A stretch of 60,939 nucleotides of DNA, the filler included, from Nemertoderma westbladi (lineage: Eukaryota; Animalia; Xenacoelomorpha), in the NCBI GenBank assembly GCA_032718475.1. It is 3 parts of 3 records of this genome, joined end to end, with 100 filler letters (N's around TTAATTAATTAA, not from the genome) between each part and the next. Parts side by side here need not be neighbours in the genome. Positions count along the whole stretch, not along the records: positions 1 to 21,663 come from JAUCBJ010003665.1; positions 21,764 to 51,138 come from JAUCBJ010005465.1; positions 51,239 to 60,939 come from JAUCBJ010003771.1. One strand, written 5' to 3'. Made by a program: the position numbers and the translations under genes. This document shows, piece after piece, positions 1-60,939 of this stretch. The notes beneath the pieces are model-generated. The model made no database searches. It was given only the letters and a program-made list of their open reading frames with translations, and was not told where the DNA came from. Positions within the stretch are counted from its first letter, which is position 1. Every line of letters starts with the position of its first letter.

Positions 1-519
1 GTTCATTTTAGAAATTTATTATTATTATTTTTATTATAAATTATTGGCTGAAAAATTGCGATATACGGGTTACGGGTTTAAAGGTATACGGGTTTTCGAA
101 GTCGCTGGAAACTAGTTAAAAATATTTCTCGTAAGGCAACCATAAATTTTGGTGCCATTCTAGTGCCTCAGGACGAAAAGTACATGTAGAAATAATTTCA
201 AAATGTTAAATTTTGCTGGGTTTTTGTTGGGTTATTCTGAGGCAATACCATGATTTTTTTTCTCAATTTTGCTACTTGTAATTGTATTTTTCATGCCGCA
301 CATTTTCAAAAATGCCCTCTCAATAATGTATGATATATTTCAGTTTCATATTCGTGATCTGAATCCCCAAAACACATAAGGTTATAAAAACAATTTGATT
401 TGGTGGCAATTTAATTTGATTCCGGTATCATTGTTTTTTCGTGCCCCTGGTGGGTGGCCGTGGCAAAATCAACTGATAACTGCTATTTATTTTCTTTCTG
501 CTGGTTACATATCAAAATA

Positions 520-3500
520 AATTTAAACCAATATTAATATTAAAAATTTACAGTGTAAGACGACCACCGCAGAAGACTAATAGCCAGGCTAGTGTCGTCT
601 TGCTGTGGTGGTCAGAACCAACAGGGGGGTTCGAAACACACTGATCTCTGTGAAGAAGTTAGGTGACATAGTGGTATGGAGAAGTTGCCATGGGAAGCGC
701 TGCGGGTAGGGTAGTTCTGGACTGAAGAACGTTTTTGGAATAGTTTACCGAGGGTGGAATTTGGGCTTATGGTTTTCGAATAAATATCGTACATGAAGGT
801 GCAAACTGATAGTTCATAGAGTTTGCTAAGTGGTAAAATATTTAATTGTTTGTAAATAGGAGTTGCTGATGACCTGTAGTGTGAAAATGTAATACAGCGT
901 AAAAGTTTATTGATTTTTATTCGTAGTGGCTTCAGTGTTGTGGAATGGGTGCTACCCCACAAGAGAATACCGTAATTAACATAAGGGATGGATTAGTGAA
1001 AAATATAGGGTTCTAAGAATGTGGGGAGGAAATATATGGCTGAGTTTGTAGAAAATACCACTAGATTTAGAAATTTTTTAAAGTACCTGTTTGATGCGCG
1101 TTTTCCAGTTAAGTTTAGAGTCTATCCAAATCCCTAATAATTTCGTGCTGTCTGATAGCTTGATGTCTGAGTTGTTTATTTTAATTTTTAATGCGCTATT
1201 ATCGGTATTTCTAGGAATAGGAAGGTTGGTAAATATGGTGCACTCGGTTTTCTTTACGTTTAGCAATAATTTATTGTCTCTGTATTGTAATTTATTGTAA
1301 CCATTCGCAGATTTTGATTGATTAACTCTTCGTACTAGATATTAATAATGAGTGGCTACCACGTCGTGAGTTGAGTAGAGTTGTGTCGTCAGCGAAAAGA
1401 GTATTCAGTAGATTAGTTGCTTTGGGTAAGAGTCATTAATGAAATTAAGGAATAATATGGGAGAGAGGACGGAGCCCTGGGGGACGCCACAGTTGAGGGG
1501 TAATAAAGTGGAGGTGATACCGTCGATGGCTACAAAATGTTTGCGTTCGAAGAGAAAACTAGAGATAAGTTGAAGGGGAAGGCCTCTCTGATACCAGATA
1601 CCAAGTTTATTTATTATCAAGTGTATTAACAAGGAGTTTGCGGTGTCTATGGTATCAAAGGCCTTTTTTAGGTCAATGTATACGGCACAAGTTGGATGGT
1701 GGCAGTCAAACATGGAATGAATTTTTTCTGTAACATTGATTGCAGTCTGTAGGTTCGTCTGATTTATAAAAATGGAATAACTTTAGCAAGTTTTAGTGAT
1801 TTAGGAAAAAAACTGTATTTTATTGACAGGTTGAATAAATAGCACAAGTGGTGGGAGAGTGGTTCGGCAGCAACTCTGAGTAGTTTGGTGGGCAATGGGT
1901 CGTTGAGCTGCAATTTAAATTTAAGATTAAGTTTGGGTAATGTACTTCTACGGGCGAGGTTTCAGTTAAAGTGAACGAGTTTGGTATATTATTGGAAATA
2001 TGGCATTGGGGGGACCTGGTTGTACATGTTGGTAGGCTACTTTGTAGTTTGGTCCTGGATGAGAAGTGTTTATTGAATGTTTCAGTAATTTAGATTGGAT
2101 CTGATATTATTTCTGCGGTTGTACTCCTTTCTATAATTAGTTTTTTTTGGTGAAGATTTAGAAGCTGATTTGTGTAGTATGGTGTTAATGATGGACCAAG
2201 TTTTACGAGAGTTCGTGGCAAAGTTAGTGTTGAATTGTTTTGAATTTCAGTTTTTTTTCAGCCTTTCTTTTAGAATTTTAGTAAGATGGTTGCGATAGTT
2301 GGTAAAATGTTTACGTTTAGTACAAGTAATGTAGTAGAATAGTTTTAGTACCAGAATACTTTGTTAGTAGAATATAATTGTTTCAGTTCGGTCCTTTAGG
2401 TTATGTCTGTATAATGTGTCCTTTGTCCTTATCGATTTAAGTAGACTTTGTGTTAGCCATGCTTTAATTGGACGATTTTTGTGTGTATGTTTTTGTAGTA
2501 ATATGAGAAGAACAAATTTTGGTGAGGTTGTCATAAAAACTATCAAATTTTGAAGTAATGGGTATCGAGATATCGGTGTAGGACCAGTTGGAGGGTTTCA
2601 TGATATCGCGGAGAAATTAAGTTTCGTTAAATTTTGAAAATTGTAAGGTAGTGCGTGGTCTTGGAACATTAAAAATGCAGCTAAATTTTTGTAAAACATT
2701 AAATGTTGCATGGTGATCGGAATTACCAATTTTACAGTAAAAAGTTCCCGCATTTGAAATAGAAGTGGTTATATTGGTAATTACGTGGTCTATGCGTGTT
2801 TCTGAGTTACGTTTTGGATTAATTCGTGTGGGATGATCTATGTTGTATGTAGCCGTATGAATTGAGTAAATTTATATATATAACATTTCTGTATTTCTTT
2901 TTTTTTTTTTTTTGTTTTTAGTAGGTCGATATTGATGTACCCAGTTATTACAGTGTCAAGGTTTTTACTGGTTAGTTTATTTAGAGTAGAGTCCATTAGA
3001 GTAATGTATTCAGTGGGTTTTATGGAATCTGTGCGAAAAATGGTGTCAACAATAAGAGATTTGGAATACGGACAGGCAATTCTTTATCCATGAATTTTCA
3101 AGACCCGGGATCTGGAATTCTGGACATTCAGACACTGACGTAAATAGCGGTGCCACCACGTCTAGTGTTTCCTGTTTACGATTATGAACAATTCAATGGG
3201 AAGATGATAACCATCAATTTTAAAGAACTGGAGTGGGGTATTTTCTTGGAAAAAAGTCTCCGTGAAGGTAAGTAGCCTTTGCGTTGAAGTTTAAAGATAA
3301 ACTAAAGCAATTTAGGTGAAAATCTCAGAACGATTGTTGTTTTGAGTCTCCAAAATCGGTTCTAAAAGGTTGAGGAGTATACGATCCTTTGTCAAACGAA
3401 ATATTTGTTAAATTTTGGTCCGGGTCTATATTAGTGAAGATCTGATTTAAGTGTTGGGATTCAGAATCGGGAGAGGTTTTATTCGGTGAATTATACCGGG

Positions 3501-3534
3501 TAGCAGCTAGCGGTAAAAATACCTTTGTCGTCAT
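520..3534 (-). mobile_element. Decayed CR1/L2-type LINE (endonuclease + reverse transcriptase ORF2, frameshifted)
   Basis: Minus-strand fragments carry RT motifs YIDLKKAFDTID, GVPQGSVLSPILFLNFIND and LFADDTT (about 1380-1400). LNVKKT..LGIWIDSKLNWK and a CR1-type C-terminus (SATPIYKQLNILPL..YPTRS) follow. Endonuclease-like remnants lie at 2700-3300. Confidence 0.85.
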
Positions 3535-4807
3535 TTAAAACTGTGGAAAACGGGAGAGTCTGGTGCTGGCAGAAAATGCATACCGGTAAAAATGTTTAGC
3601 GTTATTTTGGAAACTAAATTGAGATTGTGTAAAATGCGAGCCGCAAGGTAAATGAAATGTTAGTTCGCGCAAGTTACAGCAAAATTGGGATTCTTGTAAA
3701 GCAACAAAAAATAAACAAAAGGCGCAGGTGGAACCAGAACGGGGTGGGGGTACAAATACCGACTTGGGGAAGTAGGGTGTTAGGAGGTAAACGTAAAACA
3801 GACCAACAGAGACAAGCAACTCCACTGCAACTGTAATTATACCAAATTAATATCAAAGAACAATTTATTTTGAAGCAACTCATTTAAACTTTATATTATT
3901 TAAGTTTTTTTGAATAAACTTATTTGCTTTAAAAGGAGAAATTCACTAAGTTAGTCGATTATATTATATTATATTATTTCTTTATTTGTTTGTTTATATA
4001 TTTATCAATAATGAACCCTTTTCATTCAATTTATTCTGCTCTTGTTTTTGTGTTTTATCTAACCAGCTAAATGTAATATTCTTTCTATCACTCGATACCT
4101 ATTATAAAATTTTACATAATTTGGCAGCCAATCGAACTATAGTTAGCTGCGCCGACAATCCATAATCGTAATGTGGGGCGAGCCACGAAGTAATGTGAAC
4201 ATTTAGTATATGGGAATCATTAATCAACCGACTGTCGTATAGTCAGTCAGTATGACATACAGTTTTAGTATCAATATATAATTTAATATTATATTATTGA
4301 TCGAGTGATTTTATTGCTCGTTTTAAATAAAAGACTTGAATTATTTCCAATTGGGAGCCGGACAATAAAAAAAAAAGATTTTTGAAAATGTGTCAGAATT
4401 TCCCCCAACCCCCCTGGTCAGCTCCACCAACTTGTTCATATTATTTTTATTTATCCAAAGGTAAGTAACCGAGGCGCAGACTGCAAGACTTTAAGATATT
4501 TGTGATTTTCACAAATATTTTTCAATTATTTTGTTTGTTGACACTGACACACTCATTTTTTTGTCATTACATGCGTAACAACGTGATTTCATTGGATTAA
4601 CGTTGCAGTTGTAAATAAATGAAACATTCGCACAAATAAATATAAACAGATTTATTTACACAATTTTAAAACAAATCAAAATAATCTAAATTTTAAGTCA
4701 ATAAGTTTAGTCAGCAACTCAATACTCAATAACAACATCAACTACCTGAGTAGCTCGTGTTACAAATATATCTGTAAAGGTAGAATAAAACAGACTGATA
4801 TAAAGTT

Positions 4808-5680
4808 CTACCGCGGACCCCAACTGATGTTATTGAGACCCTGAAACTTCCGTTTCAGTTCGTTTGGGTCCGCCCAACTAGAATCCAGATGTACGTCACT
4901 GGATTCCGCTTCCATTCTCTTCAACTCTTCCTGCCTCCGGTAAGCCTCCGCCATCATCTGTTTCTTCTGCTCCTCCGATATGACCGGCTCTCTGGCTGGC
5001 GCTCCCGAACTTTTACGTTGAATCTTCGCGATTATTTTACTCTTCTCGTTCTTACCAATAAAATCCGATAGTTTCTTATCGCGGGTTAACTCTTTCCCGG
5101 CCCACCACAAGGCGCCTTCCCCAACGGGAATAACTTCCAGGGAATCCTGAGTACCTGATAAATCTTCCTTGTCATCGAATTCATTATGTATAGGATCGTG
5201 GGGCGGTAGACCCATAGGATAGACTATCATACACGCGCCTCTCAACATATCTAACGCGTCGGTAACTTCTTTATCTCCCACGCAGATGTTTTGCTCGACG
5301 TTTTTATTGCTTATCAAATCTTTAGCTTCCTTCACGGTTTTCGTTAGAACTTGCGCCATGGAGGACAGCGGAACTTTACCGTTTCTGCGTCCGATATCGT
5401 CCGGTTTCATCTCGAATCCGCCCGAAGGTTCGCACTTATTCCCCCACTCGTCGATTAGTTTCAGCTCCGTTATCTGCTCCTCCGTTAGGCCTTGCATATT
5501 AGGTGGTAAGGCGACCCCGGCCTTGGCGAGTTGTTCGATCTCGCCGCAAACTCGATTGACCTTCAGTCGTCTGTTGTAAATCCGTTCAATACCGGTAAGT
5601 AATTCGCCAACACCTACATTCACGGTGGTTTCCAAGAGGAATTGACTCTCATCTCCCTTTTTCACGTGAATCTTCACCAT
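4808..5680 (-). CDS. CFAP298: Cilia- and flagella-associated protein 298 (C21orf59/Kurly), single exon, 290 aa
   Basis: Intact ORF MVKIHVKKGDESQFLLET...GACMIVYPMGLPPHDPI...LWWAGKEL...GAPAREP...KRKFQGLNNISWGPR matches the family end to end. Confidence 0.95.
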   Translation of the reverse strand: MVKIHVKKGDESQFLLETTVNVGVGELLTGIERIYNRRLKVNRVCGEIEQLAKAGVALPPNMQGLTEEQITELKLIDEWGNKCEPSGGFEMKPDDIGRRNGKVPLSSMAQVLTKTVKEAKDLISNKNVEQNICVGDKEVTDALDMLRGACMIVYPMGLPPHDPIHNEFDDKEDLSGTQDSLEVIPVGEGALWWAGKELTRDKKLSDFIGKNEKSKIIAKIQRKSSGAPAREPVISEEQKKQMMAEAYRRQEELKRMEAESSDVHLDSSWADPNELKRKFQGLNNISWGPR

Positions 5681-5966
5681 TTTTGCAATTACGTCTTTAC
5701 GTTGTGACAGCTAGTGCTGACTTTATACAGCAGTCGAGTTCAAAATTAGCTTTATCGGGTCGGTATAAGATGTAACCGCTGGAATCACAAAAATTCTGAG
5801 ATTATAATTTTCACAATAATATTCTCCCTATGCTTTTCACAGTGGACGCAGCAGTACCTGCTGACTAATACAGTTAGTAGGCCTAAGTTCTCACGGTTCG
5901 TTACTAATAGCGCAGTATTGTAGTAATCTAGCAGCTGTTATCCAAAACATAGTATTATTTAAATTG

Positions 5967-5979
5967 GTTGCTAGGTAAC
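5967..5979. promoter_or_regulatory. RFX X-box upstream of CFAP298
   Basis: GTTGCTAGGTAAC, a near-palindromic X-box about 290 bp upstream of the ATG of a ciliary gene. Confidence 0.6.
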
Positions 5980-6103
5980 AGATAAGGAAACAAATTTTAC
6001 TTGACACTATGTAATGTTAGTACAGCATAGGCTGGTAAAGTGTACAGTAGGTGGTTCGGACTCCTACGTTATTAGGGCCGTTAGTCGTTAGGTTTTGCAG
6101 AGT

Positions 6104-6627
6104 TAGGTCCTGCGACATTAGCATTAGGTCAGGTGACATTAGGTCCTGAGACATTATGTCCTGAGACATTATGTCCTGAGACATTATGACCTGAGACATT
6201 ATATCCTGAGACATTATGTCCTGAGACATTATGTCCTGAGACATTATGTCCTGAGACATTATGTCCTGAGACATTATGTCCTGAGACATTATGTCCTGAG
6301 ACATTATGTCCTGAGACATTATGTCCTGAGACATTATGTTCTGAGACATTATGTCCTGAGACATTATGTCCTGAGACATTATGTCCTGAGACATTATGTC
6401 CTGAAACATTATGTCCTGAGACATTATGTCCTGAGACATTATGTCCTGAGACATTATGTCCTGAGACATTATGTCCTGAGACATTATGTCCTGAGACATT
6501 ATGTCCTGAGGCACTAGGTCCTGAGACATTAGGTCTTGAGACATTAGGTCCTGAGACATTAGGTCCTGCGAAATTAGGTCCTGAGATATTGGGTCCTGTG
6601 ACATTAGTTCCTGAGACATTAGGTCCA
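6104..6627. repeat. 15-bp tandem array (GTCCTGAGACATTAT)n, about 34 copies
   Basis: Directly visible, with a homogeneous core and degenerate edges. It produces the spurious SQDIM/SGHNV ORFs. Confidence 0.95.
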
Positions 6628-7063
6628 TCATTGGATTTCAAATTCAAATTTTTGTGAAAAATAAAAAGAGTAAGGGCCCTCTTACATTGGAATTTTTTTG
6701 AGATTGACTATTGAGAGTTACGATAAAACATTCAAGGGCCATTACTCGCGTACCCCTAAAATAACGTAACCCCCGTAGATATGGCTGTCAGGGCTGGCCG
6801 CACATTGTATCAGCTTTATGGTATATTACTACATTATTTGAACTTTATTGTGTGAACTGGCAGACCACTAACAAACTACAGTACCTGATGGTTAAGCATC
6901 AACCATGGGGCTATTTCAAGTGAACGAGTGTAATGTTAAGTGTCTCAATGTTACATTATAACATTTGCGTCAATATTCCCCTGAAGAGGGATAAATGATG
7001 ATCGCCCCCCCCCCCCCCCCCCCCCCCTCAGTATTTGCAGCTTCCTCAAATATGAAACACGAA

Positions 7064-8457
7064 AGTGACACCGAACCCAGGACCTCACTGTTAGAGTAAC
7101 GGCCACACCGCCAGTGACACCGAACCCGGGACCTCCCTGTTAGAGTAACGGCCACACCGCCAGTGACACCGAACTCGGGACCTCCCTGTTAGAGTAACGG
7201 CCACACCGCCAGTGACACCGAACCCGGGACCTCCCAGTTAGAGTAACGGCCACACCGCCAGTGACACCGAACCCAGGACCTCCCAGTTAGAGTAACGGCC
7301 ACACCGTCAGTGACACCGAACCCAGGACCTCCCTGTTAGAGTAACGGCCACACCGCCAGTGACACCGAACCCGGGACCTCCCAGTTAGAGTAACGGCCAC
7401 ACCGCCAGTGACACCGAACCCGGGACCTCCCTGTTAGAGTAACGGCCACACCGCCAGTGACACCGAACCCGGGACCTCCCAGTTAGAGTAACGGCCACAC
7501 CGCAAGTGACACCGAACCCGGGACCTCCCAGTTAGAGTAACGGCCACACCGCCAGTGACACCGAACCCGGGACCTCCCAGTTAGAGTAACGGCCACACCG
7601 CCAGTGACACCGAACCCGGGACCTCCCAGTTAGAGTAACGGCCACACCGCCAGAGAAAACCGAACCCGGGACCTCCCAGTTAGAGTAACGGCCACACCGC
7701 CAGTGACACCGAACCCGGACCTCCCAGTTAGAGTAACGGCCACATCGCCAGTGACACCGAACCAGGGCCTCCCAGTTAGAGTAACGGCCACACCGCCAGT
7801 GACACCGAACCCGGGACCTCCCTGTTAGAGTAACGGCCACACCGCCAGTGACAACCGAACCCGGGACCTCCCAGTTAGAGTAACGGCCACACCGCCAGTG
7901 ACACCGAACTCGGGACCTCCCTGTTAGAGTAACGGCCACACCGCCAGTGACACCGAACCCGGGACCTCCCTGTTAGAGTAACGGCCACACCGCCAGTGAC
8001 ACCGAACCCGGGACCTCCCAGTTAGAGTAACGGCCACACCGCCAGTGACACCGAACCCGGGACCTCCCAGTTAGAGTAACGGCCACATCGCCAGTGACAC
8101 CGAACCCGGGACCTCCCAGTTAGAGTAACGGCCACATCGCCAGTGACACCGAACCCAGGACCTCCCAGTTAGAGTAACGGCCACACCGCCAGTGACACCG
8201 AACCCGGGACCTCCCAGTTAGAGTAACGGCCACATCGCCAGTGACACCGAACCCAGGACCTCCCAGTTAGAGTAACGGCCACACCGCCAGTGACACCGAA
8301 CCCGGGACCTCCCTGTTAGAGTAACGGCCACACCGCCAGTGACACCGAACCCGGGACCTCCCAGTTGGAGTAACGGCCACACCGCCAGTGACACCGAACT
8401 CGGGACCTCCCTGTTAGAGTAACGGCCACACCGCCAGTGACACCGAACCCAGGACCT
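7064..8457. repeat. 49-bp tandem array, about 28 copies
   Basis: Unit AGTGACACCGAACCCGGGACCTCCCAGTTAGAGTAACGGCCACACCGCC repeated head-to-tail with no spacers. Confidence 0.95.
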
Positions 8458-9155
8458 GTAGGCCAGTAAATAAATAAATGGAAGAGGGAGAGGGCGGGGG
8501 CGGGGGGATTGTAAATGGAAGAGTTCGATATTATAATGTTTACGGAAAATAAATAAAAACTATTAAAAGTAACGCCGGGAAGTTGGACGTAAGAAAAAAA
8601 ACAAAAATCGATGTTTTATTAATATCAGGACTATATAATATATTTTATAACTGATAACATGCGGTGTGCACCATGGAAACAGGAAAACTAAACATTGAAC
8701 AGAATGACTTCAGGGGGTTTACTAACTAATTATTGTCCAGTTTTATAAGCGAATGTTCGAATACGATAAAAATTACACCCTTAAATAATATTGTCGCATA
8801 ATATTGGAATATCGTCTGTAGGGGAGGACATAAGATGCGCAACAATAATTTATTGCGATTATTTAATTAAAATTAAAACAACTCCGTTTATAAGTTTGTT
8901 TTGTACAAATTTATTCGAATTAATAGAATTACTCAAATGGTGGAAGTTAATATTATTTATTGCCAAGCGAAAAGGGAAACTAAGAAATAGACGACATTGT
9001 TCGATTCGAGAAACTTAGTATCATCAGTAACAAGCGGCTGTTATTAAAACAAAGGGAAACAATAAGCTAATTAACCCATAATTAATTAATTATAATAACT
9101 TATTAAACTACACAACAGTTAGAGGGATGGCGACTAAACATAAACACCGAGCCGT

Positions 9156-10739
9156 TTAAACAGTAAGAAGAATCGAGTAAATCTCTGAAACATTCCCTAC
9201 AATGTCCGGAACTCGAGTCTTTAGGGCCAAGTTGACGGTGCGAGAGCCGGGCGACACTTTAATCTCGCCGAGCACCCAAATCCCGTTGCTCAACTTCAAC
9301 GAGGTGTAAATCATCTCGAACTGCTCCCCGACCTGTCGGCGCGCCACAATAAATATATTATTCTGTCGCAACTGCGTCGACGACTCGACTAGGTGTTCCA
9401 CATGGGCGTTCTCCACCGTGTGTTGCGTCTCGTTCGCGCTCGGCATATCTTTCCAGGTCTCTAGGAATACTTTACGCTCCATATCGCCATCCTCTGTGAA
9501 GAGAACGTGGGTCGGAACGAGAGTCGACATGTAGAAAACATCGATGTTATTCTTTATCGCGATCTGGAGATTCATAATCGGTTCCATCCGTTGAACAACT
9601 CCGTTTAGATTCAACGGTAGACTGGTTTCTACGCTCTGGTTGGGTGGAAGCGGCGCCGATATCTGTAAACCCGTGGCCGGAAGTAGCCCGAAGCTGTTCT
9701 TATTAAACTGTATCGCGAAGCCGCCCATAGCCTGCATCGCGCGGTTCGTAAAGGTCAGATCCATAAAGATCTGGCCTTGGCGTCTCGCGAAGGTGCCGCC
9801 AACCTCTAGGCCTTTCCCTTTGGCGGCGGGGAGCCAGACCTCCTTGGGGGGAGTATATACGGATTGGCTGCCCCCCAAGCCGGGGAGACCCAGCCCGAAA
9901 ATATCCCCGAGGTCGCTGAGCGGGAGACTGGCGGCCGAGTCGATGGGGACCCCGCCGCCTAACAACGAGTCGCCCCCCAGCAGGTCGAACACGCCGCCCC
10001 CCGTGGAGGGGGGCGCGGGGGGCCCCAGCATGGTGTCGGGGGGGCCCAGACTCAACGACAACAGATCCTCGACGGCCCCCTGGGCCGCCTCCGCCGTAGG
10101 AATAACCGATCCCGAGACATCCGGGAGAGCTGTAGCTTGATCTCCTTGGGAATCCACCTTGGACGGTAAAACGGCTCGTTTAATCCCCATTCGGCCTTCT
10201 ACGAAGGAAGTCGGAGGTTTATGATAAACGCTCGCTAACGAACCTATATGACAGATAAGTTCGTCTAAAAGCGTCGGTTCTAGTAAGTCCGTCTCCTCCG
10301 ATATCAACGGCTTCTCGGCCAAGACGACCTCCTTAGCCGCGGCCGGATCCGTCGACAGGAGTCGCCAATAGATGTAGCCCCGGTCCCTAAGGTCCGGGTT
10401 GTCGCTCTCCTGCGTGGAGAGACTCAGCACCTGCTGCACCAACTCCTGGGTGTCCGACGGCCGCTTAAGGAACAGCTTCACGATCGATGTCAGCAACTGC
10501 AGTTGCACCTGAACGCTCTCGTCCGAGAATCCCTCTAGGAAACTCTCCAGTAATTCGTCCGCGTTATCGATTCGCTCCGCGTACTCCCCTATTATCCATA
10601 TCATCGCGGCTCTCGCTTCCGGTTCGTCCAAGGTGTCGAGATTCTCGCACAAAGTCGATATTATACTCTCGTATTTGTTGGGATATTTCCGGAATATATC
10701 CTTAATGACGACGATGGCTTCCTGTACGACGTAGTTCAC
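9156..10739 (-). CDS. AP1B1: AP-1/AP-2 complex beta subunit (beta-adaptin), exon 2 (trunk end, hinge, appendage)
   Basis: VNYVVQEAIVVIKDIFRKYPNKYES...DNPDLRDRGYIYWRLLSTDP...WLPAAKGKGLEV... Acceptor is tttacag|GTG at 10740/10739, phase 0. Confidence 0.95.
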   Translation of the reverse strand: MNYVVQEAIVVIKDIFRKYPNKYESIISTLCENLDTLDEPEARAAMIWIIGEYAERIDNADELLESFLEGFSDESVQVQLQLLTSIVKLFLKRPSDTQELVQQVLSLSTQESDNPDLRDRGYIYWRLLSTDPAAAKEVVLAEKPLISEETDLLEPTLLDELICHIGSLASVYHKPPTSFVEGRMGIKRAVLPSKVDSQGDQATALPDVSGSVIPTAEAAQGAVEDLLSLSLGPPDTMLGPPAPPSTGGGVFDLLGGDSLLGGGVPIDSAASLPLSDLGDIFGLGLPGLGGSQSVYTPPKEVWLPAAKGKGLEVGGTFARRQGQIFMDLTFTNRAMQAMGGFAIQFNKNSFGLLPATGLQISAPLPPNQSVETSLPLNLNGVVQRMEPIMNLQIAIKNNIDVFYMSTLVPTHVLFTEDGDMERKVFLETWKDMPSANETQHTVENAHVEHLVESSTQLRQNNIFIVARRQVGEQFEMIYTSLKLSNGIWVLGEIKVSPGSRTVNLALKTRVPDIVGNVSEIYSILLTV

Positions 10740-10864
10740 CTGTAAATTTTAAATCAATAAATTTTCTGACAAAGGATATACACCAACTCCCGTAATACAA
10801 CAACGATATTTAGGGGGTCGGAGCCAACCACCCCCAACCCCCCCTCCCCCTAATTAAGTTTCCA

Positions 10865-11148
10865 CCTTGGTGTAGTGGTCGCATTGAATTCACATCTCCC
10901 GTAGGTCGTGGGTTCGATCCTCACATGGGCCAGGGCAGTTTTCGTTTCGGCACGAATGCTTTAAAGGGACCAGCCAGGGCGCATCTCTGCCTTGCATCCT
11001 TAAGTAGGTATATAGCTAAATGAGTACTAGAGTTTCCTCTGGGGGAGTAAAGTCTTCTGGGGGGACCGCACTGGAAATAAGTCGTCCGACGTTGTGCGTA
11101 ATCCCTGGCCTAGCGGCCGAAGAAAATTTACTTTCTTTTACTTTACTG
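10865..11148 (+). mobile_element. tRNA-derived SINE inside the beta-adaptin intron
   Basis: A-box TGGTGTAGTGG (10868) and B-box GGTTCGATCC (10911). The central GCCTTGCATCCTT...AAATGAGTAC resembles Nin/Deu-type SINE cores. Tail is (TTTAC)-like. Confidence 0.65.
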
Positions 11149-11325
11149 TTAATTTTGTTTTCAAATTTCAATAAAATGCTACGAAATTTATTATGAAGAT
11201 AGTTCGACAACTTTTCATACTGCTGGCCCGCCCGGCACAACAACCCGCTGAAAATGCCCATTTAGCAATACGGTAGCAGGCTTTATTCTTCGTATTTGGA
11301 ATGTAATCTAAATATAATGAGAAAA

Positions 11326-14300
11326 CTTGGTTTGTATGAGATCCAGTAAGGTAAACACACTCACCTTGGTTTGTATTAGATCCAGTAAGGTTGAGACACA
11401 CTTACCTTGGTTTGTATTAGATCCATTAAGGTTGAGACACACTTACCTTGGTTTGTATGAGATCCAGTAAGGTTGAGACACACTTACCTTGGTTTGTATG
11501 AGATCCAGTAAGGTTGAGACACACTTACCTTGGTTTGTATTAGATCCATTAAGGTTGAGACACACTTACCTTGGTTTGTATGAGATCCAGTAAGGTTGAG
11601 ACACACTTACCTTGGTTTGTAATAGATCCAGTAAGGTTGAGACACACTTACCTTGGTTTGTATTAGATACAGTAAGGTTGAGACACACTTACCTTGGTTT
11701 GAATTAGATACAGTAAGGTTGAGACACACTTACCTTGGTTTGTATTAGATCCAGTAAGGTTGAGAGACACTTACCTTGGTTTGTATTAGATCCAGTAAGG
11801 TTGAGACACACTTACCTTGGTTTGTATTAGATCCAGTAAGGTTGAGACACACACTTACCTTGGTTTGTAATAAATCCAGTAAGGTTGAGAAACACTTACC
11901 TTGGTTTGTATTAGATCCAGTAAAGTTGAGACACACTTACCTTGGTTTGTATTAGATCCAGTAAAGTTGAGACACACTTACCTTGGTTTGTATTAGATCC
12001 AGTAAGGTTGAGAAACACTTACCTTGGTTTGTATTAGATCCAGTAAAGTTGAGACACACTTACCTTGGTTTGTATTAGATCCAGTAAGGTTGAGAAACAC
12101 TTACCTTGGTTTGTATTAGATCCAGTAAAGTTGAGACACACTTACCTTGGTTTGTATTAGATCCAGTAAAGTTGAGACACACTTACCTTGGTTTGTATTA
12201 GATCCAGTAAAGTTGAGAAACACTTACCTTGGTTTGTATTAGATCCAGTAAAGTTGAGACACACTTACCTTGGTTTGTATTAGATCCAGTAAGGTTGAGA
12301 AACACTTACCTTGGTTTGTAATAAATCCAGTAAGGTTGAGACACACTTACCTTGGTTTGTATGAGATCCAGTAAAGTTGAGACACACTTACCTTGGTTTG
12401 TATTAGATCCAGTAAGGTTGAGACACACTTACCTTGGTTTGTATTAGATACAGTAAGGTTGAGACACACTTACCTTGGTTTGTATTAGATCCAGTAAGGT
12501 TGAGAGACACTTACCTTGGTTTGTATGAGATCCAGTAAGGTTGAGACACACTTACCTTGGTTTGTATTAGATCCAGTAAGGTTGAGAGACACTTACCTTG
12601 GTTTGTATGAGATCCAGTAAGGTTGAGAGACACTTACCTTGGTTTGTATTAGATCCAGTAAGGTTGAGAAACACTTACCTTGGTTTGTAATAAATCCAGT
12701 AAGGTTGAGAAACACTTACCTTGGTTTGTATTAGATCCAGTAAGGTTGAGACACACTTACCTTGGTTTGTATTAGATCCAGTAAGGTTGAGAGACACTTA
12801 CCTTGGTTTGTATGAGATCCAGTAAGGTTGAGAGACACTTACCTTGGTTTGTATTAGATCCAGTAAGGTTGAGAAACACTTACCTTGGTTTGTAATAAAT
12901 CCAGTAAGGTTGAGACACACTTACCTTGGTTTGTATGAGATCCAGTAAGGTTGAGACACACTTACCTTGGTTTGTATTAGATCCAGTAAGGTTGAGACAC
13001 ACTTACCTTGGTTTGTATTAGATCCATTAAGATTGAGACACACTTACCTTGGTTTGTATTAGATCCAGTAAGGTTGAGACACACTTACCTTGGTTTGTAT
13101 GAGATCCAGTAAGGTTGAGACACACTTACCTTGGTTTGTATGAGATCCAGTAAGGTTGAGACACACTTACCTTGGTTTGTATGAGATCCAGTAGGGTTGA
13201 GACACACTTACCTTCGTTTGCATGAGATCCAGTAAGGTTGAGACACACTTACCTTGGTTTGTATTAGATCCGGTAAGGTTGAGAGACACTTACCTTGGTT
13301 TGTATTAGATCCAGTAAGGTTGAGAAACACTTACCTTGGTTTGTAATAAATCCAGTAAGGTTGAGACACACTTACCTTGGTTTGTATGAGATCCAGTAAA
13401 GTTGAGACACACTTACCTTGGTTTGTATTAGATCCAGTAAGGTTGAGACACACTTACCTTGGTTTGTATTAGATCCTGTAAGGTTGAGACACACTTACCT
13501 TGGTTTGTAATAAATCCAGTAAGGTTGAGACACACTTACCTTGGTTTGTATGAGATCCAGTAAAGTTGAGACACACTTACCTTGGTTTGTATTAGATCCA
13601 GTAAGGTTGAGACACACTTACCTTGGTTTGTATTAGATACAGTAAGGTTGAGACACACTTACCTTGGTTTGTATTAGATCCAGTAAGGTTGAGAGACACT
13701 TACCTTGGTTTGTATGAGATCCAGTAAGGTTGAGAGACACTTACCTTGGTTTGTATTAGATCCAGTAAGGTTGAGAAACACTTACCTTGGTTTGTAATAA
13801 ATCCACTAAGGTTGAGAAACACTTACCTTGGTTTGTATTAGATCCAGTAAGGTTGAGAGACACTTACCTTGGTTTGTATGAGATCCAGTAAGGTTGAGAC
13901 ACACTTACCTTGGTTTGTATTAGATCCAGTAAGGTTGAGACACACTTACCTTGGTTTGTATTAGATCCATTAAGGTTGAGACACACTTACCTTGGTTTGT
14001 ATTAGATCCAGTAAGGTTGAGAAACACTTACCTTGGTTTGTAATAAATCCAGTAAGGTTGAGACACACTTACCTTGGTTTGTATGAGATCCAGTAAAGTT
14101 GAGACACACTTACCTTGGTTTGTATTAGATCCAGTAAGGTTGAGACACACTTACCTTGGTTTGTATTAGATCCAGTAAGGTTGAGACACACTTACCTTGG
14201 TTTGTATTAGATCCAGTAAGGTTGAGACACACTTACCTTGGTTTGTATTAGATACAGTAAGGTTGAGACATACTTACCTTGGTTTGTATGAGATCCAGTA

Positions 14301-17300
14301 AGGTTGAGACACACTTACCTTGGTTTGTATTAGATCCAATAAGGTAGAAACACACTTACCTTGTTTTGTATTAGATACAGTAAGGTTGAGACACACTTAC
14401 CTTGGTTTTGTATTAGATCCAGTAAGGTTGAGACACACTTACCTTGGTTTGTATTAGATCCATTAAGGTTGAGACACACTTACCTTGGTTTGTATTAGAT
14501 ACAGTAAGGTTGAGACACACTTACCTTGGTTTGTATTAGATACAGTAAGGTTGAGACACACTTACCTTGGTTTGTATTAGATCCAGTAAGGTTGAGAGAC
14601 ACTTACCTTGGTTTGTATTAGATCCAGTAAGGTTGAGACACACTTACCTTGGTTTGTATGAGATCCAGTAAGGTTGAGACACACTTACCTTGGTTTGTAT
14701 GAGATCCAGTAAGGTTGAGACACACTTACCTTGGTTTGTATTAGATCCAGTAAGGTTGAGAAACACTTACCTTGGTTTTGTATTAGATCCAGTAAGGTTG
14801 AGACACACTTACCTTGGTTTGCATGAGATCCAGTAAGGTTGAGACACACTTACCTTGGTTTGTATGAGATCCAGTACGGTTGAGACACACTTACCTTGGT
14901 TTGTATTAGATACAGTAAGGTTGAGACATACTTACCTTGGTTTGTATGAGATCCAGTAAGGTTGAGACACACTTACCTTGGTTTGTATCAGATACAGTAA
15001 GGTTGAGACACACTTACCTTGGTTTGTATTAGATCCTGTAAGGTTGAGACACACTTACCTTGGTTTGTATTAGATCCAGAAAGGTTGAGACACACTTACC
15101 TTGGTTTGTATTAGATCCAGCAAGGTTGAGAGACACATACCTTGGTTTGTATTAGATCCAGTAAGGTTGAGACACACTTACCTTGGTTTGTATTAGATCC
15201 AGCAAGGTTGAGACACACTAACCTTGCTTTGTATTAGATCCAGTAAGGTTGAGACATACTTACCTTGGTTTGTATTAGATCCAGCAAGGTTGAGACACAC
15301 TTACCTTGGTTAGTATTAGATCCAGCAAGTTTGAGAAACACTTACCTTGGTTTGTATTAGATCCAGTAAGGTTGAGACACACTTACCTTGGTTTGTATTA
15401 GATCCAGTAAGGTTGAGACACACTTACCTTGGTTTGTATTAAATCCAGTAAGGTTGAGACACAATTACCTTGGTTTTGTATTAGATCCAGTAATGTTGAG
15501 ACACACTTATCTTGGTTTGTATTAGATACAGTAAGGTTGAGACACACTTACCTTGGTTTGTATTAGATCCAGTAAGGTTGAGACACACTTACCTTGGTTT
15601 GTATTAGATCCAGTAAGGTTGAGACACACTTATCTTGGTTTGTATTAGATACAGTAAGGTTGAGACACACTTACCTTGGTTTGTATTAGATCCAGTAAGG
15701 TTGAGACACACTTACCTTGGTTTGTATTAGATCCAATAAGGTAGAAACACACTTACCTTGTTTTGTATTAGATACAGTAAGGTTGAGACACACTTACCTT
15801 GGTTTTGTATTAGATCCAGTAAGGTTGAGACACACTTACCTTGGTTTGTATTAGATCCTGTAAGGTTGAGAAACACTTACCTTGGTTTGTATTAGATACA
15901 GTAAGGTTGAGACACACTTACCTTGGTTTGTATTAGATCCAGCAAGGTTGAGACACACTTACCTTGGTTTGTATTAGATCCATTAAGGTTGAGACACACT
16001 TACCTTGGTTTGTATTAGATCCAGTAAGGTTGAGACACACTTACCTTGGTTTGTATGAGATCCAGTAAGGTTGAGACACACTTACCTTGGTTTGTATGAG
16101 ATCCAGTAAGGTTGAGACACACTTACCTTGGTTTGTATGAGATCCAGTAGGGTTGAGACACACTTACCTTGGTTTTGTATTAGATCCAGTAAGGTTGAGA
16201 CACACTTACCTTGGTTTGCATGAGATCCAGTAAGGTTGAGACACACTTACCTTGGTTTGTATTAGATCCAGTAAGGTTGAGACACACTTACCTTGGTTTG
16301 TATTAGATCCAGTAAGGTAGACATTAACCTTGGTTTGTATTAGATCCAGAAAGGTTGAGACACACTTACCTTGGTTTGTATTAGATCCAGCAAGGTTGAG
16401 AGACACTTACCTTGGTTTGTATTAGATCCAGTAAGGTTGAGACACACTTACCTTGGTTTGTATTAGATCCAGCAAGGTTGAGACACACTAACCTTGCTTT
16501 GTATTAGATCCATTAAGGTTGAGATACACTTACCTTGGTTTGTATTAGATCCAGCAAGGTTGAGACACACTTACCTTGGTTTGTATTAGATCCAGCAAGT
16601 TTGAGAGACACTTACCTTGATTTGTATTAGATCCAGCAAGTTTGAGAGACACTTACCTTGATTTGTATTAGATCCAGTAAGGTTGAGACACACTTACCTT
16701 GGTTTGTATTAGATCCAGTAAGGTTGAGACACACTTACCTTGGTTTGTATTAAATCCAGTAAGGTTGAGACACAATTACCTTGGTTTTGTATTAGATCCA
16801 GTAATGTTGAGACATAGTTACCTTGGTTTGTATTAGATACAGTAAGGTTGAGACACACTTACCTTGGTTTGTATTAGATTCAGTAAGGTTGAGACACACT
16901 TACCTTGGTTTGTATTAGATCCAGTAAGGTAGAAACACACTTACCTTGTTTTGTATTAGATACAGTAAGGTTGAGACACACTTACCTTGGTTTGTATTAG
17001 ATCCATTAAGATTGAGACACACTTACCTTGGTTTGTATTAGATCCAGTAAGGTTGAGACACACTTACCTTGGTTTGTATGAGATCCAGTAAGGTTGAGAC
17101 ACACTTACCTTGGTTTGTATGAGATCCAGTAAGGTTGAGACACACTTACCTTGGTTTGTATGAGATCCAGTAGGGTTGAGACACACTTACCTTGGTTTTG
17201 TATTAGATCCAGTAAGGTTGAGACACACTTACCTTCGTTTGCATGAGATCCAGTAAGGTTGAGACACACTTACCTTGGTTTGTATTAGATCCAGTAAGGT

Positions 17301-18624
17301 TGAGACACACTTACCTTGGTTTGTATTAGATCCAGTAAGGTTGAGACACACACTTACCTTGGTTTGTATTAGATCCAGTAAGGTTGAGACACACTTACCT
17401 TGGTTTGTATGAGATCCAGTAAGGTAGACACTTACCTTGGTTTGTATTAGATCCAGAAAGGTTGAGACACACTTACCTTGGTTTGTATTAGATCCATTAA
17501 GGTTGAGACACACTTACCTTGGTTTGTATTAGATCCAGTAAGGTTGAGACACACTTACCTTGGTTTGTATTAGATCCAGTAAGGTTGAGACACACACTTA
17601 CCTTGGTTTGTATTAGATCCATTAAGGTTGAGACACACTTACCTTGGTTTGTATTAGATCCAGTAAGGTTGAGACACACTTACTTTGGTTTGTATTAGAT
17701 CCAGTAAGGTTGAGACACAATTACCTTGGTTTGTATTAGAACCAGTAAGGTTGAGACACACTTACCTTGGTTTGTATTAGATCCATTAAGGTTGAGACAC
17801 ACTTACCTTGGTTTGTATTAGATCCAGTAAGGTTGAGACACACTTACCTTGGTTTGTATTAGATCCAGTAAGGTTGAGACACACACTTACCTTGGTTTGT
17901 ATTAGATCCAGTAAGGTTGAGACACACTTACCTTGGTTTGTATTAGATCCAGTAAGGTTGAGACACACTTACCTTGGTTTGTATTAGATCCAGTAAGGTT
18001 GAGACACACTTACCTTGGTTTGTATTAGATCCAGTAAGGTTAAGACACACTTACCTTGGTTTGTATTAGATCCAGTAAGGTTGAGACACACTTACCTTGG
18101 TCTGTATGAGATCCAGTAAGGTTGAGACATACTTACCTTGGTTTGTATGAGATCCAGTAAGGTTGAGACACACTTACCTTGGTTTGTATTAGATCCAGTA
18201 AGGTTGAGACACACTTACCTTGGTTTGTATTAGATCCAGTAAGGTTGAGACACACTTACCTTGGTTTGTATTAAATCCAGTAAGGTTGAGACACACTTAC
18301 CTTGGTTTGTATGAGATCCAGTAAGGTTGAGACACACTTACCTTGGTTTGTATTAGATACAGTAAGGTTGAGACACACTTACCTTGGTTTGTATTAGATC
18401 CAGTAAGGTTGAGACACACTTACCTTGGTTTGTATTAGATCCAGTAAGGTAGACACACTTACCTTGGTTTGTATTAGATCCAGTAAGGTTGAGACACACT
18501 TACTTTGGTTTGTATTAGATCCAGTAAGGTTGAGACACACTTACCTTGGTTTGTATTAGATCCAGTAAGGTTGAGACACACTTACCTTGGTTTGTATGAG
18601 ATCCAGTAAGGTAGACACACACTT
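11326..18624 (-). repeat. 41-bp tandem array (about 178 copies) of the beta-adaptin exon-1 3' end plus 5' splice site
   Basis: Minus-strand unit is GTAAGTGTGTCTCAACCTTACTGGATCTAATACAAACCAAG. It contains the codons for (C)[11 protein letters not shown] and AAG|GTAAGT. Confidence 0.97.
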
Positions 18625-19794
18625 CTCAGCCGACTGTTCCACCTTTATCGCACACCGTCCGATCGCGCGAACCGACTTCCTAACGAAGTCGACATCCACC
18701 TCAGTAGCGTACTCCTTGAGTTCGGCCAACACCTGCGTGATGTTCGACTGGTTCGCCAACCTAATCATAATATCCAACTTCTCAAGCTTCACGTAGATGG
18801 GGTCGTTGTACTTCACGAAGAAAACCTTCATCTCCTGTTTGAGAATCTCCGGTCGTTTCTGCACGATTAGGTTGATATTCCGTAACGCGATATACTGTAT
18901 CTCCGGCTCGCCGCTCAACAGGGTCACCAACGGCGGGGCCAACTTCTTTATTAAACCCTGGAAGAAGTCAGTAGAGGAATCCATGACCTCCATGAACTTC
19001 ATGATTCCTTTAACCGCTGAGAGAACCACCGCGGAATTAGTGTGACACAACCGAGGAAGGATTCTCTCGCAGATACTCTGGGCGTCTCGGTCGTCTTTGG
19101 GGTTGTAAGTGGCGAGGGAATCCAAGATAAACACCTGCCCCCATTCGGTGCACTCGTTCAACGCGGTAATCAACTTATTAACTGTCTGGGAATTGTTGAT
19201 TTGATGGAGATCTTGATTGGGAGATGCGTCGTTTATCTCGGACAAGGCGGCCACAGCGTTGGCTACCACCATAGGGTTGGAGTCGGTCAGCATATCCTTG
19301 AGTTGATCTAGGAAGCCTTGATCCTCTACTAATTGGTTGTTAATATCGTAGAGTTTAGCAACGCTAACAGCAGCTGTCTTCCTCACATATGGGTCCTCGT
19401 CTCTCAAGCACTTCCTCAGCGGTTCGCACAGATATTCAGTGATCTTATCTACGCGAATACAACCCATGGTTCGCACAGCCAGCGCTCTAATCAGCGGGTT
19501 CTGATCTTCGCAATCCTTTACAAAGGTATTCACAGCCATAATGGCCATATCGGGTTGCGATTTCGCGTAGCTCATAAGATACAGATAAACGAGTTTCTTT
19601 AACTCAATGTTGTCCGTTTGCATGCAGTTAACCACATCTGGAAACAGTTGAGAGACATCTTTACCTATCGTCATAGATGCGATAACCTTCTTAACTGCTT
19701 CTTTCTTTTTTTCTTTCTTATCGCTATTTAATTCGGATTTTAATTCAAATATTTCGCCTTTCTTTGTTGTTGTAAAATATTTTGAATCCGTCAT
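18586..19794 (-). CDS. AP1B1: AP-1/AP-2 complex beta subunit (beta-adaptin), exon 1 (403 codons)
   Basis: [42 protein letters not shown]...[12 protein letters not shown], donor AAG|gtaagt at 18586/18585. Joins exon 2 as QTK|VNYVV for 930 aa in total. Confidence 0.96.
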
Positions 19795-19943
19795 TGTCGA
19801 GTTTGGTACTTATAAGGCCTATTCTGTATTCCAATATTTATGCGTTATACAAATGAATACTACGTTAAGAATATCGGTACCTAGGCCTACTACTGTCTGA
19901 CTGTACTACCTACCCTACGCCTACACTCTCCAGGGAACCGTTA

Positions 19944-21101
19944 CCGTCTGACCAGGTTGGAATTTATGTGGAGTTTGCTCAACATGTGTGGCGCGCATTT
20001 AGGATCCTGGCGCGAAGGAACAGGGGCGTGTGGCGCGCATTTAGGATCCTGGCGCGAAGGAACAGGGGCGTGTGGCGCGCATTGAGGATCCTGGCGCGGA
20101 AATGGATGTCATGTACAGTAGCAAAATGCATTGGCATGGCAACATATCCATCCAGCCACTCTACCTGAAATTATATCGGTCTACCAGAAGAGTCTATTTT
20201 AAAAGGAGTTAGGCCTAGGCCTTAAAAATTTTCGCTCGCTTCGCTCGCGTTTGTGTATTATGCCTGCCTACTGTACTGCTGTACGCTCTACTCTTCAGCT
20301 CTTATTCATCATTCTAACTGTCTAATAACTATAATAGAATAGGGATATTTGATTACATACAGTCTGACAGTGATATTTTATTACAGTATTTGTTTATTAA
20401 CCTATATAAGTAGTTCCGTACCTTGAACTGTTTTGCACTCACACATTATGGACAAACCGACAGATTGCTGGATTGAGCATTGAAGGTACCGTATCAGCGT
20501 ATCCAATCCACGTTAATCATCATGGCCAATCAGGCCAAAGTTTTAATGTCTTTCAAAATATGAGTTGTTTGAAATGTTTTTCAATTATTCACACCAATAT
20601 AGCCTAAAACCACGATTCAGCAGATTTTCCGTGCTCGCTACACTCCGACTGTCCGATGTAATTCATAATCACATCTGTAGGTAAAAAATAGTCAGTTGAT
20701 CCATAAATGTTAAAATTTTCTTGCTCGCTACGCTCGCAATTTAATCACATCTGTATTTAAAAACAATCGGTTGACCTACTATCTCTGTATCTGAATATTA
20801 CAGTATTACTGTAGGCCTACGCCTATTCATGTTTACTTTTGTGCAAAATTTTCTTGCTCGCTGGGCTCGCATTTTCATGTTAAAATACAGTAGGAGTGGG
20901 TCTAACTCTATGTCTGTAGCGTAAGTACTGCAGTATAACTCTATAAACTGATAAATGATTACAATAATTGCAAAATTTAATGGTTAATCTTTCAATGGTT
21001 GGCGGTTGGCGCACATTGAATGTCATGGCTGGCGCGCCTTTCGTTTAACCAGAATCCGTGTGGCGCGCTTTTTGTCAATATTCCATATAGGCCGTCTGAC
21101 C
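19944..21101. mobile_element. Probable non-autonomous DNA transposon upstream of beta-adaptin
   Basis: 10-bp direct repeat CCGTCTGACC at both ends, TGGCGCG motifs clustered at both subtermini (including a 42-bp x3 tandem at 19985-20100), and internal CTCGCT(A/T)CGCTCGC motifs. TIRs are only weakly recognisable. Confidence 0.45.
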
Positions 21102-21663
21102 GTTATATTTTTAAATTTCTAACTGAACTACGGTATACCATATTTTGTATTTCAGTATTTCATTGACAATAATTTTTCTTTTATATTTCTATCTGCACCA
21201 TAACTTTGTTTTTAAATTACATACCGGTACTATGCAACTATGCAGCAACTAGTAAACAACCGGGTCGAACATTTTGCCGGGTCCGGTTCCCGGTCCGGGT
21301 CTGTCTCAAAAAGGCAGGGTCCGCGTCCGCGTCAAAACTTGTGATATCAAAAATAATACAAATAAAAAAAATCGAAAAAAAATGATAAATCAAAAGAAAA
21401 AAAAATTAAAAACAAAATCGAAAATGATATAAAATGTAAGAAGATACAAGATGCTACTAGCTACTACTACCTGACTACCTACCGGAACTGCTTTAGGCAA
21501 CTTTGTGTACCAGTGTACTGGTACAGTACAGTCTGACAGTGGTACCTACGTGTATAGCATAGGTATGTCAAACACAGAAACAGGCTTGTCATTCTCATTC
21601 ACACAAATTTCTTAATTTTAATAAAACCCGGTTTCTCTTTCTACCCGGCGTCTTTTTTGCCGG

Positions 21664-21763
21664 NNNNNNNNNNNNNNNNNNNNNNNNNNNNNNNNNNNNN
21701 NNNNNNNTTAATTAATTAANNNNNNNNNNNNNNNNNNNNNNNNNNNNNNNNNNNNNNNNNNNN
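21664..21763. other. Artificial contig spacer N44-TTAATTAATTAA-N44
   Basis: Exactly 100 nt with a six-frame stop linker, identical to 51139-51238. Confidence 0.95.
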
Positions 21764-24471
21764 GGGGGTTGATTGGGGTAGGCAGCGACGCCCGCTCGCC
21801 TAAATATAAACTCATTATAATATGGTTAAACTCATATATAGCAGATATGACGGAGTTGATAGAAGATGGTCTTGGTATCGGGGAGCGATATACTCTACTT
21901 TTGCAAGCGTTTGTTGATAGCTTAATACGCGGCGACGTTAGTCCAACTGCTGCGGAGGACGATGGTCGTTATATCGAACCGCCAATGTCCCAAGTGCAGC
22001 TCTCGCGAGAGTTAGACTATAGAAAATTCGCTGCTCGATATACGCAGCGTAATGGTACGTATATGGGCTTCTTAACTACTGGTCATTCTATCAATTTACA
22101 CAATACGGACTATGTCGACTATATATCCTGCCCAGCGGAGTCGGAAACATAAACTGAAATTCGAATGCGAAAATTCTATTCGAAATCGGCTCGAAAGAAA
22201 AGACATTAAAGAAACAAATAAACGCGGTAACTCCAACATATATTTGGAATTCTTGATAGAAGCATTGTAACAACAAATAAGTATCATCCGCGTTTCCCCT
22301 ACCAGACGTGCGTCTTTGGTATTATTACGGTAAATGCCCTAGACCTAGCCAATAAACGGAAAGACATAAACATCCACGGAAACGTTGTGTTAAACACAGT
22401 TGTGTTCGTTATATTTACTGGAGTTTCGAGCGAAACTTGTTTGACGTATCACCTATGCTCACTCGGCTCTAACGATCCTAGAGTAAACCTACGATCAGAG
22501 TCCCGGAATACTCGGTCAAACCTCCTCATTCCTTAGTTGGACCTCAGACCTGTGATCCTGGTGGTGTCGCGGATCCTCGCGGACGGTATTCACTGTTCAA
22601 GATCTAGTGCTACCCTAATAATTAATCGGTAACACTCCGACAGTGATTTCTAGCTAGCCGCCCATCTTACCTAGCCGGATTATGACGCAGACACCTAATA
22701 TCACTATCCAACCGTATGGTCGTCCCGTTTAACGCGATACAACCCTTCATCAAGGTGAAGGAGAGCGTTGTACGAAACGAGTTAAACGCTATTCTATAAA
22801 GATCAAAAAGAAACCTGCGTTTGTTCAGATAAACGTAAGTTACAACAGTAAGTCCAATCGATAAACAAATTGGCCTTATCTCAGTTCGATTGGGAAACCT
22901 CGAATCTCAAAGAAGATATCAAGCTTAGAAAACCCTATTCTCTGCGAGAGTTTTGGACGAACGTATCCCATGACAAGCGGAGGAAAATCAGCTCGAGGAG
23001 AAGCATATCGAAATAGACGAGACACCGACCGTAAACCCAAACCTTTTAATGCAATCATATTGCACCCTTCACCCAGGAGTTATGGCCCTCCTAGTAAAGT
23101 GGCTTCCCCCAAAGAGAAAATGACTCTTGCTAGCTTCAAGAAACTGCGTAAACGCCGTCCGCGCAAGAAAGACTAACTGTTTAGAGTATTTTTATATTTT
23201 AGAAACTGTGATTTTGTATATTTTATAGACTTAAATCCCATTTTCTGGGAGCGGTGTAAAAGCTTTTGTGGGATAACTGATTCGTTTGCCTTGTTGGCCA
23301 GTTCCCCCCCGGTCGCTAGAATACTCTAAAGGGGATCTATAGTTAAAATAGTGCAAGCTACCAACTTATTGGCTGATTTGCTGTACGCAGGTATCTGGGC
23401 TCTGTTTAATCAGCCAACCAGCCTAGGAAGGTTGCGTCATAGCCTTGTTTTTGTATCTCCCAATAGAATTTGAGTTAGCCTTGATTTTGACCTATCACAG
23501 AGCTACTGAACTGAAATTTTCCTATCTCACTGCTCTTTCTCTGTGTTGAACGGGAGCTTCGTGGAATAAGGGTAGTTGGTATCCTCGTATAGAGCAGTAG
23601 TCACGAGTTTTTCAAAGCCACGAAAGAACGGCTTTTTAGTGTTTTGTGCTTTCTGCTTTTTAGCTCAACACTAGTAGGTTTAATTATAAGGACATATATC
23701 CTTTAACTCATGGAATCACTGCAATTTCGTAATCACTGGCGGCTGTGAATATCACACGGCTTTTAATAACTGCTGCTAAAAATTACCTGCTCAATCAATA
23801 CTGTATACTGCTATTTGTTGTCGGTTATTCATTATATTTGTTGATGAATTATTATATTGGAATAACGAGAAATAACCCCGAAAACCCAATATTCTTGATA
23901 TACCGAAGGTAAGAGAGAAAGGTTATCAATAACGATTGTGACTTATGTTAAAGTGGTTTGAAGTGAATCTAATGTTATTTGATAGACCCTACATGAGTCA
24001 GTCTGTGTTCCTTTTATATGTGACTAAAATCAGTGAAGATTGGCAGATTAGTGTGCAGTATTGTGCAGCATTGTGTATGAGTGAGTCTGTTAAAGAAGCA
24101 ATTCCTAAAGAATGCGCCATATATGTGAATTATAATTAAGCCATATCGTTGTGAGTAGTTTAAGTCATAACTCTGTTTATATAGATAAAGCGCCACGTCC
24201 TAAAGGAACTGTTAATATTCCCGAAGGTGAATAATATTGTCAGAGATTATATAATACTGTCAGTCGAATAATACATTAGGCTTACATAGCAATAAAATTA
24301 AACCGTCGAACCCAATCTCCCGGGAATATCCAGCGGGTGAATGATCGCGCACAGATTGGTTTCTACTAGTGTAGTGAATCAAATACTTGTCATAGGCTAA
24401 AAAGCGATTTAATATCTAGAAGACATCTTAATTTGGCGGATTAAACTGCCAAAGGTCTGAAAGCGCGAACA
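21764..24471 (+). mobile_element. Possible 3' end of a decayed LTR retroelement abutting the satellite
   Basis: Coding-like but broken sequence ends ...KLRKRRPRKKD*. A purine tract AAAGGGGA lies at about 23328 and AATAAA at 24291. The block ends ...GAACA exactly at the array edge. No diagnostic domain was recognised. Confidence 0.25.
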
Positions 24472-27400
24472 TAAGGTTAGTCAGATAATTACAGACGAGA
24501 CGCGGGATCAGCTAAAGTTAGTTAGATAATTACAGACGCGACGCGAGATCAGCTAAGGTTAGTCAGATAATTACAGACGAGACGCGGGTTCAGCTAAGGT
24601 TAGTCAGATAATTACAGACGAGACGCGAGATCAGCTAAGGTTAGTCAGATAATTACAGGACGAGACGCGGGATCAGCTAAGGTTAGTTAGATAATTACAG
24701 ACGAGACGCGAGATCAGCTAAGGTTAGTCAGATAATTACAGGACGAGACGCGGGATCAGCTAAGGTTAGTCAGATAATTACAGGACGAGACGCGGGATCA
24801 GCTAAGGTTAGTCAGATAATTACAGGACGAGACGCGAGATCAGCTAAGGTTAGTTAGATAATTACAGACGAGACGCGGGATCAGCTAAGGTTAGTTAGAT
24901 AATTACAGACGCGACGCGAGATCAGCTAAGGTTAGTTAGATAATTACAGACGCGACGCGAGATCAGCTAAGGTTAGTCAGATAATTACAGGACGAGACGC
25001 GGGATCAGCTAAGGTTAGGCAGATAATTACAGGACGAGACGCGGGATCAGCTAAGGTTAGGCAGATAATTACAGGACGAGACGCGAGATCAGCTAAGGTT
25101 AGTTAGATAATTACAGACGAGACGCGGGATCAGCTAAGGTTAGTTAGATAATTACAGACGCGACGCGAGATCAGCTAAGGTTAGTCAGATAATTACAGAC
25201 GAGACGCGAGATCAGCTAAGGTTAGTCAGATAATTACAGGACGAGACGCGGGATCAGCTAAGGTTAGGCAGATAATTACAGGACGAGACGCGAGATCAGC
25301 TAAGGTTAGTTAGATAATTACAGACGAGACGCGGGATCAGCTAAGGTTAGTTAGATAATTACAGACGCGACGCGAGATCAGCTAAGGTTAGTCAGATAAT
25401 TACAGACGAGACGCGGGATCAGCTAAAGTTAGTCAAATAATTACAGACGAGACGCGAGATCAGCTAAGGTGAGTTAGATAATTACAGGACGAGACGCGAG
25501 ATCAGCTAAGGTTAGTTAGATAATTACAGGACGAGACGCGGGATCAGCTAAAGTTAGTCAAATAATTACAGACGAGATGCGAGATCAGCTAAGGTGAGTT
25601 AGATAATTACAGGACGAGACGCGAGATCAGCTAAGGTTAGTCAGATAATTACAGACGCGACGCGAGATCAGCTAAGGTTAGTCAGATAATTACAGGACGA
25701 GACGCGGGATCAGCTAAGGTTAGTCAGATAATTACAGACGAGACGCGGGATCAGCTAAGGTTAGTCAGATAATTACAGGACGAGACGCGGGATCAGCTAA
25801 GGTTAGTCAGATAATTACAGACGAGACGCGGGATCAGCTAAAGTTAGTCAAATAATTACAGACGAGACGCGAGATCAGCTAAGGTGAGTTAGATAATTAC
25901 AGGACGAGACGCGAGATCAGCTAAGGTTAGTTAGATAATTACAGACGAGACGCGGGATCAGCTAAGGTTAGTTAGATAATTACAGACGCGACGCGAGATC
26001 AGCTAAGGTTAGTCAGATAATTACAGGACGAGGCGCGGGATCAGCTAAGGTTAGTCAGATAATTACAGACGCGACGCGAGATCAGCTAAGGTTAGTCAGA
26101 TAATTACAGGACGAGGCGCGGGATCAGCTAAGGTTAGTCAGATAATTACAGACGCGACGCGAGATCAGCTAAGGTTAGTCAGATAATTACAGGACGAGAC
26201 GCGGGATCAGCTAAGGTTAGTCAGATAATTACAGGACGAGGCGCGGGATCAGCTAAGGTTAGTCAGATAATTACAGACGAGACGCGGGATCAGCTAAGGT
26301 TAGTCAGATAATTACAGACGAGACGCGAGATCAGCTAAGGTTAGTCAGATAATTACAGACGCGACGCGGGATCAGCTAAGGTTAGTCAGATAATTACAGA
26401 CGAGACGCGGGATCAGCTAAGGTTAGTCAGATAATTACAGACGAGACGCGGGATCAGCTAAGGTTAGTCAGATAATTACAGACGAGACGCGAGATCAGCT
26501 AAGGTTAGTTAGATAATTACAGACGAGACGCGGGATCAGCTAAGGTTAGTTAGATAATTACAGACGCGACGCGAGATCAGCTAAGGTTAGTCAGATAATT
26601 ACAGACGCGACGCGAGATCAGCTAAGGTTAGTTAGATAATTACAGACGCGACGCGAGATCAGCTAAGGTTAGTCAGATAATTACAGACGCGACGCGAGAT
26701 CAGCTAAGGTTAGTCAGATAATTACAGGACGAGGCGCGGGATCAGCTAAGGTTAGTCGGATAATTACAGACGCGACGCGAGATCAGCTAAGGTTAGTCAG
26801 ATAATTACAGGACGAGGCGCGGGATCAGCTAAGGTTAGTCAGATAATTACAGACGAGACGCGAGATCAGCTAAGGTTAGTTAGATAATTACAGACGAGAC
26901 GCGGGATCAGCTAAGGTTAGTTAGATAATTACAGACGCGACGCGAGATCAGCTAAGGTTAGTCAGATAATTACAGACGCGACGCGAGATCAGCTAAGGTT
27001 AGTTAGATAATTACAGGACGAGACGCGAGAACAGCTAAGGTTAGTCAGATAATTACAGACGCGTCGCGAGATCAGCTAAGGTTAGTCAGATAATTACAGG
27101 ACGAGGCGCGGGATCAGCTAAGGTTAGTCAGATAATTACAGACGAGACGCGGGATCAGCTAAGGTTAGTCAGATAATTACAGACGCGACGCGAGATCAGC
27201 TAAGGTTAGTCAGATAATTACAGGACGAGGCGCGGGATCAGCTAAGGTTAGTCAGATAATTACAGACGAGACGCGAGATCAGCTAAGGTTAGTTAGATAA
27301 TTACAGACGAGACGCGGGATCAGCTAAGGTTAGTTAGATAATTACAGACGAGACGCGAGATCAGCTAAGGTTAGTTAGATAATTACAGACGAGACGCGGG

Positions 27401-30400
27401 ATCAGCTAAGGTTAGTTAGATAATTACAGACGAGACGCGGGATCAGCTAAGGTTAGTTAGATAATTACAGACGAGACGCGGGATCAGCTAAGGTTAGTCA
27501 GATAATTACAGGACGAGACGCGGGATCAGCTAAGGTTAGGCAGATAATTACAGACGCGACGCGAGATCAGCTAAGGTTAGTCAGATAATTACAGGACGAG
27601 GCGCGGGATCAGCTAAGGTTAGTCAGATAATTACAGACGAGACGCGAGATCAGCTAAGGTTAGTTAGATAATTACAGACGAGACGCGGGATCAGCTAAGG
27701 TTAGTCAGATAATTACAGACGCGACGCGAGATCAGCTAAGGTTAGTCAGATAATTACAGACGAGACGCGGGATCAGCTAAGGTTAGTCAGATAATTACAG
27801 ACGCGACGCGAGATCAGCTAAGGTTAGTCAGATAATTACAGGACGAGGCGCGGGATCAGCTAAGGTTAGTCAGATAATTACAGACGAGACGCGAGATCAG
27901 CTAAGGTTAGTTAGATAATTACAGACGAGACGCGGGATCAGCTAAGGTTAGTCAGATAATTACAGACGCGACGCGAGATCAGCTAAGGTTAGTCAGATAA
28001 TTACAGGACGAGGCGCGGGATCAGCTAAGGTTAGTCAGATAATTACAGACGAGACGCGAGATCAGCTAAGGTTAGTTAGATAATTACAGACGAGACGCGA
28101 GAACAGCTAAGGTTAGTTAGATAATTACAGGACGAGACGCGGGATCAGCTAAGGTTAGTTAGATAATTACAGACGCGACGCGAGATCAGCTAAGGTTAGT
28201 CAGATAATTACAGGACGAGACGCGGGATCAGCTAAGGTTAGTCGGATAATTACAGACGCGACGCGAGATCAGCTAAGGTTAGTCAGATAATTACAGGACG
28301 AGGCGCGGGATCAGTTAAGGTTAGTCAGATAATTACAGACGAGACGCGAGATCAGCTAAGGTTAGTTAGATAATTACAGACGAGACGCGGGATCAGCTAA
28401 GGTTAGTTAGATAATTACAGACGAGACGCGGGATCAGCTAAGGTTAGTCAGATAATTACAGACGCGACGCGAGATCAGCTAAGGTTAGTTAGATAATTAC
28501 AGGACGAGACGCGAGAACAGCTAAGGTTAGTCAGATAATTACAGACGCGACGCGAGATCAGCTAAGGTTAGTTAGATAATTACAGGACGAGACGCGAGAA
28601 CAGCTAAGGTTAGTCAGATAATTACAGACGCGTCGCGAGATTAGCTAAGGTTAGTCAGATAATTACAGGACGAGGCGCGGGATCAGCTAAGGTTAGTCAG
28701 ATAATTACAGACGAGACGCGGGATCAGCTAAGGTTAGTCAGATAATTACAGGACGAGGCGCGGGATCAGCTAAGGTTAGTCAGATAATTACAGACGAGAC
28801 GCGGGATCAGCTAAAGTTAGTTAGATAATTACAGACGAGACGCGGGATCAGCTAAGGTTAGTCAGATAATTACAGACGCGACGCGAGATCAGCTAAGGTT
28901 AGTTAGATAATTACAGGACGAGACGCGAGAACAGCTAAGGTTAGTCAGATAATTACAGACGCGTCGCGAGATCAGCTAAGGTTAGTCAGATAATTACAGG
29001 ACGAGGCGCGGGATCAGCTAAGGTTAGTCAGATAATTACAGACGAGACGCGGGATCAGCTAAGGTTAGTCAGATAATTACAGACGCGACGCGAGATCAGC
29101 TAAGGTTAGTCAGATAATTACAGGACGAGGCGCGGGATCAGCTAAGGTTAGTCAGATAATTACAGACGAGACGCGAGATCAGCTAAGGTTAGTTAGATAA
29201 TTACAGACGAGACGCGGGATCAGCTAAGGTTAGTTAGATAATTACAGACGCGACGCGAGATCAGCTAAGGTTAGTCAGATAATTACAGACGCGACGCGAG
29301 ATCAGCTAAGGTTAGTTAGATAATTACAGACGCGACGCGAGATCAGCTAAGGTTAGTCAGATAATTACAGACGCGACGCGAGATCAGCTAAGGTTAGTTA
29401 GATAATTACAGGACGAGACGCGAGAACAGCTAAGGTTAGTCAGATAATTACAGACGCGTCGCGAGATCAGCTAAGGTTAGTCAGATAATTACAGGACGAG
29501 CGCGGGATCAGCTAAGGTTAGTCAGATAATTACAGACGAGACGCGGGATCAGCTAAGGTTAGTCAGATAATTACAGACGCGACGCGAGATCAGCTAAGGT
29601 TAGTCAGATAATTACAGGACGAGGCGCGGGATCAGCTAAGGTTAGTCAGATAATTACAGACGAGACGCGAGATCAGCTAAGGTTAGTTAGATAATTACAG
29701 ACGAGACGCGGGATCAGCTAAGGTTAGTTAGATAATTACAGACGCGACGCGAGATCAGCTAAGGTTAGTCAGATAATTACAGACGCGACGCGAGATCAGC
29801 TAAGGTTAGTTAGATAATTACAGGACGAGACGCGAGAACAGCTAAGGTTAGTCAGATAATTACAGACGCGTCGCGAGATCAGCTAAGGTTAGTCAGATAA
29901 TTACAGACGCGTCGCGAGATCAGCTAAGGTTAGTCAGATAATTACAGGACGAGACGCGAGAACAGCTAAGGTTAGTTAGATAATTACAGACGAGACGCGG
30001 GATCAGCTAAGGTTAGTTAGATAATTACAGACGCGACGCGAGATCAGCTAAGGTTAGTCAGATAATTACAGACGCGTCGCGAGATCAGCTAAGGTTAGTC
30101 AGATAATTACAGGACGAGACGCGAGAACAGCTAAGGTTAGTTAGATAATTACAGACGAGACGCGGGATCAGCTAAGGTTAGTCAGATAATTACAGGACGA
30201 GACGCGGGATCAGCTAAAGTTAGTCAGATAATTACAGGACGAGACGCGGGATCAGCTAAGGTTAGTCAGATAATTACAGGACGAGACGCGGGATCAGCTA
30301 AGGTTAGTCAGATAATTACAGGACGAGGCGCGGGATCAGCTAAGGTTAGTTAGATAATTACAGACGAGACGCGGGATCAGCTAAGGTTAGTTAGATAATT

Positions 30401-32568
30401 ACAGACGAGACGCGGGATCAGCTAAGGTTAGTTAGATAATTACAGACGCGACGCGAGATCAGCTAAGGTTAGTCAGATAATTACAGGACGAGACGCGGGA
30501 TCAGCTAAGGTTAGTCAGATAATTACAGGACGAGGCGCGGGATCAGCTAAGGTTAGTTAGATAATTACAGACGAGACGCGGGATCAGCTAAGGTTAGTTA
30601 GATAATTACAGACGCGACGCGAGATCAGCTAAGGTTAGTCAGATAATTACAGGACGAGACGCGGGATCAGCTAAGGTTAGTCAGATAATTACAGACGAGG
30701 CGCGGGATCAGCTAAGGTTAGTCAGATAATTACAGACGAGACGCGAGATCAGCTAAGGTTAGTTAGATAATTACAGACGAGACGCGGGATCAGCTAAGGT
30801 TAGTTAGATAATTACAGACGCGACGCGAGATCAGCTAAGGTTAGTCAGATAATTACAGACGCGACGCGAGATCAGCTAAGGTTAGTTAGATAATTACAGA
30901 CGCGACGCGAGATCAGCTAAGGTTAGTTAGATAATTACAGACGCGACGCGAGATCAGCTAAGGTTAGTCAGATAATTACAGGACGAGGCGCGGGTTCAGC
31001 TAAGGTTAGTCAGATAATTACAGACGCGACGCGAGATCAGCTAAGGTTAGTCAGATAATTACAGGACGAGGCGCGGGATCAGCTAAGGTTAGTCAGATAA
31101 TTACAGACGAGACGCGAGATCAGCTAAGGTTAGTTAGATAATTACAGACGAGACGCGGGATCAGCTAAGGTTAGTTAGATAATTACAGACGAGACGCGGG
31201 ATCAGCTAAGGTTAGTCAGATAATTACAGACGCGTCGCGAGATCAGCTAAGGTTAGTTAGATAATTACAGACGCGACGCGAGATCAGCTAAGGTTAGTTA
31301 GATAATTACAGACGCGACGCGAGATCAGCTAAGGTTAGTCAGATAATTACAGACGCGTCGCGAGATCAGCTAAGGTTAGTCAGATAATTACAGGACGAGA
31401 CGCGAGAACAGCTAAGGTTAGTTAGATAATTACAGACGAGACGCGGGATCAGCTAAGGTTAGTCAGATAATTACAGGACGAGACGCGGGATCAGCTAAAG
31501 TTAGTCAGATAATTACAGGACGAGACGCGGGATCAGCTAAGGTTAGTCAGATAATTACAGACGAGACGCGGGATCAGCTAAGGTTAGTCAGATAATTACA
31601 GGACGAGGCGCGGGATCAGCTAAGGTTAGTTAGATAATTACAGACGAGACGCGGGATCAGCTAAGGTTAGTTAGATAATTACAGACGCGACGCGAGATCA
31701 GCTAAGGTTAGTCAGATAATTACAGGACGAGACGCGGGATCAGCTAAGGTTAGTCAGATAATTACAGACGAGACGCGGGATCAGCTAAGGTTAGTTAGAT
31801 AATTACAGACGCGACGCGAGATCAGCTAAGGTTAGTCAGATAATTACAGACGCGACGCGAGATCAGCTAAGGTTAGTCAGATAATTACAGGACGAGACGC
31901 GGGATCAGCTAAGGTTAGTCAGATAATTACAAACGAGACGCGGGATCAGCTAAAGTTAGTCAGATAATTACAGACGAGACGCGGGATCAGCTAAGGTTAG
32001 TCAGATAATTACAGGTCGAGACGCGGGATCAGCTAAGGTTAGTCAGATAATTACAGGACGAGACGCGGGATCAGCTAAGGTTAGTCAGATAATTACAGAC
32101 GAGACGCGGGATCAGCTAAGGTTAGTCAGATAATTACAGGTCGAGACGCGGGATCAGCTAAGGTTAGTCAGATAATTACAGGACGAGACGCGGGATCAGC
32201 TAAAGTTAGTCAGATAATTACAGGACGAGACGCGAGAACAGCTAAGGTTAGTCAGATAATTACAGACGCGACGCGAGATCAGCTACGGTTAGTCAGATAA
32301 TTACAGGACGAGACGCGGGATCAGCTAAGGTTAGTCAGATAATTACAGACGAGACGCGAGATCAGCTAAGGTTAGTTAGATAATTACAGGACGAGACGCG
32401 GGATCAGCTAAGGTTAGTTAGATAATTACAGGACGAGACGCGGGATCAGCTAAAGTTAGTCAGATAATTACAGGACGAGACGCGGGATCAGCTAAGGTTA
32501 GTCAGATAATTACAGGTCGAGACGCGGGATCAGCTAAGGTTAGTCAGATAATTACAGGTCGAGACGCG
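24472..32568 (+). repeat. 41/42-bp tandem array (about 195 copies) of an EHD exon end plus 5' splice site
   Basis: Unit GTTAGTCAGATAATTACAG(G)ACGAGACGCG(A/G)GATCAGCTAAG. GCG AGA TCA GCT AAG|gttagt reads ARSAK, matching EHD RARLAK|VHAYII. The next exon begins VHSYII. Confidence 0.9.
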
Positions 32569-32685
32569 TTGTTATGTTTTTGGGGCGCGCCTTTGTGTAG
32601 GAGATACGTTTGCGAAGTGCGATTCTTTATCCAATTTTATTTGTCTTGAAGTTGAACGTTATTGATTAAACATTATTTTGATTAG

Positions 32686-32862
32686 GTTCATTCGTATATT
32701 ATCAGTCATTTGGCGGATAATATGGTCTCTAGTTGGTCATGGCAATCTCGTATCGATTCAAAGAAACGTGAACTCATAGATAACCTCGGGGATGTTTTCA
32801 CTTCAGTTACACATGAGCATAGAATAGATAGAGGGGACTTACCTGACGTTTATGAGATGCAG
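32686..32862 (+). CDS. EHD1: EHD-family (EHD1/Past1/RME-1-like) protein, internal exon, helical domain
   Basis: tag|VHSYIISHLADNMVSSWSWQSRIDSKKRELIDNLGDVFTSVTHEHRIDRGDLPDVYEMQ|gtataa. It aligns with EHD VHAYIISSLKKEMP...KKKELVNNLGEIY...EHQISPGDFP..KMQ, phase 0 on both sides. Confidence 0.85.
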
Positions 32863-33686
32863 GTATAAGATATATAGTTCTAGAACTACAACCACTATTA
32901 TACTTTATGCTCATTCCTTGTTAATTACAAAATACAGGAGTGGCGTTCACGCGGTATTTTCAAAATTCAAATCAAGGTGCGCAATATTTTCATGCATTAG
33001 GTACAATAAGGTGTAATAGTAGGCTTCCTATTAATTAACCACATGATTAACCACAAGCACAATGCGCGCGCATGGGCTGCGATTCCTAATCAGCTGTTAT
33101 TTGCGCCAATTTCTCCAGAATGGCCTAATATAATAATTGTAGTAGGTCATGGTCCAATCATGGTCCAACCAGAGTAAAGTGTGTTACTTGTTGGATATTT
33201 AATTTTCGAGGATATGCCTAAAGATGGGCTTCGCGCTTCGCCATTCTTTTTCCACTTGAGGCAATTTACTATTTTTGTAATTTCTTGGAGAAAATCCCTA
33301 AATACATAATGCCTCAATTAATTATTATAAGTTCCCTATACGATTGTAGCCATATCTTCAGCCGTCTCATGGTTGCGATATGACATGACTGACATGAGTA
33401 ATATAAATAAACATACTCAATAGCAAGCCGTCAAATTTATTCTTTGCACCAATATCCAATTAAATTAGTATTGAACTAGAACAAAAGTAAGAAAGGTATA
33501 GCAAATTACGGACAAATTGATTTGAGATTTTATAAAATAATTTATAAATCAATTAATTAATAGTAATGTATATAAAATTAATAAATAATAATGTAATACA
33601 TTTTTGCTAAAAAAATTGTAAAATAATAAATATTTACATACTTGTGTGTAAAGTAGCACTTTACAGTGTGATGATCCGAGGATGTA

Positions 33687-33932
33687 GGACAATTCGGTCC
33701 CGGACAAATCGGTCCCGGAAAATTCGGTCCGGACAATTCGGTCCCGGACAATTCGGTTCCGGACAATTCGGTCCCGGACAATTCGGTCCCGGACAATTCG
33801 GTCCCAAAACACTAAATAAATGGGACCGAATTGTCCGGGACCGAATTATCCGGGACCGAATTGTCCGGGACCGAATTGTCCGGGACCGAATTGTCCGGAC
33901 CGAATTGTCCGGGACCGAATTGTCCGGTTCCT
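33687..33932. repeat. Foldback of 15-bp repeats (GGACAATTCGGTCCC)n / inverted copy
   Basis: About 8 direct copies, a 16-nt AT spacer, then about 7 inverted copies. MITE/foldback-like. Confidence 0.85.
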
Positions 33933-34380
33933 GATAGCAGCTTTTTAGTGCTTTTTTGATATTGGTGAATGTTCTAGAACATTAGAAGAGATATTTTTTT
34001 TATGGTAGCTATTGTTATTTACTAGCTAGAATTTTTTGAAATTTTAAAAATACTATAATTTTTTTTATTTTTGTTATTGGTAAGTGTTCGAGAACATTAT
34101 TATATATTATTTATTAAGGTGTAGCTAGTGTTTTTTTTACTAGCTAGCATTTCACTGAAATTATAAAAAATCTTGTGAAAACTAGCTATAAATAATTCAC
34201 AAGCTCCATAAAAACACCATAATAGCTAACATAACTAATAATGTTATAAAAAAAAAGTAAATTTTTTTTTATTTTCTAAAAAATACTAGCTAATAAAAAA
34301 AAACACTAGCCACCATATAATAATATCTATTAAGGTTCTAGAACATTCACCATTATATAGTACAGTAGTACCAATTAAAT

Positions 34381-34657
34381 TTGGTCCCGGACAATTCGAT
34401 CCCGGACAATTCGGTCCCGGACAATTCGGTCCGGGACAATTCGGTCCCGGACAATTTGGTCCCGGACAATTCGGTCCCGGACAATTCCGTCCCATTAATA
34501 TGCATGTTTTGGGACCGAATTGTCCTAGTCAGTATCCGGACATTCGGTCCCGGACAATTCGGTCCCGGACAATTCGGTCCCGGACAATTCGGTCCCGGAC
34601 AATTCGGTCCCAAAACACAAAATTAATGGGACCGAATTGTCCGGGACCGAATTGTCC
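34381..34657. repeat. Further foldback copies of the same 15-bp repeat family
   Basis: Same unit, with two inversion points at related spacers (ATTAATATGCATGTTTT and AAAACACAAAATTAAT). Confidence 0.85.
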
Positions 34658-35645
34658 TGCTTCCATGATACGAGTGGCTTAGTTACACGAACGAACGTTA
34701 GTGAGTGAGTGAAAATAAAGCCACGAGGATCAGAACACTGTAAAGTACTTTGCAACAAGTTGAAATAATTGTGTATATATTATGAGTGATAGAAACTGCA
34801 CAAATTAAATTAGTTACTGTATAAATAAATGTAAAAGTGACATGAATTATGTTATAAATAAATTAGCTTATATTTATGGTGACGTTTGGAGCCATGTTAA
34901 TAATATAGCTACTCGGTTATTAATAGCCATACCCCGCCTACTGGTAGGTATTGCAGTAGGCCTATCTGGCTGTCAGGCAAATACCACCATTTGTTTACGT
35001 GGTACAAAAATTATCTCCGTGTTGTAATGTCCGCTAAAGGGACATTACTTAATACTGAATAACATCAAACAAATTCTAAATGTATAGGCCAATACAATGC
35101 TGTAATGTTCTCAAAAGTTGCAAAGTGCTAAATAACAACTCGCTGTTAATACTAACGGCGTTGAGTAATGTTACAATTTTAAAATAAATATTTTTGTCAT
35201 CGTTTGGCGCTAAAAATAGACGATTCCCCAATCCCGCTCTACTACCCCCCCCCCCCCCTCCCCCCCACACACACACACATACACAAGCACACCACCCCTA
35301 TGGGGGTGGAGGCGAAATTTTCACCCGGTTTCGGTTTGAAAGTTCGCAATCCCCACCACACGCCCCCCCCCCCCCCCCCCCCCCCCAATTTAAAGTGATA
35401 TTTCAAAAATCTAACAGTGGTGAGGAGATGACAAATATATGCGGTTTTTAAACAGAAAAATTTCAAAACCATGTTGATTCAGCACATTTTAATCTCAACA
35501 TGTTGAAGCAATTTCTAACGATTTTACAGTTCATAATGATAGCAACCCATTATGGTATTATATTATAGTAGGATTGTAATTTCTTACGTACCACCCCGTA
35601 ATTCCTATGCCCCTCAGCAGCTTAGAGAGAGACTACCAACGCGTT

Positions 35646-35795
35646 CGACCCATCCTATGTCTACCTCCGGTCACATCCACCACCGACCCATCCTATGTCT
35701 ACCTCCGGTCACATCCACCATCGACCCATCCTATGTCTACCTCCGGTCCCATCCACCATTGACCCATCCTATGTCTACCTCCGGTCACATCCATC
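35646..35795. repeat. 38-bp tandem repeat, 4 copies, just upstream of an EHD acceptor
   Basis: CGACCCATCCTATGTCTACCTCCGGTCACATCCACCA(C/T) x4. Confidence 0.9.
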
Positions 35796-35832
35796 ACTTA
35801 CTTTTAACTTAGACTTTACTTATTCATTGCAG

Positions 35833-35967
35833 AATCTACTGCGTAAAATCGACTTCTCCTCTCTAAATAAACTGGATAAATTTAAGTTGAATAAAGTTGA
35901 CCAAATGTTATCCAATGAGATTGGCTACTTGATGAGTAGAATTCACCAGGAAGAACAGGACCCCAAT
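35833..35967 (+). CDS. EHD1: EHD-family protein, internal exon
   Basis: ttgcag|NLLRKIDFSSLNKLDKFKLNKVDQMLSNEIGYLMSRIHQEEQDPN|gtgagt matches EHD ELL...DFSKF..LKPKLL..VDDMLANDIARLM..VRQEE. Confidence 0.85.
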
Positions 35968-38900
35968 GTGAGTTCCTTAGAATAGGACCCCAATGTGAGT
36001 TCCTTAGAACAGGACCCTAATGTGAGTTCCTTAGAACAGGACCCCAATGTGAGTTCCTTAGAACAGGACCCCAATGTGAGTTCCTTAGAACAGGACCCCA
36101 ATGTGAGTTCCTTAGAACAGGACCCCAATGTGAGTTCCTTAGAATAGGACCCCAATGTGAGTTCCTTAGAACAGGACCCCAATGTGAGTTCCTTAGAACA
36201 GGACCCGAATGTGAGTTCCTTAGAACAGGACCCGAATGTGAGTTCCTTAGAACAGGACCCCAATGTGAGTTCCTTAGAACAGGACCCCAATGTGAGTTCC
36301 TTAGAAAAGGACCCCAATGTGAGTTCCTTAGAACAGGACCCCAATGTGAGTTCCTTAGAACAGGACCCCAATGTGAGTTCCTTAGAACAGTACCCCAATG
36401 TGAGTTCCTTAGAACAGGACCCCAAAGTGAGTTCCTTAGAACAGGACCCCAATGTGAGTTCCTTAGAACAGGACCCCAATGTGAGTTCCTTAGAACAGGA
36501 CCCCAATGTGAGTTCCTTAGAACAGGACCCCAATGTGAGTTCCTTAGAACAGGACCCTAATGTGAGTTCCTTAGAACAGGACCCCAATGTGAGTTCCTTA
36601 GAACAGGACCCCAATTTGAGTTCCTTAGAACGGGACCCTAATGTGAGTTCCTTAGAACAGGACCCCAATGTGAGTTCCTTAGAACAGGACCCCAATGTGA
36701 GTTCCTTAGAACAGGACCCTAATGTGAGTTCCTTAGAACAGGACCCTAATGTGAGTTCCTTAGAACAGGACCCCAATGTGAGTTCCTTAGAACAGGACCC
36801 CAATGTGAGTTACTTAGAACAGGACCCTAAAGTGAGTTCCTTAGAACAGGACCCCAATGTGAGTTCCTTAGAACAGGACCCCAATGTGAGTTACTTAGAA
36901 CAGGACCCTAAAGTGAGTTCCTTAGAACAGGACCCCAAAGTGAGTTCCTTAGAACAGGACCCCAATGTGAGTTCCTTAGAACAGGACCCCAAAGTGAGTT
37001 CCTTAGAACAGGACCCCAATGTGAGTTCCTTAGAACAGGACCCCAAAGTGAGTTCCTTAGAACAGGACCCCAATGTGAGTTCCTTAGAACAGGACCCCGA
37101 TGTGAGTTCCTTAGAACAGGACCCCAACGTGAGTTCCTTAGAACAGGACCCCAATGTGAGTTCCTTAGAAAAGGACCCCAATGTGAGTTCCTTAGAACAG
37201 GACCCCAACGTGAGTTCCTTAGAACAGGAGCCCAATGCGAGTTCGTTAGAACAGGACCCCAATGTGAGTTCCTTAGAACAGGACCCCAATGTGAGTTCCT
37301 TAGAACAGGACCCCAAAGTGAGTCCTTAGAACAGGACCCCAATGTGAGTTCCTTAGAACAGGACCCCAATGTGAGTTCCTTATAACAGGACCCCAATGTG
37401 AGTTCCTTAGAATTGGACCCTAATGTGAGTTCCTTAGAATAGGACCCTAATGTGAGTTCCTTAGAACAGGACCCCAATGTGAGTTCCTTAGAACAGGACC
37501 CCAATGTGAGTTCCTTAGAACAGGACCCCAATGTGAGTTCCTTAGAACAGGACCCCAATGTGAGTTCCTTAGAACAGGACCCCAATGTGAGTTCCTTAGA
37601 ACAGGACCCCAATGTGAGTTCCTTAGAACAGGACCCCAATGTGAGTTCCTTGGAACAGGACCCCAATGTGAGTTCCTTAGAACAGGACCCCAATGTGAGT
37701 TCCTTAGAACAGGACCCCAAAGTGAGTTCCTTAGAACAGGACCCCAAAGTGAGTTCCTTAGAACAGGACCCCAAAGTGAGTTCCTTAGAACAGGACCCCA
37801 ATGTGAGTTCCTTAGAACAGGACCCAAAGTGAGTTCCTTAGAACAGGACCCCAAAGTGAGTTCCTTAGAACAGGACCCCAATGTGAGTTCCTTAGAATAG
37901 GACCCCAAAGTGAGTTCCTTAGAACAGGACCCCAAAGTGAGTTCCTTACAACAGGACCCCAAAGTGAGTTCCTTAGAACAGGACCCCAATGTGAGTTCCT
38001 TAGAACAGGACCCCAATGTGAGTTCCTTAGAATAGGACCCCAATGTGAGTTCCTTAGAATAGGACCCTAATGTGAGTTCCTTAGAATAGGACCCTAATGT
38101 GAGTTCCTTAGAACAGGACCCCAATGTGAGTTCCTTAGAACAGGACCCCAAAGTGAGTTCCTTAGAACAGGACCCCAAAGTGAGTTCCTTAGAACAGGAC
38201 CACAATGTGAGTTCCTTAGAACAGGACCCCAATGTGAGTTCCTTAGAACAGGACCCCAAAGTGAGTTCCTTAGAACTGGACCCCAACGTGAGTTCCTTAG
38301 AACAGGACCCCAATGTGAGTTCCTTAGAACAGGACCCCAAAGTGAGTTCCTTAGAACAGGACCACAATGTGAGTTCCTTAGAACAGGACCCCAATGTGAG
38401 TTCCTTAGAACAGGACCCCAATGTGAGTTCCTTAGAACAGGACCCTAATGTGAGTTCCTTAGAACAGGACCCTAATGTGAGTTCCTTAGAACAGGACCCC
38501 AATGTGAGTTCCTTAGAACAGGACCCCAATGTGAGTTACTTAGAACAGGACCCTAAAGTGAGTTCCTTAGAACAGGACCCCAATGTGAGTTCCTTAGAAC
38601 AGGACCCCAATGTGAGTTACTTAGAACAGGACCCTAAAGTGAGTTCCTTAGAACAGGACCACAATGTGAGTTCCTTAGAACAGGACCCCAATGTGAGTTC
38701 CTTAGAACAGGACCACAATGTGAGTTCCTTAGAACAGGACCACAATGTGAGTTCCTTAGAACAGGACCACAATGTGAGTTCCTTAGAACAGGACCCCAAT
38801 GTGAGTTCCTTAGAACAGGACCCCAATGTGAGTTCCTTAGAACAGGACCCCAAAGTGAGTTCCTTAGAACTGGACCCCAACGTGAGTTCCTTAGAACAGG

Positions 38901-39576
38901 ACCCCAATGTGAGTTCCTTAGAACAGGACCCCAAAGTGAGTTCCTTAGAACAGGACCCCAACGTGAGTTCCTTAGAACAGGACCCCAATGTGAGTTCCTT
39001 AGAACAGGACCCCAAAGTGAGTTCCTTAGAACAGGACCACAATGTGAGTTCCTTAGAACAGGACCCCAATGTGAGTTCCTTAGAACAGGACCCCAAAGTG
39101 AGTTCCTTAGAACAGGACCCCAATGTGAGTTCCTTAGAACAGGACCCCAATGTGAGTTCCTTAGAACAGGACCCCAATGTGAGTTCCTTAGAACAGGACC
39201 CCAATGTGAGTTCCTTAGAACAGGACCCCAAAGTAAGTTCCTTAGAACAGGACCCCAATGTGAGTTCCTTAGAACAGGACCCCAAAGTGAGTTCCTTAGA
39301 ACAGGACCCCAATGTGAGTTCCTTAGAACAGGACCCCAAAGTGAGTTCCTTAGAACAGGACCCCAATGTGAGTTCCTTAGAACAGGACCCCAAAGTAAGT
39401 TCCTTAGAACAGGACCCCAATGTGAGTTCCTTAGAACAGGACCCCAATGTGAGTTCCTTAGAACAGGACCACAATGTGAGTTCCTTAGAACAGGACCCCA
39501 AAGTAAGTTCCTTAGAACAGGACCCCAATGTGAGTTCCTTAGAACAGGACCCCAATGTGAGTTCCTTAGAACAGGA
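35952..39576 (+). repeat. 27-bp tandem array (about 134 copies) of EHD exon end plus 5' splice site
   Basis: Unit GAACAGGACCCCAAT|GTGAGTTCCTTA. The first copy is the true exon end (EQDPN). Confidence 0.96.
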
Positions 39577-40109
39577 TTCAGGACTCGATTCAGGGCACCT
39601 TGTTACCCCTTAATCAATATATTGTTTCTTATTCTTACCCACAATTTTTTGGCGCACCAACCCTATTTCGGATCTCTGTGCTCAATTTGGTGTGTAATCA
39701 TATCAAAGATTGCGGTCCCCGGGTAAGATTTATTAAAGTGAGACATTTATCCCATGTTTATGTGCCATTTGTGCCATATTTCAATTGAAATCATCGTATT
39801 GTCACTTTTCTACGCAATATCACTCTATTTTAGAAATTAATTTCGCAAGTATTTAATTTTATTGATTTATGACCACTTTTAGATATTTTATTTACATGAG
39901 ATGATGACATTACGCCTACGTGTCCCCTTAATATATTATCATCACTATATTATTATTTACTATATTACTCATTACTTGAGTATCGTTTTGTTTTTGGTTA
40001 GAAAAGCCCACCGCTGTAACCTGATCCCCTCCCTCCCTTAATTGGTTATTAACAAAATTAAATGGTACCAAATTAAATTTAGAAAGGGAAAGTTTCTATA
40101 TCAATAGAG

Positions 40110-41330
40110 TAAACATTCAGTTACCAGTGGCTTTAGTTGACCTTTAGTCCAAATTGGTGGTGGCTTTTTCCCTTTTAACATCCGGTTGCAAACATCCAAT
40201 AATGGTCTGTTTAGCACTCCTGTTTTCCATACCTTTCCAGGTATTTCATCTAATCCATTCGCTTTACGATTGGACATGCTTTTAATGCTTCTTTGGAGTT
40301 CGGCGGGTGTGAAGTCCCCTGTTTCTATAGGTAGTGTCTTGTCATATATTTCCCTTGTAGGGCTGACCTCGATGTTTGGTGGCTACCCAAGCAAGTTGCT
40401 GAAGTGATTTTTCCACTTCCCAACACGTTCTTCAGGACTATCAACTTTGAGGCGCCCCTTTGCACAACTTTTCCGACCAGATACCTCATTTACAGTATGT
40501 TGCTGTATGTGAGCAGTTGTAATTGCTTCAGTTTTATCCTGTATGTACTTCTCTTGGCTGATGTTGTAGGCTAATTTAAGATCTTCCTTAGCTTTCTCAA
40601 CCATATTGATGTTTTATGTTGTTGGTTGTTCGATTTTTACTTTGTAGGCTATCTTAAGATCTTCTCTTTTACAAGTAACCTCAGAGTCTTGCCATGGCAC
40701 ATAATGTTTTCGTTGGGGTTTCTGGGGAATATGCCTCTTAGCTGATTCATTGTGGGCTGTTATTACAATTCTGGTATATTGAATCGGTGGACTGGTCTTC
40801 ATCCATTGACTGAAGTACTTCAAAGCGGTTTTGAACTTCTACTGTATAAGCATCCTTTACAGCATTGTCAGTTCTGAGTTTCTCCCAGTCATAGTTGATT
40901 TGCTTGCTTGTCCTGGGTTTGCTGGCTCTCAAACTGAGTCTGATCTCTGCAGTCACAATTCTGTGGTCCGAACCAATTAGGTTGAACGAGCTGTGTGCCT
41001 CGCAGTTACAGTAATCATGCTGTTTCTCCACTTTTTGTTTATAAAGATGTAATCCAGCTGTGTTTTGGTCCCGTTAGGGTATTGAAAGGTCAATAGCTTC
41101 CTTCCCCTTGCTCTTTTCGAATGTGGTGTTTGTTGGTATCAATTCACATTCTTCCATTATGTCTAAGAGTAAGCACCCATTTATGTTCGAACTGGTGTTA
41201 TAGGTGTAACCCTTGATGTCTTCTGGGCCAATTTGAGCATTCTGGTCACCAGCAATGACTTTGACATTGTGTTTCGGAATTTCCTTTATAAGTCCATTCA
41301 GATCTTCATACAATTTTGGGGGTGGATATA
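40110..41330 (-). mobile_element. Decayed RTE-type LINE (endonuclease region) in EHD intron
   Basis: IPKHNVKVIAGDQNAQIG, GSDHRIVTAEIRLSLRA, YTVEVQNRFEVL and WKNHFSNLLG, frameshifted. Confidence 0.8.
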
Positions 41331-43087
41331 AATATCGATTTGGGGAATGCTCAGTTCTGCTGTTCTGCTGCACTGAGCTGCATATTACCTACAGTACATT
41401 ATTAATGCCGGAGTGGCTGTCTGGTGGGAACCAAACAGACCACAACTGACACACTGGTATGGGGTGGGTCAATAATGACAAATAGTTGTTGTCGTCGTTG
41501 TCTTCATCTGCATTAATATTTTGACATGCTAATAACTTTGTCGGATTTAAAGCTGTCGAGTTGAAAATTAATTTTTAGGCATCAATAAGACCAAAAGTTG
41601 ATATTTTTAGAGACTTTCAGACACCATCACTTCAACCATCCGCTCGAGGGCGACATGTCTCAAAGTGAAATCCTTGACTCATTCCGTTATTTATGATCCG
41701 ATCAAGCTGGAATTGTCAGATATTTGCTAGAACACATTTTGTGTCTTTGTGGGTTCGGTAATCGATCTGCAGATTTCCAGTCTACCACTAGAGGGCGAAA
41801 TGAATGAAAGTGATAACCTTCTCTCATTTCGTAATTTGTTATCCATTCAGGCCAAAACTTGGTAGATATACATTCTATACCTCAGACTGAGTTTTTGTGA
41901 GGGCTTAAACTGACTGCAGTTACCCAGTCTGCCTCTTTGGTGATAAAGTGATTAGGGGACATCTGTTTAGATTTTTGGCTTAAATGCAAGGAAAACTAAT
42001 AATATATTTCAACTACTACTACTGTGGGATTTTATTATTAGTTTTAAGTACGTCTAGTAGGCCAACCCAAACGAAGATTTACTTAACGGCCAGTTTATTG
42101 AAGCTCAATTAATGTGCAGTCCTGGTCATGTCCTCTAGATCTGAGGGTTGCTCGCTGCCGACATTTATTGATACCTATAACTGGTACAGCCTCCACAATA
42201 CATAAAAAACCACCACTCTAACGATTCATTTTGCGCCGTTTTATTTAATGTTGCCTACGCCCTTTCCAATATTTTCCGACGCCTCTGATTATACCGGTTG
42301 CTTGAGTACTGGTGGTGAGGTGGGACTTGTTGGACCGGTTCGGAATAAGGGAGCTGGAAGTATGTATAGGGAGTGGAGAGACGGGGGATTTTGATAAGTT
42401 AATTACGTTTAGATCAATTAAAAACACTTTTCTTAAAGTAAATCACTTGAACTAATTAAAAACTATAATGGAATGGGGTATGGGGATTGCAGCTGTATAA
42501 TTTTTTTAAGTATAATTATTTCAAACTTATACTAGAAAACAATTAATTTCCATTCTAGGGCAAGCAAAAAAATGCTGTTTTTTACCTTAATCAACTTAAT
42601 TAATTGCTTTTATCTTAGCCTCTCGAAGGCCACACACAAATACAACTTGGAAAATTCATAAACTTTTGCCAAACAACATGTCTACCAAGTTTGGGTAGAT
42701 TTCATCGAGGATTGGCCGAGTTATTAACGTTCAAAATTGCACACTACAGAACGACAGGTTCATTAATGGTACCCTACGCTAAGGCTCACCTTCCTTCGTG
42801 GCTCGCCCCACAGCACAGGGTGGTCCCTCTCCACATTAGCTTATGTTAATTTTTGTTCCACAAAATTTCGTAGACATAATGTTTCACTGCTGCCAGAATT
42901 CTTGATATGATTACACCAAATATTGATATGACTTGGCTATACACGAATATCTGTAGTACCTGTCCTTGAGAGGAGGTAGGTAGGGGGGGGGGGGGGGGGG
43001 GGGGGGCATACATGCCCTGTTCCCTGTACTGTACACACTGCATAGTGCATATACTGTATGTAATAATTTATGGCCCTGTGAATTTAG

Positions 43088-43207
43088 ATTCACAAAGAAA
43101 TTACTGGAGGGATATTCGGGAATACATTCAACGATGTTCACGACCGCAGTACGATGGATTCTCATACGGTTGAAGAAGAAAGACGGGCTGCAAAGAATAT
43201 TAGTTGA
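43088..43207 (+). CDS. EHD1: EHD-family protein, probable terminal exon (no EH domain)
   Basis: aatttag|IHKEITGGIFGNTFNDVHDRSTMDSHTVEEERRAAKNIS*, a phase-0 join to QDPN. EITGGIF resembles the EHD linker VVKGGAF. Confidence 0.55.
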   Translation: MHKEITGGIFGNTFNDVHDRSTMDSHTVEEERRAAKNIS

Positions 43208-45439
43208 CGAGTTTCTAGATGATGGATATAACTTTGAACAAGCCGAAGCGAAGTGTGCTAACTGAATTAACACATTCAATCAGTGGACTGTTGTTTTTAG
43301 ATATTTCATTTATATTATTTTGAGGCTGAATATTTTACTTTGCTTCTTGAATTCATCAACATGATTTGTAATTTGCCATCTTATAATTTATTAGTAACTA
43401 AATAACAACGAAAATAATATTAAAAAAATTAATAACGGAAATTTATAAGCTCTGCACATCCATCAGTAAAGGTAAAATCCCTGTTAAAAACAAAATAAAG
43501 AAATCATTGTAAGATCTCATAATCGGAGGTTTGTCATGAGTTACTTAATCTGTTCCATAGCGAAGCGGAAATTTGGGACAATATTATTGGGTAACTCATA
43601 ACTCATCAGTCATTATTAAGATGACTGAATTTTATATATGACTGAGCTACCCTACATAGATAATTTAGTACATATTTTTAAAACATTTGGGTAGACTTCA
43701 CCAAATGGTTGCGCTCTTAAAGGGGGTCTTAAACATAGCAAAAGAGAAAATTGCCATAGCAACACCTTTTATAGTAGATATGATGAGTTAAAATTTATGA
43801 AAGATTAGTATGTTGGATATGAAGAATTTAATGGTATATTTAGCAACGGGCTTTAAACGGGTGTAATGCATTTGCAGTGGTCGTAGCGTCATGGGATTAG
43901 AGTCTACCACTAATATATCAAGTCGAAGGAACAATATGCATTACTTGCTTGCTTGCAGTTGCCATGGCAACGGGTAACTTTGGCTAGACACGGGGTATAT
44001 ATTAACCGTAGCGTCATTAAATCAACCTCCACCCCCACTATTTCGAGTATACGGAAAAATATGTAATATGTTTCAGTTTCTAGATGCCATGGCAACATGT
44101 CAGCATTGTTAACAAAGTGTATTTCATATCACTTAGCTGTTTTGAATACATAAAAGAGCGCATTTTGAAAGATAAGTGAGGTTTACATGATATATATATA
44201 TTATCAAGGATGTTATTACGTTACGTTACGGTATCTTTTCAGGAATACCGTAGCTCAATATTTTTCCGTAACGTAAACCGTAACGTAATAGCTTTTTCAA
44301 TACCGTAACGTAATATTACTGTATATTTTTACCGTAATAAAGTAACGTAATAGAGTAATATTTGTGTTAGCTACCAAGAAATCATTTTGGACAAAAAATT
44401 AAATCTTTCGAGAAAAAACTTTAACTTTCACTTGCACGTTCTATACTAATTCAATATAAAGTTAATTTCTTTAATAGGTTTTGTTTGTCTGTACACGGTA
44501 TCCTTATAGCCAGCTTCCTGGCTTCTCCGGTTATTTATGATAAAGTTTTAATTAATAATTAATTAATAGTTAAATTAAGTTTTAATTAAACATTAAGTTT
44601 TAATTAATGTTAGGCTAACTAGGGCTACTGACTGAACTATTTATACTGAGTCCCTGATCTATCCTAGCTGTAGCCTATAACAACGCAGTATGCTGTAATG
44701 GTATAGATCATCGATTTACAGGACAGCTTAGCAGGGTGTGCGGACATTCCCCCCCCCCCCAGACACTTCCCCCCGGACAGCTCCCCCCCCCCGTTCAAGT
44801 AGGACACTCCCCCCCCCCCCCACCCTCGACAGCTCTGAACTTCGCACATTCTTATTTTTCATTTTGTAAGGTAAACGGACCGCTTGTATCCAGACAAGTT
44901 GTATCCAATTTTCCTTTCTTAGCTCAGAAAGTGATCTTTTGCATCCCGATTTTACATTTTGTATCCAAGTTTTATTTATGGATTTTATCAATGCAATTAC
45001 ATTGTATTGTTTGCTAATCTTTAAACAATTAATTAGATGACCTATAAATTCCATCCCCCGAATGATATACTGTTTTTATTAACTATAGAATTATAATAAT
45101 TAATTGTTTTAATTATAGGTATTATTTTTTAATAGTCTTCTTCAAATTGTAGCAGATGGGGATGACATATTATCAGATGATACCTCTCCAAGGGAAAATC
45201 GACATGCGTCGACCTGTATTCTGTGTTCAGCATTACATATTGATAAATTAATTAAATTTCCTGGTTACTTGCAATATTTTTAATAGGATTTTGTTGAATT
45301 ATATAATATTGTAGTAATTTATATATTAATTTGGTTAACATTCAATACAGCTCCTACTTTAGGCTTAGTCAATTTATTATCTGATGATACAAACATGAAT
45401 TAATTATTTCAAAATGGTCTTAATGATGGGGTGATGATA

Positions 45440-46302
45440 ACTCCACCTACTGGCTCCAGAAGTCGAGGAAATCCTGCCAAGTACAGTACCTAACTGATCT
45501 AGACTTTGCTGATGACTTAGGAGTACTCTCAGAATCACTAGAGGGAGCCCAACGGCTCCTCAGCTCATTAGAACATGCTGCTTCTAGTGTTGGTCTTTTT
45601 ATTAACTCCAGAAAGACCAACATTTTGACAGTTAACTTTGAAAGTCATCAGCAAGTCTCTGATCGGATGAGCATAAGCTCAAAGGATGGTATGCTTGAGC
45701 ATGTGGACGATTTCTGTTACCTGGGATCAAGGATCCGGAAGTCAGGTGAGGGAGGACCTTCGAATACGTAAGGGAAAGGCATGGGCAGCCTTGAATAGGC
45801 TTTCCAGGATTTGGAAGTCACCGAGAATTAATCGGAAACTTAAGGTCCGGTTATTTAGAGCAGCAGTAGTTCCAGTACTCCTCTATGGGAGTCCATGCCG
45901 GGCTCTAACTGCTGAAGACACCAAATCTCTGGATGGCACAACGCCGGGTTCATTGTGTCAAGTACAATGCACACATCTCCAACCAGACACTATATAACAT
46001 TGGAGATGTCTCATTTGTTCCCCCAAGCTTGACACTAGAACAAAATCGCCTCCGCTTTGCAGGACATTGCTTTCGCCGTGAGGACCAGCCAGTGCATAAT
46101 CTTGTACTTTGGCAGCCTCATGGAGTGACAGCTCATGACTTTCTTGAGACGCATCTTAAAGGTGGCCTTGAAGATGCGGATGATCTAGCAAATGTCGTGG
46201 GTGATAGGAGAGTTGTGGCGGCGCAATTTTGTAGAAAAGCCGGCACAGCATTCTTAAAAATGCAGATGCACTGCAGCATGCCGATCCTAGTAGTAGTAGT
46301 AG
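45440..46302 (+). mobile_element. 5'-truncated RTE-type LINE (RT C-terminus and 3' tail)
   Basis: DLDFADDLGVLSESLEGAQRLL...GLFINSRKT, RIRKGKAWAALNRLSRIWKS...KVRLFRAAVVPVLLYG and RLRFAGHCFRR, ending in (TAG)n. Confidence 0.85.
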
Positions 46303-47104
46303 AGCGCTCTGGGGCTAGTCAGCCAAAGCTAAGTCCTCAGCGGGTGCAACTTAACTTCCCAACACCACGAACCCGAAGGAAACGTGGTAAGGGAACAAAG
46401 AAGTCCAATACCGAAGAGCAGAGCATAGTTTAGCTGCCGAGGCGACCATCTACTAAGGCTGGTTTGTGACTGACTTTTCCATCCAAGTGTGGCCCCTTTT
46501 AAACCCGGTGTGGGGTCAATGTGAAGGTGACCTCTAATTATCACCTAATTATAGTTTGTCTTTCCTGTGCAGTGGTTTGCGTTGAACACATGTAAAAATA
46601 TGATTAATATATGGTTGTTAAACTGACCAATATCCGATTAGGCCTACTGTTCATAGAGTTTTTATTAGTTACCAAATATTCCCTTCTTAGGACTGGTGAG
46701 GTTAATACGGCAAGAAAGGGGGAAAGGGAATAATTGCGTAGTGATTATTGCATTTCTAAATCGGAATCATGAAGGAGTGTATTTGTAAATGTTTGCCTAC
46801 GGAAGCGCGAAAAATCGATTACATTTACAGATATTACATTTGTCATCACTTTATGTCCTTTAACGTTCTTAAATAAATGAAATTACATTGTGTTAAGAAT
46901 TCCAATTACGACAGTAATCAGTGCACATCATCGTTAGGCCTACAAGAACAAGAACAAGAACAGTGCGCATGCCAGCCGCTAGGGGGCTACATGTGGAAAA
47001 ATTAAGTGGGAGTGGAGGTTGATTTAATGACACTACGGCTAATATATAGCCCGTTTCTAGCCAAAGTTACCCGTTGCCATGGCAACTGCAAGCAAGCAAG
47101 TAAT

Positions 47105-47360
47105 GTCGCAGTGTCCGAGCGGGTACGGCGCCTGAACTGCTTACGCAATAGTGTTTGGTGGCGCAGGTTCGAATCCGACTAAAGGCTGTAGAAATTTCAC
47201 ACTGTTGTGTCCCTAGGCAAGATACTTTAGACATTAGTGCCTACGTCAACCCAGCGGTATAATGGGAACCTGGCTTTGCTGGGGTAATGATAATAAAAGC
47301 GCTTTGAGTACACTGAGCGTAGAAAAGCGCTATATAAATAACCAATATTATTATTATTAT
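47105..47360 (+). mobile_element. tRNA-derived SINE with CORE/Deu-like segment and L2-like tail
   Basis: Head GTCGCAGTGTCCGAGCGG...GCAGGTTCGAATCC, core TGTGTCCCTAGGCAAGATACTT, tail AAAGCGCTTTGAG...AAAAGCGCTATATAAAT(ATT)n. Confidence 0.8.
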
Positions 47361-49121
47361 CAAATTTGTGGTATCGGTACTTAAAGGGTTAATGCATATT
47401 GTTCCTTAGACTTGATATATTGGTGGTAGACTCTGATCCGATGACGCTACGAACACTGCAAAAGCCTTACGCCCGTTACTAAGGACATTGTCAATACTGC
47501 TAACTTTGACGGCCGTTTTCACTTGTTTGCAATGGTATTTTCAAAAAACTAAATATGCCATTAAATTCTTCATATCCAACATACTAATCTTTCATAAATT
47601 TAACTCGTCATATCTATTATAAGAGCTGTTGCTATGGCAATTTTCTCCGTTGCTATGTTTAAGACCCCCTAAAAGACGAGCGCAACCATTTGGTGAAGTC
47701 CACCTATTTTTTTTAATGTCCCATATCTGTACTAAACATCTATGTAGGGTAGCTCAGTCATATATAAAATAGTCATAGGCTGGAGCTGTACTAGTTTGTT
47801 AATAGCCAATGTAGTGCAAAAGTTATGAGTGATAATGTTAACCTTACTCTGTGCAAATGTCTGTGAAAACTGTCTGTCTGGGATTGTGTTTTTGATGGTT
47901 TATCTGTCAGAATAGAAGAAAAGCATTCTTTCTGGCTAAAAGTTATGTTATGGGGATTTTCCTGGTCGCTGATTTCATTCCAAACGTCAGTTTTCACTTT
48001 AACGAAAACTGTTATGTCTATCTGTCAAGTCTGTCTGTCCGTCCGACAATCTGTGTCAAAATATATTATGACATCATACCACGAAGCTAAAACCTTTTTT
48101 CTTGTGGTTTTCCTGGTCGCTGATTTCAAATCCAATGTCAGTTTTCATATATATAGAGAAGTCTATTATGTCTGTCGGTCTGTCTGTATGTCCGTCTGTC
48201 TGTCAAAATTTAAGGAAAGCATTCCACCAAAATAAAAATGTTGTTATGGGGCTTATCCTGGTTGCTGATTTAATTTCCGACGTCAGTTTTAAATTTTAAC
48301 AAAACCTACTATGTCTGTCTGTAGGTTTTTCTGTTTGTCCAGCGATCTGTCTGTTCTCCCTGACTCCCTATTTTGGAAATTGACAAAAAACTTGTTTTAT
48401 TCTATCATGTGCCGAATTTAATGGAGATTTCGAATTTGCAAAGAGTTTTCTCATCTCAAACTCAAGTTACTACCAAAAACGTAAGAGCTAGTCTGATTTT
48501 TGACATGCCTTCGAGCAGCACTATATTTTACAATTGCGCGGGGCCCTTTTCATAAAAAAGACAAAGTTATTGTTGAACATAGAAAAATGGTATTATCTAA
48601 ATTGTTCTTTAACTTTAAAGAAAATCTCTGTCAGATCACATTCCAGTTCCAGTCCTTAAAGAAAATCTCAAAGTCAGGCCGGCCACAGTCAAGTTCCAGT
48701 CACAGAAAAAAAGACATTTCATTTTCCAAAAACCAACTATACATATTCTGAAAGCTCATAAACTGTAGGATTCAATGCGAGTATTGTATCAGTAAAATAA
48801 TTCATTTTGGTTCATAATTACGTTATGCCACCGTTAGTACGGTAAACGTACAGTAATACTGTAGGAATATCGGCATTGACATCCAGACGGGATCGAACTG
48901 GTGGCCTCCACTCCGACCTCCAGGTAGTATTATTATTTAGTGTATTATGTATTTGACTATCATATTATTTGACTATCCAAAATTCAATTTTCACAGATCC
49001 AATATAAATGATTTAAAATATAAATGTTTTTTGTTATTTGTTAAATTTATAATTTTATGTGGGTATTTAATAATTAGGCCTATTCTATTTATTTTAAAGT
49101 AAATAAAATAAGCTTTATTTA

Positions 49122-49892
49122 CTATATAAATAATTCAAGTGCAATTAAATCAGGTACGGTGGAATGGAAGGGGTGTTTGTTGGATGATGTATGGGATGCT
49201 GAGTGTTGGGCACTCAGACACTCGTCTCCTACAATGATACACCCCATACCAGCATTAGTGGCACCGAGGCAATCGGTATTCACCTCGTTACCGATATGTA
49301 TTGCGTTCAGGGGATTAACATTGCCTAGTTTAGTAAGTGTGCTAAGGAATATACCCCTATCTGGTTTAAGTGCACCATATTCTACAGATGTTAACACACA
49401 TCTGAAGAAATCGTTTATACCTAAATGGGAGAGTACCGAGCTAGTCCGTTCGTCTGAGTTGGAGACGACCGCTAAGGGAATGTTTGCGTCCTTCAGCAAT
49501 CCTAACAATCGACGACAACCGGGAATAAGTTCCCAATGCTTGTCCGTAGAGAACTCGTAGTACAGTTGGGTTGCAGTTCGGCTAACGGCGGCATTGTCAT
49601 CCGCTCCCGAATCTATTAACGTTCTCCTAACGAGTGTGTCCCACCAACCCTCACCACTGTCATAATCCTTGAGATGATGGCCAAAGTTCGGCGATTCTGC
49701 GCTGAGAATCTTAAAGTTTCGCGCAAAATTGAGAGAAACTGTCTTTTCGTTTGCGTTTAGGCGAATACCATTTGATTTAGCAGCGTTCGCGTAGCTTTCG
49801 CCAACACTACAACGCAGATTAACCAAAGTTCCACCGAAGTCGAATGTTACCGCTTTAATATTTCGATGAGAGAAGCCGATAATAGTTTTCAT
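49122..49892 (-). CDS. HDHD3: HAD-superfamily hydrolase, HDHD3/REG-2-like, single exon (256 aa from first ATG)
   Basis: Motif I VTFDFGGTL followed by SVGESYA, PNFG, WW..LV, motif II VVSNSDER, motif III KPDRGIF and motif IV HIGNEVNTDCLGA..AGM. Confidence 0.85.
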   Translation of the reverse strand: MKTIIGFSHRNIKAVTFDFGGTLVNLRCSVGESYANAAKSNGIRLNANEKTVSLNFARNFKILSAESPNFGHHLKDYDSGEGWWDTLVRRTLIDSGADDNAAVSRTATQLYYEFSTDKHWELIPGCRRLLGLLKDANIPLAVVSNSDERTSSVLSHLGINDFFRCVLTSVEYGALKPDRGIFLSTLTKLGNVNPLNAIHIGNEVNTDCLGATNAGMGCIIVGDECLSAQHSASHTSSNKHPFHSTVPDLIALELFI

Positions 49893-49969
49893 TTTAAGCT
49901 CCACTCGTTCAAAATATTCACCAGTTTAAGGCTTTAAGCCTACTGTATTCCGAACGATAACGAATAAAC

Positions 49970-50315
49970 GATAACATTACCAATTGAGGGAAAGGAGCAG
50001 GTTAAAGAGGCGGGCCTTTCTAACCAAAACAATAAACGATCACTTTACCAAATCAGGGAAAGGAGCAGGTTACAGAGGCGGGATTTTCTAACCAAAACAA
50101 TAAACGATCACTTAACTAATTGAGAGAAAGGAGCAGGTTACAGAGGCGGGATTTTCTAACCAAAACAATAAATGATCACTTTACCAAATGAAGGAAAGGA
50201 GCAGCGAGCAGGTTACAGAGGTGGGCCTTTCTAACCAAACAATAAACGGTCACTTTACCAAATCAGGGAAAGGAGCATGTTACAGAGGCGGGATTTTCTA
50301 ACCAAAACAATAAAC
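49970..50315. repeat. About 68-bp tandem repeat, 5 copies, immediately upstream of HDHD3
   Basis: CACTTTACCAAATCAGGGAAAGGAGCAGGTTACAGAGGCGGGATTTTCTAACCAAAACAATAAACGAT-like units. Confidence 0.85.
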
Positions 50316-50999
50316 TATGTAAAAACGGTACTAAATTCTGAAATTACCGTAATTAATAAATGACCTTTATCATTATTATATTATGTGGGTGGAGACCCGC
50401 TGTCATAGAAGCGTATAAACAAAACTGCACATAACAAAACAGGAGAAAGTTGAACAGTGAATAAAACAAAACGACTTATACTATCGACTACTTTATCACA
50501 ATTCAGCAATTACAGTAGGCCTATCATATTTACAACTGTACATATCACAGAATCAGTGAGTCAGTACCTATAATGCTGTAATGTAGTATAATACAGTCAG
50601 ACAGTATAATTATTTCTAAGGCATATGCTGCAATACAATGCAATACTGCAAAATAGTGCTCTATATATACTAATACCGGTCCGGTACTTATAGCCTAAGA
50701 GAACAGCAGTAGAGAAACCGGTAGCAAGGACCCTAACGGTAGATTTCTGGAGGACATAAAAAGTAAAAAAAAAGGACAAAAAAAGGATTTAAACGGACAA
50801 GAAAAATTATTGCGATAATTTGTACTGGAAAGGGTGGCAGATTAGATCTGCCACCTATATTTTAGCGGTAAATTCAAATCTGTTTTAACATTGAATACAT
50901 GAATAGAGTAAGACTTAAAATGTAATTCATTGAATCAGAATAAATTATTTCTTATCGGTTTAACTCACTCATCCGTTATTGTTGTTGTTTTATCTATTC

Positions 51000-51138
51000 T
51001 GGACTTCGAGCAGCACGTGATCACGTGAACAACTAAGCTGACTGGTTAACTAGTCTTGGTCTTCGAGCAGCACGTGAACAACTATGCTTACTGGTTAACT
51101 AGTCTGGGACTTCGAGCAGCACGTGAACAACTAAACTG
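51000..51138. repeat. About 50-bp tandem repeat, 3 copies, running into the gap
   Basis: CTTCGAGCAGCACGTGAACAACTA(A/T)GCT(G/T)ACTGGTTAACTAGTCT units. Confidence 0.8.
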
Positions 51139-51238
51139 NNNNNNNNNNNNNNNNNNNNNNNNNNNNNNNNNNNNNNNNNNNNTTAATTAATTAANNNNNN
51201 NNNNNNNNNNNNNNNNNNNNNNNNNNNNNNNNNNNNNN
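51139..51238. other. Artificial contig spacer N44-TTAATTAATTAA-N44
   Basis: Identical to 21664-21763. Confidence 0.95.
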
Positions 51239-51326
51239 TTATATATATATTAATATAATAAGTAATACCAGTTTATCTTTATACATAATTATCAGTACAA
51301 TAAACAGATAAATTATTACCGTACAG

Positions 51327-51518
51327 ATCGCAGGAATACGGATGTTAGACCAACCCTATATGACGGATTACATCGAGGCTGCTTCGATGGGACACGCGCC
51401 CGATCTAATAGACATTTATAGTGCGAGTTGGGGGCCGACAGACGATGGTAAAACCGTGGATGGACCCAGAGAGAAAACCGTTGCGAAGATGGCCTACGGG
51501 GTCAACAAAGGAAGAAAG
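51327..51518 (+). CDS. PCSK2: Prohormone convertase 2, exon (5' part of gene is outside this contig)
   Basis: tacag|IAGIRMLDQPYMTDYIEAASMGHAPDLIDIYSASWGPTDDGKTVDGPREKTVAKMAYGVNKGRK|gtaggc. An alternative acceptor at 51334 is possible. Confidence 0.92.
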
Positions 51519-52162
51519 GTAGGCCTGCTTGTTATTGTTGATAAATTTGTATACTTACGCCCACACTACTCGGGGCAAATAGTTTCATATACAGTATTAA
51601 TTCAAATTAACAACTTTGAAAGGGAATTACGGGAATATCAAATAGAGATAATAATAAAGTATATTATATTCTTTCTTTATTCATCGGGAAAAAGAGAAAA
51701 AAGGAAAAAAAAACAGCGAAAGTAAATAAGAGCAATAAAAGCTAGGTTAGTGGATGAATTCTTGTAAATAATTAGAAATACTATAAATCCGCGATTTTAA
51801 CTTTAGAAATTTTTACTACTGTAAATACGTGATTTTCTAGTTATTGTAAATTTGACCATCTCATTATTCTTTTAATTATAATTGTTTAAGACGAGTGCTC
51901 AAGTAATTGTACTGTATATCCCAATCGGCCAGCAATGCGCCCCGTTGTTGTATATTTTTTTCCCCGGAGACTATAACGTTCAGTTATAGTCAGTAATTAA
52001 TTATTATTGCAGAATTGTAGATTTTTTTTGTGGTCATTTTTTTCAATAATATATTGTATATATTAACGGATGTACTGTATTAATGTATTTGAAGTGAATT
52101 AGGCTTATTTTGATGAATAAATATTATATTTAGAATAAAAATTAATATTTTATTTAGAGACG

Positions 52163-55100
52163 CACAACTTTACTGTTGTTTTATTTACCTTAGGATAAGG
52201 GGAACATTTACTGTTGTTTTATTTACCTTCTAGGGCAAGGACAACATTTTCTGTTGTTTTATTTACCTTCTAGGGTAAGGACAACATTTACTGTTGTTTT
52301 ATTTACTTTCTAGGGCAAGGACAACATTTTCTGTTGTTTTATTTACCTTCTAGGGCAAGGACAACATTTACTGTTGTTTTATTTACCTTCTAGGGCAAGG
52401 ACAACATTTACTGTTGTTTTATTTACCTTCTAGGGTATGGACAACATTTAATGTTGTTTTATTTACCTTCTAGGGTAAGGACAACATTTACTGTTGTTTT
52501 ATTTACCTTCTAGGGCAAGGACAACATTTTCTGTTGTTTTATTTACCTTCTAGGGCAAGGACAACATTTACGGTATTTACCCTCTAGGGTAAGGACAACA
52601 TTTACTGTTGTTTTATTTACCTTCTAGGGCAAGGACAACATTTACTGTTGTTTTATTTACCTTCTAGGGTAAGGACAACATTTACTGTTGTTTTATTTAC
52701 CTTCTAGGGCAAGGACAACATTTTCTGTTGTTTTATTTACCTTCTAGGGCAAGGACAACATTTACGGTATTTACCCTCTAGGGTAAGGACAACATTTACT
52801 GTTGTTTTATTTACCTTCTAGGGTATGGACAACATTTAATGTTGTTTTATTTACCTTCTAGGGTAAGGATAACATTTACCTTTGTTTTTTTTATCTTCTA
52901 GGGTAAGGACAACATTTACTTTTGTTTTATTTACCTTAAGGTAATGGGAATATTTACTGTTGTTTTATTTACCTTCGAGGGTAAGGACAACATTTACTGT
53001 TGTTTTATTTACCTTCTAGGGTAAGGACAACATTTACTGTTTTTTTATTTACCTTCTAGGGTAAGGACAACATTTACTGTTGTTTTATTTACCTTCTAGG
53101 GTAAGGACAACATTTACTGTTGTTTTTTTTATCTTCTAGGGTAAGGACAACATTTACTGTTGTTTTATTTTCCTTCTACGATAAGGACAACATTTACTGT
53201 TGTTTTATTTACCTTCTAGGGCAAGGACAACATTTACTGTTGTTTTATTTACCTTCTAGGGTAAGGATAACATTTACTGTTTTTTTTTATCTACTAGGGA
53301 CAAGGACAACATTTACTTTTGTTTTATTTACCTTAGGTTATGGACAACATTTACTGTTGTTTTATTCACCTTCTAGGACAAGGACAACATTTACTGTTGT
53401 TTTATTTACCTTCTAGGGCAAGGACAACATTTACTGTTGTTTTCTTTATTTCTTTAACTTATAGGGTAAGGACAACATTTACTGTTGTTTTATTTACCTT
53501 AGGGTAACGGAAACATTTACTGTTGTTTTATTTACCTTCTAGGGCAAGGACAACATTTACTGTTGTTTTATTTACATTCTAGGGCAAGGACAACATTTAC
53601 TGTTGTTTTATTTACCTTCTAGGGTAATGATAACATTTACTGTTGTTTTTTTTATTTTCTAGGGTAAGGACAACATTTACTGTTGTTTTATTTTCCTTCT
53701 AGAATAAGGACAACATTTACTGTTGTTTTATTTACCTTCTAGGGCAAGGACAACATTTCCTGTTGTTTTATTTACCTTAGTGTAAGGGGAACATTTACTG
53801 TTGTTTTATTTACCTTCTAGGGCAAGGACAACATTTTCTGTTGTTTTATTTACCTTCTAGGGCAAGGACAAAATTTACTGTTGTTTTATTTATCTTCTAG
53901 GGTAAGGACAACATTTACTGTTGTATTTTTATCTTCTAGGGTAATGACAACATTTACTTTTGTTTTATTTACCTTCTAGGGTAAGGACAACATTTACTGT
54001 TGTTTTATTTATCTTCTAGGGTAAGGACAACATTTACTGTTGTTTTATTTATCTTCTAGGGTAAGGACAACATTTACTGTTGTTTTTTTTATCTTCTAGG
54101 GTAATGACAACATTTACTTTTGTTTTATTTACCTTCTAGGGTAAGGACAACATTTACTGTTTTTTTTTATCTTCTAAGGTAATGATAATATTTACTGTTG
54201 TTTTATTTACCTTCTAGTGTATGGACAACATTTACTGTTGTTTTATTTACCTTCTAGGGTAAGGACAACATTTACTGTTGTTTTATTTACCTTCTAGGGC
54301 AAGGACAACATTTACTGTTGTTTTATTTGCCTTCTAGGGCAAGGACAACATTTACTGTTGTTTTATTTACCCTCTAGGGTAAGGACAACATTTACTGTTG
54401 TTTTATTTACCTTCTAGGGAAAGGACAACATTTTCTGTTGATTTATTTACCTTCTAGGGTAATGACAATATTTACTGTTGTTTGATTTACTCTCTAGGGT
54501 AAGGACAACATTTACTGTTGTTTTATTTACCCTCTAGGGTAAGGACAACATTTACTGTTGTTTTATTTACCTTCTAGGGTAATGACAACATTTACTGTTG
54601 TTTTATTTGCCTTCTAGGGCAAGGACAACATTACTGTCGTTTTATTTACCTTCTAGGGAAAGGACAACATTTTCTGTTGATTTATTTACCTTCTAGGGTA
54701 ATGACAACATTTACTGTTATTTTATTTGCCTTCTAGGGCAAGGACAGCATTTACTGTTGTTTTATTTACCCTCTAGGGTAAGGACAACATTTACTGTTGT
54801 TTTATTTACCTTCTAGGGAAAGGAGAACATTTTCTGTTGTTTTATTTACCTTCTAGGGTAAGAACAACATTTTCTGTTGATTTATTTATCTTCTAGGGTA
54901 AGGACAACATTTACTGTTGTTTTATTTACCTTCTTGGGTAAGGACAACATTTACTGTTGTATTATTTACCTTCTAGGGTATGGACAACATTTACTGTTCT
55001 TTTACTTACCTTCTAGGGTAAGGACAACATTTACAGTTGTTTTATTTACCTTCTAGGGCAAGGACAACATTTACTGTTGTTTTATTTACCTGCTAGGGTA

Positions 55101-55774
55101 TGGACACCATTTACTGTTGTTTTATTTACCTTCTGCTGGGTAATGACAACATTTACAGTTGTTTTATTTACCTTCTAGGGCAAGGACAACATTTACTGTT
55201 GTTTTATTTACCTGCTAGGGTATGGACAACATTTACTGTTGTTTTATTTACCTTCTAGGGTAAGGACAACATTTACTGTTGTTTTATTTACCTTCTAGGG
55301 CAAGGACAACATTTACTGTTGTTTTATTTACCTGCTAGGGTATGGACAACATTTACTGTTGTTTTATTTACCTTCTGCTGGGTAATGACAACATTTACAG
55401 TTGTTTTATTTACCTTCTAGGGCAAGGACAACATTTACTGTTGTTTTATTTACCTGCTAGGGTATGGACAACATTTACTGTTGTTTTATTTACCTTCTAG
55501 GGAAAGGACAACATTTACTGTTGTTTTATTTACCTTCTAGGGTAAGGACAACATTTACTGTTGTTTTATTTACCTTCTAGGGTAAGGACAACATTTACTG
55601 TTGTTTTATTTACCTCTAGGGTAAGGACAACATTTACTGTTGTTTTATTTACCTTCTAGGGCAAGGACAACATTTACTGATGTTTTATTTATCTTTTAGG
55701 GTAAGGACAACATTTACTGTTGTTTTATTTACCTTGTGTGGTTTTATTTACCTTAGGGTAAGGGGAACATTTAC
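52163..55774 (+). repeat. 40-bp tandem array (about 90 copies) of the PC2 3' splice site plus exon start
   Basis: Unit TGTTGTTTTATTTACCTTCTAG|GG(T/C)AAGGACAACATTTAC. The last copy is the real acceptor ccttag|GGTAAGGGGAACATTTACGTTTGG (GKGNIYVW). Confidence 0.96.
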
Positions 55775-55952
55775 GTTTGGGCCTCTGGCGACGGAGGTAA
55801 AGAGGACGACTGTAATTGCGACGGCTACGCTAGTTCCATGTGGACCATATCGATAAACTCGGCGATTAATGACGGACGTACCGCTCTATATGACGAGAGT
55901 TGCTCCTCTACTCTCGCTTCTACATTCAGCAATGGAAGAAGTCTGGACCCCG
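55757..55952 (+). CDS. PCSK2: Prohormone convertase 2, exon with oxyanion-hole Asp
   Basis: [71 protein letters not shown] is PC2-diagnostic. Donor is G|gttcgt. Confidence 0.95.
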
Positions 55953-56119
55953 GTTCGTTTAGTATTATATTAAAAAATAAATTAAATAATAATTCCTTAT
56001 TTTCTATTTTGATTATGCACCCCCAGTCCGGGTAAATCGTCAATAGTATAAAATATACTTAATTTAATTCTTAAAATAATAAAATAATATATGAATTAGC
56101 TTTCTGAAATACAATACAT

Positions 56120-56940
56120 AAGTATTGAATGAATAATGAATAATGCATGAATAATAAATTCTGAGATTGGAGAGTGGAAAGAGGTAGTTCAACAGTGTTT
56201 GTGATGGAAACCGTGGGATGTAAATCTGGTTATTAAATGTCGGTTGTTCTGGTTACTGTTTTTCCAAGTATTTGACTTGAATGCCGGTCCTTATTGGTAG
56301 AGTTGTTGGTTAACTTGTCGTTGCGATCAGATCGATGTTGTTTGTAGAGTTCTAGAACGTCAGAGTTAAATTGTATGTGGATGTTGAGTAGAATGTCGTT
56401 GATGACGGTTTGTTGGTTAGTTAGTTTAAGAGCAAGAGTGGAGGAAGAGGATATATTATGCAAGTCGAGAAGCCGTTTGATGAAGGTGGTCTTTATTTTG
56501 TCGAGTTCTTTATTTTGGGAAAGATTAACGTATGGTCCGATTTCAGTTAATGCGTATGTGGCAATGGGAGCGATTTTTCATATTAAATAATTTAATTCCA
56601 GTTTTCTACAGATACCAGATGTAAATTTTTCAAAACAGCCGATGGCGGCGTAGGATTTTTTCTATTTTACATTTAGGGTGTTTGGTGAATGTCAAAGTGG
56701 GCTGTAGTGTAAACTGGGGCTGGCTGAAGTTATTGCTTTTCCGTCATAATGAAATTTATCGTAAAGGGCTAGGCGGCCCCCGTTTCGGAATTTAACTATT
56801 TTTGTTTTGATAAGATTTACATGTTTAAATGTTTTGAATTCTGTTTACACCAAATGTGAAGGTTGTCTTGTCCATCCTGGATATCTTTATTGTTTGAAGA
56901 GTGGAAGGTCAGGTCGTCGGCGTAGAATATACTTTTTAGA
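56120..56940 (-). mobile_element. 5'-truncated LINE fragment in PC2 intron
   Basis: The minus strand reads SIFYADDL at about 56910-56935, with a (TTATTCA)n-like tail at about 56125-56155. Confidence 0.6.
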
Positions 56941-57568
56941 AAAGCCAGACCTATTTCCTATTTAAGACACGATTTCATTTTTTACTCTTCCTTTGCTTTC
57001 CTTTCCTTTTAATAAAAGACATGGTGAACCAAAAATATTTTTCTCTGATACTAATTTCGACAATAGTGACATCTGAAAGTCAATAGATCGTAGGTTAGAC
57101 TTCGCAATCAATACGATCTGAAAGTCAATATAACGTAGGTTAGAATACGCAATCAATACGATTTACATCAAAGTAAAGTGACACAGTACCGCCTAGAATA
57201 AATATAGTAGTGTTAATGTTATTAATAAGGTGTTAATGTAAATTTTTATTGGTCGCTATAAATGTTAATTTATAAATAGAACATCCGATTACATATTATA
57301 TATAATATTAAATAGTAATAATAATAGTGTTATGTCTCCATCCATCCAAGGTAAATTGATTGAGCTGAAATATATATCGAGACAGATACTTTAAAATAGA
57401 TATAAAGATATACAGTAGTATAATATTACTTTAAATAAAATCTTGTCAATGTAATACTTTTCTTATTACCCAGCCACTCTACAATGAAATATAGATAGCA
57501 AAGTTAATTAATAGACTGAATTAATTTAAATTCAATAATTTTAAAAATTATAAATTTATATACTATAG

Positions 57569-57753
57569 AGGCGGGAGTCGCTACCACAGATCTCTATGGC
57601 AACTGTACACTGAGACATTCTGGAACGTCAGCTGCTGCCCCTGAAGCAGCCGGTGTGTTTGCTCTGGCCTTGGAAGCCAACAGCGATCTGACATGGAGAG
57701 ATATGCAGCATCTAGTAGTGCTGACCAGCAAGAAGAACGCCCTGTACGACGAG
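57569..57753 (+). CDS. PCSK2: Prohormone convertase 2, exon with catalytic Ser
   Basis: tatag|(E)[61 protein letters not shown]|gtatgt. Confidence 0.95.
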
Positions 57754-57864
57754 GTATGTATAGGATTCAGTGGGAATATCTGAGATTAAGTTTTATTTAA
57801 TAAATTACTAATATTCTAATGAACTATTTTGTTTCTTAATTAGCCACATTGTTGTATTAGCAAC

Positions 57865-58552
57865 AATGTGTCAAGTACAATACACACATCTTCAAACAGA
57901 CGCTATAACATTGGAGGTGTCCCATTGGTTCCCCAAACCTGACATTAGAACGAAGTCGCCTTCTCTTTGCAGGACATTGTTTTCTCCATGACTCCCTCCC
58001 CCCCCCCCCCCCCCCCCCCATCTACTCTTTAGGTGGACGATGGCTTCGACTAGCTTTGCTTCCGCCGTCCCGTCAGCCATACCATCTACCGATAAATAAT
58101 TTAATAATTTGCGACACCCACTATTTATATTAGAACTTTAACATATTCATTATATGTAATATACTTATAATTTAGAGGTGCAATTATATTACATAATTAT
58201 CGGTTACATAATTTATATGTAAATATTGAAAATATACTGTGATTATGATGATGATTTCTTTCCATGGGGACCAGCACAATCTTAAGCTTTGGCAGCCCCA
58301 TGGAGAAAATAAGTGTGGTGAGGATAGCCCATGACTTTCGTGAGACGCCTACTAAAAGAAACTGGCCTTGAAGATGCGGATAATATCGCGAAAGTCATGG
58401 GGGTTAAGGAGTTGTGGCGGTACAACTTTGTTGATAAGCCAGCATAGCATTCTTAATACACGCTGCATTGGGCTTGCCAATTGTGGATGGCATGGTATTG
58501 GTTATTGTTAAGCCAGCATATCAATGCAGCAGGCCGATTATAGTAGTAGTAA
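57865..58552 (+). mobile_element. RTE LINE 3' fragment (same family as 45440-46302), interrupted by a 270-bp insert
   Basis: Shares GTGTCAAGTACAAT, TTTGCAGGACATTG, TGGCCTTGAAGATGCGGAT and the (TAG)n tail with the 45.9-46.3 kb copy. Confidence 0.75.
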
Positions 58553-58713
58553 TATTGTAAATTGTGGGACGAAATAATCCATAAGCGCTCTGTAAACCTA
58601 CATTGCCGTATTTATATAAGATCTGGTAAGGATTATAATATTATATTAGGCATTATATTTTATATATTATTGTAAATTTTTTTAATATTATATGTGCCCT
58701 CGAATGTTCACAG

Positions 58714-58832
58714 GTTCACCGTTGGAGGCGTAACGGTGTAGGTTTGGAATTTAACCATCTTTTTGGTTATGGAGTTCTAGATGCCGGTGCTATGGTGCGA
58801 ATGGCCAAGACGTGGAAAACAGTTCCAGAAAG
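58714..58832 (+). CDS. PCSK2: Prohormone convertase 2, exon
   Basis: cacag|VHRWRRNGVGLEFNHLFGYGVLDAGAMVRMAKTWKTVPER|gtaagt (phase 2). Confidence 0.95.
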
Positions 58833-59105
58833 GTAAGTTTAATATTCCGTCAAACTACAGTAGTATTACAGAGAAATAAACTAGTGTTGAAAGTTATATT
58901 AGTTACAAATTACCGTTTAATGTTATATTAACAAGTCAATAATTGTATAAAATACGGACATTGAAGGCTTTGATAGTCAAGACATTTATTTATAACCTTT
59001 CTGCTGGAATATGGCAAGCAGACAGAAGATTTCCATAATAGCTATTTCAGTAGTGGATCGAATAATATTAAGGATCAAAGATTTCAAAGATAACCACTAA
59101 TTTGA

Positions 59106-59314
59106 GGGTGTAAACGCGATTCCGAAAACTGACAACCAACACCGACAACCATGATTCATGCTAATCATCAAGTGAGAGAAAGGAACAGGTTACAGTGGAA
59201 GGTTATTCTAATCAAAACAATAAACGAGAGTCACGAACTCACGTTACATTTTCATATTTCCCGTTGTCGGCAGTGGTTGTCGGCTGTTGGTTGTCGTCGT
59301 AGCGTTTACACACC
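59106..59314. mobile_element. MITE-like element with terminal inverted repeats in PC2 intron
   Basis: GGTGTAAACGC...ACAACCAACACCGACAACC pairs with GGTTGTCGGCTGTTGGTTGT...GCGTTTACAC. Its interior resembles the 68-bp HDHD3-upstream unit. Confidence 0.6.
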
Positions 59315-59397
59315 TAGTGTGAGACTAGTGGAAGTGATTCCAAACAATTTCTTTATCCAGATCAGTTACATAAAAAACGGTATTTTATCTCTCTCAG

Positions 59398-59592
59398 ATT
59401 TCATTGTGTCGGGGGCACAACATCCCAACCATACAAGATACCACCGGGGGGTAAGGGACTGCTACGCATAAAACTGCTCGCGCACGCGTGCGAAGGCGAA
59501 TCTAACTTCGTGAGATATATTGAACACGTTCAGGCATTCATTACCCTGAACACTAAGCCAAGGAGGGGAGAACTTACCATAAATATGACAAG
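59398..59592 (+). CDS. PCSK2: Prohormone convertase 2, exon (P-domain start)
   Basis: ctcag|FHCVGGTTSQPYKIPPGGKGLLRIKLLAHACEGESNFVRYIEHVQAFITLNTKPRRGELTINMT(S)|gtaagt. Confidence 0.93.
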
Positions 59593-59884
59593 GTAAGTAT
59601 AGTCTAATTTAATAACATGTAGTTTGTACGTTAATTTAGTGGTTGGTTATTACACCAAAAATATTGATGGTAAATTCCTCGGTTCCATTTAGAAACCACC
59701 TATACCCCATTTTTGCCGAAATTGTTGAAATTGCTACATTCCATTATGTTAAAATGTATTCTGAATCTGATTAACACACTTAGAAGGCCACACTCCCACT
59801 TATAACTGAGATATTTATCGTTTCAAAACCACCTATATACCAATTTTGCACTCTTAATTATTATCAATTATCGCGAATTTTCAG

Positions 59885-60062
59885 TCCTATGGGAACCAAA
59901 TCGATATTACTGGCACCGCGACCTCGGGACGATGACCACCAATTGGGGTTCGATCAGTGGCCCTTCATGACGACCCACGCCTGGGGAGAAGACCCGCGTG
60001 GCGATTGGATACTCGATGTCGGCCACATAAAGGGAGAAAAAGCGCAACACGGGATAATAAAG
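59885..60062 (+). CDS. PCSK2: Prohormone convertase 2, exon (P-domain)
   Basis: ttcag|PMGTKSILLAPRPRDDDHQLGFDQWPFMTTHAWGEDPRGDWILDVGHIKGEKAQHGIIK|gttagt. Confidence 0.95.
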
Positions 60063-60409
60063 GTTAGTGGAGCGCTGTGAAACACACGTTGGGGGGATTT
60101 CGTATTGATGAAGTGTGTGAATCTAAACATTGAGAGTCGAAGTGCGAAAAATGTGGTAAACTTTTTTTGTGTTGGGCGAAAACCCTTCTGTGTGAAATGA
60201 GATGATTTTCTTATAAAAATTTTAAATTATTTTAAATTAAACCAAATTTCATTAAATTTGGCAGTGCCTTTACCGAGATATTTGAAGCTATTACTTTTTC
60301 CCTTAATAAGCTAACTGTAATGACCTCTGTCTTGCGCAACACATTCAATATTATAATTGTCTTTCGCTTATCTTTTAATGACTTTGATCCATCTCGGTCA
60401 TCCATCTAG

Positions 60410-60568
60410 GAATGGAAATTAGTTCTCCACGGCACCGCTGAAGCGCCATACATCGATCAAATGGTAAACGATTGGAAGCAACAACAGAAACTCGTCACAC
60501 AGAAAAAGAACCAACTAGAGAGCTCCATCGCTGATATCATAAAGGACGAAGGGGGACCACATGGTTGA
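60410..60568 (+). CDS. PCSK2: Prohormone convertase 2, terminal exon
   Basis: tctag|EWKLVLHGTAEAPYIDQMVNDWKQQQKLVTQKKNQLESSIADIIKDEGGPHG*. Confidence 0.92.
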   Translation, partial: EWKLVLHGTAEAPYIDQMVNDWKQQQKLVTQKKNQLESSIADIIKDEGGPHG

Positions 60569-60939
60569 TTCAATAACATTTATTTGATTAAATGTGAAAA
60601 ATATATAATTAATTATTTTAAGGAAGGGTGTGACATATAATTTGTTTGGTTGCTGTTATATATCGTTTCTATATTAATCGTCATATAATATCAATAATGT
60701 ATTATTGTGTATACAACGGTATAACTTTATGTACGTATGTAATATATACGGGGAATACTTAGAGATAATAATCCAGTCTTCATTGTCTTCTATATTATAT
60801 GGATCTACAATTGTTGCTAAAATCCATGAATAAACTTCTAAGATAATTCATCGCCCAGGTTACGGGAGCAATCATAGTTATATAAGTTGAATGTGGTCTA
60901 TATCACGTAATCGGTTTATAATAATAATAATACTATATT

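Follow-up and report, generated by a model that had tools for sequence, protein, structure and literature searches.

The beta-adaptin gene of Nemertoderma westbladi raises the question of how a spliceosomal intron can come into being: well-documented natural cases are few, and an earlier note, made from the sequence alone, had proposed that the only intron of this gene was born from tandem duplication of coding sequence. The gene lies on the minus strand of the window (the whole stretch of DNA analysed, 60,939 nucleotides), and its coding sequence is interrupted once, with exon 1 running from 19794 to 18586 and exon 2 from 10739 to 9156:

18586..19794, minus strand: beta-adaptin coding exon 1, 403 codons from ATG to ...LIQTK, an open frame; Adaptin_N match over residues 1-390 (E 1.4e-116)
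9156..10739, minus strand: beta-adaptin coding exon 2, 527 codons and a stop, an open frame; C-terminal part of Adaptin_N, Alpha_adaptinC2 and B2-adapt-app_C

The presence of the Adaptin_N trunk together with both appendage sub-domains identifies the product as a beta-adaptin, the beta subunit of AP-1/AP-2 (PF01602, E 1.4e-116 in exon 1 and 4.4e-37 in exon 2; PF02883, 4.1e-15; PF09066, 6.7e-25). The exon 1 protein showed 87% identity to insect beta-adaptins. In protein searches the best match reached 87% identity with exon 1 and 65% with exon 2, and no close relative was among the matches. The top match of one search, P0247, was set aside: it is a sturgeon model with a duplicated part and not a relative.

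A contig of run X3 (1,787 nt, depth 1,045) linked exon 2 with the last bases of exon 1 without a single difference over 463 nt. The join is exactly AAG|GTG: the fit stops at 10741, after which the contig continues with the end of exon 1, so that ...ACCAAG runs into GTGAAC. Runs X6 and X7 belong to one study and come from other organisms; X6 contributed two 47-nt pieces only, and X7 contributed nothing. The gene indeed has a single coding intron, a statement that applies to the coding sequence; the furin-like gene of the same window is split into several exons. No marks of a retrocopy, including a poly(A) tract, were seen by eye in the flanks of the beta-adaptin gene.

These data bear on the concern that the array length, or the locus as a whole, does not represent a working gene, being an assembly artefact or a dead copy. 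The scaffold has N runs at about 21690-21765, long arrays are difficult to assemble, and the contigs of the DNA run gave no cover over the exons, which is a filter effect. Against this stand the frames, intact over 930 codons and three domain families, the precise joining of the exons by a contig of high depth with 0 differences, and the variant units and recurring multi-unit blocks of the repeat, which look like those of a true array. We regard such an explanation as very unlikely.

The repeat array and the splice donor

The intron occupies positions 10740-18585 (7,846 bp). The span 10740..18624 previously assigned to it ends too far upstream in the gene, since positions 18586-18624 are exonic. 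TRF reported a single array at 11326-18624 with a period of 41, 178.0 copies, 94% matches and a score of 12937, and this array comprises one exonic and many intronic copies:

18586..18624, minus strand: exonic first repeat copy, the last 39 nt of exon 1, included in the TRF array and identical to the consensus unit at 36/39 positions
11326..18585, minus strand: 177 intronic repeat units, with multi-unit blocks that recur; of 178 segmented units, counting the exon copy, 151 have a length of 41 bp

The 177 tandem copies, a number taken from one assembly only, lie at the start of the intron and make up 7,260 bp or 92.5% of it. The 41-bp unit consists of the final 39 nt of exon 1 followed by GT. 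The repeat is therefore copied from the end of exon 1, as had been proposed, and apart from this GT the unit carries nothing that a pre-existing intron could have supplied. The common unit contains a stop codon, and the unit has no further occurrence in the window. With its head-to-tail copies, the first of which spans the exon-intron boundary, the array belongs to a known kind, the boundary-spanning minisatellites, exemplified by the amphioxus 'mirages' and by intron 7 of human F7.

The position of the splice donor is given by the join in the X3 contig:

18580..18585, minus strand: working donor GTAAGT, made of GT and the AAGT that opens the next copy

The donor in use, AAG|GTAAGT, is the junction of two repeat copies, and its positions +3 to +6 are the AAGT of the exon itself. 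The same arrangement, AAG|GT followed by AAGT, is found in 166 units, and the most distal unit has AAG|GTGA followed by GTGTGT; the donor thus derives from a duplicated AG|GT junction, in keeping with the strong donor that the earlier note had expected from such a duplication. The repeat that spans the boundary has likely also created the working donor of the intron. The splice represented by the X3 contig, a single contig, starts from the first, most upstream donor of the series.

At the far end of the array a unit of different appearance is found:

11326..11364, minus strand: distal unit, 39 nt, the sole unit opening with GTGAGT; exon-like TCT/TTT-ACC and CTCATA kept; in frame and stop-free

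GTGAGT occurs once, in this unit, compared with 166 occurrences of GTAAGT. The unit reads as it had been described, opening with GTGA and terminating at ACCAAG; its exon-like CTCATA is less special than it had seemed, with 32 exact occurrences along the array against 109 of CTAATA. The expectation that the distal unit would be the one closest to the exon was not borne out: in ungapped distance it differs from the exon at 4 positions, while 19 units differ at 2. When compared with GTGA followed by the last 35 exon nt, it is identical at 38/39 positions, which supports reading it as a putative outcome of duplicating 39 nt that end in GTGA. GTGA is also near the general donor consensus, and a slip in the GT repeat could yield a length of 39 nt.

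The sequence past the distal unit opens with TTTTCT, which is not a donor, and no relic donor follows the last copy. Exon 2, too, begins with GTGA, so that the distal copy and the 586 bp that separate it from exon 2 are bracketed on both sides by AGGTGA.

The 3' part of the intron and its acceptor

The remaining portion of the intron differs in origin from the array:

10740..11325, minus strand: 3' part of the intron outside the array, 586 bp, repeat-family DNA unrelated to the unit and to the exon
10856..11157, plus strand: high-copy interspersed element, SINE-like, ends approximate, inserted within the 586-bp part; delimited by contig depth, loose ends and joints
10740..10746, minus strand: acceptor tttacag, directly before GTGAAC, placed by the X3 contig junction

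Comparison of the 586-bp part with the unit and with the exon gave similarity scores no higher than the shuffle median. Many contigs resemble it at 80-99% likeness, and joints in them skip the inner element. On 9156-11330 we mapped 2,918 contigs of run X1, with a depth peak over about 10835-11126; for the inner element, loose ends were found at 10860 and 11126-11134 and joints from 10825/10833 to 11158. The 586-bp part gave no Rfam match and has no second copy in the window and no terminal inverted repeats. The earlier note had placed here about 585 bp of unique DNA with a SINE and a tttacag acceptor. The length and the acceptor are right, the DNA belongs to repeat families, and the SINE is a high-copy interspersed element, in which neither ARAGORN nor Rfam detected a tRNA.

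The acceptor, the T-rich tract and any branch site all lie within these 586 bp, and at most the final AG of the acceptor can be assigned to a duplicated AGGTGA. This 3' stretch is of foreign origin. The statement that no foreign DNA was needed fails, because the last 586 bp, acceptor included, are unrelated repeat-family DNA. As regards a possible introner-like origin, by insertion of a mobile element, the 586 bp belong to repeat families, but their start, TTTTCT, is no donor.

In the duplication model of Rogers, the duplicate itself makes up the acceptor and all other parts of the intron, and in the simple AG|GT form of the model exon 2 should follow directly after the last copy; here the unrelated 586 bp come before exon 2. 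The model could be kept if an AGGT-containing coding duplication alone had given both splice sites and the 586 bp had entered later, exactly at the 3' junction. The donor side would be explained equally well in this way, and an in-frame duplication of 39 nt, amounting to an insertion of 13 residues, might be tolerated before splicing arose. An intron of 39-41 nt is, however, shorter than the minimum of roughly 60 nt quoted by Hellsten et al. (PMC3265369), the 3' end of the copy (CAAACCAAG) has no pyrimidine tract, and the later insertion must have struck a 39-nt target precisely at its last position and brought a working acceptor with it. Such a course of events is very unlikely.

Since the acceptor side is not derived from duplication, the textbook model alone does not fit, and of the proposed birth from tandem duplication only the donor side stands as exon-derived. 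We put at about even chances a birth in which duplication took part, the first copy arising together with the intron, with the donor coming from 35-39 coding bases and GT(GA) and the acceptor from foreign DNA. The donor would stem from a local duplication of these last coding bases with GT(GA), the acceptor from some 280 bp of unrelated DNA that came to lie at the same point, AAG^GTG. Repair of a break at AAG^GTGA, using a short upstream coding copy together with captured DNA, may have been the mechanism and would have left AGGTGA on both sides; repair copy and capture may have been a single event or two. The product, AAG|GTGAGT ... tttacAG|GTGAAC, would have been spliceable immediately.

The interspersed element would have landed afterwards in the captured DNA. 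Unequal exchange would have multiplied the two adjacent copies to 178, and units of a derived form (GTAAGT, CA inserted, CTAATA) would have spread, with the edge copy left behind as a relic. Splicing would still start from the first donor of the series; any later one is predicted to add 41 nt and to bring a stop after 9 codons. A birth of this kind requires the assumption that foreign DNA was placed precisely at the junction, or that everything happened in one complex event. Novel introns of Daphnia are reportedly flanked by short direct repeats and come from the repair of staggered breaks; the beta-adaptin insert resembles them in its 6-nt direct repeat AGGTGA and its foreign filler DNA.

Intron position and the age of the intron

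The intron separates the residues QTK and VNY, and its position was compared across metagenome loci, ORFs and gene models, none from a close relative. Among 14 genomic metagenome loci, the QTK|VNY intron was absent in nine and present in five. The five contigs, which are nearest to springtails and ants, carry ordinary GT..AG introns of 67-158 nt at the exact boundary, free of the repeat, and the ENA cluster P0057 also breaks at this point; the position is thus not unique to this lineage. QTK|VNY is uninterrupted in Drosophila-identical ORFs, in mite ORFs, in vertebrate models and in copepod- and Daphnia-like genomic sequences. As for the absence of the intron from vertebrate AP1B1/AP2B1, to which the earlier note had pointed, we infer it from the vertebrate models. 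An ancient intron present without the repeat in outgroups had been named in advance as the outcome that would speak against a birth by duplication, and the survey, which in part weakens that reading, came out divided, with the repeat-free intron in the five springtail- and ant-like contigs and an uninterrupted boundary in nine loci, Drosophila, mites and vertebrates.

In the protein trees (FastTree and a small, quick IQ-TREE run) the beta-adaptin of the window fell outside the arthropods, and its grouping with anthozoans was weakly supported. The protein has seven residues that are otherwise anthozoan-only and one that is arthropod-only. In the AU test a position with arthropods was not rejected (p 0.48) and one with hexapods was just not rejected (p 0.054).

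Two further arrays of the window span exon-intron boundaries:

52164..55952, plus strand: furin-like comparison array, 40-bp unit, 90 copies; unit made of the intron 3' end and the first ~18 nt of exon 55757-55952
35833..39576, plus strand: EHD-like comparison, exon 35833-35967 followed by an array of 134 copies of 27 bp at the donor; unit made of the last 16 exon nt and GTGAGTTCCTT

The furin-like array sits at the acceptor of an exon with a furin match (E 4.8e-18); the DUF5600/EHD-like match of the exon 35833-35967 is weak. Unlike the beta-adaptin unit, the units of both arrays carry 11-20 intron nt, and the introns that contain them clearly existed beforehand. The edge unit of the furin-like array differs from the true boundary at about 1/33 positions by eye, and at the EHD-like array the old intron continues beyond the last unit. 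A link with an exon was also sought for an array of 196 copies of 41 bp at 24472-32568, and none was established.

These arrays illustrate how the beta-adaptin repeat could have arisen in an older intron, whether inherited or gained by another route, whose own donor preceded the 586-bp part. Later, 41 bp made up of 39 exon nt and GT would have been duplicated and expanded, the junction donors taking over and the old donor decaying or being deleted. Such a secondary origin has a high base rate, because boundary-spanning arrays are common in older introns of this window, about 40% of which consists of minisatellite arrays. It also draws on the examples known from amphioxus (PMC3087553) and from human F7, 6-16, CBS, LMNB2 and PDGF (PMC1557585), on the same-position introns of the five hexapod-like loci, on the exon-like edge units seen in the furin-like array as well, and on the occurrence in the window of weak donors that have T at +3, namely GTTCGT behind the furin-like exon and GTTAGT in the 24.5-kb array.

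Several features of the beta-adaptin intron are not easily accommodated by a later expansion. The right breakpoint must have fallen just 2-4 nt into the intron. The distal unit must have undergone three changes close together at its 5' junction, namely A to G, C to T and the loss of one GT, with its remaining 24 nt left unaltered. The old donor must have been lost, leaving TTTTCT, although neighbouring array edges are preserved to about 97%. It would also be left unexplained that the sole coding intron lies at a site unused by vertebrates, mites, Drosophila and the copepod- and Daphnia-like sequences. We consider a secondary origin of the array a real possibility, somewhat less likely than a birth in which duplication took part.

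For an origin of the first copy together with the intron, the most specific form that can be offered, to which we assign a probability slightly short of even, is a single repair at AAG^GTGA within a beta-adaptin coding sequence that had no intron. This repair would have copied 35 upstream coding bases, captured about 280 bp of foreign DNA and duplicated AGGTGA, so that a strong donor (AAG|GTGAGT) and an acceptor were made at once and two copies were left to seed the 178 units. The same boundary would have been hit independently in hexapods and one more lineage, as a recurrent proto-splice site.

Comparison with known repeats and intron gains

'Mirage' minisatellites of amphioxus were described in Adh3 and in the globins BflGb6 and BflGb9 by Ebner et al. 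(2010, PMC3087553), who proposed that new introns may arise by way of them. As in those genes, an exon-intron boundary is copied in tandem within the intron, normal splicing is kept, and inner units are homogenised while edge units escape. The beta-adaptin array is larger, with 177 units and 7.3 kb compared with the 3-6 units of the globins, and differs in having a unit without an intron-only part and in lying in the sole intron of its coding sequence (PMC3087553).

Intron 7 of human F7 contains a 37-bp VNTR, and similar repeats occur in 6-16, CBS, LMNB2 and PDGF (Borensztajn et al. 2006, PMC1557585). In F7, too, the first unit spans the exon-donor boundary, which results in a ladder of identical donors of which the most upstream is used (here, according to one contig). 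The F7 unit has 4 exon and 33 intron nt, belongs to a pre-existing intron and is present in 5-9 copies, whereas that of beta-adaptin has 39 exon nt and 2 more and is present in 178 (PMC1557585). For its kind, the beta-adaptin array is unusual in the lack of intron-only sequence in the unit, the junction-made donor, the absence of a relic donor and the exon-like, in-frame last copy.

Among models of intron gain, that of Rogers invokes tandem duplication of an AGGT-containing piece of exon (Hellsten et al. 2011, PMC3265369). The beta-adaptin intron agrees with it in that its donor lies at a duplicated AG|GT of coding sequence and its opening part repeats the upstream exon. According to the model (PMC3265369), the duplicate accounts for the entire intron, the two splice sites included; in beta-adaptin the acceptor side is unrelated DNA, and the duplicate was multiplied 177-fold. 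A mixed origin of signals, with the donor from formerly exonic sequence and the rest from elsewhere, is shared with the intron gained by tandem duplication in potato RdRp (Ma et al. 2016, PMC4974935), where the other signals come from the duplicated parental intron and not, as in beta-adaptin, from unrelated repeat-family DNA. The new intron positions that Lehmann et al. (2010, PMC2891723) described in Drosophila, produced when a region with a proto-splice site was duplicated in tandem, likewise involve a proto-splice site in conserved coding sequence and duplication followed by intronisation of one copy; they were dated with 12 related genomes, while the beta-adaptin case is read from one genome.

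The junction of duplicated coding sequence accounts for the beta-adaptin donor base by base, and the edge copy shows the likely first product. If relatives show contiguous exons, the case would demonstrate that local duplication and captured DNA can jointly make an intron. Should the intron prove older, the array would belong to a known, mostly harmless kind of repeat, as its largest case to date, and even then it would offer a natural ladder of 177 spare donors for the study of donor choice. If its birth is confirmed, the intron would link the common boundary-spanning minisatellites to intron gain, a connection so far suggested only for the amphioxus globins (PMC3087553).

The beta-adaptin gene and its splicing

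Beta-adaptin is encoded by two long open frames on the minus strand, in which Pfam identified Adaptin_N (1.4e-116 and 4.4e-37), Alpha_adaptinC2 and B2-adapt-app_C domains. The gene is organized as follows:

19794 (ATG) to 18586, minus strand: exon 1, 403 codons
10740-18585, minus strand: intron, 7,846 bp between the exons
11325-10740, minus strand: non-repeat 3' part of the intron, 586 bp after the distal unit (the last intronic repeat copy, farthest from exon 1)
10739 to 9156 (stop), minus strand: exon 2, 527 codons, starting VNYVVQE

A 1,787-nt contig of sequencing run X3 (word depth 1,045) fitted 10279-10741 with zero differences and, as plus-strand sequence, ran on past 10741 into the end of exon 1. 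The exon join was ...ACCAAG/GTGAAC; of all the donors the most upstream one is used here, paired with tttacag as acceptor. No run, X3 included, is recorded as RNA; we infer that the contig is RNA because its depth far exceeds what a single-copy locus would give if a run of 142 million letters were DNA. Splicing from a donor further along would lengthen the message by at least one unit of 41 nt and bring a stop after nine codons (VSVSQPYWI). That the array or locus is an artefact seems to us very unlikely.

Several features flank the gene. Arrays at 6135-6626 (15 bp x 33) and 7064-8457 (49 bp x 28) lie directly downstream of the stop, possibly within the 3' UTR. N runs broken by TTAATTAATTAA at ~21690-21765 mark a scaffold gap ~1.9 kb upstream of the start. 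Also upstream is a second 41-bp array (24472-32568; 196 copies, 8.1 kb) with a unit that includes a donor-like AAG/GTTAGT and an acceptor-like TTACAG; its flanks are only faintly like the unit, and no exon could be linked to it.

Anatomy of the intron

A single array was detected by TRF at 11326-18624 (period 41, 178.0 copies, 94% matches). Its first unit on the gene strand is the final 39 nt of exon 1, so position 18624, the end coordinate in an earlier note, falls inside the exon. The 177 intronic units span 7,260 bp, or 92.5% of the intron, and 151 of the 178 units, exon copy included, are 41 bp long. The consensus unit consists of GT plus the last 39 bases of exon 1 with three changes (36/39 identical). 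The earlier observation of an exon-derived array was thus borne out by TRF and unit comparison, and the array is striking in size.

The array has 166 occurrences of GTAAGT and a single GTGAGT, which lies in the distal unit; exon-like CTCATA is found 32 times versus 109 for CTAATA, and exon-like TCTACC 7 times versus 151 for TCTCAACC. Multi-unit blocks recur along the array (e.g. units 33-37, 58-62, 92-96 and 131-134), which is the trace expected from unequal exchange. The distal unit (11364-11326, minus strand) is 39 nt long, in frame and free of stops; 38 of its 39 positions agree with GTGA followed by the final 35 bases of the exon. AGGTGA precedes both this copy and exon 2, because exon 2 also starts with GTGA. 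The expectation that the distal unit would prove closest to the exon found partial support: it retains the exon state at all three sites where the common unit departs, but by plain ungapped distance it shows 4 differences, versus 2 in 19 units.

The 586-bp 3' part of the intron starts TTTTCT, which is no donor, and its likeness to the unit and both exons was not above that of shuffled controls. In runs X1 and X3, contigs matching ~10760-11330 with 80-99% likeness numbered in the thousands; depth was highest over ~10835-11126, and joints connected 10825/10833 with 11158. This pattern looks like that of an interspersed element inserted into sequence which is in turn part of a repeat family. Neither ARAGORN nor Rfam found a tRNA in the 586 bp, and the SINE label of the earlier note therefore rests on copy number and box-like motifs read by eye.

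The acceptor and all other 3' splice-site needs reside in this foreign DNA, and the claim that no foreign DNA was needed finds no support. The textbook AG/GT duplication model, in which exon 2 directly follows the last copy, does not fit an intron where 586 bp of unrelated DNA intervene, and we consider it very unlikely.

The QTK/VNY position in other organisms

In the protein collection the best match to exon 1 was at 87% and that to exon 2 at 65%, with no close relative among the matches; intron positions elsewhere were taken from ORF fragments, gene models and metagenome DNA. Drosophila-identical ORFs extended from Met1 to ...EGFQ, and mite ORFs were interrupted at AIK/V. Vertebrate (mis-spliced) and sturgeon models had boundaries at ~AIK(VE)/QSAE and after YPNK and were continuous over QTK-VNY. 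In an ENA cluster placed with chordates by FastTree (protein match P0057 and three members, P0241-P0243; contigs up to 6.3 kb), the frame was uninterrupted from Met1 to QTK, homology ended exactly there, and a variable non-homologous tail began with Ala, not Val, which would fit a non-GT donor, perhaps GC. P0088, the cluster's 93% relative, continued through QTK to ...ICHI.

A metagenome scan gave 80 loci, 14 of them with at least one intron. The exact QTK/VNY intron was present in five of the 14 (L014 and L042-L045), with canonical GT..AG ends, a length of 67-158 nt and no exon-derived repeat; QTK-VNY was uninterrupted in the other nine (three mite-like, one copepod-like, one Daphnia-like and four protist-like). 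The repeat-free intron that the earlier note had set against its own claim was thus found in part of the loci. A springtail protein was the nearest match for L042-L045, and ant proteins were the nearest for L014; the position is used elsewhere, apparently in hexapods. The springtail-like genes had further introns after FVK, PMV, EAR and ATQ. Three loci on 10-49 kb contigs, nearest to an eriophyid-mite protein (L028, L030 and L033), carried beta-adaptin-like genes intronless over the covered part; the matching proteins P0035-P0047 stop early, at ~640 residues, with ...LVTRLDLIEL.

The window protein clustered on a long branch with anthozoans (SH-like 91 in FastTree, 68 rows; 61 in IQ-TREE, 24 rows). 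Constraining it to hexapods cost 26 log-likelihood units (AU p 0.054), and to arthropods 0.8 units (p 0.48). Seven diagnostic residues were common to anthozoans only and one to arthropods only, and the Tyr in RGYIYW is of the non-arthropod type. On these results the protein is probably not from a hexapod; the hexapod intron would then more likely reflect independent use of the same AAG/GT site than shared inheritance.

Origin of the intron and related arrays

Minisatellite arrays make up ~40% of the 60.9-kb window, and two others span splice boundaries:

52164-55735, plus strand: furin-like acceptor-side array, 40 bp x 90
35952-39576, plus strand: EHD-like donor-side array, 27 bp x 134

The furin-like unit comprises intron pyrimidine tract, AG and ~18 nt from the start of the 55757 exon, which matches furin from residue 175 (E 4.8e-18); the exon upstream of the array matches Peptidase_S8. 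The array (feature 52164-55952, plus strand) sits upstream of the true acceptor at 55755-55756. Both edge units retain the exon-like GGGGAAC form, and an edge unit differs from the true boundary by ~1 mismatch in 33, by eye.

The EHD-like unit joins 16 nt from the end of an exon to GTGAGTTCCTT; that exon (35833-35967, plus strand; with the array 35833-39576) gave a weak DUF5600 match, under cut-off. The 27 bp of the unit are a multiple of three, with long open stretches in the exon frame (DPNVSSLEQ...) and frame shifts along the array, which may be intron or coding repeat. In both arrays the seed is marked by short direct repeats (8-9 nt). Since clear intron sequence is present in both units, in the EHD-like one provided that its array is indeed intron, these introns predate their arrays.

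Other frames in the window, read by eye only, resemble LINE-type reverse-transcriptase/endonuclease parts with a FADD motif (40101-41388, minus strand; 45427-46433, plus strand) and a haloacid-dehalogenase-type hydrolase (49122-49925, minus strand, a single frame of 267 codons).

Arrays of this sort are common in the window, and the QTK/VNY position exists elsewhere; on these grounds it is possible, if somewhat doubtful, that the beta-adaptin array grew secondarily in an older intron. Yet beyond exon bases its unit contains only GT, three changes would have to be crowded at the 5' junction of the distal unit with zero in its other 24 nt, and the former donor would have to have vanished, although neighbouring arrays retain their edges.

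We give about an even chance to intron birth assisted by duplication. The present donor would be the copy junction and the present acceptor would come from foreign DNA flanked by AGGTGA, one component each, and no loss need be assumed. The 39-nt in-frame distal copy would fit as the first product; on its own it would be too short an intron, given the minimum of ~60 nt quoted in a passage of PMC3265369. It also speaks against duplication-assisted birth that either one complex repair event must be assumed or else a second insertion of great precision. An ancestral-looking edge unit is no proof of birth, because the furin-like array, at least, shows one too; the intron is a good but unproven candidate.

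The beta-adaptin array itself belongs to an already known kind of repeat, the boundary-spanning minisatellites described in passages on the amphioxus 'mirages' (PMC3087553) and on intron 7 of human F7 together with four further genes (PMC1557585).

Follow-up and report, generated by a model that had tools for sequence, protein, structure and literature searches.

Kilobase-scale minisatellites built from exon–intron junctions in three genes of Nemertoderma westbladi

When a long tandem array repeats the exon–intron boundary of the very gene that contains it, how did the repeat come to arise there, and how is one splice site picked from among so many copies? Both questions are raised by a 60,939-nucleotide window of the Nemertoderma westbladi assembly, consisting of three contigs separated by N spacers at 21664-21763 and 51139-51238. 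Tandem Repeats Finder (TRF) delimits four long arrays in it: A1 (11326-18624, 41 bp × 178), A2 (24472-32568, 41 bp × 195.8, or ~196 copies), A3 (35952-39576, 27 bp × 134.3) and A4 (52164-55735, 40 bp × 89.7, or ~90 copies). Individually 3.6-8.1 kb long, they sum to 22,593 bp, 37% of the window, and are the top four by copy number among the ten arrays for which TRF gives a unit of 27-68 bp. A prior sequence-only reading had placed every array above 2 kb in three genes on three contigs, and this stands, the largest array after these four measuring 1.4 kb (7064-8457). It had also described four unrelated arrays, each taking in a splice site and the adjacent exon codons, a description borne out by the TRF spans, the anatomy of the units and a 14-mer comparison. 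All four units span the host gene's own exon–intron boundary (A2 by way of an exon end recovered from RNA), those of A1, A2 and A3 combining an exon end with its donor and that of A4 an acceptor with its exon start. Within the window, 14-mers of A1-A3 are confined to their own spans and those of A4 have five isolated matches outside theirs, none inside A1-A3; pairwise unit alignments rose above shuffles in one case of ten (A1 with A4, score 20 against a null maximum of 19). The units of the four arrays are mutually unrelated, and the same unit at several loci, as in a dispersed satellite or transposon-borne family, was not found within the window.

A1 (11326-18624, minus strand, 178 copies) lies in a beta-adaptin (AP-1/AP-2 beta) gene whose two coding exons, exon 1 at 18586-19794 (minus strand, 403 codons, Adaptin_N at 3-386) and exon 2 at 9156-10739 (minus strand, from its open reading frame and Pfam), encode a protein of 930 aa. 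The source of the 41-bp unit is the last ~39 nt of exon 1, with the authentic donor after 18586; the unit is almost wholly exon-derived, and the array fills 7260 nt of a 7846-nt intron, the sole coding intron of the gene. Read-through into the array meets a stop at codon 10 and the frame is kept only from the first donor, while the Pfam profile continues across the exon joint from position 386 to 389. The terminal copy of A1 is accordingly predicted, from the reading frame, to be the functional donor.

The second contig carries A2 and A3 in a single plus-strand gene that is EHD-like by DUF5600 and by matches to EHD2 and EHD4; a search for the host's own EHD protein gave no match at E≤0.01 among five candidates. 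Exon B (32686-32862, 59 codons) is the acceptor partner of the A2 intron, exon C (35833-35967, 45 codons) has its authentic donor after 35967, and a candidate terminal exon D (43088-43207), called from sequence and with no Pfam or PDB support, would apparently end the gene without an EH domain. A2 (24472-32568, plus strand) joins ~15 nt of exon end to ~26 nt of donor-side intron in 196 copies, the 194 units that were cut comprising 126 of 41 bp and 68 of 42 bp; A3 (35952-39576, plus strand) repeats a 27-bp unit, 16 nt of exon end and 11 nt of intron start, in 134 copies. Transcript evidence comes from run X3, which is labelled 'DNA?' and which we take as RNA-like because of five GT..AG joints in the third gene, PC2-like, and a poly(A) end; this is one sample of assembled contigs, from which rare forms drop out and in which decay would hide mis-splicing. 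In its EHD contig (881 nt, depth 803), 32862 is spliced to 35833 and the contig leaves at 35967, the first A3 donor, continuing for 372 further letters unlike the stretch. At its 5' side is a loose end of 197 nt with final codons K-R-A-R-S-A-K, the last 15 nt of which match 88 of 190 A2 units at 14 of 15 positions and none exactly. A2 derives from an EHD-like exon missing from the contig, as had been claimed, and the X3 contig supplies the end of that exon.

The 5' edge of A2 adjoins a possible LTR (23255-24471, plus strand) with TG...CA ends and a purine run before it, whose insertion would account for the source exon being off the contig. Contig 2 opens (21764-24471) with unexplained plus-strand ORFs upstream of this possible 1.2-kb element, at 21766-22149 and 22865-23173, which have no Pfam match and Atlas scores <0.9. 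At the start of A3, X3 depth in the bin 35912-36020 is 432.7, ~20 over the 413 given by the EHD contig alone, an excess that may be pre-mRNA, or a minor RNA contig or read-through entering the array. A3 as a coding repeat or a stop-bearing terminal exon was rejected as the main form, since the main RNA contig exits at 35967. The A3 unit makes nine codons in frame, and the first intronic unit (35968-35994) is among the few with TAG, so that read-through or the use of any decoy would meet a stop immediately.

On the third contig, A4 interrupts a gene with a Pfam Peptidase_S8 (subtilase) match, a convertase that its translation suggests to be PC2. The exon upstream of the intron (51327-51518, plus strand, from its open reading frame and Pfam) ends at an X3 loose end, the intron runs from 51519 to 55756, and the downstream exon (55757-55952, plus strand) is given by an RNA contig and by translation. 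The array, extended to 52164-55774 (plus strand), repeats in ~90 copies a 40-bp unit of polypyrimidine tract, AG and ~18-20 nt of exon start, with the authentic acceptor before 55757. The X3 PC2 contig (depth 482) enters at 55755/57, from the end of exon 51327-51518, and bin depth at the acceptor (249.3) is that of the PC2 contig by itself, which indicates that the last A4 copy is the acceptor and that no contig lies on neighbouring decoys.

The arrays retain their splice signals, with GT intact in 175 of 177 intronic A1 units, 196 of 196 A2 units and 132 of 134 A3 units, and with 86 decoy YAG sites in the ~90 units of A4. Hundreds of near-identical decoys had been proposed from the sequence, and these counts agree, the authentic exon-adjacent site being the one used in RNA, as read directly from X3 contigs, at the A3 donor and A4 acceptor; that the terminal copy is functional in three arrays is likewise upheld by RNA at A3 and A4 and, for A1, suggested by the ORF. 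At A2, regular splicing is seen as a clean exon–exon joint in X3, a single RNA-like run; at A3 a minor entry into the array is possible. Judged against the consensus, the decoys rival or surpass the true sites: a full 9/9 match to the donor consensus is shared by 163 A1 decoys and the true site; in A2, 178 of 196 sites reach 8/9, with AAG where the RNA exon end has AAA; and most A4 decoys have 12/15 pyrimidines against 11/15 at the true acceptor. The choice can therefore not rest on strength and likely follows position, the first donor after the exon and the last acceptor before it probably being picked by scanning or exon definition. In older globin work, a duplicated site adjoining an intact exon was reportedly preferred. 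Experiments on F7 support first-donor scanning and were made with 5-9 sites (PMC1557585).

Decoy use would bring a stop at codon 3 in A2, at codon 6 in A3 and after each of the 86 A4 decoys. Given an early stop after every decoy, mis-spliced RNA would be decayed, and its clearance by nonsense-mediated decay would leave the arrays close to neutral. Decoy positions +1 to +6 show no excess of change, and splice columns erode no faster than others, which fits drift; this column comparison gave no sign of selection against decoys.

How, then, did the arrays arise? We think it probable that these are four mirage-type minisatellites, in which a seed at a junction was duplicated and expanded inside the intron while the exon-adjacent site continued to be used. 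Their units of 27-42 bp fall within the reported minisatellite range, 10-160 bp (PMC3087553). Each array opens and closes in the same short word, which suggests seeding between microhomologies: a 27-42 bp piece across the junction was likely tandem-duplicated between direct repeats of 3-9 nt. Growth and homogenisation to 90-196 copies would have followed, likely by unequal exchange or slippage. Units diverge from their consensus by 2.7-5.3%, and runs of identical units at a lag exceed shuffles in A2 and A4 and do not in A1 and A3 (block-duplication test). Far-end units of A1 and A4 are closer to the authentic junction than the consensus is, as reported for the boundaries of mirages (PMC3087553), whose boundary units escape homogenisation, with no evident effect in A3. 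Such arrays would be tolerated as long as the exon-adjacent site wins and wrong choices meet stops.

Two readings would deny the arrays this history, one by making them products of assembly and the other by making them the origin of their introns. That the assembler inflated short repeats is extremely improbable: lengths and copy numbers are indeed as assembled, coming from the assembly alone, and each of X1-X3 carries a flag as a potential source of it, but DNA-run contigs bridge array edges to unique DNA with zero differences (X1 and X2 over 32529-33650 at A2; X2 and X4 over 55706-56090 at A4), and summed depth at three edges, a multi-copy signal rather than a copy number, lies far above the flanks (X1, 1080 against ~28; X4, 2386 against ~60; X1, 587 against 25; X2, 3059 against 11). 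Depth at the A2 edge differs between X1 and X2, which we do not read as polymorphism; in PC2, X1 and X4 depart from the window at many sites, which means that at least one sample carries other alleles. Each array also holds 25-57 unit variants with recurring diagnostic changes, and we conclude that the arrays are real and well supported, with lengths as assembled. The second reading, that the introns arose when an exonic AG/GT was duplicated in tandem (Rogers-type gain), has been proposed for mirages (PMC3087553) and for human internal repeats (PMC2812944), and the almost wholly exonic A1 unit in the only coding intron of beta-adaptin is what it would lead one to look for. The three measurable introns, though, all depart from the form such a gain would give, in which the intron is the duplicated unit and both sites come from the repeat. 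Once the array is taken away, these introns still hold 586, 3511 and 666 nt of unrelated sequence, each with a separate opposite splice site, lengths that match or slightly exceed those of the six ordinary introns in the window (292-2970 nt), and the units carry intron-type bases and not the next exon. The unique remainders argue that the arrays grew within introns and did not form them, and we regard intron gain as very unlikely.

The preferred history of seed duplication and unequal exchange does not account for why junctions should be favoured. Kilobase arrays are found at four of 21 junctions, of which 20 lie in the contigs and one is that of A2; conversely, four of the five arrays with units of at least 27 bp and at least 20 copies sit on junctions. 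If the arrays are collapsed, the probability that a 41-bp seed placed at random covers a junction is 0.023, giving binomial values of 1e-6 for four arrays in five and 1e-4 for four in twelve. The tie between arrays and junctions drawn in the sequence-only reading is thus far above chance inside the window, by a test that is post hoc, on a window chosen for the pattern and a junction list that is incomplete for UTR exons, so the excess concerns this window and not the genome. Microhomology was rejected as the cause of junction choice: the 17 other junctions are all bridged by direct repeats of 3-6 nt as well, so such repeats do not select these four. It is possible, though we lean against it, that mutation or growth is itself targeted to junctions, as the sequence-only reading proposed, with breaks, R-loops or recombination at the junctions of transcribed genes producing more seeds or larger expansions. 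This would add to the history given above and does not replace it. It would meet the in-window excess and the ranking of A1-A4 as the four largest of ten comparable arrays (1 in 210 by rank), and the generating mechanism of amphioxus mirages is called unclear (PMC3087553). Set against it are the single, selected window with its incomplete junction list; hairpin seeding, rejected because DNA fold z at the four seed junctions (-1.0 to +1.4) is not below that of the 17 others; and the lack of a second copy within 150 bp at each of the other 17 junctions, in a test to which the A4 site was negative too. The units, moreover, combine exon with intron and not exon with exon, which gives no indication of a spliced-mRNA template. 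Its lineage-wide extension would make junctions the chief source of kilobase satellites, through seeding or amplification tied to transcription and splicing, with a good part of all introns (here 4 of 21 junctions) carrying 100-200 decoys that are ignored by position alone; this seems to us unlikely. Quite unlikely, too, is a filter on survival, by which long intronic arrays persist best when they carry splice signals, for example if bound U1 or U2AF were to offset repeat silencing or premature polyadenylation. The retention of GT across A1, A2 and A3 would suit such a filter, as would a donor-like word in 53 places in the acceptor array A4 and a count of zero sense-strand poly(A) signals in all arrays against 3.4/kb in other intron sequence; yet conservation at donor columns does not exceed that of the median other column, the T of the A4 word is altered in 35% of units, and the poly(A) absence rests on four units, for which chance alone gives it about half the time.

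The repeat class itself has been described before, and what is unusual here is the size of the arrays and the fact that the four at junctions are the largest of ten. Mirages are known in amphioxus at Adh3, the globins BflGb6 and BflGb9, troponin C and PGBD5 (PMC3087553; PMC3902484). As in the arrays above, their tandem units are exon–intron boundaries, of donor and acceptor types, at several loci per genome, with normal splicing kept, boundary units escaping homogenisation and an origin called unclear (PMC3087553). BflGb6 has 3-6 units, against 90-196 copies and 3.6-8.1 kb here (PMC3087553). In the narrow sense a mirage host is a cephalochordate, and the host here is not amphioxus: among the best 120 of 1021 matches to its CFAP298 the highest identity is 64%, these matches being spread over molluscs, fish, tunicates and annelids, and Branchiostoma is absent from those listed with a name. 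Human junction VNTRs form a second precedent, comprising F7 IVS7 (37 bp × 5-9), 6-16 (25 pseudo-sites), CBS IVS13 (15-20), LMNB2 (100 bp × 10-15) and PDGF (81 bp × 16-18) (PMC1557585). Their first unit likewise straddles the boundary and their decoy donors are identical, splicing taking the donor furthest upstream and, in 6-16 and CBS, two further sites as well (PMC1557585). The present arrays differ in having ~4 to 40 times more decoys and in that one, A4, is acceptor-side; the A1 decoys are perfect-consensus donors, of a class able to shift splicing in the F7 experiments (PMC1557585), and the true A1 site is perfect too. Internal repeats of human duplicated genes share units of ~30 bp at boundaries; they average ~4 units and often alter gene structure or create introns (PMC2812944), whereas the arrays here lie within introns, leave unique remainders and show no protein change. 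We found no genome-wide study of junction arrays or their enrichment in a literature search that mostly excluded subscription journals.

Among the published cases compared, these are the largest junction minisatellites, with 90-196 copies against at most ~25 pseudo-sites (PMC1557585) and 3-6 units (PMC3087553). They offer natural tests of position-based choice at donors and at acceptors, the decoys on either side matching or exceeding the true site in strength. Should the excess prove true genome-wide, this genome would allow testing of why such repeats arise at junctions. The arrays can also mislead gene prediction, above all A3, which is in frame.

Other repeats lie beside the arrays. The fifth array (7064-8457, 49 bp × 28) lies ~700 bp past the stop of beta-adaptin; read on the minus strand, it begins immediately after a pyrimidine-rich tract and CAG, and its units are without that tract. 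By eye its head is tRNA-like, and a tRNA-derived repeat was rejected, with no ARAGORN gene and no Rfam match at E≤5. In the EHD B–C intron, 33552-35203 holds one or more high-copy dispersed or nested elements, probably MITE-like, with very high DNA-run depth and inverted 15-bp subterminal arrays (33687-33927 and 34378-34657); a different 15-bp array lies at 6103-6626. A 38-bp × 4 repeat (35646-35797) stops 35 nt before the exon C acceptor, excluding it, and run X1 has zero cover over 35794-35911. Downstream of A3, fragments at 39960-41400 (minus strand) and 45400-46200 (plus strand) look by eye like broken non-LTR retroelements, and a related piece apparently recurs near 57890-58500, a region of very high depth in the DNA runs. 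CFAP298 and a HAD-family hydrolase (4808-5680 and 49122-49892, both minus strand) have intronless coding sequence and, with the one-intron beta-adaptin (9156-19794, minus strand), make an intron-poor set beside the intron-bearing PC2.

What the first reader, a model, noticed from the sequence alone, without database searches (positions are those of the whole stretch)
52163..55774. About 90 decoy acceptors upstream of the real PC2 catalytic-domain exon
Seen: each unit has a U-rich tract, CTAG and a mutated exon start (GGYAAGGACAACATTTAC against the real GGTAAGGGGAACATTTAC). The real site is the last copy. It differs slightly (CCTTAG, preceded by a unique CCTTGTGTGG break at about 55732-55741), and the first copy (about 52190) also retains GGGGAAC. 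The phenomenon therefore affects 3' as well as 5' splice sites. Inference: correct splicing must skip about 90 upstream YAGs, implying strict exon definition.
Basis: partly seen in the sequence, partly recalled or inferred. Interest (0 to 1): 0.72.

Follow-up and report, generated by a model that had tools for sequence, protein, structure and literature searches.

The report
Large splice-acceptor "mirage" repeat in PC2
In an invertebrate (probably a relative of acoel worms), the end of an intron plus the first 18 bases of the next exon of the hormone-processing gene PC2 are repeated 90 times in a row; this is a large example of the "mirage" repeats already described in lancelets, and the cell likely uses only the last, genuine copy.

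Summary
The array is real. It holds 90 copies of the PC2 (PCSK2) intron-end/exon-start boundary at 52164-55774: 89 upstream of the real acceptor, 82 of them keeping TAG. All 89 would give a premature stop if used. It is a "mirage" minisatellite, already described at both 5' and 3' boundaries in amphioxus, where splicing is reported normal (PMC3087553, PMC3902484). This scan has found the same kind in many other genomes. So "3' sites too" is not new.

"Strict exon definition" is not sufficient. The array also holds 36 donor-like GT sites as good as the gene's weakest real donors, so 81 of 82 decoys could define a pseudo-exon. The unit folds into a hairpin (z -2.4 to -4.5 as RNA), and the real site has the longest AG-free zone (49 nt versus 18-40). 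No RNA run was listed, so use of the last copy is inferred.

Side result: none of the PC2 intron positions placed here is shared with 80 related loci, and three more kilobase arrays in the window carry donor sites.

The parts
51327..51518 (+). PC2 exon A (catalytic domain); donor AAG|GTAGGC at 51519
   Evidence: Peptidase_S8 hit; furin 114-175; gene model
51519..52163 (+). Unique 5' part of the 4238-nt intron; no acceptor-like site under the rule used
52164..52211 (+). First copy, close to the inferred original intron end (38-nt type: CCTTAG, GGGGAAC); the TTTAC at 52169-52173 matches exonic TTTAC at 55770-55774 (inferred microhomology)
52164..55756 (+). 40-nt minisatellite: 89 units, 58 distinct, 92% mean identity among the 72 units of 40 nt; each has a U-rich tract, usually TAG, and a copied exon start; 36 donor-like GT sites; self-complementary unit
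55718..55754 (+). 19-nt partial duplication of the tract (the 'break'), giving the real site a 49-nt AG-free zone
55757..55952 (+). PC2 exon B (196 nt), real acceptor at 55755-55756, weak donor CCG|GTTCGT; holds the ASGDGG motif
57569..57753 (+). PC2 exon C (catalytic Ser region)
   Evidence: Peptidase_S8
58714..58832 (+). PC2 exon D
59398..59592 (+). PC2 exon E
59885..60062 (+). PC2 exon F (P domain)
   Evidence: P_proprotein
60410..60568 (+). PC2 last coding exon with stop

Best explanation
The intron just before a catalytic-domain exon of PC2 holds 89 extra tandem copies of its own acceptor plus the first 18 exon bases, a 'mirage' minisatellite that likely arose by replication slippage and is likely spliced out whole, with only the last copy used. 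Shown: copy number, unit anatomy, intact gene model, stops after every decoy, overlapping donor-like sites, hairpin-forming unit. Inferred origin: slippage between the TTTAC in the intron and the TTTAC 38 nt downstream in the exon made the first duplicate. A 2-nt insertion and a GG-to-AC double change then spread through the interior by unequal exchange, while the edges kept the old form. The double change perfects an inverted repeat, as template switching would, and may have favoured expansion. Inferred splicing: the site next to the authentic exon body wins (enhancer/exon-anchored choice), helped by its longer AG-free tract and more open AG; rare decoy use would be cleared by NMD. The array most likely has no function of its own.
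For: Anatomy matches the BflGb6 mirage (3' intron end plus 5' exon part), including homogenised interior and divergent edges, with normal splicing reported by RT-PCR (PMC3087553 section 16; PMC3902484 passage). The gene is intact over 408 codons and 59-82% identical to 27 PC2 homologues, with 83-95% identity for exon B among the 120 listed hits; purifying selection implies correct splicing. 89 of 89 decoys give a stop. AG-free zone is 49 nt at the real site and 18-40 nt at decoys. With downstream context the real YAG and tract are predicted more open than nearly all decoys: 7 and 5 of 89 decoys as open at span 60, 0 and 3 of 89 at span 120. DNA folding per unit is -6.0 for the derived unit against -3.9 kcal/mol for the ancestral-like one; the double change is matched or beaten by 14 of 351 adjacent double changes. 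58 distinct units and internal block duplications of 194 and 242 nt argue for a real array.
Against: No transcript of this gene was seen; use of the last copy is inferred. Decoy tracts are more pyrimidine-rich (14-18 of 20) than the nine real acceptors checked in the window (9-14 of 20, counted one base further upstream), so local strength favours decoys. Accessibility is model-dependent: without downstream sequence the real site is not more open (35 and 79 of 89 decoys as open), and its -30..-21 region is less open than all 89 decoys in the two runs with downstream sequence. As RNA the derived unit is not more stable than the ancestral-like one (-13.2 against -13.6; 46 of 351 double changes as good), so selection for an RNA hairpin is not supported. 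In two human donor arrays (6-16, CBS) the nearest pseudo-sites are also used (PMC1557585 introduction).
Confidence: 0.75

Rival explanations
1. Leaky array: decoy acceptors or internal pseudo-exons are used at a noticeable rate, and copy number sets PC2 output through NMD.
For: 82 intact TAG decoys with tracts as strong as or stronger than real ones; 228 acceptor-donor pairs 30-300 nt apart, 16 of them in frame and stop-free; nearest pseudo-sites are used in human 6-16 and CBS.
Against: Amphioxus mirages are reported not to disturb splicing. None of 80 related loci has an array copying this exon start, so there is no conservation pointing to a control role.
Confidence: 0.11
2. Ratchet splicing: each AG-G-GTAAG unit acts as a near-recursive site, so the intron is removed in steps, each step leaving one G.
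For: 36 of 90 copies read G then GTAAG right after the acceptor; joining exon A to such a copy would rebuild a consensus-like donor.
Against: Classical recursive sites are AG|GT with no spacer (own knowledge); here each step adds 1 nt and shifts the frame unless steps come in threes. 25 of 90 copies have GC instead of GT. The exon junction complex is reported to repress such re-splicing (PMC6224609, start of abstract only). The intron is only 4.2 kb.
Confidence: 0.04
3. Assembly artefact or dead gene copy: the array is inflated by assembly, or this PC2 copy is not expressed.
For: The window is three pieces joined by 100-nt spacers; one other array (24472-32568) lacks its presumed parent exon in its piece. 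Raw reads could not be checked.
Against: 58 distinct units, variant blocks and divergent edges are hard to make by assembly error; the reading frame is intact across seven exons with canonical sites.
Confidence: 0.07

Closest known systems
Amphioxus 'mirage' minisatellites (BflGb6, BflGb9; Adh3, troponin C, PGBD5). Seen: PMC3087553 section 16 in full plus abstract and reference passages; PMC3902484 one passage. The original Adh3 paper (PMC117041) is not held and is known to me only through these.
   Same: Tandem copies of an intron 3' end plus exon 5' part (BflGb6); splice signals in many but not all copies; interior homogenised, edges excluded; both boundary types occur; unit length within the 10-72 bp range given for Adh3.
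   Different: 90 copies here against 3 and 6 for BflGb6 (Adh3 copy numbers not seen); a different animal lineage; the unit also holds a donor-like site one base after the AG and folds into a hairpin. Length polymorphism and normal splicing are reported there and untested here.
Human boundary VNTRs: F7 IVS7 (37 bp, 5-9 copies), 6-16, CBS, LMNB2, PDGF. Seen: PMC1557585 abstract, introduction, discussion.
   Same: First unit spans an exon-intron boundary; near-identical pseudo-sites are mostly silent; the site nearest the exon wins.
   Different: All are donor arrays, where first-come scanning explains the choice. In an acceptor array the used site is transcribed last, so that model does not carry over directly.
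Recursive splice sites / RS-exons (own knowledge; PMC6224609 start of abstract only)
   Same: Acceptor with a donor-like sequence immediately behind it.
   Different: One-base spacer between AG and GT; tandem-repeat origin; short intron; no evidence of use.

Membership tests
Mirage minisatellite | Tandem unit spans an authentic exon-intron boundary of the host gene | tested here: met
   Unit = about 20-22 nt of intron end plus 18 nt of exon B start
Mirage minisatellite | Extra copies lie in the adjacent intron, authentic copy at the exon edge | tested here: met
   89 copies in intron 51519-55756; last copy opens the exon that continues the frame
Mirage minisatellite | Many but not all copies keep the splice dinucleotide | tested here: met
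   82 of 89 keep TAG; 4 of 89 lost the AG
Mirage minisatellite | Concerted evolution inside, edges excluded | tested here: met
   First and last copies share the 38-nt form; the interior is mostly the 40-nt form; one interior copy (53781) keeps both old features
Mirage minisatellite | Length polymorphism or somatic instability | not testable with these tools
   No sequencing run listed (RNA search); internal block duplications of 194 and 242 nt hint at past instability
Mirage minisatellite | Normal mRNA despite the copies | not testable with these tools
   No RNA holder listed; inferred from the intact, conserved frame
PC2 / PCSK2 | S8 catalytic domain plus P domain, best matches named neuroendocrine convertase 2, Asp in the ASGDGG oxyanion motif (diagnostic value recalled) | tested here: met
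Recursive splice site | AG directly followed by GT (zero-length exon) | tested here: not met
   The common form has one G between AG and GT; only 2 of 90 copies read AG|GT, both after AAG
Intron gain by tandem duplication (Rogers model) | Intron begins and ends inside copies of exonic sequence at an AG|GT site | tested here: not met
   The intron starts with 645 nt of unique sequence and the junction reads AG|GG; the array postdates the intron

The most novel reading that the evidence does not exclude
In this lineage, which has lost most ancestral introns and carries PC2 introns only at new positions, kilobase tandem arrays arise preferentially at splice junctions (4 of the 5 arrays over 1 kb in the window carry a splice site). 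Such boundary duplications would be the engine of intron replacement, moving introns 7-15 nt from their ancestral sites; the PC2 array, whose unit carries both an acceptor and a donor, would be a snapshot of that process.
Probability: 0.1. Interest if true: 0.65.

Novelty: new member of a known kind. Interest (0 to 1): 0.27.

Why it matters
As it stands it is a tidy, unusually large case of a known oddity. It is a better natural test of 3' splice-site choice than donor arrays, because the used site is transcribed last and the decoys have both good tracts and their own downstream donors. If junction-born arrays prove genome-wide in this animal and linked to its shifted intron positions, it would bear on two open questions: why minisatellites arise at exon-intron boundaries (called unclear in PMC3087553) and how introns slide or are replaced.

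Tried and rejected
No RNA holder was listed for 55740-60939; this is no evidence on expression, and no reads could be laid. No whole genome is held, so junction enrichment could not be tested genome-wide. Rfam and ARAGORN found nothing in the window. The unit has no second locus in the window (best hits 11 nt, E 0.35), so it is not a dispersed element here. Hairpin as a general feature of junction arrays: rejected, the three donor arrays fold no better than shuffles (z -0.8 to +1.8). Selection for a stronger RNA hairpin in decoys: not supported. Array as creator of the intron (Rogers model): rejected (645 nt unique 5' part, AG|GG junction). Protein searches with AP beta exon 1 and CFAP298 gave no close relative (best 87% and 64%), so the species is unplaced beyond the PC2 tree. 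Paper searches showed no report of mirages in xenacoelomorphs and no genome-wide survey; the library lacks most subscription journals, and PMC117041 and PMC1783408 were not held. No supplements were read; copy numbers in the amphioxus supplements could bear on the size comparison.

Full report
Observation. TRF finds a 40-nt array at 52164-55735 with 89.7 copies. Parsing gives 90 acceptor positions including the real one; 83 read TAG, and 82 of the 89 upstream copies keep it. Acceptor-like sites number 80 against 17.3 +/- 3.3 in 200 shuffles. The 89 units comprise 58 distinct sequences, the 72 units of 40 nt are 92% identical on average, and exact internal blocks recur at lags of 194 and 242 nt. 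The 'break' is a 19-nt partial duplication of the tract.

Host gene. Seven exons between 51327 and 60568 join into 408 codons with no internal stop and six GT-AG introns. Exons A and B align end to end on furin; Pfam gives Peptidase_S8 and P_proprotein. The named hits for exon B are PC2; the named hit of highest identity (94%) is from the acoel Hofstenia. In a 28-row tree the window's protein is sister to the Hofstenia group at 94/94, unstarred and on a long branch. A xenacoelomorph is therefore probable, not shown. The 5' part of the gene lies outside this piece of the window.

Origin (inferred). The first and last copies share a 38-nt form; the interior carries a 2-nt insertion and a GG-to-AC change, and one interior copy (53781) keeps both old features. 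The duplicated segment is bounded by TTTAC in the intron (52169-52173) and in the exon (55770-55774), which fits slippage at a microhomology. The unit is self-complementary: z -2.4 to -4.5 as RNA over five stretches, -4.9 and -5.5 as DNA. The double change perfects an inverted repeat and lowers DNA folding energy from -3.9 to -6.0 kcal/mol per unit; 14 of 351 adjacent double changes do as well. That is the signature of template switching between inverted-repeat arms (PMC8604942, abstract), but the test was post hoc. As RNA the derived unit is no more stable than the old one.

Splicing (inferred). All 89 upstream copies give a stop before the end of exon B, so a functional mRNA needs the last copy. 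Local strength does not pick it: decoy tracts have 14-18 pyrimidines in 20, the nine real acceptors checked 9-14 (counted one base further upstream). Exon definition alone does not pick it either: 36 GT sites in the array match the donor consensus at 6 or more of 9 positions, as do the real donors of exons A and B, and 81 of 82 decoys have one 30-300 nt downstream; 16 of 228 such pairs are in frame and stop-free. What does set the real site apart is the longest AG-free zone (49 nt against 18-40), adjacency to the authentic exon body, and a more open AG and tract in two of three folding set-ups; in the third it is not more open, and its -30..-21 region is less open than most or all decoys in all three. 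No RNA holder was listed, so none of this is tested on transcripts.

Comparison. Minisatellite-like duplications of intron-exon boundaries are described in amphioxus as 'mirages', at both 5' and 3' boundaries, with homogenised interiors, divergent edges and apparently normal splicing (PMC3087553 section 16; PMC3902484 passage). Human donor VNTRs behave alike, although 6-16 and CBS also use the nearest pseudo-sites (PMC1557585). Every sequence-level defining feature was met; polymorphism and normal mRNA could not be tested. I reached this reading from the papers before the scan's notes; those notes list the same kind in annelid, sea-urchin, mussel and shark genes, with acceptor arrays of about 5-27 copies and one donor array of 107 (unchecked). 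This array is larger than those acceptor cases and than the 3 and 6 copies given for BflGb6.

Context. Three further arrays in the window carry donor sites: 41 nt x 178 in the only intron of an AP-1/2 beta gene (164 AG|GTAAG copies), and 41 nt x 196 and 27 nt x 134 around exons of an EHD-type gene. With the PC2 array that is 4 of the 5 arrays over 1 kb. Of 80 related PC2 loci, 33 have no intron at this point, 32 have the acceptor 9 nt upstream of the window's site (including L001, the closest at 95%), 15 have other positions and 0 share the window's. The five window introns placed by script were unique among the positions found; two more (exon A acceptor, last intron) I placed by hand, and they were also unshared. 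Four of these seven lie within 15 nt of a position seen in other loci (p about 0.03, post hoc). Acoelomorph gene models average 3-6 exons (PMC10565955 passages). The array did not create this intron, which has 645 nt of unique 5' sequence.

Verdict. A real, large acceptor-side mirage: new member of a known kind, interest 0.27. The link to intron turnover is a lead (probability about 0.1).

Noticed in passing
window 11326-18624 (minus strand): 41-nt x 178 array copying the end of exon 1 and the donor of an AP-1/2 beta gene; it fills about 93% of the gene's only intron (10740-18585). Unit bounded by a 4-nt exon/donor microhomology; the last copy lacks a donor.
   Followed up: partly
window 24472-32568: 41-nt x 196 array with a donor-like GTTAGT site upstream of an EHD-type (DUF5600) exon at 32686. 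Its link to the preceding EHD exon rests on recalled similarity; that exon was not found in this piece by a motif search.
   Followed up: partly
window 35952-39576: 27-nt x 134 array copying the end of an EHD-type exon (35833-35967) and its GTGAGT donor; 126 GTRAGT copies counted.
   Followed up: partly
window 51327-60409: All seven PC2 intron positions differ from those placed in 80 related loci; four lie 7-15 nt from a position seen elsewhere, suggesting intron replacement or sliding.
   Followed up: partly
window 4808-5680 (minus) and about 49150-49892 (minus): Intronless CFAP298 gene (290 aa) and an apparently intronless HAD-like gene (read by eye), consistent with heavy intron loss.
   Followed up: partly
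window 7064-8457: 49-nt x 28 array between the AP beta and CFAP298 genes with a tRNA/B-box-like look on the minus strand (by eye); no ARAGORN or Rfam hit; not at a splice site.
   Followed up: partly
window 21664-21763 and 51139-51238: Two 100-nt spacers (44 N, a 12-nt six-frame stop linker, 44 N): the window is three joined pieces whose adjacency is not assured.
   Followed up: no
window about 43095-43215: Possible short last exon of the EHD-type gene ending in a stop before any EH domain (read by eye).
   Followed up: no
L024 495-625: A 27-nt x 5 intronic repeat resembling the intron end just upstream of the same PC2 exon in another animal; it does not include exon sequence.
   Followed up: partly
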